A stretch of DNA of 64,000 nt from Heterodontus francisci (taxonomy: Eukaryota): positions 4,898,001-4,962,000 of the forward strand of contig NW_027140442.1 of NCBI RefSeq assembly GCF_036365525.1, read 5' to 3'. Both the position numbers and the translations under genes were made by a program. Below, piece by piece: positions 1 to 64,000 of the stretch (within the stretch, counting starts at the first letter, position 1; every line of letters starts with the position of its first letter). Below the pieces are notes generated by a model. That model did no database searches, had not been told where the DNA came from, and saw nothing but the letters and a program-made list of their open reading frames with translations.

Positions 1-1858
1 CCAGGTACAACAACAATCTCACCAGGTTGGAATGGATATGCCAGAGTAAGGTGGATCTGGAACCTCCGATTCCACATTATTTCAAGATCCCCAACATGCT
101 GAATGCCTCAGCTGCACTGAATCACATTCCACCTTGGAGAGAGGTTAAATGCTGACCAGAAGTTCCTCTACTAAGAGTTAGATATTGATTGCCCTCAGAT
201 GTATTGAGTGCTTAGGTAGGCACGTCAGTATCTCAAATATTAGCACCTCATTCTGGTTCTGCATATTCCCGAGCAAATTGAGACACCATCTTTCGAACTT
301 GTGATGTGTTCCAATTTTAACATTGTACATGCCTCTGACACACAGAAACTGGGCAACTGGAGAGGCAGAGAGAAAACAGTTGAACAACGTGTTCGCCAGA
401 GTGTCTGTGAGCTGCAGCTGTGAAAGCAGTGGAGATTTTAGCAGCTCTCCAAAGAAGGAAGGCACGGTGACTGTCTGGCATTCTTGCATGGTGTAACCCC
501 CCGCCCCTGACAGCTGTTTAACAATGCCCGTCAGACTAGGGCCAGCACATTTCACGATTGTCCTGACCAGCAGGACAAACCCCCTTGTGGGACCTGCAGA
601 TATCCACGATCAGTTCCCATTCTCCGCTTTCCACCATGTTATTAAGCGTGGCGTCATTATTTGTTTGAGTGAGCTGTTACTTTTGTGCATCTACACAGTT
701 TACACTCACACTGAAACTTTCAGATGGTTGAACAGCAACTGTAAATTCTCACTGTTCTGATTGGCCAACCATTGAGCAGAGACATATTAACCCTAGAGCT
801 TAGATGAATGAGGAAAGCACTAACCCACGGTGGGTAAAATGTAGTCACAGCCTTTTCTGACTTGGGGTGACTTGCCAGCTGCTGCAGCCCACATATTGTA
901 GCCAAGGATTGAGAATTGAATCCTGTGTCAACTTCTCTTTGATGGGACAGGTTCCCTTGATCCCAAATGGTAATGTCCAGCAGCTCTCCCATTGCACTCA
1001 CAGAACATTCTGTGTCCTCGGCCAGGTATCTCCAGACATCAGTGACATACTTGCCCAAAGGGACTGGATAAGTGTGCAGACAGGACGCAACCGTTTCTGA
1101 CTGTGTGAGCGCAATATTGAGATACTCTGCAGAACTGAAAGTGTCACCTGCTTGTGAGGAACTGACTGCAATTGAACCCTCAGCATCTCAGGTATGTTTG
1201 AGACCTGGCCCCCAATTTCAACGGCACATCATTTAAAGATGGCTTGCATAAGTGCACTGGTTGCATTGGAAGAGCTGGGCTTTTGGTCAGAAAGGCCTTT
1301 GAAGAACATGAAGAGCAAGTTGTCAAGCTGGTCGCGTGGCTAACATTTGGAACTGATCGCTGTAATGTGGTAGCATTTTTAAAAAAATTCTTAGGGGTGT
1401 GTAGTTAGAGCCCTGGTGAAGTTAGTGATATGTCTGGATGGGTCGTTGCAATACAAATGAAGTGATTAATATATCTCGGTGAGTAGTTACAGTACAAACC
1501 AGGTGAGTGATACAACTGGATCAGCAGTTACATTACAGATGAATTCTATGATATATCTGGATTTGTCCTGACTGCAGATGTGAAGTCAGTGACATTTCCA
1601 AATGAAGATCAAATTCTGCATTTTCTGCGACAAGCAATGACTTCTGTTGTTTCAGTTGCAGGGAAAGCTCTCAAATTACATCATCCTATTAGTGCCAGAC
1701 AGTTGCACACAGCAGATACAGGCCTTATTCCTGCCCATATTTATTACACATCACAGTTTATTTAGATATCTATATTTAGAATTTAGAATTTAGAACATTA
1801 CAGCGCAGTACAGGCCCTTCGGCCCTCGATGTTGCGCCGCCCTGTGAAACCATCTGAC

Positions 1859-4672
1859 CTACACTATTCCATTTTCATCCATGTGTCTATCCAATGTCCA
1901 CTTAAATGCCCTTAAAGTTGGCGAATCTACTACTGCTGCAGACAGGGCGTTCCACGCCCTTACTACTCTCTGAGTAAAGAAACTACCTCTCACATCTGTC
2001 CGATATCTATCACCCCTCAACTTGAAGCGATGTCCCCTCGTGTTTGCCATCACCATCCGAGGAAAAAGACGCTCACTATCCACCCTATCTAACCCTCTGA
2101 TTATCTTATATGTCTCTATTAAGTCACCTCTTCTCCTCCTTCTCTCCAACGAAAACAACCTCAAGTCCCTCAGCCTTTCCTCGTAAGACCTTCCCTCCAT
2201 ACCAGGCAACATCCTAGTAAATCTCCTCTGCACCCTTTCCATAGCTTCCACATCCTTCCTATAATGCGGTGACCAGAACTGCACGCAATACTCCAGGTGC
2301 GGTCTCACCAGAGTTTTGTACAGCTGCAGCATGACATCGTGGCTCCGAAACTCGACCCCCCTACTAATAAAAGCTAACACACCATGTGCCTTCTTAACAG
2401 CCCTATTAACCTGGTTAGCAACCTTCAGGGATTTATGCACCTGGACACCAAGATCTCTCTGTTCATCTACAGTACCAAGAATCCTCCCATTAGCCCAGTA
2501 CTCTGCATTCCTGTTACTCCTTCCAAAGTGAATCACCTCACACTTTTCCGCATTAAACTCCATTTGCCATCTCTCAGCCCAGCTCTGCAGCCTATCTATG
2601 TCTCTCTGTACCCGACAACATCCTTCGGCACTATCCACAACTCCACCGACCTTAGTGTCATCTGCAAATTTACTAACCCACCCTTCTACACCCTCTTCCA
2701 GGTCACTTATAAAAATGACAAACAGCAGTGGCCCCAAAACAGATCCTTGCGGTACACCACTAGTAACTAAACTCCAGGATGAACATTTGCCATCAACCAC
2801 CACCCTCTGTCTTCTTTCAGCTAGCCAATTTCTGATCCAAAGCTCTAAATCACCTTCAACCCCATACTTGCGTATTTTCTGCAATAGCCTACCGTGGGGA
2901 ACCTTATCAAACGCCTTACTGAAATCCATATACACCACATCCACTGCTTTACCCTCATCCACCTGTTTGGTCACCTTCTCGAAAAACTCAATAAGGTTTG
3001 TGAGGCACGACCTACCCGTCACAAAACCGTGCTGACTATCTCTAATGTACTTATTCTTTTCAAGCTGATTATAAATCCTGTCTCTTGTAAACTTTTCCAA
3101 CATTTTACCCACAACCGAAGTAAGGCTCACAGGTCTATAATTACCAGGGCTGTCTCTACTCCCCTTCTTGAACAAGGGGACAACATTTGCAATCCTCCAG
3201 TCTTCCGGCACTATTCCTGTCGACAATGACGACATAAAGATCAAGGACAAAGGCTCTGCAATCTCCTCCCTAGCTTCCCAGAGAATCCTAGGATAAATCC
3301 CAGCTGGCCCAGGGGACTTATCTATTTTCACACTTTCCAAAATTGCTAACACCTCCTCCTTGTGAACCTCAATCCCATCTAGCCTCGTAGCCTGAATCTC
3401 AGTATTCTCAACAACATTTTCTTTCTCTACTGTAAATACTGACGCAAAATATTCATTTAACACTTCCCCTATCTCCTCTGATTCCACACACAACTTCCCA
3501 CTACTATCCTTGATTGGCCCTAATCTAACTCTAGTCATTCTTTTATTCCTGATATACCTATAGAAAGCCTTAGGGTTTTCCCTGATCCGATCCACCAATG
3601 ACTTCTCGTGTCCTCTCCTTGCTCTTCTTAGCTCTCCCTTTAGATCCTTCCTGGCTAGCTTGTAGCTCTCAAGCGCCCTAACTGAGCCTTCGTGTCTCAT
3701 CCGAACAAAAGCCTTCTTCTTCCTCTTGACAAGCGCTTCAACTTCTTTAGTAAACCACGGCTCCCTCGCACGACAACTTCCTCCCTGCCTCACAGGTACA
3801 TACTTATCAAGGACACGCAGTAGCTGCTCCTTGAATAAGCTCCAAACATTTCGATTGTTCCCATCCCCTGCAGTTTCCTTCCCCATCCTACGCATCCTAA
3901 ATCTTGCCTAATCGCATCATAATTTCCTTTCCCCCAGTTATAATTCTTGCCCTGCGGTATATACCTGTCCCTACCCATCGCTAAGGTAAACCTAACCGAA
4001 TTGTGATCACTATCACCAAAGTGCTCACCTACATCTAAATCTAACACCTGGCCGGGTTCATTTCCCAGTACCAAATCCAATGTGGCATCGCCCCTGGTTG
4101 GCCTGTCTACATACTGTGTCAGAAAACCCTCCTGCACACACTGGACAAAAACTGACCCATTTAAAGTACTCGAACTATAGTACTTCCAGTCGATATTTGG
4201 AAAGTTAAAGTCCCCCATAACAACTACCCTGTTACTCTCACCCCTGTCGAGAATCATCTTCGCTATCCTTTCCTCTACATCTCTGGAACTATTCGGAGGT
4301 CTATAAAAGACTCCCAACAGGGTAACCTCCCCTCTCCTGTTTCTAACCTCAGCCCATGCTACCTCAGTAGCCGAGTCCTCAAACGTCCTTTCTGTCGCTG
4401 TAATACTCTCCTTGATTAACAATGCCACACCCCCCCCCCCCTCTTTTACCATCTTCTCTGTTCTTACTGAAACATCTAAATCCCGGAATCTGCAACATCC
4501 ATTCCTGCCCCTGCTCTACCCATGTCTCCGAAATGGCCACTACATCGAGATCCCAGGTAACAACCCATGCTGCAAGCTCACCCACCTTATTCCGGATGCT
4601 CCTGGCGTTGAAATAGAAACACTTTAAACCAGGTTCTTGCTTGCCAGTGCCCTCTTGCGTCCTTGTAACCAT
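1859..4672 (-). pseudogene. CR1 ORF2 (APE endonuclease + reverse transcriptase) split by two frameshifts
   Basis: ORFs 4672-4379, 4452-3790 and 3895-1859 carry NARSI, SETW, GDFN, SDH, YRPVSLTS, DFSKAFD, GVPQGSVLGP and FADD. Breaks fall at the C12 run (4430-4441) and near 3848. Confidence 0.92.
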
Positions 4673-4743
4673 ATCCCTGACCTCACTACTCTCAACATCC
4701 TGTACACTGGCACCACAATTTATGTTCCCATTCCCCTGCTGAA

Positions 4744-5686
4744 TTAGTTTAAACCCCCCCGAAGAGCACTAGCAAACCTCCCCCCCCAGGATATTGGTAC
4801 CCCTCTGGTTCAGGTGAAGACCATCCTGTTTGTAGAGGTCCCACCTACCCCAGAAAGAGCCCCAATTATCCAGGAAACCAAAACCCTCCCTCCTGCACCA
4901 TCCCTGCAGCCACGTGTTCAACTCCTCTCTCTCCCTATTCCTCGCTGCGCTATCACGTGGCACGGGCAACAACCCAGAGATAACAACTCTGTTTGTTCTC
5001 GCTCTAAGCTTCCACCCTAGCTCCCTAAATTTCTGTCTTAAATCCCCATCTCTCTTCCTACCTATGTCGTTGGTGCCTATGTGGACCACGACTTGGGGCT
5101 GCTCCCCCTCCCCATTAAGGATCCCAAAAACACGATCCGAGACATCACGAACCCTGGCACCTGGGAGGCAACATACCAACCGTGAGTCTCTCTCGTTCCC
5201 ACAGAACCTCCTATCTGTTCCCCTAACTATGGAGTCCCCAATGACTAATGTTCTGCTCCTCTTCCCCCTTCCCTTCTGAGCAACAGGGACAGACTCTGTG
5301 CCAGATATCTGTACCCCATTGCTTACCCCTGGTAAGTCGTCCCCCGCAACAGTATCCAAAACGGTATACCTGTTGTTGAGGGAAACGGCCAGAGGGGATC
5401 CCTGCACTGCCTGCTGGTTCCCTCTCCTTCCCCTGACGGTAACCCATCTACCTACTTCTTTTACCTGAGGTGTGACTACCTCCCCATAACTCCTCTCAAT
5501 AACCTCCTCCGCCTCCCGAATGATCCGAAGTTCATCCAGCTCCAGTTCCAGTTCCCTAACGCGGTTCTCGAGGAGCTGGAGTTGGGTGCACTTCCCACAG
5601 ATGCAGTCAGCAGGGACACTCTTGGCGACCCTTACCTCCCACATTCTGCAGGAGGAACATGCAACTGCCTTAACCTCCATTCCCAC
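4744..5686 (-). CDS. CR1 ORF1: zinc-finger/leucine-zipper plus SGNH esterase domain
   Basis: CSSC..CGKC followed by a heptad LEL repeat, then GDSIVRG, HIGTND and DGLHLN (SGNH blocks). One extra base in the C8 run at 4780-4787 shifts the usual ...GGRFASALRGGLN* end (TAA at 4746-4744). Confidence 0.9.
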
Positions 5687-7759
5687 TATTCCAAATTCCC
5701 AACAAATCTACTGAAAAACAAAAAGTCAAAACTTGTTAGGTTAGCAATCCAACGGACAGAACTTCCTAAATAAAAAGCTTACCTTATCAACACACCAGAG
5801 TACTTTTTTTATGGTTAGAGGAGGAGGGTGGGTGGGAGACACTACACGTGTAGTGTCTCGGGTACAGCCACCACACAAATATATACCTTTTTCCTTACCC
5901 AGCAGTCCCCTGGTCCTCAGAAAACAAAAGGGAATTCACTTTTAATTTGGGAATGACAATTAGGACAATTCAATTCTACCAAAGACCAGTCTCTGAACAC
6001 GGCAACTTTCCTGTACCAAATTGGTCATTAGTTTGTGCACTACCAGACAGTTTAATTTGTGAGCTTATTGAATTGCGGAGCGGGCTCTAAGGGCCATATC
6101 GTCTCCTCCTGCTACATTGTTGTTTATTTCTCATAATTCTTAAGTCAAACTGATCTGCTCCATAGTTCAGGGACAATATCTGAGTGTAAACACATCCAAC
6201 ACGAATTGCATTGACATTTGCTGAAATATCAATTTACGACTGCAATTATATGAAACCTGCAGCTGAAAGCTGTTCTCCTTTGCCACCAGTGCTATCAGAC
6301 TGCAGATCTTATATTATTTGCTTTTCTGAAGATTTAGTGAAATAACATTCATTGCATTGGCGAGGTCAATTCAGCGACGTGAAATATCTGACAATTTATT
6401 TGTACATATATTTCTATTTCATATAAAACTGGCCAGAGTAAAATGAGTTAATTCCAGTTATTAAATGACTGCAACGAATGTCATTCTCTCTGAGAACTAA
6501 TTGTTTCTGCTTGTTCTTAGTTCCAGTCAGCTGAGAACACCATGCACACACGATTCGTTCCAATATTTAATGTCATGGAATATCTTCTAAGTATTTTGCA
6601 AGTATCTGCTCACGACAATAATTCAATTCACATCATTATATGATTGAACACTCTGTACAAAGCTATGAGATTTTCATCTCACACATAAGAACATAAGAAA
6701 TAGAAGCAGGAAAGGCCATCCAGTAAAGGTTATATGTGGGAATCAGCTACACTGAGCTAGATTAGAAATGCAAACTATGAGGTGGAACGTTGCTAGTTAA
6801 ATTCTAGGGCTGACAAAGTAGCAAAGCAGATTTTCACCATTGCAAGTAGCACCTTTCATGGATTCACATTTTAAGCGTCTTTCGAAACTGAATCATTGTG
6901 CAAATACCCGGTTTCATAATAATGGAGAAATCATGCATCATGGTGGTTATTAAGGTGGGAGGCGGAGGGAGATTTCTGTGAAAGATTTGCCGACATTTCG
7001 GAAAATCTGGTTCATACTTCTTTTTTACTCTGTCCAACACGACCCCTTTGAAGTGCCCCCCACCCCCCGCCCCGTAACAGTGAGCCTGAATGTCAGTGTT
7101 GAACAAGACAGGTTACAGTCCCAGCCATGGTTATATTTCTTCCTTCCTACAGTCAGGGAATATAATGACTGAATTAATAAGGTTTGAATTGTTGAATTGA
7201 ACTGACTTTTAGTTTGGGGATTTGTTAAAACATGTTCTGTGATCTAAGAAATGCTAATGAGAGAATTTAGTAATTCTGTTTTTCTTAACTTGCTGGAATG
7301 AATAAGAAGCAGAGATATCTTGGTTCCAGGCTGAGTAACATTAATTCCAGTCACTGAGCAGCAGCATTAACCATTTACTCTCGAATACTCTTCATGCACC
7401 AATCTACTTCCAACCAGGTATGGGAGAGATGTAAATTGAAACTCCACAAACCAAAACAATGATAATTTTAACAAACATTAGGAATAACAGATGGCACAAA
7501 TCGTTCGGTCTGACAAGAATGATGTAATGTGGAAACTGATTCATTTACAGATTTCAAATGATTTCCATGAGCCGATCCTATCCTTTCATTCAACACAATT
7601 ATAAACCAATACTGAATGGACAGCTTAACAGGATTGCATGGAAAGTGAACAATAAAGCAGGCAAGACACCATAAAAATATCAGACATGAGGAAAACACAA
7701 AATTATATTTATTTTATATTTCATAAGGATCATAAAAAAATTGAAAAAGGTCTCCGCAA

Positions 7760-7992
7760 TTTGGAACCTCAAGACTGCTCCGCTATTCAATGAGATCATG
7801 GCTGATCTGATTGTGGGTTTAAAACCACTTTCCTGCCTGCCCCCATAATGCTTGACTCCCTTGTAGACTAAATGTCTGTCCAACCCAGCTTTGAATATAT
7901 TCAATGATCCAGCCTTCACTTCTATGTGGGGAAGAGAATTCCAAAGGTTAACAGCCTCTGAGATAAGAATTGCCTCATCTCTATCGTCAACG
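7760..7992 (-). mobile_element. CR1 3' fragment
   Basis: ORF 7919-7680 (SLNIFKAGLDRHL) and a CR1 3' UTR-like ATCAGCCATGATC motif. Confidence 0.7.
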
Positions 7993-9001
7993 TGTAACTG
8001 ACAGGTAGTTAATTGATTTCTTTTTTGAAACCTTTTTCTGCATTTTACCTGTCCATAAACAGACTATGCTTGATTTTTTCCCTCCCTTAAACCCTGATGA
8101 GTAAACAACCTCAACAACAACGCAGTTGTTGAAGTTAAAACGAAGAAGCAAGGTTTATTAACGCACATTCTTAATCTCGGGAAGAGGGATTAACTTCGCA
8201 ACACACACTCACACACATACAAGGAAAGGTTAAAGGCATAAAAAGGCAGACCATTTACTAAATAGAAATTTAGCTGAAATAAAAGCTAACATTGATTTCA
8301 ATTAAAACTAGAGTCCTTTTAATTATTACAAAGTCCAAAACAGGAGATCACTGACTGGTAATGCCGAGAGCGGGAGTAGGCGTTGGGAATATCTCTTCTC
8401 TTGCAATTTCCTCTTGCACTGTCGGATATAAATGAAGGCAGCTTAATTTCTGAAGTCACCTTTTATAGATGAGAGGGGAAACTGGTAAAAATCCGACTTT
8501 CCTGACGTTTCTTCTGCTTGCGATTTCCTTGTGATTTTCTTGCTGGTTTTTCAGAGTGTGGCTTTTTTTAAATTTTCCAGGTCTCAGGAAGCCAGATGAT
8601 GCTCCCCAAAGTCATCACAGGCCAAAGGTCATCCTGATCAGCAACCTGCCTCCATTCCAGCTGCCGCTGGCGAGGTCACACTGTGTTGCAGCACCTGTAA
8701 ATGAATTATGAAGAGCACATAGCCACACTTTCGGTCTCACGGGTGAAGCTTATGTATTTTCGTTAAATGATTAAAAGCTCAAATCATTAGGCTTATTTGT
8801 CCATAGGTTATGTGCCATGCAAGTTTAATTGTGAGCTGTTAACAACCTCTCCCCACTCAGCACTGAACCAAAATGTCTACAGCCCTCATTAACATGCCAG
8901 TGTGATGAGAACCCTCGTTAAGATATGATCTACTCTGGTCACGAGTTGTATTGCAGCTGCTTGCCAGGGACCTCAAATGGAAAGGACATAACAGAGTTAC
9001 A
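7993..9001 (-). mobile_element. Putative solo LTR
   Basis: Segment bounded by TGTAAC...GTTACA, with a minus-strand AATAAA near 8155 and no ORF. No TSD was seen. Confidence 0.35.
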
Positions 9002-9244
9002 GCATCGCAATGTGCCTTTTATTTCACTATGAGAATGGATACCAAGATGGTGGTAAATGAGTCGTTATGACCTTGTCCCTTGCCTCCATTGTAAATTGCT
9101 GAACCGATCTGGATACCTGCATTGGCGGCTGAGGATGTGCGAAGATAGTCGGGGGGAGCTTCTGATGGTCCTCAAAGCCCAATCTTGATGATGGCCCACC
9201 CTCTGTTCAAGCAGTGTGAGCAAATCAGTGAGCCCCATAGACAA

Positions 9245-9590
9245 GAAGCTCTGCAGCAACACGCCAAGGCTACTTCGACAGCCACTTCCAAACCCTTGGC
9301 CTCCGCCACCTAAAAGGATATGGGCAGCAGATGCATGGGAACATCACTACCTGCAAGGTCCCCTCCTAGCCACGTACCATTCTGACTTGGAACTATATCG
9401 CTGTTCTTCACTGTTGATACATCAACGTCCTGGAACTCCCTTCCTAACAGCACTGTGGGTGTATGTACACCACATGTACTGCTGCAGTTCAAGAAGGCAG
9501 CTCACCACCAACTTCTCAATGGAAATTAGGGATGCGCAGTAAATGCTGACCTGGTCATCAATTCCCACATCCCACGAATGAATAAAAAAG
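9245..9590 (+). mobile_element. 3' fragment of second LINE family (CR1/L2-group, here called family B)
   Basis: Matches the 3' end of the element at 60220-61942 (GCAGCAGATGCATGGGAAC...AAGAAGGCAGCTCACCACC...AATTAGGGATG). Confidence 0.85.
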
Positions 9591-9654
9591 ACCCATTATA
9601 CTGCAGTTGCCAATACTAAATTGAGCCCCCATCACACCAAACCCTCACTTAGAC

Positions 9655-10475
9655 CACGAGCACAGCCCTGGAGGTGAGCCCCCTTGCAGAGCTCCCGAAC
9701 CCTGGAACCCACTGCAAAGCCCTAAGGAACACGGACCACTTGGCAGAGACCCCAGGACACTGGATCCAATTGCAGAGCCCCCGGGAGTCCGGACCCCCGT
9801 GAAGAGCCCCCGGGAGCCCGGACTCCCTTGCAGCCGCCCCAGGAGCCCGGACCCCGGATCCCCTTAAGACAGCCCCCGGGAGCGTGGAGCCCATTGCCGA
9901 GGCCCCGAGAGACCAAACCACCTTGTAGAGCAACTGGGAGACTTGTCCCCATTGCAGAGCAGCTGTGACGCCAGACCCCACTGCCGACCCCCCGGGACAC
10001 TGGACCACACTGCAGAGACCGAGGGACACCGGACCCAACTGCAGAGCCCCCGGGGCACCGGACACCACTGCAGAGCCCCGGGACACTAGACCCGACTGCA
10101 GAGACCCCGGGACACCGGACCCCGCTGCAGAGCCCCCGGGGCACCGGGCCCCGCTGCAGAGCCCACGAGAGCACAGATCTCATTGCAGAGCTCCCTGGAC
10201 CCCGGACCACCTTGCAGAGCCCCCGAGAGCCCAGACCCCATTGCAGAGGCCCCGGGAGCCCGGACCCCGGACCTCCTAAGAGAGCCCCCGTTGGCCTGGA
10301 GCCCATTGCAAAGCCTCCGGGTTCCTGGCCCCCCTTGCAGAGCCCCCGGGACACAGGACTCCTTGCAGAGCAGCAGTGACACCACACCTCATTACAGAGC
10401 CCCCAGGACACTGGACCACATTGCAGAACCCCCGTGTGCCCGGACCCTGTTGCAGAGCCCCCGGGACCCCGGACT
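9655..10475. repeat. GC-rich minisatellite, ~29-bp unit (TGCAGAGCCCCCGGGACACCGGACCCCAC)
   Basis: Directly visible tandem units. They explain the overlapping repetitive ORFs at 9649-10539. Confidence 0.9.
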
Positions 10476-10870
10476 CTCTTGTGGATGCCCTGTCACTATA
10501 ATGAGAGCTGATTTGCAACTGTGGCAGGATGGAACTTGATTGGATGGATTCTAATATGGGTATCTGGGATCAACAGGAACGGAACTGTAAGTTAGCAATA
10601 CCTGCAGTACTTTAGAGAGGAACGAATATATTGGAGATTCCATGGACAGGGGGATCAACATTTGTTTCATTCAAGGGACGTGTGATGACAGCTGATTTTA
10701 ACGGAGAGACTTACCGAAGCTGAGCAGAGAGAACTGTTATCAGCTAAAGTATGGACCAATGAGGGAGTCGTCCTCCTCCATCCGAGCAGCCACCAAGCTG
10801 AGGCATTGGGGCTGTCGGTTCCTGTACATTTCAAGGACTGGAAGTACTGGGACCTGCCTCTGGGCTTCTA

Positions 10871-11781
10871 TCAACTGTTTAGTTTATTAATTAATGCAAT
10901 AATTGATGTAATCGGATATTTCACTGTGTTCTTGACCTGCTCTCTGAACTTGGACTGTGTCGCCCCATAAATAAATGTGTTTATGCAGCAACTTAGAATC
11001 TGCAGCATCAAACCGAATTGTCCAAAGATATAGAAGGGATCTGTATTATCCTCGAGATATGTCCCTGTAATGTTGCAAGTTGTGAAATATATAACATAAA
11101 TCATCCACAGAAGTATGAAGCTGCCGGATATGGTAAAGAGTAAAATCACAGACTTCCTTCTGCTCTCCATCTCTGGGTCACTGCGATTCTCTCCCTTGCA
11201 TTGACCCCTCAGTTCTTTACGAACTCGACTGGCCACTAAAATGTGTCTGACTGTCAGAGTGTTGAGCAACAGAATTACAACGAATGGGAGCAATGGGGTT
11301 AAAATCACATCAAACCAGTCAAATCCCAGCCATCTGAGCTCCGTATAATAGCTTGACTTCACATAACAACCCCATCGTACATTCTCTTTTATCTCTACAG
11401 GTTCAAATATAAAGTAGAAAGGAATATTTTGTAAACAGAGCAGAATGCAGGTTGTTGCTAGAACCACAGCTGCAGTTTTCTCGGTGCAATATTTTGTTTT
11501 CAGCTTCTGGCAACAAATGGCCACAAATCGATCGAAGGTGAAAGTGACGGTGAACCAGACAGAACAGTCTCTGGCTTCACAACGGAGGGCAATGATAACA
11601 CTACACACAGGGGTGATGTTCAGGAAAGATTCTGGGAAATAATAATAACTGATCCGCTGCAGTATGACATCAGTGATAATGACCAGCAGATCTGCTGTCA
11701 CCATAGCCATCAGGTAGCGAGTGGTGCCCGTGGAGAGTCCGCACTTTCCCCGTGATAGGATCAAAATCGCCAGTAAATTCA
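10871..11781 (-). CDS. GPR139/GPR142-like class A GPCR, exon 2 (apparently intact)
   Basis: TM1-TM7 are readable: NLLAILIL, AMVTADLL, PVC, FTFDRFVAIC, WGC, TPLLPF, SFILLW, CINTFIY. A polypyrimidine acceptor tttcccttctctcatgcAG lies at 11783-11782 and the stop is at 10873-10871. Confidence 0.9.
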
Positions 11782-12959
11782 CTGCATGAGAGAAGGGAAA
11801 AGAGAAATTACTCAACAAACATTCAACGTGTCTGAGCTCGATTTCAAAACAAAGATTGGATGGGTTAGAATAAGGTCTCCATTTAAATCTTGAACATCTC
11901 AACCATTAACTCAAATACCTCCGACCTGCCCACTTCCGGGTTTAACAGAGGAGAGACAAGCGAAGACCACCAACCGCAGCCAGGAGGCCGTTCAGCATGT
12001 TAAATACTTTACTGAGGTTTCAAGCCTCGATTTCACCTGCTTTACAGGTTTACCATTGATGGGGCTGGTTTCTCCATCAGACGTTAAAGTCTGCACACAG
12101 ACATCCGAATTGACAATCGCCTCCTGACTCCCGGGATTGGAATCCCTTCATGATCTGGAATTAATTTAAATCCCGATCAACACCTCCACTATTGGGTCAT
12201 GGATCTGATACACCAAGGATTGAACCAACCTCCACCCAGTCCGGGTACCTTAGCACCCCAGTGGCCGGGATTGGACTTTCCTGTGATTGGACGCTCCCAG
12301 TGCTCCCGGCGCACTCCTTCAGGATATGGGAAAATTCAAGGGTTGTGGATTGGACAGCTGCCGATTGAACAACTGCCCATCGGGATCATGTTTAGGGCAT
12401 ACTTGTCCTGCGGCCTGTTCTACTGTCCACGTCATGCGACTGGAAGCCAAGCTTGCCTATCAGGCTTATGTCCGAGTGGGAAACCCAAAGACACGCAATC
12501 AAACATCATAGCATATGAAAATTTGGCCTCAATCCCTCCCACCTGCCAACATATCTGCCGCTGTGAATATCCAGGTCTAAGTATTTGAGCAACACTAAAG
12601 CCTGCTTAAAATCTGATAAAAAGCAGTGATTAGGCAGCATCTGTGGTGAGAGACAGAAAGTTAACGGCCGGAATTTCACCAGGACATGGTGCCCTCGTCC
12701 ACCGGCTGGAAAACCTCCACTGAGCCCCGGAAGCCATGACTCTATCATCTGTGGCTCAGGCAAGTAATTGCCTGCAGTGGGGAGTTCTTCCCCTCGAAGA
12801 GAGGATGTCCCACTTCCAAGAGTTATGGCCAATCAGAGGGTTTCGGATGCCCATCATTGAATATATTTAAGGTTGGGACAGACAGATGTTTGGACCGTCG
12901 GTGAATCAACGGATGTAGTGAGTGGGTGGGAAAGTGGGGTTGAAGCCTAAGATCCGCAA

Positions 12960-15930
12960 TGCTGATTGAAAGGCCCAATTAGAAGTACATGGGTAAGATC
13001 TAATTACCATAGCGGCAACGTGGCTACTGGTTGACCAAGACTGAGAACTGAATATTCAAGGATATTCGACATTTAGGAAAGACAGGAAAAAAGGAAAATG
13101 AGGAGGTGTTCCACTTTTCGTAAGGGATGGGATCAGTACACCGGTAAGGGAGGATCACAGATCGGGAAAAAGCAAGATGTGGAATCCGTTTGGGTGGAGC
13201 TGAGAAACAGCAAGGGGCAGCAAACAATGGTAGGAGTTGTTTAGAGGCCACCAAACAGTAGTGGTAGTTTGGGGCATGGTATTAATCAGGAGATTACAGA
13301 AGCATGTGGCATGGTAATGCAGTAATCACGGGTGAATTCAATCTACAAAAAGACAGGGTAAACCTAATAAGCACGTATGCTGTGGAGGACGAGTGTCTGG
13401 AGTGTGTTGGGGGTGGGTTTCTCGAGTAATATATTGAGAAGCCAGTTAAAGAACAGGCAGTTTTGTATGTAGTATTAAGTAATGAGAAAAGGCAAATTTA
13501 TATTCTTGCAGTAAAGGAGTATTTAGGGATGAGTGATCATAATATGCTAGAATGTTTCGTTATGTTTGAAAGTGAGGCTGTTCAATCAGAAGCCAGGGAG
13601 TTAAATTTGAACAAAGGAAATTATGAAGCTATGAGGGGCGAATTGGCTGAGGTGGGTTGGAAAAATACAGTAAAAGGTCTGACACTACATCTGCAATGGA
13701 TAGTCTTTAAAGAAATATTACCTACTTTACAGCAACTATACATTCCTTGAAGGCACAAAACCCCGAAAAAGTAAAGGCAGTCAACTGTGGATAAAAAATG
13801 AAATTAAGGATTTGAGAACATTAAAAGAAAAGGCCTATAAAGTTGCCAGAAATAGTGGTACACCTGAGGATTGGGAGGATTTTTAGCATACAGCAAATGA
13901 GGACAAATAAACTGACAAACGAAGGGAGAATAGAACATGAAAGTAAACTAGCAAAAAAATATAAAACTGGAATGTAAAAGCTTCTACAGGTACTTAAAAA
14001 GGAAGCATTTGGAAAAGAAAAACGTGGGTCCATTACAGGCAGAGTCAGGAGAATTTATAAAGGGGAATAGAGAAATGGCAGAGCAGCTAATTGATTACTT
14101 TGTATCTGTCTTCACTGAGAAATCTACAAGCAATCTCCATGAATTAGAGATCCAATGGATTAGGAGGAATGAGGAATTGAAATTATTGGGGCTGAAGGTT
14201 GATAAGTCCATGGAACCTGATATTCTACCCCCAGCGCATTGAATGAGGTAGCGATGGAGATAGTGGATGCATTGGTGATCACCTTCCAAAAATCTGTAGA
14301 TTCTGGTGCTATTCCTGCAGACGGGAAGGTAGAAAATGTCGCTGTACTATTTAAGAATGGAGGGAGAGATAAAACTGGGGACTACATAGCTGTTATCCGT
14401 ACATCTGTCGTTGGGAAAATGCTAGAATCTATTCCAAAATATGTGACAATTGCCTCTTGGATAATAATGATCTGATTGGGCATAGTCACCATGGAATGGG
14501 AAATCACGTTTGATGAACATGATGGAGTTTTTTGAGGATGTGACTAGCAGAATTGATAAAGGGGAGTCAGTGGATGAGGTACACTTGGATTTTCAAAAGT
14601 ATTTTGTTAAAGTCCCCCACCGAAGATTGGTGAGCAAAATTAAAGCAAATGGGATAGAAGGCAATATGCAGGCATGGATTAAGGATTGGCAAACAGGCAG
14701 AAAATATTGAATAGGAATAAATGGGTCATTCTCGCAATGCCAGGCTGTGACTATTCAGTTTCCGCAGGGTTCAATGCTTGGGCCCCAGTTGTTCACAATA
14801 TATATATCAGTGATTTGGATGTGGAGAGAAAATGTAATATTTAGAAGTTTGTGGATGATGCAAAACTGGGTTGGGATGTGCAAATAAAAGCAAATTACTG
14901 CAGATGCTGGAAACCAGAAATAAGAATTAGAACAAGAAATGATGGAAATACTCAGCAGATCGGGCAGCATCTGTGGAGAGAGAAGCAGAGTTAACATCTC
15001 AAGTCCATGACCTTTCATCAGAACTGATGATTGGGTTGTGCGATGTGAGGAAGATGCAAAGCGACTTCAAGGGGATTAGGACAGACTTAATGAGTGGACA
15101 AGAATGTGGCAGATGGAATACAATGTGGAAAAATGTGAGGCCATACATTTTGGAGGTAGGAATAGATGTGCAGAGTATTTCCTAAATGGTAAGACATCAG
15201 AAAGTGTAGATGTGCAAAGGGACCTGGGTGTCCTGTCAATAAGTCGCCGAAAGCTAACATGCAGGTGCACAAGCAATTAGGAAGGCTATTGATATGTTCG
15301 CCCTTATCGCAAGAGGATTTGAGTACAGGAGAAATAAAGTCTTGCTTCAATTGTACAGAAGCTTGGTGAGATAGCACTTGGAGTACTGTGTGCAGCTTTG
15401 GTCCCCTTACTTTAGGAAGGATATTATTGCCATAGAGGGTGTGCAGTGAATGTTCACCAGACTTGTCCCCAGGATGGCGGGACTTTCGTATGAAGAAAGA
15501 TTGGGAAAACTGGGTCTGAATTCTCGAAGTTTCGAAGAATGAGAGGTGTGATCTCATTGAAACCTACAAGGTACTTTATGGGATAAACTGGGTAGATGTC
15601 GGTAAGATGTTGCCAATGATTGGGGAGTTTAGAACCAGGGGACACAATTTCAAAATAAAGGGAGGGGGGTCCACTTAGAATAGAGATGAGCAGAATTTTA
15701 TTACTCAGACGGTTGTGAATCTTTGGAATTCTCTACCCCAGAGGGCTGTAGAAGCTCGGTTATTGAGTATGTTTAAAGCAGAGATTGACAGATTTCTAAA
15801 CACACATGACATAAATCATATGAGGAGAGTGTGGGAAAAAGACATTGAAGTGGGTGATCAGCCATGATCAAATTTAATGGTGGGACAGGCTCGATGGGCT
15901 GAATGGCCTTCCCCTGTTCCTTTGATCATA
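12960..15930 (+). mobile_element. Decayed CR1 ORF2 (EN+RT) in the GPCR intron, antisense to the gene
   Basis: Fragments SDHNML, KVDKS.EPD, EFFEDVTSRIDKG and HLDFQK.F.KVPH, plus a CR1 3' end near 15860-15925. Many stops. Confidence 0.85.
14881..15026 (-). mobile_element. Short Penelope-terminus copy with degenerate hammerhead motif
   Basis: Reverse complement matches 62523-62660 and begins CAGTTCTGATGAAAGGTC (GAAA mutated to GAGA). It interrupts the CR1. Confidence 0.8.
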
Positions 15931-16084
15931 TTGAATCGTGGAGTAGGTTCGACGGGCCATATTAGTTTGAGGTGTCATATAATATAGGTCTACTCCTGCT
16001 CCTATTTCTTGTGTTATTGTGGAGCCAGCTCCATGCAGTGGAGTGATCTGTCACCTGAAAGAATGATTTCAAAGTCGAACCGAC

Positions 16085-16290
16085 TTGTTCCACTCCAGTT
16101 AGGGGCCCACACTCAATACAATTATACAATTGCAGATACTCCCTGTTCCATATGGTTACTGGAATCAGGTGTTTCTCTCCAATTAGTGTCCCACACTCAG
16201 TACAATTGACAAGTGACAGGTGCTCCCAGTAATATATGGTCACTGGGATCAGGCGTAGCACTCTGATTAGTGACCTGCAATGAAGACAGT
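16085..16290. repeat. Degenerate 84-bp tandem duplication (~2.3 copies)
   Basis: CCCACACTCA.TACAATT at 16106 and 16190, and ATATGGT.ACTGG.ATCAGG twice. Confidence 0.65.
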
Positions 16291-16344
16291 TCTACAGCAA
16301 CATATACTGAGGTCTTATTCAACAGTACACAACATTCAAGTAAA

Positions 16345-16495
16345 GTCATAAAAAAGGAGCTGCAATAGGCCATTTAGCCCTTCGAGCCTGCACCACCATT
16401 AAATAAGATCATGACTGACCATTCAAACTCAGTACCCTGTTCCCGCTTTCTCCCCGTATCACTTCATCCCGTTAGCCCGAAGAGCTATATCTAAC
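16345..16495 (-). mobile_element. CR1 3' tail fragment
   Basis: GGCCATTTAGCCCTTCGAGCCTGCACCACCATT..AAGATCATG resembles 23900-24040. Confidence 0.7.
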
Positions 16496-16725
16496 TTAAT
16501 AACACAGAACGACTATGAGTTACAAACAGAGGTTTATTTTCTAGTCAGCAGATTTAATAAACAGCAGAAATTATTTAAGAGATTTGACTTGATAAAATGA
16601 AATCACTGATCGGGTGTCTGTATCAGGTGTCAGTAGAGCAACAGGTGACATTATCATTCACAGAGAAAAACCAGAGAATACCTAACACACAGATTTAAAG
16701 AACTTCAGTGGGTGTAGTCTCTTAC

Positions 16726-16792
16726 CAGGAACACCAATGACTGCAAGAATGATGAAGAATATTTTCTGGATACTGTTAATTGGTTGATGCAT
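16726..16792 (-). CDS. GPR139-like GPCR exon 1 (MHQPINSIQKIFFIILAVIGVP+G)
   Basis: ATG at 16792, 67 nt, GTAAG donor at 16725-16721. The phase-1 join gives GVP-V-NLL, for 978 nt in total (325 aa plus stop). The exon is too short for the ORF track. Confidence 0.85.
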
Positions 16793-16879
16793 TTTCTTTG
16801 TGAACTGGTTTGTCACCTTCGTGCTGCAGGCAATCACTCTGTATTAAATTCTGAAGTGATGCAGTCCCAGAGCCATGAA

Positions 16880-16885
16880 TTTATA
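16880..16885 (-). promoter_or_regulatory. Candidate TATA box for the GPCR gene
   Basis: TATAAA on the minus strand about 90 bp upstream of the exon-1 ATG. Confidence 0.4.
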
Positions 16886-17295
16886 CTTTGCAGGAACTCC
16901 ACGGGGCATTGAGGTTTCAACTTGCATATACATAATTATAAGCAAGCAATTTACGAGGGCCGAGCTAAGTCCTTGTTGTGATGGGATTTAGTTAACGCTG
17001 AGAATAAATTTTAACAATCCAAAGACTGGACGGATTTGATCATGTTAATTAACACATGATAATTAGAAGCTGTATTAACTCAACAATGGTTATGTTCCTT
17101 AAAACACCATGACACACATCTGTATTTCTCGTATTTATTCAGTGAGGGCTTTCACTCTGCTGTGACCATTCAGTAATGAAATTCCAAATGATAGTGTGAC
17201 CCATCAGGACTGCTACACTGCATTCTTGGATGTTGCTGCTCACTTTAACTGAGACCATCCAGTTAAATATTTAAAGAAGGAAATTGTGCAAATGG

Positions 17296-17421
17296 CTCCT
17301 CAAAAGGATGCAGCCCTGCAAACTCATACAGCCACTAGAAGTAAAGTATCCTCTCAAACCAATACAGCCCCTCAACCTAATTCTGCCCCTCAAAATAATA
17401 CAGCCGCTCACAATAATACAG
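17296..17421. repeat. 18-bp tandem repeat (~7 copies, CCCCTCAAAATAATACAG)
   Basis: Visible periodicity; the translation repeats every 6 aa. Confidence 0.75.
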
Positions 17422-18268
17422 CCGAACCCCCTCTCCCCCAGCGCCAGCAATATGGATGCAGAGTTCTGAACCCCCTTTCCCCCATTGCCAACAACATGGA
17501 TGCAGCGTTCCGAACACCCTCTCCCATACCGCCAACAACAGGGATGCAAGAGTTCTGAACTCCCTCTCCCTCACTGCCAACAACATGGATGCAGAGTTCT
17601 GACCTCCCTCTCCCCCACTGCCAACAACATGGATACAAAATTCTGAACCCACTCTTCCAGACCACCAACAACAAAGAATCAGAATTCCGAACCCCCTCTC
17701 CCATATCGCCAACAACATGGATGCAGAGTTCCGAACCCCCTCTCCCCCTCCAACAACAACATAGATGCAGAATACTGAACCCCCTCTCCCATACCGCCAA
17801 CAACATGGATGCAGAGTTCCGAACCCCTCTTTCCCACTGCCAACAACTTGGATGCAGAGTTCGAATCCCCATCTTCCCCACTGCCAACAACTTGGATGCA
17901 GAGTTCCGAAGACCTCTCCCACACCGCCAACAACATGGATGCAGAGTTCCGAACCACCTCTCCCCCAATGACAAAAACATGGATGCAGAGTTCCGAAGAC
18001 CCCTCCCACACCGCCAACAACATGGATGCAGAGTTCCGAACCCCCTCTGCCCCACTGCCAGCAACATGGATGCAGAGTTCCGAAGCCCCCTCCCACATCG
18101 CCAACAACATGGATCCAGAGTTCCGAACCCCCTCTGCCCCACTGACAAAAACATGAATGCAGAGTTCTGAACCCCCTCTCTCCCACTGCAAATAACATGA
18201 ATGCAGAGTTCTGAAACCCCTCTTCCCCACCACCAGCAATATGGATGCAGAAGTCCGAACACCCTCTG
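17422..18268. repeat. Minisatellite with 43/44-bp units (CCAACAACATGGATGCAGAGTTCCGAACCCCCTCTCCCCACTG)
   Basis: GATGCAGAG recurs at 17808, 17851, 17895, 17938, 17982, 18025 and 18069. Confidence 0.92.
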
Positions 18269-19073
18269 AGATATATATCCCAGTTTCACGATGGAAATGG
18301 AGGTCAGCACAGTGCTGCCTCACTTTTACCAGCTCCGAGGACTTTTGCCTCCGTGGTGTTGGCTTTTCGAGGATGGCAAACAGAAGGTACGTGAGTGCTG
18401 CCCGCCTCCCTGATGATCGATAAGTGCTGGTTAGATCATGGCTGAAGACATGGTAATGCATGCAGATAGCACGTTGACATACGCTAAGTCGGTCCCGTCG
18501 CAGAGCAGCGGAAGTTCCGCCACAGAGCCTCCCCGGCACTGGGAAGATCGGGCCTGGTATTCCCGATGACGGGTTGTGTGGCGTGCCACTGCTGCTCCGA
18601 TCCACTGGGCCGCACCTCCAATGGAACCCAACACCGGGAGGACAACAAGATTCAGCCCAGATTCTGACCTGTTCCATTTTACTGCTTCATTTCACAAACG
18701 ACTCCGTTCCCCTAAGTCAAGCGTTAGCTCAGTTAAGAGATGAACCCAGAATCCCATGTTCATTAGATCGATGTTTGACACAAGTAAAGCAGAAAGACAA
18801 AGTAGGAGGTCACCTTTCCCTTGAGCTGTGTGTTATTGCAGGTTTCTCTGGCTGTGTTCATCTGTGGTTCTTCATTTCTGGGTTCTTTCAAAATCTGTGT
18901 GTTTGTGCCACTTCATGCGTGAGCAGGAGACGTCAAGACATGTTTAGAAGATTTCTTTCTAAATCTTACATATCTTCGTCTACTTCCTGAACTTTGCAGA
19001 TGAACAAAAAGAAGGGAATCAGACACATCACTACATGTTTTCCATCCGCTAACCATTGAACGTTGACAGTTTT

Positions 19074-20027
19074 TATTGTGACGAGTTTCCATTCATTCAG
19101 ATTGCTACAAGCAGGTGAGAAAGGAATCTAGGTGTTCCCTCTCTGTCGTTGCCTGGTTTAACCATAACAGGGTTTAATTTTTAAAAAAACACTGGTGTTC
19201 CTAACTCACCCTCAGTGAATTATTGTTCACTGCTTTCCAATTGTAAGGCAAATATATCAATCAAACGGGTTTTCTTAGATTGGAACAAGAAAGACAGAAG
19301 TTTATCAATCTTCAACTCTAATTCGGTTAACCACTACGCATATGCGACGTGACCATGCTAGCATGCATAAGCGATAAACACACACGCAGAGAGAGAGAAG
19401 GAGAAAGAATGAAGGGGGAATGTTTGAGGCAGTAGCAAGGTTTTATTTAAGATCCTCTGAGCTCAATGTAGAGTCCTTGGTTGCTGGTAAGTCTTGCTTG
19501 GGGCCCAGTGCAAGAGGTAAACCTTGTTTAGATGCAGGAATCCCTTCTCTCTTGAGTTTTAACTGACTTCAGTGGATCAGCCGATTAGTGAGCCAGAGAG
19601 AGAGAGAGCCAGCAAGGAAAGAGGTTCTTTTCCAAGTTCAGTTGCAATCTGCTCTCTGAATCAATATGTCCTGTGAGCAGTTCTAAACCAAACCTGGTTC
19701 AGCAGCTTATTCATGTGACTCACTGCTTTAACAGGCTCCGGCGTTTGTGTGTTTCAAAGCTCTCGGTGGGGGAAGGGGGTGTAGTGCTGTCTCTTCCACT
19801 CACAAGATGTGGATCACCATCGCCCAGACCGATGTCTGTTAATTGAATCAGTGAGGAGTTCACATTGTCTTTCCCTAGGCGACTGTCTCTTCGAATGCAA
19901 ATTTCATCCAGTCACTGCTGATCTCTTCAAACAAGTCATTTCTAACTTTCAGCTACTGTTTAAAAATTAATGTCGACATGACAAAATTAACATGCCTCAT
20001 TCTTGGTAGCTGGGGGTCTTCATGACA
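19074..20027 (-). mobile_element. Putative solo LTR
   Basis: The minus strand starts TGTCATGAAGACCCCC and ends ...CTCGTCACA. Non-coding, with GA-rich tracts. No clean TSD. Confidence 0.5.
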
Positions 20028-20399
20028 AGATCCACATCTGGTATAAAGTAACTGGAATCTGGGTGTGATTCAGACACATGGGGCAGGATTTTCATGGAAC
20101 ATGGTGACCGTCCTCACGGGACCAGCACCACTGCAAGGTCGCGATTACCTGGCGAGCGGCCATTTTACATATTGACTGACCCCCCCCCCCCCCCACCACA
20201 ATCACGTAGCAGGGGTGTCCTCTGTGACACTGTGAACAGCCTCACCTGATGCAGGAGCAGCTGCAGGCACAATCTTTAAAAGGCTGCCAGTGCTGCATTC
20301 AGTCTCTCCCGGTATTTCAGTGAGAATCATTGCAGCAACATTGCAGGAGTGTTGAAGAAATCCCACTCAGCAAGTGGCCTCACTGAGCAAAGTTTGTGT

Positions 20400-21510
20400 G
20401 ATGGTTGAGCTCTGTGCAAGAATAGCTCTGTGGTTCAATGATGCCTCGATGCTTATTCTCTTCCAGCCTGCAAAGGAACGGCAGGTGCTCATTTTCCCAG
20501 TGAGGACAAGATTAGGTCCTCCCGCCTGGCCAAGCAATCCTGGCCAGAGATTGCAAAGGAGGTGAGAAACCGTGGAGTCACCCGACAAGATTGGGTGCTG
20601 TTTTCTAAGCGGGTGAATGACCTCCATCATTCAACCGAGGTCAGTGGAACATTTCCACATTTTCAGTGTGATCTGGTTGTCCCAAGACAGTATGTTGCAT
20701 GGTCCCCACTGCCATTTCAGATACAGGGAGGTCAGGGAAGGATGGCACATGACTGGCTGCATATGCGAATCACGTCTTCCTGGTTATTACCTCCAGCCCA
20801 GATAATCTCACCTTGCTGGGTGTCCAAAGGGCATTAGAAACAGTTCACAAGCTGTTAAGAGCACGACACACATGGTCGAGCAGCTGGCTGAGGCTGCGAC
20901 AGCCGAGGCCTCTGACAGTCGGAGGACTGTGGGTGGCCATGCCCATGCAGGGCCCCAGACTGATGACCAGTCTCTTGTGTCGGTCGCACAGACAATGCTG
21001 GGGCTGCAAGGCGAGGTAAGACAACATCTGGTGTGATGCTGGAGGCCATGCACAGCCCGACGTGGACGGTGGGGAGTCCACCTAGGCCATGACAGCTTCC
21101 ATCTCCCGGGCATGTCAGCGCATGGTTTCCTCCATGGAGAGGATGGTGACCCTCATGGACAGCCACATTCCACAAATACTCTTTCACGTGCAATACTTCA
21201 CCTCGGGCATCCCTGCAATTCATCAGTGACTGGGAGAGAGAAAGACCAGGAACATGGAAAGTGATCCCACTCCTGATCCTTCACTTGAGAACAGGGAGGT
21301 TCCACTGAGCCTTGGGAGGGAGGGGGACAGGCTGTGCTCCACATCTGGGGCCTCCCCTCAGGGTGATTCCAGTGTGGATACCGGGTACTCAGCCCCTCCA
21401 CCAGTGAGACCGGCCCCAGGAGCCGCAATGCCTGAGGACAGCCCTACACTTGTGCAGGAGGCCCTGAGGCAGCCGGGCTCCTCCAGTCCTCAGGCACCCA
21501 AAGGATAACC
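20400..21510 (+). pseudogene. Harbinger Myb/SANT-like DNA-binding protein remnant
   Basis: RIALWFNDASMLILFQ..ERQVLIFP and EVRNRGVTRQDWVLFSKRVNDL match the Myb/SANT-like (trihelix) pattern, followed by a Pro/Ser-rich tail. Confidence 0.65.
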
Positions 21511-21879
21511 GCTGAAGTCATCCCAAGCCAAGGGGCAGCCTCATCAGCAGTCTACCTCGAGTCCAGCTGCCAGCACAGGGGTTAAACCGTCAAGGAACAC
21601 CCACAAACATATTAAAAAAATCACCTCGACACACATGGGTATTCATGGGGAAGACGAATATTTTGCGTGTATAATTAAATGTGTTGTCCAACAATCTTCA
21701 GCCTTTATAGTCTGAATAAGACATGTCACCTGGGATTGGGTATGGGTCCTTCCATTACATTAGAAGCCGGACAGTACTGCCGAGGTTAGCAATGCCATGT
21801 CAATAATCACAATGTGACACTGTACGGATGATGAAGTCACATGGGCAATGTCTCATTTAACTGCTGCCAATCATGTTGG

Positions 21880-22695
21880 AGAGATGGTCGTTAAAGCGAC
21901 ATAAGACTTCTGACGAAATGCCGGATGGTGCTTTGTGCTCTGAGAAACATGTGTTGAACTTCAGCCATTGTGGAAGCGCTCAGTTATCAGTCCTTGCCTT
22001 GTTTCCCTTCTTCACTGCACACCATGTCCGCCCTTCATCACTGCTCTCTCTACTCCCATGTGTTTACATCGTCGGAGGATGTGTCCTACTTCCGTACCTG
22101 GTCATCCTGCATGGCCGTTCCCCTCGGAACTGTGATGTTGTACAACATGCAGCAGACTACAATGATAGACAAACTCTGTCTGCTGTGTACTATAGGGCTC
22201 CACCTGATCTATCGAGGTAGCGGAAGCACATCTTCAGCAGACCAGTCGCCTGCTTGATGGTAGCTCGGGTGGAGCCATGGCAGGATATGTAACGCTTTTC
22301 AGCTTCGTTGCAAGGGTTCTTCGCCAGAGTCAGAAGCAAGATCATTAAGGCGTATCCTTTATCCTCAAGACTTCACCCCTGAATCTGAGCGGGGAGTGAA
22401 CAGCAGTGGCACCGAGGACTAGCGCAGTATTAGTGAGTCATGGTAGTTGCCTGGAAAGCGGGCACACACTTTGAGGAGCACTACCTGTGAGTTGGACATT
22501 GATGGAGTGAAATCGCTTTCTGTTTATGAAGGGCAATAGTTATTCTGTAGGAGCCTCGATGGCAACATGCACGCAGGCAATGATACCCTGCACCTGTGGC
22601 CATACTACAATGGCCCCAAACCCAACGACCATCTCGGCCTGACTCCCAGAGTCCGTCCTGGAGTGGACATAGTCGTCGTCCCTCCTGCAGAATCA
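21880..22695 (-). pseudogene. HARBI1-like DDE transposase remnant (C-terminal part)
   Basis: Minus-strand pieces PQVQGIIACVHVAI, NRKRFHSINVQL, CARFPGNYHDSLIL, DKGYAL and HGSTRATIKQATGLLKMCFRYLDRSGGAL. Confidence 0.85.
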
Positions 22696-22699
22696 TTAA

Positions 22700-23890
22700 C
22701 CCTCCGCTTCCCGAACGATAGACAAATGCAGAGTGACACCTTCTTCATCCCGACAGGCAAATGCAGAGTGGATCCCTTCCCCGTCCCCCACCCGACAAAC
22801 AAGTGCGGAGTGGATCGCTCACCCTGCCAGAAGACAAATGATAGTGTATCCCTTCCCAGTCCTTTTGCCCACAGAAAATACAGAGTGGATCCCTCGCCTC
22901 TCCAGGAAACAAATGTAGAGTGGATCCCTCGCCCCTCCCAGAAGACAAATGCAAGGTGGAAGCTTCCCTGCCCCCTCCGACAGACACATGCAGAGTGGAT
23001 CCCTTCCCCTTCCCGACAGACGGTTGCATAGTGCATCCCTTCCTCTTCCAGACAAACAAATGCAAAGTGCACCCCTTCCCCTTCCTCTTCCCGACAGACA
23101 CATGCAGAGCGGATTCCTTCTGCTTCCTGACAGAAACCCGCGGATTGGATCCCACCCCTATCGGCCTCCCGAGAGACATATGCGGAATGGCCCCTTCCTT
23201 TCCCTGACAAACAAATGCAGAGAGGATCCCTTCCCCCTCCCCTCCTGACAGTCAAATACAAAGTGGATCTTTCCCCCCTCCCACTTCCGACTGACAGATG
23301 CAGAGTGGACCCCTTCCCCCTCCACCTCCCGACAGACACATGCAGATTGAATCCACTACCCCGCCCCCTCTGGACAGACAAATGCAGGATGGATCCTTTC
23401 TCCATTTCATTGATGACAGCAAAATGCAGAGTAGATTCGTTTCCCCTCTCTTTCTGACAGAAAAATGCAAAGTGGATCCCTAATCCCCCCTCCCCTGCCA
23501 TTCCAGACACACAAATTCCAAGTGGACCATTTCCCCCTCTCCTTGCCGACCGACAAATGCATAGTTTGCACTTTCTCCCTACCCCTCTCGACAGACAAAT
23601 GCCGGGTGGATGCTTTCCTCCTCCCCTTGCTGATCGACAAATGCAGAGTTTATCCTTTCCCCCTACCCATTCCGGACAGACAAATGCAGAGTGGAACCCT
23701 CCCCACTCCTCTTGATGAATGGCAAATGCAGAGTGGATCCTTTCCCCCGCCCGTTGCCGATAGGGCAAATGCAGAGTGGATCCCTTCCCTCTCCTCTTGC
23801 CGACAGGCAAATGCAGAGCGGATCCTTACACCCTCCCCCTCCCGGCAGACAATTGCAGAGCGGATCCCTTCCACTTCCCTGCCCGACAGA
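22700..23890. repeat. Minisatellite, ~35-40-bp unit (GACAGACAAATGCAGAGTGGATCCCTTCCCCCTCCC), left half
   Basis: About 30 visible units with a constant core and a variable C-rich linker. Confidence 0.92.
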
Positions 23891-25858
23891 AATAGAAATA
23901 TATAAAATAGCAGCAAGAGTGGGCCACTTGGCCCTTCGAGACTGCTCCACCATTCATTACAATCACAGCTGATCATGCAACTTAGTAGCCTGTCCCCGCT
24001 TCCCCCATATCCTTTGATTCCTTTCGCCCTAAGAGCTATATCGAACTCCTTCTTGAAAATATATAATGTTTTAGCCTCAACTGCCTTCTGTGGTAGTGAA
24101 TTCCACAGGTTCACCACTCTCTGGGTGAAGTAATTTCTCCTCATCTCAGTCCTGAAATATTTACCCCGTATCCTTAGACTATGACCCCTGCTTCTGGACT
24201 CCCCCACCATCTTGAATATCCTTTCTGCATCTACCCTGTCAAGTAGTATTAGCATTTTATAGGTTTCTATGAGATCTCCAATCACGCTTCTGAACTTCAG
24301 CGAATATAATCCGAACTGACGCAATGTCTCCTCATATGTCAGTCCCGCCATCCCAGGAATCGGTCTGGTAAACCTTTGCTACACTCCTTCTATGGCAAGA
24401 ACATATTTCCTCAGATAAGGAGAGCAAAACTGCACACAATACTCCAGGTGTGGTCTCACCAAGGCCCTGTATAATTGTAGCAAGACATCCCTGCTTCTGT
24501 ACTCGAACTATCTCGCTATGAAAGCGAACATACCATTTGACTTTTTTACTGCCTGTTGCACCTGCTAGCTTACCTTCAACGAACTGTGTACGGGAAAATA
24601 AAAACAAGAAATGCTGGAACCACTCAGCAGGTCTGACAGCATCTGTGGAAAGAGAAGCAGAGTTAACGTTTCGGGTCAGTGACCCTTCATTGGAACTGTG
24701 TACGAGAAAACCCCGGTCTCGTTGCATATTCCCCTCTCTTAGTTTATTGCCATTCAGATAATAATCTGCCTTCCTGTTTTTTGCTACCAAAGTGAATAAT
24801 GTCACACGTATCCACATTATACTGCATCTGCCATGCATTTGTCCACTGATGCAACTTGTCCAAATCACCCTGAAGCTTTTCTGCATCCTCCTGACAACTC
24901 TCCATCCCACCCAGTTTTATGTCATCTGCAAATTTGGAGATGTTACATTTAGTTCCATCATCTAAATCATTAATGTATATTGTTAATAGCTGTGGTCCTA
25001 GCACCTATCCCTGCCGTACACCACTAGTCACTGCCTGCCATTTGGAATAAGACCCATCTATCCCTACACTTTGTTGGCTGTCAAAAAACCAATTTTCTAT
25101 GCATTAAAATGCACTACTACCAATCCCATGTGCTTTAATGTTACATGCAAATCTCTTTTGTAGGACTTTGTTGAACGCCTTCTGAAAGTCCAAATGAACC
25201 ACAACCACTGTCTCCCCCTCATCAAGTCTACCAGTTACATCCTTTAAGAATTCCAGTAGATTTATCAAGCATGATTTCCCTTTCGTAAATCCATGCTGAC
25301 TATGTCCGATTCTACCACTGTTCTCCAAGTGCTGTGCTATCAAATCTTTGATAAAGGACTGTTGAATTTTCCCCACTACCGACGTCAGGCTGACTGGTTT
25401 ATAGTTCCCTGTTTTCTCTCTACCTTCCTTTTTTTAAATAGTGGAGTTACATTAGCTACCTCCAATCAGTAGAAACTATTCCAGAGTCTATCGAATCTCG
25501 GAGGATGACCACCAATGCATCCACAATTCCAAGGGACACTTCCTTAAGTACTCTGGCATGTTGTTTATCAGGCCCTGGGGATTTATCGGCCTTTAATCCC
25601 ATCAATTTCCCGAACACCATTTCTCTACTATTACTTATTTCCTTCCGTTCCTCCCGCTCACTGAACCCTGTTTTCCTCAAAATTTCTGGTCTGATATCTA
25701 TGTCCTCCTTTATGAAGACAGAACCAAAGTATGCATTTAGTTGGTCAGCCATTTCTTTGTTCCCGATAATACATTTCCCTGTTTCTGATTGTAAGGGACT
25801 TACATTTGTCTTCACCAACATTTTTCTCTTCTCATACCTTTAGAAACTTTTACAGTCA
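23888..25858 (-). mobile_element. 5'-truncated CR1 inserted into the minisatellite
   Basis: KADKSPGPD, HGFTKGKSCL, DFQKAF, FADD, GHSLRIRG; the 3' tail is at 23888. Confidence 0.9.
24594..24698 (-). mobile_element. Short Penelope-terminus copy with TSD
   Basis: Flanked by GAACTGTGTACG at 24581-24592 and 24693-24704; homologous to 62523-62625. Confidence 0.85.
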
Positions 25859-26790
25859 ATTACAGAGTGGATCCCTTTCACCCTCACCCTCCCGGCAAAT
25901 AAATTCAGAGTGGATCCCTACCTCCACCCCCCTCCTGACAGTGAAATGCAGAACGCAATCCTTTCATCCTCCCCCTCCTGACAGACAAATTCAGAGTGGA
26001 TCCCTTCCCCCTCCCCTCCCTCTCCCGACATTAAAATGCCAAGTGGATCATTCCCCCTCCCATTGCCTACAGACAAATGTAAATTATATCCTTACCCACT
26101 CCCTCTCCGGAAGGGGAAATGCAGAGTGGATCCTTTCCCCCTCCCCTTGTCTACAGACAAATGCAGAGTGGATCCTGTCCCCCTCCCCCTGTCTACAGAC
26201 AAATGCAGAGGGGATCCTTTCCATCTCCCCCTCCTGAAAGATAAATGCAAAGTGGATCTTTTTCCCCCCTTGCTGATAGTCAAATGCAGAGTGGATGTTT
26301 TCCCCCCCCCTTGCTGATAGTCAAATGCAGAGTGGATCCTTTCCACCTCCCCTTTGTCCATTGACAAATGCAGAGTGGATCCTTTCTCCCCCCTCGCTGA
26401 TAGTCAAATGCAGAGTGGATCTTTTTTTCCCCCTTGCTGATCGTCAAATGCAGAGTGGATCCTTTCCCTCTCCCCCTTCCGACAGACAAATGCAAAGTAG
26501 ATTCTTCCCCCTCCCCTTGCAGACAGACAAATGCAGACTGGATTCTTTCCCCCTCCCCTTTGTCCATTGACAAATGCAGCGGATTTTTTCCCCTCCTTTT
26601 GGTGATCGACAATTGCACAAGGTCCCCTTTCCCCGTCCCCTTCCGGGATAGACAAATGCAGAGTGTCCCCTTTACCCCTGCCCCTCCTGACAGAAAAAAT
26701 GCAGAGTCGATCCTTTCTCCATCCCCTTGCCAATAGACAATTGTAAATTGGATCATTTCCCCCTGACCTTGCCGATAGACAAATAGCAGT
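25859..26790. repeat. Same AAATGCAGAGTGGATC minisatellite, right half
   Basis: Same core as 22700-23890, resuming immediately after the CR1. Confidence 0.92.
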
Positions 26791-27794
26791 TGCATAATTC
26801 CAACGCCGCTCATCCCTGGTGATTTCACTTCACTGTAAATGTCTGTGTTCACTACAGAAAAGAATAAGAGCTGGACATTACTGACCAGCCTCTCCATGTA
26901 CCGAGAACTCTCGCCTCAGTGGCACCAGGGAAGTGAAGGCACGTGAGTTTCACACGTCGAGCTGAAGATTTAAATGGCTGGTAGGAACGTGGGAAATTCC
27001 ATTTAAATGAATGTAGAAAAAGAATTGAAACATGCTAACTCGGTCCCATCACAGAGCCACAGAGGGGATGCCATGGACCTTCTACACTACCTGGAAGATT
27101 GGTCTCGACAATCGCAATGTCAGGATCCATGGGGGCCGAAAACACCTTCATTCGCTGTTCAACCTTCCCACTCGCCCTCCCACCTCACCCACCATGGAAC
27201 CCGATGTCAGACTGGGAACAAGACCCAGCCCAGGATGTTCTGAACTGAAATCAGGGGCTGATTTTTACAGGTCCCTGGACACCGTGGGTCACGGTGCGGA
27301 GGCGGGTAAAATGTTGTGGGGCGAGGGCCAACTAGAACTATGGCATCGAGAAGGGCCCACCACATATTACTGGCAGACGGGGAACTTGGTGTGACCCCCT
27401 CCTCCCCCGCCTCCAGGTGGCTGGTCCTTCATTTCCATATTCAAATGACCATCAGTGAGATGTTAATAAACTGACCTGCAGGTGGCGGACGTCCCACGGA
27501 AATTTTACCACCTCAGTTCAGCCTTCACGTACCTTCAGGCGGAGGGGTCGAGGAGAAGGGAAAACATTTATTATCGGCTATGGGAACGGTGGGAAGATGT
27601 TGAGTGTCAAAGTGAATAAATGGCGGTGGGGGGGAAAGTTCGTGATACTAATAAAATGTGATCATGGTGGTAGAGGGCAATCAATGTATGATTTACCCAT
27701 TGAGGGTGGGTTACGTGATTGACAACTGACATAAAATTTTATTTTCAATTCCTGGAGATCGGGACCTTTAAAATTTACACTGTAACTGAAGGGC

Positions 27795-29475
27795 TTAGAG
27801 TCAAAGAAGGTTTAAGGCACAGAAAGCGGCCACTTGGCCGATCGTGTCTGTGCCAGCCAAAAAACGATCCACACATTCTAATGTCACCTTCCAGCATTTG
27901 GTCCATAGCCCTGCAGATTATGGCATTTGCGGTGCCTATCCAGACTCCTTGTGAATGTGTTGAGGGTTTCCGCCTCAACTATCTTTTCAGGCATTGAGTT
28001 CCAGACCCCAACCACCCTCTGGGTGCAAAGAGTTTTCCTCATCTCCCCTCTAATTGTTCTACCAATCACTTTAAATCTATGCACCCTCGACACTGAACTA
28101 TCTGCTAAGGTGAATAGACCCTTCACCGCCACTCTGTCCAGGCCCCTCACAATTTTGTACATTTCAATCAGATCTGCCCTCAGTCTTGTTCCAAGGGGAA
28201 CAAACCCAGTCGATCCATTCTCTCCCTAAAGTAGCATTCTGCAGTCCTGGCAACATCTTTGTAAGTCTCCTCTGTACCCGCTCTCGTGCAATTATATTTT
28301 TTCTGCAATGAGCTGACCAGACCTGCACACAGTAGTCAAGTTGTGGCTTAACCAATGAGTTATACAGTTTTAGCATGACTTCCCTATTCATGCATTCTAT
28401 GCCTAGGCTAATGAAGGAAGGGATTCCATATGCCTTCTTAACCACACTATCACCTTGTCCTGCTACCTTCAGGGATATGTGGACATTCATTACTAGGTTG
28501 CTCACTTCCTCTACACTCCCTCAGCAGTTCCCCATTTATCGTGTATTCCTTTGTCTTGTCTGACCTCCCCAAATGCAACACCTCACAGTACTCCAAGTTT
28601 AAATCCATTTGACACTTTTCTGCCTATCTGACCAGGCCATCAATATCTTCCTGCAGCCTACAGCTATCCTCCTCGCTATCTACCACACAGACAATCATTG
28701 TCCCGTCAGCAAAGTTCTTGATCATGCCCCCTATATTTACTTCCAAATCGTTAATATACACCACAGAAAGCAGGAAAGCCACTGCAAACAGCTAAAACAG
28801 CCATCAAAAATTAAACTTTGTTTCCTGCCACTGAGTCAATTTTGTATCCACCTTGCTGCATTTCCATGGATCCCATGGGATTTTACTTTTTTAACCAGTC
28901 TGCCATGTGGGACCTTGTCAAATGCCTTGCTAAAATACATGTAGACTATATCAACTGTACTACCCTCATTTATCTTCCTTCGGATTTCTTCAAAAAATTC
29001 TATCAAGTAGCTCAAAAAGATCTTCCCTTAACAAAGCCATGCTGACTATACTTGATTAAGGTTAGCCTTTCTCAGTGACAGTTTATCCTGTCTCAGAATA
29101 GATTCCAATAATGTGTCCACTATTGAGGTTAGACTGACTGGCCTGTAATTGTTTGGTCTGTCGTTCGCTCCATTTTTAAACAGAGGTGCACATTAGCAGT
29201 TCTCCAATCCTCCAGCACCACACCTGTATCCAGTGAGGACAGGATAGTCAGGCTCTCTGATATTTCCTCCCTTGCTTCTTTTAACAGCCTAGGTGGCATT
29301 TCACCTGACCCTGGGGATTTATCAACTTTCAAGGATGCTAATCCCATTAACATTTCCTCTCTCCCTATGTTTATCACCTCCAATAATTTACACTCTTTCT
29401 CCTTAACTAGAAGATCTGCATCACCCCCCTCTTTTGTCCAGACAGACGCAAAGTATTCATTCAGAAGATACCAAT
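27795..29475 (-). mobile_element. Decayed, internally deleted CR1
   Basis: ORFs with LKVDKSPGSG, LVKPQLDYCVQVW and TQRVVGVWNS. Confidence 0.85.
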
Positions 29476-29844
29476 ATCTTCCGTTCCGGAACAAAGATTG
29501 AAGCTCATTAAAAATGGTGCCAGGGCCTGTGTGGTGGCGCTGGATGCCGTTGACGGGGATTTGGCGGCCGGCCTTCACATCATCGGGGATGGCCGCTCCG
29601 CCTTCACTATTTTAATAAGCTCCTGTGTCGGAAGGCGACTGGATTGAAAGCGCGCCACGGAGGGACACGTCACGTGATTATTAACCAGCTCCCTTGCACT
29701 CTCGCTGTGACACAAGGTGATGGTCCTTCCTTCAACTGGGTATTGTTTGAGACACTACTTCATAGGTTCTAACCCTGTGACACATATTGTTGCATTCCAA
29801 ACTCTCCCGCCACTCAATGGGAGAGCTTTGAGAAGCAGCATTTA

Positions 29845-30952
29845 CTCTCAGCATTCACATGACGCTCTCTGTCAGCATTCACACGGTGCTCACATTCCCT
29901 GTCAGTATTCACAAGGTGCCCATATTCCGTACAGCATTCACACGGTGCTCACATTCCCTGTCAGCATTCACACGGTGTCCATATTCCTGTCAGCATTCAC
30001 ACGGTGCCCACATTCCCTGCAGCATTCACACAGTGCTCACATTCCCTGTCAGTATTTACACTGTGCTCTCATCCCCTGTCAGCATTCACACGGTGCTCAT
30101 ATTCCTGTCAGCATTCACACGGTGCTCATATTCCCTGCAGCATTCACACGGTGCATACATTCCCTGTCAGCATTCAAAAGGTGCTCACATTCCCTGTCAG
30201 CATTCTCACGGTAATTACATTCCCTGTCAGCATTCACACGGTGCTCACATTCCCTGTCAGAATTCACACGGTGCTCACATTCCCTGTCAGAATTCACACG
30301 GTGCTCACATTCCCTGTCAGTATTCACACGGTGCTCACATTCCCTGTCAGAATTCACACGGTGCTCACATTCCCTGTCAGCATTCACACGGTGCTCACAT
30401 TCCCTGTCAGCATTCACACAGTGCTCACATTCCCTGTCAGTATTTACACTGTGCTCTCATTCCCTGTCAGCATTCACACGGTGCCCATATTCCCTGCAGC
30501 ATTCACACGGTGCTCATATTCCTGTCAGCATTCAAAAGGTGCTCACATTCCCTGCCAGCATTCTCACGGTAATCACATTCCCTGTCAGCATTCACACGGT
30601 GCTCACATTCCCTGTCAGAATTCACACGGTGCTCACATTCCCTGTCAGCATTCACACGGTGCTGACATTCCCTGCAGCATTCACACGGTGCTCACATTCC
30701 CTGTCGGTATTCACACAGTGCACACATTCCCTGTCAGTATTCATACGGTGCCCACATTCCCTGTCAGAATTCACACGGTGCTCATATTCCTGTCAGCATT
30801 CACACGGTGCCCATATTCCCTGCAGCATTCACACGGTGCATACATTCCCTGTCAGCATTCAAAAGGTGCTCACATTCCCTGTCAGCATTCTCACGGTAAT
30901 CACATTCCCTGTCAGCATTCACACGGTGCTCACATTCCCTGTCAGAATTCAC
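29845..30952. repeat. 30-bp minisatellite (CATTCACACGGTGCTCACATTCCCTGTCAG), ~37 copies
   Basis: Highly homogeneous tandem units. Confidence 0.97.
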
Positions 30953-30954
30953 TG

Positions 30955-31265
30955 GGAGTGTTCATTGCTGACACTAGGTATACAGTGGCGTTTCACTGTC
31001 AGGGTAATGTAGAGGGAGCTCTGCATTGTTCCTACACTGGCAGTGTTCAATGCTGAGACTGGGTATATACTGGGGGTTCATTGTCAGGGTAATGTAGAGG
31101 GAGCACTGTATTGTGCCTAGCTAGGGAGGGCTCGATGCTGACACTTGGCCTAAAGTGTGGTTTCACTGCCAGGGTAATGTAGAGGGAGCTCTGCATTGTA
31201 CCTACACGAGGAGAGGTTGATGGTGACAATAGATATCGAGATCAGCCTAATGTAGAGGCATTGCA
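30955..31265. repeat. Degenerate 85-bp tandem repeat (~3.5 copies)
   Basis: AGGGTAATGTAGAGGGAGC at 31001, 31086 and 31171. Confidence 0.8.
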
Positions 31266-31267
31266 GC

Positions 31268-33600
31268 AACATACATAAAACATGTGAATTAGGATCAGGT
31301 GTAGGCCATTTGATGCCTTGAGTCTGCTCCATCATTCAATAATATCATGGCTGATCTCATTGTAACCTCAACTCCACAATCCTGCCTACCGCAAATAGCC
31401 TTTCACACCCTTCCTTATCAAGAATATATCGACCTCTGCCTTAAAATATTTAAATACTCTGCTTCCACAACCTTTTGAGGAAGAGAGTTCCAACGTTTCA
31501 CGGACCTCTGAGAGAAAAAAAATTCTCATCATCTCTGTCTAAAATGGGCGACCCCATATTTTCAAACAGTGACCTCTGGTTCTGGATCCTCCCACAAGGG
31601 GAAATATCCTTCCCACATCCACCCTGTCAAGATCCCTCAGATTCTTACAAGTTTCAATCAAGTCGCCTCTTACTCTTCAAAACTCCAGCAGATACAAGCC
31701 GAGCCTTTCTAATCTTTCCTCATAAGACAACCCGCCAATTCCAGCCATTATTCTGGTAAAACGTCTCTGAACTGCTTCCAACTCTTATACATCCTTGCGT
31801 AAATAAGGAAACCAATACTGTATCCAGTACTCCAGATGTGCTCTCACCAATGCCCTGTATAACTGGGCATAACATCTTTAATTTTGTATTCAATTCCCCT
31901 CGCAGTAAACAGTAATATTATACTTGCTTTGCTAATTACTTGCTGTAACTACATACTCATATTTTTGCAATTCATGCAGCAGGACACCCAAATCCATCTG
32001 CATTTCAGAACTCTGCCATCTCTCATTGTATGAATTCCTCCTTCCAAAATGGACAATTTCACATTTTCCCACATTATACTCCATTTGCCAGAAGTTTTCC
32101 CACTTACTTAACCTATCTATTTCCCCTTGTCGCCTCTTTAAGCCCTCTTCAGAACTTCCTGTACAACCTGTCTTTGTGTCATCTGCAAATTTAGCAACCA
32201 TACCTTCGGTCCCTTCATGCAAATCATGTATATACATTTTAAAACGTTACGGTACCCGCACAGATCCCTGTGGCACACCACTCATTATATCTTGCCAACC
32301 AGAAATTGATGCATTTTTGCCTACTCTCTGTTTCCTGTTAGCTAGATAATCTTCTATCCATGCCAATACACCTATCCCCCTACACCATGAGCTTTTATGT
32401 TTTCATGGTAACATTTAATGTGGCACCTTATCAAATGCCTTCTGAAAATCTGAGGACAATACATCCACCAGTTCCCCTTTATCCACAGCACATGCAACTC
32501 CCTCAAAGAACTCCAATAAGTTGGGCGGCACAGTGGCGCAGTGGTTAGCACCGCAGCCTCACAGCTCCAGTGACCCGGCTGCAATACTGGGTACTGCCTG
32601 TGTGGAGTTTGCAAGTTCTCCCTGTGTCTGCGTGGGTTTCCTCCGGGTGCTCCGGTTTCCTCCCACATACCAAAGACTTGCATGTTGATAGGTAAATTGG
32701 CCATTAGCAATTCCCCCTAGTGTCGGTAGGTGGTAGGGAAATATAGGGACAGGTGGGGATGTGGTAGGAATATGGGATTCGTGTCGGAGTAGTATAAATT
32801 GGTAGTCGATGGTCGGCACAGACTCGGTGGGCCGAAGGGCCTGTTTCAGTGCTGCTTCTCTAAATTGGTTAAACATGATTTCCCTTTCATAAGCCTGTTA
32901 ACTCTGCCTAATCACCTTAAATTTTACTATACACTCTACTTTAACGTCTTTAATAATAGCTTCTAACGTTTTCCCTAAGGTAGCTATTAAACTAACTTTC
33001 CTGTAGTTTCCTGCTTTTTGTCTCCCTCCCTATTTGAATAAAGGAGTTACACTGGCTATTTTCCAATCTCATGTATACGACTCAGAATCTAAGGAATTTT
33101 GGAAAATTAAAACCAACACATCAACTATCTCACTAGCCAATTCTCTTAAGACCCTCAGATAATGTGCGTCCGGACCCGGAACTTGTCAGCCCGCAGCTCC
33201 GACAATTTGTTCAGTGCCACTTCCCTGGTGATTGTGATTATCTTAAGTTACTCTCCCTTCTATTTCCTAACGTGCAGCTAATACTGGGATGTTACTTGTG
33301 CCCTCTATAGACCGATGCTAAATATATGTTCTTTTAATTTGTCATCTCTTTATTATCCATTATTAATTCCACAGTCTCAGTTCCCATAGGACCGACGCTC
33401 ACTTTGTTAACTTTTTTTTACATATCTACAGAAATACTTACCACCTATCTTTATATTTCACACGAGCTTTCTCTCCTAATCTAACTTTCCCACCTTATCC
33501 ATTTTAAAGTCATTCTTTGTTGTTTTCTCATATTCTATCCAATCTTATGACCTGCCATCTTTGTGCAAGTATGTGATTTTTCTTTATGTTCTATGCTATC
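31268..33600 (-). mobile_element. Decayed CR1 with nested SINE
   Basis: VAKFADDTK, WQMEYNVGKCEIVHFGR, and a CR1 3' end at 31270-31360. Confidence 0.85.
32523..32864 (+). mobile_element. tRNA-derived SINE (HE1-like)
   Basis: Box A TGGCGCAGTGG, degenerate box B, central TGTGTGGAGTTTGCAAGTTCTCCC domain and a CR1-like tail. Flanks are TAAGTTGG/TAAATTGG. Confidence 0.9.
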
Positions 33601-33629
33601 AATTGTGTTACAGCTTCCTGCTCTCTTCA

Positions 33630-36170
33630 TTACAACCGGATTGAACCTGGTCATTGCCAGAATTAAGTGGATCATATCGAGGAGCCACATTCTCTGCAAA
33701 TCGAAGGATGAGGGTCTATTCATACCCCACCACCTTGAGGATAGGATACAGGGCAGTCTTTCAGGTGGATAGAGGGAGATACTGGCTGGAGTTCCGCTGA
33801 TATCCCACTGCCTGAGGATAGGACACAGGGCAGTTTTTGAGGTGTACAGGGGCAGATGCTGGACGGTCTCGACCAGATGTTCCTCTGGGCTGATGCTGGA
33901 TGATCCAATCTGGACACCTGGAAAAGTGTCACGATCTTGCACCAGCTGGGCCTTACGTGGGATGGTCTTTTATTCCAGCCACCAAAGTAACTGCAGAAGT
34001 TCCTGTAAAAAGGGTTAAATGTGTGGACACTTTCTGTGGTGATGAGGAGGAGATCATCAACACATTGCAGCAAGCAGGATGGCTGTGAAAAGCTCTTAAG
34101 GGCCCCGGTCATTCATCTGTTGAAAATAATGGGGATATTATGGAACCCCTTGTGACAGACATGCCCAGGGGTCTCTCTGGTCCTCAGAAGTCAATGTGAA
34201 TGTAAGTTGTTCCGCTAATTTTCCTGGGATACTCCAATAACCATTGGAGATATTCAGGGTGGAGAAGACAGCCCTGCTACTGGGAATTCGGGAGAGTAGG
34301 ATGGGTGTCTCTCAGAGAAACGGGTTCACACAGGGGTGACTGAGTTGAGTTTGTGGCAGTCAATAGTCAGTCACCAACTTCCATCCGGTTTTCTAACCAG
34401 CCAAATCGGGCAGTTAGTCGTGAATGTGTCTTTGTGAACTGCACCCTGGTATAACAGTGACCCGATGTTGTCTTGAATATATGATATCATCTCAGCTCGG
34501 TAAGAATACTGCTTCATGGAGCATGCAATGGTCAGTTAATTCATTCGGTTCTCCTTATGTTTCCACAGTCATCTTTCTGGGTTGTGAATAAACTCAGCGC
34601 CGACTCGAGAATCGCCTTTACCACAGGGTCATCAGAGGTGTCAGGTTCACATTACTCTGATATTTTAACCATGAATATTGAGAGTGCACTGGACACCAGA
34701 GGAGGGGTACGTTTTAATGTTTTAGAATATACAAATATAGGGATAATCAATTACTGATGATAACCTTTGAGCACATTACTGCCCATTAGTCCCTGTCCAC
34801 TAGGCATGTTGCATTGAAATGGAGGCAGGACTTTTATTTGAATGTAATTTACGTTTCACTGGAGGGGAAAGGATCTTTGTACAGTTGTATAGGTCGAATT
34901 ATCAAAGCCTGATAAAAATTACCATGCACTATCCATTTGGTCCAAGTGTGGAGCAGGATTGGTGATGCTGGAGGAGCCAGACTCGACTGACATGTATTGT
35001 TGATGGCCTCCAGTTCAGCAGTCTGGAGTACCGGTCACCCACTGCCATCGCATTGCAGAGGAGAAACCAACTGTCTCTGGGAGCTCTGGTAGACTCAATG
35101 TGGATCTAGAGCTGTTTGCCTGGTCGGATGCATTGCAACAAGCATTCGAGCTCCATTACTAATCTGCAAGGCCTCTATTGCTGCCTCCATCCTCTGTAGC
35201 TGCTGCACAACAGGGTCTGAATTCGTCTGTCTCGGAGGATAGAGGGAACTACTGTTCCTGTCAGCCTCAACAATGTCCTTATTGCAGAAGTCACAGAGAC
35301 AGTGGCTCAGCCTGGAGGATCGCTTGAATCACTGCTACTGTCAGCCTTACCAATGCTTCTATTGCAGCAGTCACAGGTGGTAATAAGTAAAACCGCACAA
35401 TGCCCCATGTAATAATAAGTAAAACGGGGGATTGGGGCACTCTTTTGGCATTGGAGTTCTCGACCTGATATCTGATTGCGTAATAGCTTTGATAGCGTTA
35501 CCTTAACGTTGATGGCGCTTGGGGAATATTGACACGAGTCTGCTCCCAAGTCGTGCAGGAATGGGTGTGAATTTAGTTGATGTAAATGCCAAGGCTAAGT
35601 GGACTAATGGTTGGAAGCCGATCAGAAAGACGGATTTTAAACCTTGGGATTTAAAATGGTTTAGCCCCATCCTCTCTGTTGTGCCTCAAGAGGTCATGGA
35701 GCCTATCTGTGAGGACACTCAGGGTCTCGGTATGGCCCTGCTTGGCATTGGCCAGGACCTTATGGACACCAATGTTCCCTGTCCCCAGTGCCCTCCACAT
35801 CGTCTATCGTGTCCTCCACCAGAGTAATCTGATCCATCTCTTTTTTTTTAACTCCAGGGAACACACGACCAGGAGAACCTGCTTAAGGTCGTTGCCTTCT
35901 AATTCAGAATAATTGACTTTAAAAAGTTCCACTTTGGTGTGAGATCGAGGGAGCTTCTGTTTCTATCCACCTTTCCCAGTTCCTGCTTTAGAGTTCTGGC
36001 CTCAACGACGGGGGTGACGGACATCTGTGTGGTTGTGATGTTGATATCTCCTTCACCGTCAGTGACTGTGGATGGTTGTTGAGTGAGCCCATCTATCTCA
36101 GTCTTGTTCTTAGGCTGGCCTGCGGCTTAGGCCCAGGTTACCAGAAACCCTGGCATTTTCCAGTAATCAA
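33630..36170 (-). mobile_element. Decayed endogenous retrovirus-like pol (RT), probably with upstream protease/gag remnants
   Basis: Minus-strand [27 protein letters not shown] (~34410-34335), WACLSQGFHNIPIIF (~34165-34120) and LLQCVDDLLL (~34075-34045). Assignment of the region upstream of 34500 is tentative. Confidence 0.7.
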
Positions 36171-36204
36171 GCCGTCCATGGATGGAGGAGGCGGAGCAGA
36201 ACCT

Positions 36205-36306
36205 ATCTGATGAAACGTCACAGACCTGAAACAATCACACTGCTTCACACTACACGATGCTTCCAGACCTGCTGAGTTTTTCTGACACTTCCTGTTCTCA
36301 TTTCAG
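36205..36306 (+). mobile_element. Short diverged Penelope-terminus copy
   Basis: CTGATGAAACGTCACAGACCTGAAAC...CCAGACCTGCTGAG, homologous to 62526-62625. Confidence 0.7.
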
Positions 36307-36599
36307 TCTCTCATATCATAGTTAGCAGAAGGAATTAGACTCTTCATTGAAGAATTGTAGCTTTAGGGGAATTTTGATGGGACAGTGTGATATTGTCAAT
36401 GAAGCAACCAGCCCATCTTGGAAAGAACGTTCTCAAAATAGTGATTCTGTGCTTAATCGTGTACCTTGGTCAGTAACTGAAGATAATGATCCGCAGGGAG
36501 GGGACTTCTGACTGTGTGATCATGTAGATATGACTCCTTTCAATGTATTTGTGAGTAATGGTAGTATTGCTAACAGGTGCATTGCTTTTTTTGTTACCT

Positions 36600-38600
36600 G
36601 CGTTGTGCGCATTACTATCTAGGCCAGCATTTATGCCCATCCCTAATTGCCATTGAGAGGATGGTACTGAGCTGCTTTCTTGAACCACTGCAATCGATGT
36701 GAGGTAGGTACACGCATAGTGATGGCTGGAAGGGAGTTCCTAAAGGAAAATATAGCTCGAAGTTCGGATAGTGTGTGGATTGGAAGGGAATTTGCAAGTG
36801 GTAGTACTCCCGTGGATCTGCTGCGCTTGTCCGTCCAGCTGGCAGATATCGCAGGCTTGGAAGGTGCTGTCTGAATAGCCTTGGTATGTTGCTGCAGTGC
36901 ATCTTGTAGACAGCACACACAGCTGCCACGGTGCGTCGGTGGTGGAGGGAGTGAATGTTTGTAGATGGGGTGCCAGTCAAGCGGGCTGCATTGTCCTGGA
37001 TGGTGCCGAGCTTCCTGAGTGTTGTTGGAGCTGCACCCTAACCCGTCCAGGCAAGAGGACAGTATTCCCTCACACGCCTGACTTGTGCCTCGTAGATGGT
37101 GGACAGGATTTGGGAAGTCAGGAGATGAGCTACTCGTCCCAGGATTCCTAGCGTTTGACTTGCACTTGTCACCAAGGTATTTATATGTTTACTCCAGTTC
37201 AGTTTCTGGTCAATGGTAACCTCCAGAAAGTTGATACTGTCGGAACTCAGCGATGGTAATGCCATTGAATGTCAAGGGGAGAAGTTTAGATTCTCTGTTG
37301 TTGCAGATAGTCCTTGCCTGGCACTTGTGTGGTGCTAATTTTACTTGCCACTTATCAGCCCAAGCCTGGGTATTGTCCAGGTCTTGCTGCATTTCTACAT
37401 GGACTGCTTCAGTATACGAACATTGTGCAATCATCAGCGAACATCCCCACTTCTGACCTTATGACTGAAGGAATGTCATTGATGAAGCAGCTGAAGATGA
37501 TTGGGCCTGGGGCACAATACCGAGGAACACCTGCAGTGATGTCCTGGAGCTGACATGATTGTCCTCCAACCACTAAAACCATCTTCCTTTGTGCTAGAAA
37601 TGACACCAACCAGCGGAGAGCTTCCCCCCCCCCCCCCCCCCCGATTCCTACTGACTCCAGTTTTGCTAGGGCTCCTTGATGCCAAACTCGTTCAAATGCT
37701 GCCTTGATGTCAAGGGCAGTTTCTCACACCTCACCTCTTGTGTTCAGCTCTTTTGTCCATGTTTGAACGAAGGCTGTAATGAGGTCAGGAGCTGAGTGGC
37801 CCTGGCGGAACCCAAACTGAGCGTCACTGAGCAGGTTATTGCTGAGCAAGCGCCGCTTGACAGCACTGTCAATGACACCTTCCATCACTTTCCTGATGAT
37901 TGAGAGTAGGCTGATGGGGCGGTATTGGCCGGGTTGGACTTGTCTTGCCTTTTGTGTTCAGGACATACCTGGACAATTTTCCACAATGTCGGGAGATGCC
38001 AGTGTTGTAGCTGTACAGGAACATCTCGGCTAGGGGCGCAGCATATTCTGGAGCACAGGTCTTCAGTACTTCAGAGGTTAGCACTGCAGCCTCACAGCTC
38101 CAGCGGTGCGGCTTCAATTCTGGGCACTGTCTGTGTGGAGTTTGCAGGTTCTCCCTGTGACTGCGTGGGTTTTCTCCGGGTGCTCCTGTTTCCTCCCACA
38201 AGCCAAAAGACTTGCAGGTTGGTAGGTAAATTGGCCATTATGAATTGCCCCTAGTGTAGGTAGGTGGTAGGGAAATATAGATCCAGGTGGGGATGTGGTA
38301 GGAATATGGGATTAGTGTAGGATTAGTATAAATGGGTGGTTGATGGTCGGCACAGACTCGGTGGGCCGAAGCGCCTGTTTCAGTGCTGTATCTCTAAACT
38401 AAACTAAACTGAACTAAAGTGAAAACTATTGCTGGAATGTTGTCAGGACCCATAGACTATGCAATATCCAGTGCCTTCAGTTGATTCTTGATATAACACG
38501 GAGTGAATCGAATTGGTGAAGACTGGCATCTATGATGCTGGTGACTTCAGTAGGACGCTGAGATGGATCATCATCTCGGAACTTCTGGCTGAAGATTGAT
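36600..38600 (-). mobile_element. LINE family B, 5'-truncated, with nested SINE
   Basis: RKMVLVVGGQS, EVGMFADDCTMF and WADKWQV match the 60220-61942 element. Confidence 0.9.
38072..38418 (+). mobile_element. HE1-like SINE, slightly 5'-truncated
   Basis: Homologous to 32523-32864, with a (CTAAA)n tail. Confidence 0.9.
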
Positions 38601-39304
38601 GCACTGGGTGTTTTATATTGTTAACGAGAAGTATTCCTGCCGTATCAAGTGGTTAATTAGAGCTTTGAGTGTTGTCTCCTTATTTCTCATAACTCTCACT
38701 TTTGAAACATAGAATAACAAGTCAAAGGTAAAATATTACAACTTATAACTAACAGTTGTTTAGATATGTGGACATGACAAGCCCAGAAAAGCCCACACAA
38801 AGACCTATGTCCAGCGTTATGTCGCTGAATAAATAAAAACCCTTCAGAAAAATGTAATCTGCCTGATTGTGCTGTTCTGTGTTTGTGTTAGCTCACACGG
38901 GCTGCTGAAGAAATATTCAGAATGAGAGAGAGTCCATTGTTGTAAAACTACCACTTTTCTGCCGTTTGTTTTGGAATTCTATAACACTATTACAACGACC
39001 ATTTCTTACAGCGTTCCCTAGAATGTTGAAGGATTAGAGGTGATCTAATTTAAAGAGATACAATTCTTCAGAAGTGTGTCCAGATAGATGCTGGGTGGTG
39101 TGCAATGGCGGGATTGGCCATTTTAATACATGGGGCTCAGTTTTCCTAACACGTCTATTGAATGTCACTTGATCAAACGCCTTTTGAATGTCCATATGTT
39201 TATAACTTCAATCACACCACCCTCATCAACCCTCTCCATTGTTTTATCAAACAAATCTATCAACTTTAACTCAGAATCACATCCACTGTTGTTAAATTAT
39301 CATT

Positions 39305-39880
39305 ATTATATAGGGCCTTGGTGAGGCTACACCTGGAATATTGTGTGCAGTTTTGGTCTCTTTATCTGAAAAAGGATGTTCTTATTGTAGAGGGAGTGCA
39401 GCGAAGGTTTACCAGACTGGATGGCGGGACAGACGTATGAGGAGAGATTGAGTCGGTTAGGATTATTTTCCCTGGAGTTCAGAAGAGTGAGGGGGGATCT
39501 CATAAAATTATAACAGGACTTGACAGGGTAGATGCAGGAAGGATGTTCCCGATGGTCAGGGGAGTCCAGAACCAGGGGTCATAGTCTAAGGATACGGGGT
39601 AAACCATTCAGGACTGATATGAGGAGAAACTTCTTCACCCAGAGAGTGGTGAGCCTGTGGAATTCGCCACCACAGAAAACAGTTGAGGCTAAAACATTAT
39701 GTGTTTTCAAGAAGGAGTTAGATATAGCTCTTGGGTCCAAAGAGATCAAAGGGTAAGGGGCGAAAGTGGGAAGAGGTTACTGAGTTGGATGATCAGCCAT
39801 GATTATGACGAATGGTGGAGCAGTCTCGAAGGGCCGAATGGCCTATCCCTGCTCCTATTTTCTAAAGGTCTATGTTTCCA
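39305..39880 (+). mobile_element. CR1 3' fragment
   Basis: SRTRGHSLRIRGKPFRTDMRRNFFTQRVVSLWNS; same subfamily as 23888-24480. Confidence 0.9.
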
Positions 39881-40720
39881 TTAGACTGCTTATCCGACAT
39901 CCAGTGCTGGGGAGCAGAAATTTCCTCAAATTAAATATTGGGAATACTGTAGCCATTATTTTCACTTCCCACTCAAAACTCCATTCCCTTGTTCCCGATT
40001 CCATCCCTCTCCCTTGTAATAGTCTGAGAATAAGCTAGTCTGTTTGCAACTTCAGTGTCATATCTGACCAGGGAATGAGTTTCCAAAGACCATCGCTGCA
40101 ACTGCCTATTTTCACCTCTGTAATAGCGCCCGACCTCGCGCCTGTTTCAGCTCATCTGCTGCTGAAACTCTCATTCATGCCTTTCTTTCCTTTAGACTTG
40201 ACAATGTTCTTTCATTTCTATTCTCTAATGGGATATGGGCGTCGCTGGGAAGGTCAGCATTTGTTGCCCATTCCTAATATTCCTTGAGAACTGAATGAAT
40301 TGTTAGGTCATTTCAGAGGGCAGTTAAGAGTGAATCACATTGCTGTGGGTCTGGAGTCACAGGGAGGCAAGACCAGCAGATTTCCTTCCTAAAGGACATG
40401 AGTGAACAAGATAGTGTTTTACAACAATCAATGAAAGTTTCATGACACCATTACTAAGAGTAGCTTTCCATTCAAGATATTAACACACTCCTGGCTCTTC
40501 TCACACATGCTACTCTTTGTAAACTTGAGGTCATCCAAACTGTGCTGATCTTGTCTTAAATCACGCCAAATCTCTTTTCCCTATCATTGACCGACATTGG
40601 CTCCCAGGCAAGCAATGTCTTGATTTGAAAATTATCATCCTTGTTTACAACTCCCTCCATGATTTCGCACCTCCCTATCTCTGTATTCTCCTCCAGCCCT
40701 ACAAACCCCCGAAATACCTG

Positions 40721-42712
40721 TTAGAATTAGAATTAGAACATGACAGCGCAGTACAGGCCCTTCGGCCCTCGATGTCGCGCCGACCTGTGAAACCATCTGA
40801 CCTACACTATTCCATTTTCATCCATATGTCTATCCAATGACCACTTAAATGCCCTTAAAGTTGGCGAATCTACTACTGCTGCAGGCAGGGCGTTCCACGC
40901 CCTTACCAATCTCTGAGTAAAGAAACTACCTCTCACATCTGTCCGATATCTATCACCCCTCAACTTGAAGCTATGTCCCCGCGTGCTTGCCATCACCATC
41001 CGAGGAAAAAGACGCTCACTATCCACCATATCTAACCCTCTGATTATCTTATATGTCTCTATTAAGTCACCTCTCCTCCTCCTTCTCTCCAACGAAAACA
41101 ACCTCAAGTCCCTCAGCCTTTCCTCATAAGAGATTCCCTCCATACCAGGCAACATCCTAGTAAATCTCCTCTGCACCCTCTACATAGCTTCCACATCCTT
41201 TCTATAATGCGGTGACCAGAACTGCACGCAATACTCCAGGTGCGGTCTCACCAGAGTTTTGTACAGCTGCAGCATGACCTCGTGGCACCGAAACTCGATC
41301 CCCCTACTAATAAAACCTAACACACCATATGCCTTCTTAACAGCCCTATTAACCTAGGTAGCAACCTTCAGGGATTTATGCACCTGGACACCAAGATCTC
41401 TCTGTTCATCTACACTACCAAGAATCTTCCAATTAGCCCAGTACTCTGCATTCCTGTTATTCCTTCCAAAGTAAATCACCTCGCACCTTTCCGCATTAAA
41501 CTCCATTTGCCATCTCTCAGCCCAGCTCTGCAGCCTATCTATGTCCCTCTGTACCCTACAACATCCTTCGGCACTATCCACAACTCCACCGACCTTAGTG
41601 TCATCTGCAAATTTACTAACCCACCCTTCTACACCCTCTTCCAGGTGATTTATAAAAATGACAAACAGCAGTGGCCCCAAAACAGATCCTTGCGGTACAC
41701 CACTAGTAACTAAACTCCAGGATGAACATTTGCCATCAACCAATTCAGCTAGCCAATTTCTGATCCAAAGCTCTAAATCACCTTCAACACCATACTTCCG
41801 TATTTTCTGCAATAGCCTACCGTGGGGAACCTTATCAAACGCCTTACTGAAATCCATATACACCACATCCACTGCTTTACCCTCATCCACCTGTTTGGTC
41901 ACCTTCTCGAAAAACTCAATAAGGTTTGTGAAGCACGACCTACCCGTCACAAAACCGTGCTGACTATCTCTAATGAACTTATTCTTTTCAAGATGATTAT
42001 AAATCCTGTCTCTTATAACCTTTTCCAACATTTTACCCACAACCGAAGTAAGGCTCACAGGTCTATAATTACCAGGGCTGTCTCTACTCCCCTTCTTGAA
42101 CAAGGGGACAACATTTGCTATCCTCCAGTCTTCCAGCACTATTCCTGTCGACAATGACGACATAAAGATCAAGGACAAAGGCTCTGCAATCTCCTCCCTA
42201 GCTTCCCAGAGAATCCTCGGATAAATCCCATCTGGCCCACGGGACTTATCTATTTTCACACTTTCCAAAATTGATAACACCTCCTCCTTGTGAACCTCAA
42301 TCCCATCTAGCCTGGTAGTCTGTATCTCAGTATTCTCCACGACAACATTTTCTTTCTCTACTGTAAATACTGACGAAAAATATTCATTTAACGCTTCCCC
42401 TATCTCCTCTGATTCCGCACACAACTTCCCACTACTGTCCTTGATTGGCCCTAATCTAACTCTAGTCATTCTTTTATTCCTGATATACCTATAGAAAGCC
42501 TTAGGCTTTTCCCTGATCCTATCCGCCAATGACTTCTTGTGTCCTCTCCTTGCTCTTCTTGCTCTCCCTTTTGATCCTTCCTGGCTAGCTTGTCGCTCTC
42601 AAGCGCCCTAACTGAGCCTTCACGTCTCATCCTAACATAAGCCTTCTTCTTCCTCTTGACAAGCGCTTCAACATCTTTAGTGAACCACGGCTCCCTCGCT
42701 CGACAACTTCCT
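40721..42712 (-). mobile_element. 5'-truncated young CR1, same subfamily as 1776-5940
   Basis: Near-identical RT translation with a 15-bp deletion near 41742, a premature stop at 41354 and a (TTCTAA)n tail. Confidence 0.95.
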
Positions 42713-42900
42713 GTGCTCCTCTAATTCTGGCCTCTCGTGCATCCGTAATGCTGCATTATTGGCAGCTTTGTCTTCAGCTGCCTCGGCCCCAAGTTCTATA
42801 ATATCCTCTCTGCTCCTCTCCGCCTCGCTGTCCCGTTTCAGGCACTCCTTAAACCCTACCTCTTTGACCAAGCTTCTTGTCATCTAACCTAATATCTCCT

Positions 42901-43240
42901 TTTAGTTTAGAGATACAGCACTGAAACAGGCCCTTCGGGCCACTGAGTCTGTGCCGACCATCAACCACCCATTTATACTAATCCGACACTAATTCCTACC
43001 ACATCCCCACCTGCCCCTATACTTCCCGACCACCTACCGATACTAGGGGCAATTTATAATGTCCAATTTACCAATCAACCTGCAAGTCTTTGGCATGTGG
43101 GAGGCAACCGGAGCACCCGGAGGAAACCCACGCAGAAACAGGGAGAACTTTCAAACTCCACACAGGCAGTAACCAGAATTGAACCCCGGTCGCTGGAGCT
43201 GCGAGACTGCGGTACTAACAACTGCGCCACTGTGCTGCCC
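42901..43240 (-). mobile_element. HE1-like SINE with TSD
   Basis: Full head GGGCAGCACAGTGGCGCAG, box B GGTTCAATTC, and ATCTCCT duplicated on both sides. Confidence 0.9.
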
Positions 43241-43898
43241 AATCTCCTGTTGTGTCTCAGGTTTATACTTTGTTTCATTATATTCTTGTGAAAAATGCCT
43301 TGCGATGTTTTGTTATTTTAAAGGCACTACATACGTATAAGTGGCGCTTGTTAAAGTTTGCAGACATGTTATGACATTAACGTATCTTTGCTGCTTTCCA
43401 GTAATTATCCCATGTTTATCCAAACAACGAATTATTTTCTCCTGGGTTGTGACCTCCGAAACTTGACCCAGTGGTGACGTTGGACTGATTGGTTAGAATT
43501 TCCAGGGTTTACCACATCTCTCTTCTTTTTAAACATTTGTAACCCTCCAGTCCTCTGGTCCCATCACATATTCCAGGAGGATTGAAAGATTCTGGCCAGT
43601 GCCTCCACAATTTCCACCATGATTTCTCTCACACATTCCATCCGGACTGGGTAAGTGTTCTAAATAATTATGGTACACAATATTCTCTGTTATTATGGAT
43701 GGAAAAGGGTCAACTGAACTTGTTTGTTCAGTGACTGCAATTAATGTCAGTCTCCATGGCCCCTAATTGTATCACTGGAGGATGTCCTTCTTCTATTAAT
43801 AAGGACATACGTTCAGTGTATTGTCCCATAATGTCAGCAAGAATATCACCTCTGCACTAACAGGGATCAACAGCTCCAGAGACAGGGATAGTAAAGAT

Positions 43899-44024
43899 CA
43901 GAATCTCAGAGCAATCGGTTGTAATGTTACAACTATGGGTCGAAATCTGAGAACAATAGGTTGTCATGTTATGACAATGTATCAAAATCTGAGAACAATA
44001 GACTGGAATGTTACAACGATGGGC
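43899..44024 (+). repeat. In-frame 42-bp (14-aa) triple repeat overlapping the GPCR start
   Basis: QNLRAIGCNVTTMG / RNLRTIGCHVMTMY / QNLRTIDWNVTTMG. Confidence 0.9.
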
Positions 44025-44157
44025 AGGAGTTTCTCCTGGAATCTTTACATTCTTTCTACATTTTATGATCTGCTATCACTAGGCACTCGGATCAAGCTCA
44101 CACTTCTGTTGATTCAATTCATTTACTATCCTATGCTGGCTCTGATTGGTGTCCCTG
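43935..44157 (+). pseudogene. GPR139-like GPCR pseudogene exon 1
   Basis: MGRNLRTIG...IQFIYYPMLALIGVP+G then a GTAAG donor at 44158; same intron position and phase as the intact paralog. Confidence 0.85.
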
Positions 44158-45229
44158 GTAAGTCTCTCTATACAGCTATTAATTTTATAAACCATGTTTA
44201 ACTGCATTACTGTCCTTATATGCCTTGCTTGTTGCTTTTGTTATGCCTGACGAATCTCTTTCCCTCTGTAACCAACACTGGCCCTGAATTTCGGTTCAAT
44301 GGCATCACTGCTGCTGACACTGTGGATGCCTGGATCAATAAAACAATGCAAGATGAGCAGTCGGGCACTTCTGCCCTGGCCGTTTTTAAAGTGTTTTTTC
44401 CCCCTCTCTATCTTCCCCGATTGTGATTTGGGCTCCATAGCACCGTTGGCACCAAAACTATGGAAGCCTTGGTCCATAAAATAATGGAATCTGCGAAAAA
44501 AGACAATTCGATCTCGGCTTGCACAGTCACCATGCTGGGAATGGCTCCAGCCTGGACAGACCGAGCATGTGGTGTCAGTGTTAGGTGGAGTTTGAATGAG
44601 ACATCAATCTACCATTCCGACAGCTTTGATGTACGTCTTTGAAACTTGTTCTGTGCATGCCCACTGACCGCCTGTGTTTGTCACTCTCAGCTGAACATAC
44701 ATTAAGCAGCGCAAGGGACCCCCTCTAGTTTGATTTTAAAGGACCAGACATCGAACTTACAGGTGAGGGATTTTGACTTACTTCTGCAATTGTAAAGTTA
44801 GTGGAGGTGCTGTGGATGTTATTCTGTAGGTTGTGTTGTGCGCTACTGCAGACATTCAGAAAGGACACAGGAGTTGGTGAGCCAACTCTGGACGAGCTAT
44901 AGGGACTGCAGTTACAGTGTGTCTGGGACTGTAACATGAGCAACAAATGGAGCAGAGGCTGCAGAGAGGGGATGTTCTTGCAAAGGGGGGTGGTCTCTGC
45001 CCTACTCACCAGGGGTTTTCCAATCGCACTTTTCCTACCTACACTGAACCCAGGAGGATTGTCTGAGGTGACTCCAATTCAATAAGGAGGTGGTCACAGA
45101 TCTATGTCACCTTCTGTAACACGACCTGGAGCCTCTCATCAGTGTGAGGACGGAGCTGTCAGCGGCCGTTAAGGTCACAGTTTCATTGAATTTCTATGGA
45201 TCCGAATATTCTAGCGGTCGTTATATCCA

Positions 45230-46860
45230 ACATAGAGTCACAGAGAGTGGTCGGGGAATAGTCCTAAATTGGACAGAAGGAGGCCATTACTCCCATCGAG
45301 TCCATGCAGGTTATCTGGCAAATCGCCCGTGTCAGTCCCACTCCCCCGCTCGATCTCCATAGCCCTGCCAGTCCATTTCCATCAAGTGCCCATCCAGTTT
45401 CCTTTCAAAATCATTGATTGTCTACACTTCCACCACACTCGTGGGCAGTGAGTTGAAGGTTATTACCACTCGCTGCATAAAAAAAAGATCTTCCACACAT
45501 TTGCCTGCATCTCTTACTCGGGCAAGAGAGAATCTGAACATCTCCCCTTGGCATTCAATAGCATTACGATCGCTGAATCATCCACTATCAATATCCTAGG
45601 GGTTACCATTGACCAGAAACTGAACGGAGGTAATTATATAAATACAGTGGCTACAAGGGCAGGTCAGAGGCTCGGATTCCTGCGGTGAGTAACTCACTCC
45701 TGATTCCCCAAAGCCTGTCCACCATTTTGAAGGCACAAGTCAGGAGTGTGATGGAATACTCTCAAGTTGCCTGGATGGCTGCATTTCCAAAAACACTCAA
45801 GAAGCTCGACACCATCCAGGATAAAGCAGCCCGCTTGCCTGACACACCATCCACAAACATTCACTCTCTCCACCACCGACGCACAGCGGCAGCAGTGTGT
45901 ACCATCTCTGAGATGCACTGCAGCAACTCACCAAGGCTCCTTACAGAGCACCTTCCAAACCCCTGACCTCCGTCACTGAGAAGGACAAGGGCAGCAGATG
46001 CATGGGAACAAAACCACCTGCAGGTTCCCCTCCAAGCCACAAACCATCATGACTTGGAACTATATCGCCGTTCCTTTACTGTCACTGGGTCAAAATCCTG
46101 GAACTCCCTTCCTAACACACTGATAGTGTACCTACCCCACATGGACTGCAGCGGTTCAAGAAGGCAGCTCACCACCACCTCCTCAAGGGCAATTAGGGAT
46201 GGGTAATAAATGCTGGCCTGGCCAGCGACGCCCCCATCCCATGAGCGATACAACCTGCAGATTGTGTCTCTAGTCGTTGCTCCATCATTTAATGGAAACG
46301 GTTTTTACTTATCTAACTGATCTAAATCTGTCATAATCTTGTACTCCGCTACTATATCTTCCCTTAATCTCCTTTGTTGGAGGGAGTTCAACCCCAGATG
46401 TTTCAATCTAACCTTGTAGCTAATGTCCTCCATCCCTGCAACCATTCTGTTAAATCTCCTCTGCACCGTCTCAAGGATCTTCACTTTCTTCCTGAAGTGT
46501 GGTTACCAGAACTGGATGCAATACTCCTGCTGCAGCCTAACCAGAGCTCGACATAGGCCCATTATAACGTCCCTGCTTTTGTACTCAATGTGTCTGTTTA
46601 TGAATTCCAAGATTCCATATGCTTTACTCACCACTTTCTCAACATGTCCTGCCTCCTACAAAGATCGTTGCACATGCACCCCGGGTCCTTCTGTTCCTAC
46701 ACACTCTTTAGAACGGTGCCATTAATTATATATTGCCTCTCCGGATTCCTTCGGCTAAAATGAATCACTTCGCACTTGCCAGTATTAAATTCCATCTGAT
46801 ACCTCTCTGCCCACATTGCTGGCCTATCCGTGTTCTGTTCCAGGCGATGCATTTCATCCC
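45230..46860 (-). mobile_element. Decayed CR1 3' portion, itself split by a family-B LINE
   Basis: CR1 tail at 45230-45500 and CR1 ORF2 C-terminal homology at 46255-46860. Confidence 0.75.
45520..46245 (+). mobile_element. LINE family B 3' fragment
   Basis: KAQVRSVMEYS..LKKLDTIQDKAARL..NIHSLHHRRT, with the family 3' UTR. Confidence 0.9.
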
Positions 46861-47759
46861 CAGTGCTAGAATAACGAACCTGCCGTTGCTAGGACTGTGT
46901 GTTATCCATCGATGCACCTGTGAAGTGGGGGTGGCTGTCTACGTCATTATTTTCTCACTCAGAAGGGAGGATCAGGATGAGAGGTCCCGTGGCTATATTA
47001 GGACAGCGGGATTCCTGATGGTGTTCTTGGCTCTGCCGAGCCCCCATATCAACGGGAGCGGTGCAGGAACTGAAAAGAAACCCTGACTTCATTAATATAC
47101 AGTTGGTGTGTGAGCATGCCCAGTATATAATGTTGGTGAATGTCCACTCCCCTGGCAGCAGCCACGATACCTTCAGTCTGAAGCAGTCAGCCGGTCCCAA
47201 CATTTCTGGGCCTTCATGCAGAACCGGAATATGGCGCCTCGGAAGCAGATGTTTACGCCTTCATACAGGGCTCATGATTCTACACCCCAGAAACAACCAA
47301 TCCCCACCACTGCCACCCACTAACGTCATCAAATAATCCGTGAATAACGTAAGCGACGAAACCACCGGGAACATCGTGGAGCAGACCATCGGTGTGATGA
47401 AACAATGCTTCCGATGTCTGAACCGCTCGGGGGGATCCTTCCAGTACACTTTGGAGCAGGTGTCCGATTCATGATGTTCTTCTGCATCCTTCCGATCATC
47501 ACCATCACGGGGACACAGGCATTGCCAACAGCAATCTGAACGCCACCTCATGAGTACCAGGAGGAGGATGCTGGGGAGGAAGAGGATGAATGGAAGATAT
47601 TTCCTGGATGCCTTCAGCCAGGACAGGACAGTGTCTGCTAAGACTAGGGTTCCAAAAAGGCAACTTCGATTTACCATCATGGATCCCTATTTCCCACCGT
47701 TACGTCCATCTGAGACGCCCCATCACCGTGTCCCCTTGTCCACAATCCTGCAATAAATG

Positions 47760-49270
47760 AATCACAGAATCACAGAATGATGAAAACACAGAAGGAGGCT
47801 ATTCTGCCCATCCTGGCCGCACCAATTTTCCAAATGAGCAGTTCACCTAATTTCATTCTCCCATCGTCTCCCTGTAACACTGCACATTCCTCTGTTTCAG
47901 ATAACTGTCTAATTCCGTTTTGAAAGCCTGGATTAAATCTGCCTCCGTCACACTCTCAGGCACTGCATTCCAGATCCCAACCACTCGCTGTGTGAAAAAG
48001 TTTTCCTTCATGTTGCCTTTGCGTCATTTGCCAATCACTTTAAACTTTTCAGCTCTCGTTTTGGACCCTGTCACAAGTGGAATCAGTTATCTTTATCTAC
48101 TCTGTCCTCTCTCTTCATGATTTTGAGCACCTTTATCAAATCACCTCTCAGCCTTCCCTTCTCCAAGGAAAACATTCCTAACTTCTCCAATCCATCTTTA
48201 TTACAAAATTCCTGAACCCTGGAACCATTCTCGTGAACCTTTTCTGCACTCTCTCCAATGCCCTCACATCATTCCTAAAGTGTGACGCCCAGAACTGGAC
48301 ACATCACTCCATCTGAGGAAGAACTAGTGTCTTACATAACTTCCCTGCTCTTGTACTCGATGCCCCTATTAATAAAGCCCAGGATACTGAATGCTTCATT
48401 CACCACTCCCTCAACCTGTCCTGCCACCCTCAATGAAATATACACATATACACGCAGCTCCTTCTGCTCCTGAACCCACTTCGAACTGTTCCCTAGACTT
48501 TATATTGTCTCTCCCTGTTCTTCTTTCCTAAATGGATCACTTTTCATTTTTCTGCACAGATCTTCATCTTGCAAGTGTCCGCCCATTCCATTAATCTGTC
48601 TGTGTCCTTTTGAAGTTCTATCAATTACAATTCACAGTACTTTTTTTGGAATTTTGGAATTGCGACCTGTACAACAAGGTTTAGGTCATAAATATATATC
48701 AGGAAAAGCAAGAGTACCTGGGGCAGTCCACGATAAGCATTCGTCCAACTCGAAATACATCCATTAACCAACACTCTCCGTTTTCTGTTATGCAGACAAT
48801 TTCGTATCCATATTGCGACTATCACTTTTAGTACAGGAGCTATAAATGTATTCACTTGTCTGTTGTTTGGCACTGTATCAAACACCTTTTGAAGGTCCTT
48901 GTATACCACATCAACAGCATTGCCCTCAACAAGCCTCTTTGTTACCTCTCTAAAAACTCCAGCAATCATGATTTTCCTTCATGAAATCTGTGCTGGCTTT
49001 ACTTAAGAAATCGGCATTTGATCCTGTAACTATTCATTTTGGCCCACATCATTCTGTCTAGAATTTCCCACACCACCGAAGTTTAACTGACTGGCCTGCA
49101 GTTTCTGGGTTTATCGTTACACCCTTTTTTGAACAAGGGGGTAACGTTTGCAATTCTCCAGTCTGCTGGCACCACTCCAGAATCTAACAAAGAGTGGCAA
49201 ATTATGGCCAGTGCCTCAGCATATTCCACTCTCACTTCGCTCAGTATCCATGGATGCATCTTTTCCGGTC
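47760..49270 (-). mobile_element. Decayed CR1
   Basis: DWRIANVTPLFKKG, EGNAVDVVYKDLQKVFDTVP and a (TTCTGTGA)n-like tail. Confidence 0.8.
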
Positions 49271-49279
49271 CTGGCACGT

Positions 49280-51612
49280 TATAAAGAACAAAGAAGAACG
49301 AAAATTGCAGCACAGGAACAGCCCCTTCAAGCCTGCGCCGATCCAGATCCTCTATCTAAACATGACGCCTATTTTCTAAGGGTCTGTATCTCTTTAGATT
49401 AGATTAGATTAGAGATACAGCACTGAAACAGGCCCTTCGGCCCACCGAGTCTGTGCCGAACATCAACCACCCATTTATACTAATCCAACACTAATCCCAT
49501 ATTCCTACCAAACATCCCCACCTGTCCCCATATTTCCCTACCACCTACCTATGCGAGTGACAATTTATAATGGCCAATTTACCTATCAAACTGCAAGTCT
49601 TTTGGCTTGTGGGAGGAAACCGGAGCACCCGGAGAAAACCCACACAGACACAGGGAGAACTTGCAAACTCCACACAGGCAGTACCCGGAATCGAACCCGG
49701 GTCCCTGGAGCTGTGAGGCTGCAGTGCTAACCACTGCGCCACTGTGCCGCCCTGTTACTTCCTGCCCATTCATGTATATGTCTAGATACATCTTAAAAGA
49801 CGCTATCGTGGCCGCGTCTACCAACCTCCACTGGCAACGCGTTCCAGGCACCCACCACCCTCTGCATCAAGAACTTTCCACGCATATCCCCCCTAAACTT
49901 TTCCCCTCTCACTTTGAATTTGTGACCCCGAGTAATTGAATCCCCCACTCTGGGAAAAAGCTTCTTGCTATCCACCCTGTCAATACCTCTCATGATTTCG
50001 TACACCTCAATCAGGTCCCCCCTCAACCTCCGTTTTACTAATGAAAATAATCCTAATCTACTCAACCTCTCTTCATAGCTAGCCCCCTACACACCAGGCA
50101 AAATCCTGGTGAACCTCCTCTGCACCCTCTCCAAAGCATCCACATCCTTTTGGTAATGTGGCGACCAGAACTGCACGCAGTATTCCAAATGTGGCCGAAC
50201 CAAAGTGCGATACAACTGTAACATGACCTGCCAACTCTTGTACTCAATACCCCGTCCGATGAAGGAAAGCACGGATCCCTGTGGAACACCACTGGTCACA
50301 CGTCTCCATTTTGAGAAACTCCCTTCCACTGCTACTCTCTGTCTCCTGTTGCCCAGCCAGTTCTTTATCCATCTAGCTAGTACACATTGGACCCCATGCG
50401 CCTTCACATTCTCTATCAGCCTACCATGGGGAACCTTATCAAACGCCTTACTGAAGTCCATGTATCTGACATCTACAGCCCTTCCCTCATCAGTCAACTT
50501 TGTCACTTCCTCAAAGAATTCTGTTAAGTTGGTAAGACATGACCTTCCCTGCACAAAACCATGTTGCCTATCACTGATAAGTCCATTTTCTTCCAAATGG
50601 GAATAGATCCTATCCCTCAGTAACTTCTCCAGCAGCTTCCCTACCACTGACGTCAGGCTCACCGGTCTATAATTACCTGGATTATCCCTGCTACCCTTCT
50701 TAAACAAGGGGTCAACATTAGTAATTCTCCAGTCCTCCGGGACCTCATCCGTGTTTAAGAATGCTGCAAAGCTATCTGTTAAGGCCTCAGCTATTTCCTC
50801 TCTCGCTTCCCACAGTAACATGGGATAGATCCCATCTGGACCTGGGGACTTGTCCACCTTAATGCCTTTTAGAATAACCAACACTTCCTCCCTCCTTATG
50901 CCGACTTGACCTAGAGTAATCAAACATCTGTTCCTAACCTCAACATCCTTCATGTCCCTCGCCACGGTAAATACCGATACAAAGTACTCGTTTATAATCT
51001 CACCCATTATCTCTGACTCCACGCATAACTTTCCTCCTTTGTCCTTGAGTGGGCCAATCCTTTCTCTGGTTACCCTCTTATTCCTTCTATATGAATAAAA
51101 GGCCTTGGGATTTTCCTTAACCCTGTTTGCTAAAGATATTTCATGACCCCTTTTAGCCCTCTTAATTCCTCGTTTCAGATTGGTCCTACATTCCCGATAT
51201 TCTTTCAAAGCTTCGTCTTTCTTCAGCCACCTAGACCTCATGTAAGCTTCCTTTTTCCTCTTAGCTAGTCTCACAATTTCACCTGTCATCCATGGTTCCC
51301 TAATCTTGCCAGTTCTATCCCTCATTTTCACAGGAACATGTCTCTCCTGCACGCTAATCAACCTCTCTTTAAACGCCTCCCACATATCACATGTGGATTT
51401 ACCTTCAAACAGCTGCTCCCAATCTACATTCCCCAGCTCCTTCCGAATTTTGGAATAGTTGGCCTTCCCCCAATTTAGCACTCTTCCTTTCGGACCACTC
51501 TCGTCTTTGTCCATGAGTATTCTAAAACTTACGGAATTGTGATCACTATTCCCAAAGTAGTCCCCTACTGAAACTTCAACCACCTGGCCGGGCTCATTCC
51601 CCAACACCAGGT
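49280..51612 (-). mobile_element. CR1 ORF2 fragment with internal deletion of the RT catalytic segment
   Basis: The 506-aa ORF joins GVPQGSVL directly to SFIGRGIEY near 50270, so FADD is absent. Confidence 0.9.
49393..49752 (-). mobile_element. Full-length HE1-like SINE
   Basis: Box A TGGCGCAGTGG, perfect box B GGTTCGATTCC and a (CTAAT)n tail. Confidence 0.93.
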
Positions 51613-52579
51613 CTGTGTTCGTCTATTAGTGGACTCTGATTTTAATCTTTTCATCATTGGTGGTTGTACCTTCAGTTGCCTGGGCCCTAAACTCTGAAAT
51701 ACTCTCTCCACACTTCTCCACCTCACGTTCTGCCTTTACGACACTCCTTAAAACCTCCTTTTCTGATCCAGCTTTTTGCCATCATACCGTCACTCTCGCT
51801 ATGTGACTTATTCAAGGGGGCATAGACAGGGTGGTGGAATGGGCAGTTGTTTTTGTTGTTTCTGCCCATTCCTCCACCCTATCTATGCCCTGTTGAACTC
51901 TATTAATATCTTCCTCACCCTTCACTGCTCTTCCACGGTTCATGACTTCGGCAAATGTCAACACCGTGACCTGAAGCCGGAAGTCTGAGGCATTATTGTA
52001 TATCAGAAGCAACAGTGCGACTGGTGGAACCCTTGAGAAATGCACTGTATACCTCCCTCCAGTCTGAAAAACAGTCATTCACCACAGTGTTGACAAAAGA
52101 CCTCCTGTAATCTGTTACTCACCTCGTCAATATTTACTGGGGTCTACTTTATTATAAACCTGCTAGTACTCATGTTTGATTTAACCCTCTGATTTTAATA
52201 ACTTCTTAATCCACTCCTAATTCCAGTTGAAGTCCGTTGGTTAAAAAATTCTATTTCCCAATCCAATCATGATTGTATAATTTAAACCCTGGAATTAAAT
52301 GGGTTTCCAGGAGCCAAGATAGAAGGCGGAGGGGCCCAGACAGTGGTGATGTAGACAACATTCCTACCCAGAGATCACTTGAGGTCTCTAAGTGGAACTA
52401 CACGATCGGTTGATGGGAGCCCCACAACTTGTGCATGACGCCCAGCAAAACAAGGCAGCCCCTCTGCAGAATTGGGGGAGGCCTCCTCCGAAGGGTAATA
52501 CGTGGCCCATGGACCGGCACCGAACAGCAAAGACTTCTTCTGCAATAAACCCCTCCGCAATCAGCCAGCCCCCTCACCA

Positions 52580-53640
52580 CCTTCCAGGAGCTATCAGACT
52601 GGACCCTGATTCCCCACCGTACTTACCTGGGGTATGGGACTCCAAGGCTGCTCTGATCCTACGCCTGGTGCAGTATCAGCAGTGGCCCCTGCTCCCTGGC
52701 TGGCCGCAGCCATCCCACATAATTTATCTGAGGTCCCGGGTTCTGGCTATGATGCTGCTCCCAGGGCTGGTGCACTCTCAGCAGTTGTCCCTCCTCCGTA
52801 GCTAGCCCCAACATCCCCACCACACAGACCTGGCTCTGGTGTCTCCAGGATAGGCATTGGTCTTGTACTGAGCATTGTCCCTACCTCCCTCTATTTCCTT
52901 ATAGTTCCCAGGCGACAGTCTCACATATACCTTGGCTATGGATGTCCAGGAATGGTCCTGGTCCCAGGCCAGCTGTAGTACTGGCAGTAACAAAAACAAG
53001 AAATGCTGGAATCACTCAGCAGGTCTGGCAGCATCTGTGGAAAGAGAAGCAGAGTTCACGTTTAGGGTCAGTGACCCTTCTTCGGAACTGGCAGTACTGG
53101 CAGTCACCGCGTTCCCTGACTGATCCTGGCTATCTTATCAGCATTATCGGAAGTCCAACCTCGAGTGAAAATCCTTGTCCCTGGACTTGTGTAGTACTGT
53201 CTGTGGCACCCGGTCATTGACGAGCCCTGAAACCCCGCAACACTTACCTTTCGTGTCGGGGTCCAGCATGCTATCTAGTTCCAGGTCTGGTGTAGTACCC
53301 ATATTGGGCCCCAGACTCTGACGGGTCCCCACGAAACCCCTGAACCTATCTGGGATTTGGGACTCCAGTAATATTCCGGGTTTCAGGATTGGAGTAGTTC
53401 TGGCAGTGACACCCACTCCCTGACCAGCCCCAGAGGTCCATAAACACTTACATGGGGTCCAGGCTCTCCAGTCATGCTCCTAGTCCTCGGCCTGGTATAT
53501 TACTGGCAGTGGCCCCGACTATCTGACTGGCCCTGGTGTCCTCGCCACATTTGCCTGGGGTCTAGGTCCCCAGTGATGGTCGTGAACACAGGCCTTGTAT
53601 AGTGCTAGCAGTTCCACTGCTCCTGGTGGTGTTGCCAATA
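52580..53640. repeat. Highly degenerate ~102-bp tandem repeat (~9-10 copies)
   Basis: A GTAGTACTGGCAGTG.CCC..CTCCCTGAC-like motif near 52669, 52770, 52863, 52975, 53191, 53292, 53393, 53496 and 53598. Confidence 0.55.
52990..53090 (-). mobile_element. Short Penelope-terminus copy with TSD
   Basis: AGTACTGGCAGT at 52977-52988 and 53093-53104; near-identical to 24594-24698. Confidence 0.85.
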
Positions 53641-54126
53641 CCACTGAGCCGCTGGCCCTCTGATTGTTCAGTAACTTTGGCAGGTGGGATCCCCATCCTA
53701 AAAGTGATGCGGACAAGGGCACCAGGCAGTTAACTTCCTGGGCGCCACTGAATTGCACTGTGTGAGCTCCAAATTGCCAAGTCGGGCTCACCTCATATTT
53801 TCAGTCCGCTGTTACAAACTCTGCTGGCTCCGCTAAACTTAACTCTCTGTTTCGAGCAGAAATCCCTGTCACTGGTACAAGACTTAGAGACATGCAGAAT
53901 GTGGTAACAAATGTATAAATCTAACCCGAAATCCTTCAAGCTGTCAAGCTGTGTTTTCCACTCCGAACTGATGCATAATTTCCTGATAATTTCCCTGGTT
54001 AAAAGTTAACCTAGTGACGATTGAGATAATTTGTTGTTTCAATTATTGCTTTGAAATAATTGAATTCGGTGCTGTCTGTCACAGGTGAGGGAATCTATCA
54101 GTCAGTCCAACATTTAACTTTCTATA

Positions 54127-54296
54127 CAAGAGCAAAGTGCTGCAGATGCTGGAAATCTGAAATAACATCAGAAAATTCTGGAAATATTCAGCAGGTCTGG
54201 CAGCATCTGTGGAGAGAGAAACAGAGTTAATGTTTCAGGTCAGTGACCCTTCATCAGAACTGGGAGAGATGAGAGAAGGAACGGTTTTTAAACGGA
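54127..54296 (-). mobile_element. Penelope-terminus copy within the GPCR pseudo-exon
   Basis: Reverse complement contains CAGTTCTGATGAAGGGTCACTGACCTGAAACATTAACT and matches 62490-62655. Confidence 0.85.
54225..54261 (-). ncRNA. Minimal hammerhead ribozyme motif (second copy)
   Basis: AGUU-CUGAUGA-A-GGGUC(ACU)GACCU-GAAA-CAUU-AACU; the stem III palindrome is broken by a G>A change. Confidence 0.6.
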
Positions 54297-55189
54297 CTGG
54301 TCTCACCAAATGTGTCACTCGCGACCTGGTGGCCATATCAGTGGCGGATCTGATGGTCATTGTCCTCGACCTGATATTGAGACACATTGCCATTCTTCTT
54401 TGGGAACTGCTTCAGTTCCTGTTGTTCATTCCCGTGTGTAATATCCACGCCATCCTGCTTAACGCAGCCACAGACTGTTCTGTTTGCTTCACCGTTACTT
54501 TCACCTTTGATTGATTTGTGGCCATTCATTGCCAGAATTTGAAAAGTAAATATTGCAGCGAGAAAACGGCTGCTGTGGTGCTGGGAACAGTGACTGTGAT
54601 GAGTTGTTTAAATAACATCTACTGGTATTTTATATTAACAAGTCAGTATCGGCTGGGGAACATCCCCTAGTTTTGTAATGTAACTGAGGATGTTGCAGAA
54701 TCTCGTGTCTGGGGAACAATCGAGTTCCTCCATTACATTCTAAACCCGCGGCTCCCGTTTGTGGTGATTCTGCTGCTCAACGCTCTCACAGTCAGGCACA
54801 TTTTAGTGAACCGCAGAAGACGCAGAAGACTCTGGGCTCACAGCAGCGGGGAGAGTGGCAGAGACCCAGAGATGGAGAATCGAAGGAAATCCATCATTGT
54901 ACTGTTAGTTGTCTCGGGGAATCATTCTGTTATGGACCCTGTTCATGGTGAACTCGATATGGAACCGGATGGAGCATTTGGGGTCTGTGTCTGCTTATCT
55001 AGCTGTGTTTCTGCAGGAATCGGGCTTCATGTTGCAGCTCCTGAGTTGCTGCACAAACACTGCGATTTGCTCCTTGACCCAGACTCAGTTCAGAGAGCAG
55101 TTGAAGAATGTGCTGAAATATTCCTTTCCTGCAATTGGTAAACTCATTCAAAGATGAGAGGCACTGAATCATTATTTCCAGCAGCTGGC

Positions 55190-55745
55190 GGGGGGGGGGG
55201 GGGGGGCTGTCACTATGGATACAGATCAGGGGCGGGGCCTGACACTCTGCAGACAGAGCGGCGGACGGGGATTGCCTCTCGAGACAGAGCGGGTGTCGGA
55301 CCTGTCACTATGTTGACTGCACGGAGGAGCGAGCTGAAGCTATGGTGACAAAGCGGGGGTGGGGCTTGTCGCTATGGTGGGAGGGCAGGGTGGCGGGGCC
55401 TTATGTGACGGTGGCAAAGTGGAAGGCACGGGTCTCGCTATGGTGAGAGAACGGGGATTGGGGGGGTTGTGGCTGAGCCTGTCGCTATGTTCACTGAACG
55501 GGGACAGGGTCTGTCGCTACGGTGACAGCCGAGGGCTGGGGCCTGAAGCCAAGGTGACGGAAGATTGGGGGCAGGTTCTCTGCCCCATGATGACGGGGGA
55601 GTGGGAGCGATCCATGTTTCCCATGGTGGCGAGGAAATGAAGGCGGAGCTCGTTACCCATTGCGACTGGAGAATGGGGGTGGAGCCTGCTCCCTTGGTGA
55701 AGAGTGTGTGGGGGCCAGGTCTGTTCTCATGGTGACAGGGAAACG
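55190..55745. repeat. Degenerate G-rich tandem repeat (GGGGCCTGTCRCTATGGTGAC core)
   Basis: Recurring GTCRCTATGGTG / CCCATGGTG motifs every ~35 bp. Confidence 0.65.
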
Positions 55746-55764
55746 ACAGGCAGAATTTTGCATA

Positions 55765-56100
55765 ATCATTTGTAAACTTGAAAATCTCTTTATATTACTC
55801 AGAACCCTTTATAAATTTTAGTTACCATTTATAATCATTCTGAACCGTTACACCCGTTTGAACCCTTTATAATACGCGATGACGATTTGTAACTCAGTTT
55901 AATCCTTTGGAGCACTATATAATCCCTTGTAACTTGTCGAATCCTCCATAAGCTTTTCAACAGTTCGTAATCCTTTTTAATTATTTTTAGCACTTTATAA
56001 TCCTTTATGGTTGTATAATCGTTTGTAACTTTTTATAATCCTTTATAACCCTTGTTAACCCTTTATTATCCTTTATGAACCTTTATACTCATTTATAACC
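55765..56100. repeat. AT-rich short-period repeat (CCTTTATAAT-like)
   Basis: Repeated TTTATAATCC / TTTGTAAC motifs. Confidence 0.6.
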
Positions 56101-56134
56101 AGCTACACCTCATTCATTCACTGCTGTGGACAGA

Positions 56135-58000
56135 AAACCATGAAAATGGTCGCAGTGTATGACACTTAAATAGCCACAGAGCATATCACTTAAAATGGCC
56201 GTAGTGCATATCATTTAAAATGGCGGAAGCGCATGTCATTGCAAATGCTGGCAGAACATGTCACCTGTGCATGTCATTTAAAAGAGCCAGCGGGCATATC
56301 ACTTCAAATAGCCTCACTGCATTCCACTTAAAATGGCCACAATGCATGTCACTTAAAATGGCTGCACTGATAGTCACTTAAAATGGTCGCAATGCATGCC
56401 AGTTAAAATAGTCACACTGCATGTCACATTAGTGGTCGCAGTGCATGTCACTCAAAATGGCGGTAGTGCATATCACGCAAAATGGCGGAAGTACATGCCA
56501 TTTAAAATGGTCACTCTGCATCTCACTTAAAATGGTTGCACTGCATATCAGTTGAAATGGCCACATGGCATGTCACTTAAAATTATCGCGGTGCATATCC
56601 TTTGAAACGGCCGCAGTGCATATCACTTAAAATGGCTGCAGTGCATGTCACTAAAAATTGCTGCACAGCATGTCACCTAAAATGGTCGCAATTCATATAA
56701 TTTAAGATGGCTGCAGGGCAAGTCATTTAAAATTGTCGCACTGCATCTCACTTGAATGGCTGCATGCACACCACTTAAAAGGGCCACAGTGCACATCATT
56801 TTAAATGGAAACAACAAATATCACTTAAAATGGTTGCACCACATATCACCTGCAATGGTCAAACTGCAGATCTTTTAAAGTGGTCGCATCGTAAATGGCA
56901 TACAATGATCGCGCTGCATATCAGTGAAAACTGTCGCACTGAATATCCTTTAAAATGGCCACACTGCACCTCACTTAAATGGTTGCACTATATATCACTT
57001 TAAATGGTCGCATGACATATCACTTAATACGGCCGCAGTGCATGTCACTTAAAATGGTCGTATGCACATCACTTAAATATGCCATCGTGCACATCATTTA
57101 AAATGGCAATAATAAATGTCAGTTAAAATGACCACAATGAGTGTCACTTAAGTTGTCTTCTTTTTATTTATTCTTGGGATGTGCTCATCGCTGGATAGAC
57201 CAGCAATTATTGCCCATCCCAAATTACCCTTGAAAAGGTGGCCGTGAGCTGCCATCTTGAACTGCTGCAGTCCGTGTGGGGTGCAGGGGCACCCAGAATG
57301 TTGTGAGGAAGGGAGTTCCAGGATGTTGGCACAGCGACAGTGAAGAAACGGCGATATAGTTCCGAGTCAGGATGGTGTGTGTCTTGGAGGGGGACTTACA
57401 GGTGCTGATGCTCCCATGCATTTGCTGCCCTAGTTCAACGAGATGGAAGAATTCACCGTTTGGAAGGTGCTGTCTAAGGAGCCTTGGTTGCAGTGCCTCT
57501 TGCAGATGGGATACTTTGTTGCCACTGTGGGTCGGTGATGGAGGGAGTGTATGTTTGTCTATGGGGTGACAATCAAGTGGGCTGCTTTGTCCTGGATGGT
57601 GTCGAGCTTCTTCTGTGTTGTTGGAGCTGCACCCATCCAGGCAAGTAGGGAGTATTCCAACACACTCCTGACATCTGCCTTGTCGATAGCGGACAGACAT
57701 TGGGGAGAATGGATGTGGGTTAGTCACCGCAGAATTCCTAGCCTCTGACCTGTCATATCACGTAAAATGGTCGCACTGCCTGTCACATAAAATGGTTGCA
57801 CACATTCATATTAAGAATGCCACACTGCCTGTAACTTAAAATGGCCACAGTGCATAACACTTAAATGGTCACTGCACATCACTTGAAATGGCAGCACTGC
57901 ATGTCAGTTAAAATCACTGCCACCGAAAGTTAATACTTCAAATGACCACCGCGATGTGCTCTTATTTTAAAATGGCTGTCGTACATATCACCTAAACATT
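56135..58000. repeat. 25-bp minisatellite (CACTTAAAATGGCCGCAGTGCATGT), ~50 diverged copies, split by a LINE
   Basis: Period 25 (56187 to 56212); the array resumes at ~57750. Confidence 0.9.
57160..57750 (-). mobile_element. LINE family B 3' fragment
   Basis: Reverse-complement homology to 61390-61935. Confidence 0.88.
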
Positions 58001-60219
58001 GATTAAATTCCACTGCCCGGAAACAGAAGCATTATTCTGGACTCATAAGAAATTTTCGCATCGGGTCTACTTGATGGCTTCAACATTTTCTCTGTAGGGG
58101 TGGACACTCCCTATTCTGCATCGTGAATTAACCTGTTTGTGGCACATTGAAAGGCCAGTTCGAAATTAACCAAAGGGTTAAACCAGTTTCACAACTCAAG
58201 TGCCGAAATCCAACAGGAACACGCTTAACCGTGGCACCAAAGTTGAGCTCCTGGAGAGGAAATTCACTCTCAGTGTAATAAACAGACACAAACGCACAGA
58301 GACCCAAACGATGCTGCTTCAGAGTGAAGGCCTCTGTCCAAGGAAGAGGAAGATACTGTCCAACAAAATTCCTCATCCCAAAGCTCTCTCTCTCTTTACA
58401 TCTTGTCATGCCATTTTTCGAAGTAAGAACAAATGTTCCCAGGAGGCAAGGGAAAACGAAAATTGGATGAATCAAAACAAGAGTTTCTTAAGAAGAGGTA
58501 TAGAAAGAATCCAGAGCTTCCCGTCTCAGTTACACCGACATTCTCAGAAACATCCCATGACAAACAAATGCCGCTTAGAAAACAGAGGATTGAAAGTGAT
58601 CAAGATTGAGACAGAGGGATACTGAGAACACACAACCCACACACACCAGACTGAGAGAGAGGTCCATTCCCCGGCAGAGAGGGAGGGGAGAGTGTTTGGG
58701 ATTGGGACTGGCTCCCTTCCCACCTAGAAAACCCCCAGGCCAGCAGTTTGCATCCACCCTCTGAGTGTAACACGTTACGATGTCTCGCAATCTGCTCCCT
58801 TTGTGTCCTGTACATTGACACAGGATAGAACATGTTTGACTGATTTCATCTTCTCCTTCCCAAAATCCACAAACTGGACTGGCCTGGCAGACCCATTGTG
58901 TTAGCCTGTTCCTGCCCCACTGAACTTATTTCTTCCAATCTTGACTGTATCTTTTCTCATCTGGTACAGTCTCTTCCCACCTACATCCGTAATACTTCTG
59001 GCGCCCGACCTCATTTGACAATTTCCAGTTTCCTGTTCCGAACCGCCCCCTCTTCACTATGGATGTCAAATCTCTCTACACCTCCATCCCGCACCAGGAC
59101 GGGTTGAGGGCTCTCCGCTTCTTCCTTGAACAGAGGCCCAACCAGTCCCCATCCACCACCACCCTCCTCCGCCTGGCTGAACTTGTTTCAGTGCTGTATC
59201 TCGCATCTAATCTAATCACATTGAACAACTGCTCCTTCAACTCCATGCAATTCCTTCAAGTTAAAGGTGTCGCTTTGGGTACCCGCATGGGTCCTAGTTA
59301 TGCCTGTCTTTTTGTGGGATATGTCCAACATTCCTTGTTCCCGTCCTCCTCAGTCCCCCGCCCCCAAATCTTTTTTCTGGTACACTGATGATTCTTTCGG
59401 TGCAGTTGCCTGCTCCCGCCCGAACTGGAAAACTTTATCAACTTTATTTCTAATTTCCAACCTTCTCTCACCTTCACATGGTCCATCTCCGACACTTCCC
59501 TTCCCCTCTTCGACTTCTCTATCTCCATCTCTGGGGATAGGCTGTCTACTAATATCCATGATAAGCCCACTGACTCCCACAAATACCTCGACTGCACTTC
59601 TTCACACGCTGCCTCCTTTAAGGACTCCGTTCCATTCTTACACTTTCCCCATCTCCGACGCATATTCTCTGATGATGCTACCTTCCATGACAGCGCTTTT
59701 GATATGTCTTACTTTTTCCTCATCCGAGGGTCGCCCCCCCCACCCCCGCCCCACCACTGTGGTTGACAGGGCCCTCAACCGTGTCTGGCCCATTTCCCGC
59801 ACCTCTACCATCACTCCTTCCACTCCCTCCCAGAACCGCGACAGGGTTCCCCTTGTCCTTATTTTACACCCCATCAGCCTCCATATCCAAAGGATCATCC
59901 TCCACCATTTCCGCCACCTCCAGCTTGATGCCAGCACCAAATGCATCTTCCCCTCCATTTCCATGTCAGCATTCCGAAGGGATCGTTCTCTCCGTGACAT
60001 CCTGGTCCACTCCTCCATTACCCCCAACACCTCGTCCCCTTCCCATGGCACATTCCCCTGCAATCGCAGGAGGTGTAATAACTGCCGATTTACCTCTTCT
60101 CTCATCACTATTCCTGGCCCCAAACACCACTTTCAGGTGAAGCAATGAATTACTTGTACTTCTTTCAATTTAGTAGATGGGGTTCGCTGCTCACAATGTG
60201 GTGTCCTCTACATTGGGAA

Positions 60220-61942
60220 GATCAATGGCTGAAGCATTAAGATAAGGCTGAAGCATTTGCAACAATCTTCAGCCAGAAGTGCCGAGTTGATGATGCATCT
60301 AGGCCTCCTCCTGAAGTCCCCAGCATCACAGATGCCAGAGTGCAGCCAATTCGATTCACTCCACGTGATATCAAGAAATGACTGAAGGCATTGGATACTG
60401 CAAAAGCTATGGGCCCCTGACAATATTCCGGCAATAGTACCGAAGACCTGTACTCCAGAACTTGCCGCGCCCCCAGACAAGCTCTTCCAGTACAGCTACA
60501 ACACTGGCATCTACCCTGCAATGTGGAAAATTGCCCAGGTATGCCCTGTACACAAAAAAAGCAGGACATGTCTATTCGGCCAATTACCACCGCATCAGCC
60601 GACTCTCAATCATCAGTAAAATGATGGAAGGTGTCATCAGCAGTGCCATCAAGCGGCACTTGCTTAGCAATAACCTGCTCAGTGACGCTCAGTTTTGGTT
60701 CCGCCAGGGCCACTCAGCTGCTGACCTCATTACAGCCCGGGCTCAAACATGGACAAAAGAGCTGAACTCAAGAGGTTAGATTAGAGTGACTGCCGTTGAC
60801 ATCAAGGCAGCATTTGACCGAGTATGGCATCAAGGAGCCCTAGCAAAACTGAGGACAATGGGTTTCAGGAGGATAACCGTCCGCTGGCTGGAGTCATACC
60901 TAGCACAAAGGAAGATGGTTGTGGTTGTTGGAGGTCAATCATCTGAGCTCCACGACATCACTGCAGGAGTTCCTCAGGGTAGTGTCCTCGGCCCGACCAT
61001 CTTCAGCTGCTTCATCAATTACCTTCCTTCAATCATAAGGTCAGAAGTGGGGATGTTCGCTTATGATTGCACAATGTTCAGCACCATTCGTGACTCCTCA
61101 GATACTGAATCAGTCCGTGTAGAAATGCAGCAAGACCTGGACAATATCCAGGCTTGGGCTATTAAGTTGCAAGTAACATTCGCGCCACACAAGTGCCAGG
61201 CAATGACCATCTCCAACAAGAGAGAATCTAACCATCTCCCCTTGACATTCAACAGCATTACCATCGCTGAATCCCCCCCCTATCAACATCCTAGGGGCTA
61301 CCATTGACCAGAAACTGAACTGGTGTAGCCATATAAATACCGTGGCTACAACAGCAGTTTAGAGGCCAGGAATCCCGAGGCGAGTAACTCACCTCCTGAC
61401 TCGCCAAAGCCTGTCCACCATCTACAAAGCACAAGTCAGGAGTGTGAAGAAATACTCGACACTTGCGTTGATGGGTGCAGCTCCAACAACCCAATCGAAG
61501 CTCGACACCATCCAGGACAAAGCAGCCCGCTTGATTGGCACACCATCTCCAAACATTCACTCCCTCCACCACCGATGCACAGTGGCAGCAGTGTGTACCA
61601 TCCACAAGATGCACTGCAGCAATGCACCAAGGCTCCTTGGACAGCACCTTCCAAACCCGCGACCTCTACCAGCTAGAAAGGACAAGGGCAGCAAATACAT
61701 GGTAACATCCCCACCTGTAAGTTCCCCTCCAAGACACACACAATTCTGACTTGGAACTTCAATATCGCTGGGTCAAAAGCCAGGTACTCCTTTCGTAACA
61801 AAACTGTGGGTCTACCTACACCAAATGGACTGCAGCGGTTCAAGAAGGCAGCTCACCACCACGTTCTCAAGGGCAATTAGGGATGGGCAATAAATGCTGG
61901 CATAACCAGTGACGCCCACATCCCATGAATGAATTTTTAAAA
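60220..61942 (+). mobile_element. LINE family B (CR1/L2 group RT), 5'-truncated, inserted in the GIY-YIG domain
   Basis: DIKAAFDRVWH, GVPQGSVLGP, FAYDC, plus the 3' UTR ending ATGAATGAATTTTTAAAAA. Confidence 0.92.
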
Positions 61943-62522
61943 ACGCAAACTAGATGACCGCTTTGCGGAACACCTCCGCTCAGTCCGCAAGATGGACACT
62001 GAGCTTCTAGTTGCTTGCCATTTCAACACTCTCCCCGTGCTCTCATGAGCGCATCTCTGTCCTGGGATTTCTGCAGTGTTCCAGTGAACATCAACGCAAG
62101 CTCGAGGAACAGCATCTCATTTATTGATTAAGCACACTACAGCCTGCCGGACTGAACATTGAGTTGAACAATTTCAGAAGATGACGGGCTCCATTTTACT
62201 TTTATTTTCAGTTACATTTTCTTTTTCCTTTTTAAAATATTTTTTCGTGTTTATTTTATTTCATCCTAGTTTGTTCATTTTGCTTGCCCACTGTTTTTTT
62301 TTCATGTTTGCACTTGCGGCTGTTCAGTTTTCAGTCTGTCAACACCCGATCTGTACTAATGCTTTGTCTTTCAACACACCATTAACATATTGTTTGCCTT
62401 TGCTCACCGACCTTCTGGTCAGCTTTTCTGTGACCTTGTCCTATTTACACCTTCCCCTTTGTTATCTCTTGTCCACCCCCATTTTACTTGCTTATAACCT
62501 TTTACATTTCTAATATTTGCTC

Positions 62523-62557
62523 GTTCTGAAGAAGGGTCACTGACCTGAAACGTTAAC
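62523..62557 (+). ncRNA. Minimal type I hammerhead ribozyme motif in the Penelope terminus
   Basis: GUU-[CUGAAGA]-A-GGGUC(ACU)GACCU-[GAAA]-CG-UU-AAC: core boxes, a stem II hairpin, palindromic AACGUU stem III and a GUU/AAC stem I. Confidence 0.75.
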
Positions 62558-63301
62558 TCTGCTTCTTTCTCCACAGATGCTGCCAGACCTGCTGAGTATT
62601 TCCAGCATTTCTTGTTGTTATTTCAGATTTCCAGCATCCACAGTATTTTGCTTTTATTATTATGATCAGGATTTATTGATTTGATATCTTTAACTCCAAG
62701 TCATTGTCGGAAATATTACTGCAATTTTCAAATATCTGATTCCATTCACAGACCCCACACAGGGACTGGGAAATGAACCAGTGACACTGGTCAATTCCAC
62801 ATACAGCTCATACTTAATATTAAACGCAGTATGTTCCATCTGTCGTTCCCTTTCTCCATGTCTGCACTTCTGCATTGGATCGTCTTGCGGTTTCAGAAAC
62901 CTGATGTCAGGACCACATGGGGGGAACCTGAGACTGCTCTTCCCAGCAATGAGATTGGTGGAACAACATTCCCGGTACATAGCTTCCTAAATTTCCGCTC
63001 TGATGAAGGGCACAGAGCATGTTCCCGCTGCTGTTAGATCAGAAGGCCAGCAGCTCTGGAGCCTCAAGAGCGTCCACTTCTCCGAGTGGTCAGCGGATCG
63101 TGAGGCCTGAGAATATTAAGCATCACTTTTAGTCTCCAAATCCCTGTAATTCTCTCTTACACTGTCTGTGTGACCGACCCACACACAATCTGTCTGTTTG
63201 TTTCTCCCAATCTCTGTCACGATCTCTCTGTCCCTATCTCTCAGTATTCGACTCCCCTCTCACTCTATTACTGTCTCTTTCCCTCTGACTCTCATTTTTA
63301 T

Positions 63302-63612
63302 TTGTTTAGAGATGCAACACTGATACAGGCCCTTTGGTCCACTGAGCCAGTGCCGACCAGCAACCACCCATTTATACTAACCCTGCAGGAATCTCACATT
63401 TTCGACCTACACTAGGAGCAATTTCAGTTGGCCAATTTTCCTTTCAACCTTTGCAAGTCTTTGGATGTGGGAGGGAACCGGAGCACCTGGCGAAAGCCCA
63501 TGGGGCCACAGGCAGAACTTGCAAACTCCACACAGACAGTACCAAAAATCGAACGCGGGTTCGTGGAGCTATGAGGCTGTGGTGCTAACCACTGCACCAC
63601 TTTGCTACCACT
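63302..63612 (-). mobile_element. Diverged HE1-like SINE
   Basis: Homology to 49393-49752 (GTGGTGCAGTGGTTAGCACC, GAGTTTGCAAGTTC). Confidence 0.85.
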
Positions 63613-63619
63613 CCGTTTC

Positions 63620-64000
63620 CCTTTATATCTCACACTTCATGTCTGTCTCTCACTTTCTGCCACTCCCTTTATCAGTCCCGCAATCCCATCTCTTTCTCTG
63701 TCATTCCTTGCCTGTCTCTCACACTCATTCTCCCTACTCCGTGTCTCCCCTTCTCACGCCTGGTCCCGCTCTGTCTCGTTCCCTCACTCCTGTCACTCTT
63801 TTTGTCTTTCACTCTCTCTCTGTCTCACTCTCTCTCACATTCCACCACCTCTAACTCCCTGTTTACCTACATTTCTCTACACACCCTCTCTCCCTGTCTC
63901 TCATTCAAAAACCCTGTCTCTCTCTCCTATTCCCAGTCACTATCTCACTCCATGTCCCCATCTACCTCAGTCCCTGTCTGTCTCACTCTCTAGCCCAGTC
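63620..64000. repeat. CT-rich low-complexity tract
   Basis: Degenerate (CT)n/(TCAC)n sequence running to the window end. Confidence 0.8.

Follow-up and report, generated by a model that had tools for sequence, protein, structure and literature searches.

Short hammerhead-bearing repeats in a shark genome are terminal modules of a Penelope-like element with a preferred 5' edge at helix I

Results

Short repeats derived from the end of a Penelope-like element

The short repeats dispersed through the 64-kb stretch of Heterodontus francisci DNA analysed here (the window) consist of the module that closes an ordinary Penelope-like element. We give an even chance to the reading that they are mini-insertions of this module that duplicated their targets, made as internally primed cDNAs running off an RNA that starts at helix I of the hammerhead ribozyme. 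What is seen directly is their identity with the end of the parent element, two 3' ends separated by 36 nt, duplications of 12 bp and a peak of 5' ends. The features in the window are as follows.

12633–12666, minus strand: degenerate module fragment whose start lies ~4 nt 5' of the predicted cut site
14881–15026, minus strand: short copy with tail, ~146 bp; 5' end at the C before helix I; sits in a LINE remnant
24594–24698, minus strand: short copy without tail, ~103 bp, flanked by an exact 12-bp duplication
36206–36306, plus strand: old short copy without tail, 72–78% identical to the others; begins 4 nt within helix I
52989–53092, minus strand: short copy without tail, 93% identical to the copy at 24594; begins 2–3 nt upstream of the common edge
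54127–54296, minus strand: short copy with tail; reaches ~35 bp upstream of helix I
58853–60220, plus strand: 5'-truncated parent, decayed reverse transcriptase (RT) and beginning of the GIY-YIG endonuclease (protein matches)
~60240–61934: LINE insertion splitting the parent
61944–62175, plus strand: parent after the LINE, end of the GIY-YIG domain (reads, colinearity)
62176–62520, plus strand: parent 3' UTR/pseudo-LTR upstream of the ribozyme
62522–62558, plus strand: minimal type I hammerhead (architecture as in PMC4209133)
62559–62658, plus strand: downstream part of the module, with 3' ends at about 62622 and at 62655–62658 and the optional tail between them

The parent (58.85–62.66 kb) is a 5'-truncated, LINE-interrupted element with RT and GIY-YIG domains, and it carries the same terminal module. 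Its RT piece matched 296 proteins, the best named matches being from sharks and rays, and the relatives have GIY-YIG. The element is colinear on both sides of the LINE insertion, and the YIG motif is encoded in reads that extend upstream of 61944. Neither of the two short endonuclease pieces was recognised by Pfam, and one of them, used as a protein query, gave no match. The module thus ends an element coding for an RT and then a GIY-YIG domain, as in endonuclease-positive Penelope-like elements, and has the optional 30–40-bp 3' tail expected of such elements, in the form of the two 3' classes. On this architecture the parent is a candidate member of the Poseidon clade.

All five short copies contain the minimal type I hammerhead motif. 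Its layout comprises a 4-bp helix I, the core (62526–62532), a bulged A, a 5-bp helix II, GAAA and a 2-nt palindromic spacer, and 88.9% of the cells of the motif in the pseudo-LTR are paired. In the parent the cut is predicted at 62554/62555. The common 5' end lies 33 nt before it, which bears out the initial annotation in placing that end upstream of the cleavage site. Helix covariation among six copies was not above that of shuffles, and Rfam returned six weak miRNA-like matches and no hammerhead. The same motif is found near the ORF of related elements, and at least three helix II sequence types have the common 5' edge. An indirect hint of the predicted self-cleavage is that the one frequent tandem joint in the reads, that of a 68-bp tandem, begins at the cut site.

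Ends and target duplications of the copies in the window

The five terminus-only copies that had been annotated were all recovered, with 72–93% identity across the common ~100 nt; the long parent copy ending at 62658 and the fragment at 12633–12666 bring the density to seven in the window. Four of the short copies are on the minus strand and only the copy at 36205 is on the plus strand. Lengths are about 100–135 bases, the tailed copy at 14881 having ~146 bp. Counted from the C preceding helix I (the equivalent of C62521 in the parent), the 5' end is at 0 in the copy at 14881, at 0 to +6 in that at 24594, at −2/−3 in that at 52990 and at +4 in that at 36205, from which most of the 5' arm is absent. 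The true end of the copy at 24594 is ambiguous because the target duplication closes with the same six bases that open the element. Only the copy at 54127 extends further upstream, to about −35, so the annotated pattern of four ends at or near the 5' arm and one ~35 bp beyond it holds. Four of the seven related copies have a 5' end no more than about 9 nt from the edge of helix I, and the ends range from −35 to +30 when the fragment near the cut site is counted.

The 12-bp duplications reported for two copies are exact, at 24581–24592/24693–24704 for the copy at 24594, where the last six bases equal the first six of the element (microhomology), and at 52977–52988/53093–53104 for the copy at 52990. 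The copy at 14881 has a possible 12-bp duplication with two mismatches (14869–14880/15029–15040), and none was found at 36205 or 54127, so that among the five short copies two duplications are exact, one is degenerate and two are absent. As a control, 12 or more identical bases occurred in 56 of 2000 random window pairs at equal spacing. The window is rich in minisatellites, which bears on this control. At the other end the copies fall into two classes 36 nt apart, one of ~100 nt (24594, 52990, 36205) and one tailed (14881, 54127 and the parent).

A peak of 5' ends at helix I in raw reads

Raw DNA reads of a capture library (X21), linked only by a common species label to the run that contained the largest share of words (0.40), were aligned to the parent with an 80% cut-off. 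Depth was 10,100 at 62086–62111, 9,280 at 62476–62501 and 44,444 at 62580–62605, that is, flat for ~450 bp upstream of the ribozyme 5' edge and rising 4.8-fold across it. By depth, short copies outnumber long copies by ~4:1, where the upstream depth of diverged subfamilies may be under-counted by the 80% cut-off. Among the best six positions per run (2,502 others), loose 5' ends joined to unrelated flanks gathered at 62523 in four of four runs; in X21 they comprised 5,218 reads, corresponding to 43% of the depth at 62521 and about 12% of the body depth; more than half of the depth gain falls at 62524–62590, outside the listed loose ends. The loose ends at 62523 have a median length of 45 nt and an agreement of 0.36, similarly low to that at the true 3' junction at 62657 (0.37), and the plurality letters preceding 62523 are C-A in all four runs. 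Loose 3' ends at 62655–62658 comprised 12,226 reads (again among the best six positions per run), and together with a fall in depth near 62607–62631 they match the two 3' classes in the window. Reads simulated from long copies only gave 33–42 clips at the edge per 840–940 depth, with a median of 3–4 nt and no clip of 20 nt or more, and long contigs hold the module from 62523 to 62652–62655 between unrelated flanks. The RNA-like contigs X18 and X16 are of uncertain nature, possibly DNA, and as contigs do not mark RNA starts; the higher depth of their body was excluded from the evidence. The depth rise, the loose-end peak and the simulation support the earlier proposal that the 5' end is non-random and tied to the hammerhead: depth is flat over the ~450 bp upstream, and the commonest single end lies at the helix I edge.

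Beyond the window, exact-pattern scans of viral, prokaryote-genome and metagenome collections gave no matches. Scanning by protein similarity located related elements at 87 loci, none of them confirmed in viral contigs, and these loci are biased to long copies because they were picked by ORF. Six secondary copies with a visible 5' end, too few to count, end at helix I or the core (two, L084 and L022) or 59–134 nt upstream (four).

Discussion

How a run-off end could arise

The RT of the element would prime at one of two internal sites, to which the two 3' ends probably correspond, on a template RNA that would begin at the helix I edge. The length of the product would then be fixed by where the template's 5' end lies, and ribozyme cleavage would not be required. 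The short repeats would accordingly be complete copies of the RNA leader, made repeatedly by autonomous elements, rather than a self-propagating SINE. Work on the anole element is consistent with this scheme: the tail is delimited by two internal sites at which the RT starts, an RNA truncated at its 5' end gives a shorter product, ribozyme mutants insert normally, and no RNA-seq reads start at the cut (PMC11167929).

The template could acquire such an end in two ways. The helix I edge may be the transcription start of the downstream unit in a partial tandem, or trimming of the RNA may halt at a ribozyme domain that is folded and bound by protein and would form a protected end. An initiator-like heptamer is located at the edge in the copies at 54127, 52990 and 14881; the motif is frequent (1.1% of positions) and overlaps the conserved hammerhead core, which weakens the start-site option. 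Full-length L1 inserts usually show a cap-derived G (PMC11702581), which is absent here, since none of the three intact-edge copies begins with G-A. In D. virilis Penelope, transcription starts ~120 nt upstream of helix I (PMC2377424, PMC4209133), and it is the end of an intron, not a start, that coincides with the 5' boundary of helix I (PMC4209133). The spread of the window ends from −35 to +30, and the share of about 12% of body depth that ends at 62523, likewise count against the run-off scheme.

Alternative explanations

An unlikely alternative is that the template extends upstream and that proteins just 5' of helix I, probably splicing factors on a 3' splice site, halt the RT. The parent 3' UTR closes in what we take to be a branch-point-like and an acceptor-like motif (62510–62523 in the read majority), so that a branch point, pyrimidines and CAG would stand right at the edge in the parent and in most reads. 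The D. virilis intron end described above agrees with this, unspliced RNA is the template of Penelope elements (PMC8557442), and a roadblock would account both for the missing cap G and for ends a few bases either side of the edge. However, no canonical splice joint is among the 15 joints listed (358 others), and 37 hammerhead motifs of related elements are mostly T-rich before helix I, the AG acceptor not being conserved. Moreover, the loose ends have no common first exon (agreement 0.36), and therefore the template is not the spliced RNA. The heterogeneity of the loose ends also led us to reject an origin from a spliced leader whose first exon is fixed.

We consider it improbable that one or a few non-autonomous masters of fixed length, SINE- or retrozyme-like, are transcribed and mobilised in trans. 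Such derivatives of Penelope are known (PMC8557442; bioRxiv 10.64898/2026.07.22.740005), short copies prevail by about 4:1 in depth, and the copies at 24594 and 52990 are 93% identical, have diagnostic bases in common and both lack the tail. Against this, each short copy outside that pair is closest to the long parent (six copies compared), and the same edge recurs in three or more types of helix II and in copies of either 3' class. In a search with A and B box patterns that we take to represent Pol III promoters, sense boxes were absent in six of six copies, as were a tRNA, 5S or 7SL head and poly(A). In the opposite orientation, A-box-like matches with one mismatch were present and the B box was absent, and a reverse SINE was rejected. 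Retrozymes consist of tandem units each with a complete hammerhead; no ribozyme-bearing tandem is present in the window, where all copies are solitary, and the frequent tandem joint in the reads lacks the core. The discrete SINE- or retrozyme-like element put forward in the initial annotation is thus not supported: sense A/B boxes and, in the window, ribozyme tandems are missing, several helix II types have the common edge, and the long parent has the same 3' ends.

The annotation had offered, as its other option, RT stopping at the hammerhead structure. This fits poorly with copies that contain the whole fold, because a polymerase moving from 3' to 5' should reach the 3' side of the fold first, so that plain stalling would put the ends on the 3' side of helix I or II. 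A variant in which the cDNA of the whole ribozyme domain folds back and the RT leaves the template is quite improbable: the boundary C is the outermost pair of a closed 41-nt domain in the minimum-energy folds of the copies at 54127 and 24594, but the closing helices have only 3–4 bp, other copies fold differently, and the cDNA should stay in an RNA-DNA hybrid.

That the edge is fixed on the DNA, either through the endonuclease of the element or because the cDNA end anneals to a target of similar sequence, is very improbable. The duplication at 24594 ends with the first six bases of the element, CAGT occurs within 16 nt of the 3' junction in all three intact-edge targets (24594, 52990 and 14881; background 7.4% each), and in the anole the enzyme cleaves AT-rich DNA within the pseudo-LTR of its own element (PMC11167929). 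Nevertheless, these are three cases spotted after the fact, a fixed cDNA end would equally yield microhomology, the CAGT at 52990 is not at the duplication end, and the nearest ATT is upstream of where most reads end.

Finally, an alignment artefact, in which reference mismatches or diverged upstream subfamily sequence clip reads at one position, is largely excluded: the reference does differ from most reads at 62521 and 62522, which pools nearby ends at one position, and the loose-end plurality in X1 ends like a pseudo-LTR, but the simulation excludes clipping, the loose ends are long and heterogeneous, duplications adjoin the edge in two window copies, and long contigs hold the module between unrelated flanks.

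Significance and comparison with known systems

Publications already describe solo hammerheads from truncated Penelope elements as well as the two 3' ends; our literature search found no publication on a sharp 5' edge at helix I. The Penelope hammerhead is retained in most clades, and it is a poor cleaver that insertion in vitro does not need. Integrated copies record the in vivo end of reverse transcription, and the commonest single end leaves the uncut ribozyme whole, which suggests that the ribozyme helps to define or protect the template. For annotation of shark genomes, such dense copies could be mislabelled as SINEs.

The solo hammerheads of Cervera & de la Pena 2014 (PMC4209133) are, like those here, minimal type I motifs with a bulged base before helix II, a short helix I and a palindromic spacer. 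That paper reports single motifs dispersed by the thousand, with fishes and coelacanth among the hosts, and ascribes them to truncated Penelope-like elements; a mapping of end points, or a preferred 5' edge at helix I as seen here, is not described in its accessible part. Poseidon PAc of Anolis carolinensis (Frangieh et al. 2024, PMC11167929) also has an RT with a C-terminal GIY-YIG and a hammerhead at the pseudo-LTR end whose cleavage is not used for the template, as would hold here as well. Its two 3' ends are 30–40 nt apart and ours are 36 nt apart; unlike in PAc, ours are located ~96 and 132 nt after the hammerhead core. The main text of that report concerns 3' ends only, though the coverage plot in its Fig. 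S2 may bear on the 5' edge; here the 5' edge is mapped as well.

Non-LTR retrozymes, which derive from Penelope pseudo-LTRs and are found in a chondrichthyan, likewise have a type I hammerhead and dispersed monomers (Cervera & de la Pena 2020, PMC7229834; Li et al. bioRxiv 10.64898/2026.07.22.740005). They have tandem ribozyme units and cut-to-cut circular RNAs, in contrast to the solitary, target-duplicated copies here, which end upstream of the cut. The chondrichthyan SINEs CmiSINE and SacSINE1 (PMC5499810) are also short, abundant, non-coding retroposed repeats of sharks. Unlike the copies here, they carry A and B boxes in a head derived from a tRNA, and their tail is of L2 type. In R2 and L1Tc, the ribozyme cut sets the 5' end of the element. 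As here, the ribozyme is at the 5' end of the inserted copies in both, and its cut is held to free the element RNA (PMC6765202); the 5' end of the shark copies, in contrast, precedes the cut by 33 nt, so that they retain the ribozyme in full.

Copies of one terminal module

The five short stretches of ~100-170 bp (14881, 24594, 36205, 52990 and 54127, named by window start) proved to be copies of one module, as initially annotated, with 72-93% identity across ~100 nt. BLAST of the window added a fragment (12633-12666) and, with its end at 62658, a long copy that represents a Penelope-like element, decayed and truncated on its 5' side. Of 576 candidate proteins, 296 were hit by the element's reverse transcriptase (RT) piece, the best named ones being from sharks and rays; GIY-YIG domains occur in relatives. 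The matched proteins are colinear with 58853-60220 and then, beyond a LINE insertion, with 61944 onward; reads extending upstream of 61944 (agreement 0.96) encode the YIG motif. Two genomes filed as bacterial also held Penelope-like elements (loci L081-L087), probably animal DNA within bacterial-labelled assemblies. At L084:444-604 (minus strand), the 5' copy of a related element is inverted and begins precisely at helix I of the hammerhead; stuttered partial ribozyme pieces precede it, as though the RT had re-primed there repeatedly.

In element sense, the copies open with a minimal type I hammerhead, consisting in order of a 4-bp helix I, the core heptamer, a bulged A, a 5-bp helix II, GAAA, a 2-base palindromic spacer and the predicted cut. 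Helices I and II were paired in 88.9% of cells, versus 17-44% with slid partners; covariation across six copies did not exceed shuffles, and an Rfam search did not detect the motif. Among 87 loci of related elements we found 37 motifs of this hammerhead type, many ~100 nt past the ORF. Window copies 24594 and 52990 share with L011, L065, L067 and L081-L085 a core in which C replaces U at position 4; this is therefore likely a natural variant rather than decay. Two copies carry exact 12-bp target duplications, as noted earlier; in one the duplication is degenerate, and two lack it.

Other features of the window
10874-11905, minus: rhodopsin-family receptor ORF
54299-54906, plus: broken homolog of the rhodopsin-family receptor, starting right next to the 54127 copy's 5' terminus and perhaps interrupted by that insertion
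1862-5707 (minus), 40721-42712 and 49833-51622: LINEs, among them a near-intact one with esterase-type first ORF, its partial copy at 95% identity, and several further families
62557-62580 and 62610-62628: two acceptor-like, pyrimidine-rich motifs within the module, the former immediately preceding an ATG; the repeats could supply splice acceptors to host genes
32521-32864, 38072-38413, 42902-43242, 49393-49752 and 63300-63605: true SINE, ~345-bp family with tRNA-like head
9.7-10.5, 17.4-18.3, 22.7-26.8, 29.9-31.0 and 56.1-58.0 kb: degenerate minisatellites, periods 29, 44, 42, 30 and 25 bp, respectively

A preferred 5' edge at helix I

The 5' ends of four of the seven related window copies fall within ~9 nt of the C before helix I; the remaining three lie at -35, at +30 and far upstream. 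We aligned four public runs to 61930-62690 at 80% likeness. The sole raw DNA run, X21, is a capture library that shares its species label with the best-matching data set, and contributed 101,872 aligned reads. Its depth fell from 44,444 across the body of the module to 9,280 directly ahead of the ribozyme; 400 bp further upstream, at the endonuclease end, it was 10,100, and an AT-rich stretch showed a dip. Upstream depth may be under-counted. This 4.8-fold step within 80 nt followed by a plateau rules out a constant chance of truncation. At 62523, 5,218 X21 reads had 5' loose ends (median 45 letters, agreement 0.36), a peak that pools nearby ends and equals ~12% of body depth. Apart from the reference's own break, it was the only 5' loose end among the best six listed for X21, and it was also listed in all three contig sets (six were listed per run, with 2,502 others beyond these). 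Step and peak together bear out the earlier claim of a non-random, hammerhead-linked 5' end. The helix I edge is thus the strongest single 5' junction among those listed, though it accounts for ~12% of body depth; much of the gain falls at positions inside the ribozyme that are not among the best six, with other subfamilies, mutated arms and real internal ends as candidate sources.

Since the reference has two private bases at the edge, reads were simulated from long copies only. Simulated clips at 62523 reached ~4% of depth and 3-4 nt, never 20 nt or more, whereas those observed reached 43% and 45 nt, which leaves an artefact as a very remote explanation.

At the other terminus, 12,226 reads had 3' loose ends at 62655-62658; these and a depth drop across 62606-62631 agree with the two 3' classes of the window, 36 nt apart. 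The optional tail between them is described in PMC8557442 and PMC3846280, and in anole Poseidon its ends correspond to two internal sites at which the RT starts (PMC11167929).

Neither SINE nor retrozyme

The SINE reading of the initial annotation did not hold, as A and B boxes are absent in sense from all six copies compared, which have no tRNA head and no poly(A). At least three helix II types and both 3' classes share the edge, which likewise tells against a SINE. The retrozyme reading was not sustained either: retrozymes are tandem ribozyme-bearing units (bioRxiv 10.64898/2026.07.22.740005 and PMC7229834), whereas all window copies are solitary. The reads did show one frequent tandem joint, from 62607/62620 back to 62553 (1,063 X21 reads, reference 61930-62690). 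The 68-bp head-to-tail unit so formed begins at the predicted cut, reaches as far as the first 3' end and lacks the catalytic core; it carries a shared variant, which suggests a single satellite, and hints that cut RNA sometimes serves as template.

Possible origins of the edge

The copies end 33 nt before the predicted cut (62554/62555), in agreement with the earlier placement of their 5' end upstream of it, and retain the whole ribozyme; cut RNA therefore did not serve as their template. For the anole element, insertion is normal with ribozyme mutants, and the RNA 5' end sets product length (PMC11167929). Because pseudo-LTRs are direct repeats (PMC2377424), in a partial tandem the terminal module doubles as leader of the following unit. 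Primed at internal sites of this leader and run off at the RNA 5' end, products would measure exactly 100 and 135 nt, while priming at the far end would account for long products truncated to varying extents. Run-off would require an RNA 5' end at helix I. That end could be a transcription start or could result from trimming of the RNA back to a folded, protein-bound domain, which would put it 5' of the fold without need of a cap. We give run-off explanations as a family an even chance. An initiator-like heptamer, a common motif, lies at the edge in three copies.

A protein roadblock at an acceptor-like motif is unlikely. Descent from a discrete master, improbable given the mixture of helix II types and 3' classes at one edge, may still apply to a short-only sublineage of 24594 and 52990 among the six copies. 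Fold-back seems more doubtful still, and cutting or annealing at the DNA level a shade more so.

Comparison with known systems

Earlier work already covers pseudo-LTR hammerheads, the tail, internal priming and the solo motifs, which number in the thousands and have been attributed to truncated copies. No published description of 5' ends favouring helix I was found, most subscription papers and Repbase/Dfam entries being outside this scope; Fig. S2 and the GenBank supplement of the anole paper could bear on the claim. We conclude that the end preference is real and reproducible, and that the element showing it is of a known kind. At the edge no cap-derived G can be seen, unlike in full-length L1 inserts, which usually have one (PMC11702581). 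In D. virilis, the start lies ~120 nt upstream of helix I and an intron ends at helix I, according to PMC2377424 and PMC4209133; the hammerhead architecture found here is that of the minimal motifs described in the latter.

Follow-up and report, generated by a model that had tools for sequence, protein, structure and literature searches.

A predicted minimal hammerhead ribozyme in the terminal repeat of a broken Penelope-like retroelement, and a prevalent core variant in its family

A minimal hammerhead motif

On the grounds of its anatomy, its position and its agreement with published examples, we consider it probable that the motif is a hammerhead of the minimal type I class (min-HHR), carried by the terminal repeat of a Neptune-like Penelope retroelement that lies broken in the window (the whole stretch of 64,000 nucleotides of DNA analysed here) and probably belongs to a shark or ray. 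An intact tandem of such repeats would likely cut weakly after U62554 with the aid of a second copy or of the element's protein; the focal copy is itself likely silent. The motif is in itself ordinary, as nearly all canonical Penelope-like elements (PLEs) have one; the fresh point is that nearly half of the family copies, counted by reads, have an altered core base that is reported to reduce cutting. PLE hammerheads may serve in the processing of tandem RNA, be a dispensable passenger or act as a protein-assisted switch, and the present family offers test material in the form of two abundant core-base versions in one genome, with shares that differ by species label (45-55% versus 1.5%), and of copy ends from which one can read whether the template RNA had been cut. 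The parts of the motif, all read from the sequence, are:

62523-62525, plus strand, stem I 5' strand GTT
62526-62532, plus strand, core box CTGAAGA
62533, plus strand, extra A after CUGANGA
62534-62538, plus strand, stem II 5' strand GGGTC
62539-62541, plus strand, stem II loop ACT, 3 nt
62542-62546, plus strand, stem II 3' strand GACCT
62547-62550, plus strand, core box GAAA
62551-62553 and 62554, plus strand, CGT, then T
62555-62557, plus strand, stem I 3' strand AAC
62523..62557, plus strand, minimal type I hammerhead with predicted cut after 62554 (descriptor scan, folding, published consensus in the PMC4209133 supplement)

The core boxes, the GGGTC/GACCT hairpin and the GTT/AAC stem I are thus all present where the sequence-only reading had placed them, and together they give a 3-bp stem I, a canonical CUGAAGA, a 5-bp stem II closed by a G-U rather than a G-C pair at 10.1-11.1, and a palindromic ACGU. 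We take the hammerhead numbering to run from G12 to A15.1 over GAAA and on through C15.2, G16.2, U16.1 and U17, in agreement with the published alignment. The outer letters of the AACGTT palindrome (62549-62554) are then core A14 and cleavage nucleotide 17, so that only ACGU (62550-62553) can be the helix III of a dimer; the proposal of AACGUU as a six-nucleotide stem III is correct as to the sequence and overstated as to the helix. Another palindrome, GUUAAC (62552-62557), lies across the cut site. The computed duplex energies are -1.7 kcal/mol for ACGU, -3.5 kcal/mol for AACGUU and -3.4 kcal/mol for GUUAAC; in an AACGUU duplex core A14 would be bound to the cleavage base, in a GUUAAC duplex the cut site would be bound to the strand of stem I itself, and we infer that both are inactive competitors of the ACGU helix III. 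The predicted cut after U62554 is in the sole register that keeps stem I, since in the alternative register (loop CGU, cut after A62555) stem I breaks after one pair.

In its sequence features the motif agrees with that of Cervera and de la Pena (2014), whose examples include fish Neptune elements (PMC4209133). The published consensus has an extra H after A9, CGUU at 15.2-17 and a 3-bp stem I (PMC4209133 supplement); the extra A that had been singled out in the earlier reading is accordingly already part of the published CUGANGAH, besides being present in 6 of 6 window copies, and the GUU site and short stem I likewise recur in the published alignment. Closing pairs of the G-U or A-U type are found in fish, coelacanth and frog rows of that alignment, in which G10.1-C11.1 is the consensus at more than 80% (PMC4209133).

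The motif is short, its predicted fold is no more stable than that of shuffled sequences (z +0.96), and the Rfam models give it no score: there are 0 matches at gathering score anywhere in the window, and the 4 weak matches at E<=10 over 61900-63200 include no hammerhead family. These points could favor a chance match in repetitive DNA. Against this, the descriptor scan that had been suggested earlier returned one match in the 64-kb window, the focal site, and only one across 300 random 64-kb sequences of the window's dinucleotide make-up with both strands scanned, the descriptor being modelled on the published consensus, but composed after the motif had been seen. Moreover, the motif sits where PLE hammerheads are known to sit and agrees letter class by letter class with the published rows. 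In our judgment its position and consensus agreement refute the chance-match reading, to which we assign a negligible probability, and we take 62523-62557 to be, by its sequence features, a real min-HHR of metazoan Penelope-like elements, of a kind already published. An Rfam match to mir-7094 (E=0.051; 23 bits versus a gathering score of 90 bits) was set aside as a reflection of the competing hairpin. A pattern scan of viral contigs for the motif recovered 0 loci, and one of metagenome contigs recovered 30 loci, which we treated as chance, with 0 of 30 being family-like by blastn.

The host element

Upstream of the motif lie the reverse transcriptase (RT) motifs, linker and GIY-YIG domain of a Penelope-like element, as had been proposed for the host:

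58853..60220, plus strand, decayed PLE ORF from RT to the first half of the GIY-YIG endonuclease, 5'-truncated, with frameshifts and stops (protein comparison)
60059..60085, plus strand, CX4CxxC linker, a Zn-finger-like motif of Neptune/Nematis type (sequence; defining feature from PMC8557442)
60173..60220, plus strand, GIY-YIG core with two internal cysteines (sequence)
60221..61943, plus strand, inserted 5'-truncated LINE fragment splitting the endonuclease (RVT_1 match; other copies in the window)
61944..62184, plus strand, endonuclease C-terminal half, ending with the stop codon (contains the catalytic E and N region as well as both CCHH histidines)
62185..62522, plus strand, 3' UTR / pseudo-LTR upstream of the hammerhead (read depth runs on through the region)

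On an 893-aa relative the host ORF places residue 378 at 58853, 818 at 60220 and 821 at 61944; in the alignment of P0107, residues 665-818 end at 60220 and 821-849 resume at 61944. As the endonuclease alignment halts at 60220 and restarts at 61944, we conclude that the 1.7-kb LINE fragment split the nuclease, the CCHH motif of which is spread over 60173-60220 and 61944-62036. The insert matches RVT_1 (E 5e-22), has six further related stretches in the window and is presumably of the CR1/L2 class. The ORF stops at 62184 and the hammerhead begins 339 nt after the stop. A target duplication was sought for the focal element and none was found (best score 7 versus a null mean of 5.9).

A protein search with the RT piece gave 296 matches among 576 candidates, of which the best 120 were used; the named top relatives among the matches listed are from Mobula, Chiloscyllium, Amblyraja, Rhincodon, Hypanus and Leucoraja, with 59-71% identity and E-values down to 4e-38, which points to a cartilaginous fish as the probable host. 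Three of the RT matches (P0009, P0017, P0047) are ray and skate host-gene isoforms, which suggests exonised PLE pieces or annotation artefacts. The CX2-5CxxC linker marks Neptune or Nematis (PMC8557442), and a recent preprint found only Neptune and Poseidon in vertebrates (bioRxiv 2026.07.22.740005). The host element is hence probably a Neptune-like EN+ PLE, with the clade assigned from linker motif and host range rather than from a tree.

Copies, ends and state of the focal copy

Five further copies of the family in the window comprise the last 100-135 bp of the element:

54128..54260, minus strand, solo stub, canonical core, G-U at 10.1-11.1, helix III broken
52989..53091, minus strand, solo stub, U4C core, G-C at 10.1-11.1, G12 lost, 12-15-bp target duplication
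24596..24696, minus strand, solo stub, C4, G-C at 10.1-11.1, G5 lost, 17-bp target duplication (16/17) overlapping stem I
14883..15024, minus strand, solo stub, A-U at 10.1-11.1, A13 lost
36206..36306, plus strand, solo stub, most decayed, nearest same-strand copy to the focal one, 26 kb off

Every one of them lacks a base of the core or of helix III. In all five, similarity to the element ceases no more than about 7 nt upstream of C3, and no PLE coding sequence was detected beside them at a convincing score. Target duplications are clear in 2 of the 5 (scores 14.5 and 12.5; at most 0.15% of 1985 random pairs reach 12). All six window copies are dispersed singles, with none in tandem. Imposed on these six, the hammerhead structure is 86.7% paired versus at most 44% when slid, with 96.7% of the stem II cells paired; the 10.1-11.1 pair is G-C in two copies, G-U in two and A-U in two, and therefore paired in 6/6. 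Stem I has 3 bp in the focal copy and 4 bp in 4/6 copies and about 94% of reads. Two checks had been suggested at this point, of which covariation yielded one covarying pair (10.1-11.1) with a score reached by 177 of 500 shuffles of only 6 copies, and conservation yielded 1/11 core versus 5/14 free positions variable (p=0.14, not significant), in a comparison where mismatches near the stretch start were clipped and reads less than 80% alike were left out, a filter that favors conservation everywhere.

Only the focal copy of the six retains an intact core, here with the canonical U4, together with helix III and stem I, and this could be read as an exapted ribozyme cutting a host transcript that runs through it. 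We find this most improbable: in an extremely abundant family an intact copy is expected, published monomers are inactive, there is no partner copy, no sign of a host gene is seen around the motif, and the fold in context is unfavorable. Predicted folding gives helix II a probability of 0.85-0.91 in 43 nt and stem I one of 0.36-0.44 in the same 43-nt piece but no more than 0.01 in the longer pieces of 101 and 157 nt, stem I being predicted lost once the downstream pyrimidine tract is included. Position 62522 differs from 94% of reads (11528/12207), with loss of the fourth stem I pair. As the copy lacks an upstream promoter repeat and a tandem partner, has lost this pair and has a stem I predicted to be unfolded in context, it is probably silent.

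Parts of the element are contained in 20 of 24 sequencing runs (five species labels plus metagenomes), 7 of which were analysed; the only runs with an RNA label consist of contigs, and their RNA origin is a guess. Raw DNA reads from the motif region number 66287 of 11989820 in X21 (a capture library) and 14420 of 13967370 in X22 (RAD); the family is very abundant, and capture and RAD libraries give no copy number. The main 5' loose end of the copies is not the cut site but 62523, within the motif's first bases, with 5243 of 66287 X21 reads and 9822 of 24123 in a second read alignment, counts which take in, besides stubs, long copies that do not end there but diverge from the focal copy at 62520-62522. 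Thirteen rows of opposite-strand joints at 62523 correspond to inverted truncated partners that start at the motif's first base. The 3' loose ends fall behind 62607-62622 and 62655-62658, and the latter, at 101-104 nt past 62554, match the distance of about 100 nt to the element end estimated from sequence.

62607..62658, plus strand, two alternative 3' ends (~62620-62622, 62655-62658), an optional 30-40-bp PLE tail (loose read ends, window copies; PMC11167929, PMC8557442)

In Anolis the PLE tail reflects two internal starts of reverse transcription (PMC11167929).

A U4C core variant and proposed subfamilies

We then scanned variation over 62516-62572 in the X21 reads, where 10 places vary in at least 3% of reads. 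Foremost among these are U4 to C at 62527, which turns the core into CCGA (7493/16725 reads, 44.8%), and 11.1 to C at 62546 (10698/24090, 44.4%). N7 varies in 41.4% and G10.1 changes to A in 22.1%, the loop positions vary in 4.5% and 13.3%, the CpG at 15.2-16.2 is changed in 11.0% and 11.2%, and 62559 and 62562 vary in 3.6% and 9.0%; the remaining 10 core positions vary in less than 3%. The shares of C4 and C11.1 agree in all five non-RAD runs, X21, X15, X9, X1 and X17 (44.8/44.4, 55.2/54.8, 1.5/3.2, 30.6/28.0 and 41.8/41.8; X1 and X17 are one sample), so that U4C accounts for 31-55% of reads or depth in four of them and 1.5% under another species label; in the run with 1.5% C4, A10.1 makes up 81% of depth. 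The RAD runs X22 and X23 are without this agreement (59.5 versus 21.7; 68.9 versus 35.4), but their coverage is limited to a few unevenly sampled loci, and we place no reliance on them. In the window, 2/2 copies with C4 have C11.1 and 4/4 with U4 have U11.1. From the shares and the window copies we infer that C4 and G-C characterise one subfamily and that in others U4 goes with G-U or A-U. Plain CpG decay as the source of U11.1 in the copies is disfavored, as G12 across the same CpG is changed in less than 3% of X21 reads versus 56% T at 11.1.

U4C considerably lowers hammerhead activity in vitro, yet supports viroid infectivity (PMC3088659). None of the published PLE min-HHR rows begins CCGA, versus about 45% of X21 reads, and the variant reported there is U3-A8 (PMC4209133, in the alignment part and supplement file 2). 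In the literature covered we met neither U4C in a PLE nor a PLE hammerhead from a shark. As a tentative extension, which we hold to be rather doubtful, about half of the Penelope family in some sharks or rays might stem from a CCGA (U4C) master linked to G10.1-C11.1 and invisible to CUGANGA searches, with tandem units that start at the cut site coming from the canonical-core subfamily, such that a weakened ribozyme would have accompanied a large expansion. If true, this would be a natural experiment on the effect of cleavage on Penelope transposition, be it favorable, restraining or nil.

Possible traces of cutting, a proposed mechanism and its main rival

The best-supported joint in X21 leads from the short 3' end (62607-62622) back to 62553-62555, head-to-tail, with a unit of about 68 nt. 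It is represented by 699 + 364 = 1063 X21 reads, about 2.6% of local depth, in three letter variants, as well as by 5 X1 contigs, and none was recovered in X22 or X17; 259 further joints exist beyond those listed. Two letters at the joint fit both sides, and the downstream unit may therefore begin at 62555, the first base past the predicted cut. The letters after the joint resemble the canonical-core 54-kb copy and not the C4 copies (loose-end consensus, agreement 0.62). The joint may represent one old event that was amplified, or a captured locus.

In light of these ends and joints, we posit that in an active tandem transcription would begin at stem I of the upstream repeat or shortly before it, and that the element's protein would start reverse transcription about 65 or about 100 nt past the cut site, giving the two 3' ends. 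Synthesis of most cDNAs would pass the motif, left uncut, and end at its first bases, which would account for the stubs of 100-135 bp and their target duplications. A smaller share of the RNAs would be cut at 62554, either through a helix III formed as ACGU:ACGU by two copies or with help from the protein, and would yield units beginning at 62555. The focal copy would then be the 3' repeat of a longer cDNA, whose 5' part was lost and into which the LINE was inserted later.

As to activity, published min-HHRs show none as monomers and little as dimers (PMC4209133), 8/9 Xenopus min-HHR dimers did not cleave and 1/9 was active (bioRxiv 2026.07.22.740005), and the Anolis hammerhead needed the element's protein in order to cut, while in vitro insertion did not require the hammerhead (PMC11167929). 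The motif might be a hammerhead by descent for which cutting is no longer needed, kept via its overlap with the transcript start, a 3' splice signal and a protein-binding region; we deem this somewhat unlikely. Consistent with it are the prevalence of U4C in the four non-RAD runs, the fact that copies mostly begin upstream of the cut, the Anolis catalytic mutants, which left in vitro insertion unaffected (PMC11167929), the Naiads, which thrive without the motif (PMC8557442), and a splice-like signal at 62553-62576:

62553..62579, plus strand, putative 3' splice-site-like signal with branch-like TTAAC, 16-nt pyrimidine tract, CAG, then ATG, overlapping the cut site (sequence)

The frame from ATG 62577, taken as an ORF start, has no match among the best 120 of 296 relatives, few of which are full length. 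Arguing for cutting, on the other hand, are the low variation of the other 10 core positions in X21, with G12 changed so rarely though 44% of reads place it in a CpG and each base of the CpG at 15.2-16.2 is changed in 11%, the pairing of 10.1-11.1 in all six copies, the existence of cut-site joints and the sufficiency of U4C activity for viroid infectivity (PMC3088659). We favor weak, assisted cutting in an intact tandem. Two further features of the terminal repeat are a second 3' splice-site-like tract at 62607-62626 and a long predicted hairpin at 62576-62638, between the post-splice-like sequence and the tail, which is a candidate RT binding or start site (z -1.0).

Comparison with related systems

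With published PLE min-HHRs (PMC4209133) the focal motif has in common the type I architecture, CUGANGA plus an extra base, a 5-bp stem II, GAAA, a 2-nt palindromic center for helix III, the GUU site, a 3-4-bp stem I, and a site near the element's 3' end with thousands of solo copies; the alignment part and supplement file 2 of that work contain no cartilaginous fish. The Neptune clade of EN+ PLEs (Craig et al. 2021, PMC8557442) has in common with the host the RT, the CX2-5CxxC linker, GIY-YIG with CCHH, an optional tail and inverted truncated neighbors, comparable to the opposite-strand joints described above; the linker is common to Nematis too, and the focal copy is a pseudogene. Poseidon PAc of Anolis (Frangieh et al. 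2024, PMC11167929) likewise has a pLTR hammerhead and 3' ends about 65 and about 100 nt past the cut, but belongs to another clade, has no linker and carries its start codon in stem II, whereas the candidate ATG of the focal element is 23 nt past the cut, behind the splice-like site. Non-LTR retrozymes (bioRxiv 10.64898/2026.07.22.740005), which are reported from one chondrichthyan, also derive from the PLE pLTR and have type I hammerheads, but require at least two consecutive intact tandem units, in contrast to the scattered copies of the present family. Finally, the U4C viroid hammerhead (via Perreault et al. 2011, PMC3088659) has the same core change as the abundant subfamily, but is full-length with tertiary contacts, and the focal copy itself is of the canonical type.

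Other features of the window

On the minus strand, 62950-63021 weakly resembles a full-length PLE relative over its residues 138-161 (E 0.02), is adjoined by a degenerate CUGAUGA box near 63003, and is possibly another old PLE fragment. A single-exon rhodopsin-family GPCR open frame occupies 10871-11905 on the minus strand (7tm_1, E 1e-21). LINE RT frames lie on the minus strand at 1859-5707, 41354-42598 and 50087-51622, the first containing a GDSL esterase domain at 4769-5707, minus strand; GDSL esterase domains occur in some LINE ORF1 proteins. Minisatellite-like tandem repeats at 17377-18686, 22605-23825 and 29711-31056 give long spurious frames, and a DUF6011 match in such repeats is probably an artefact.
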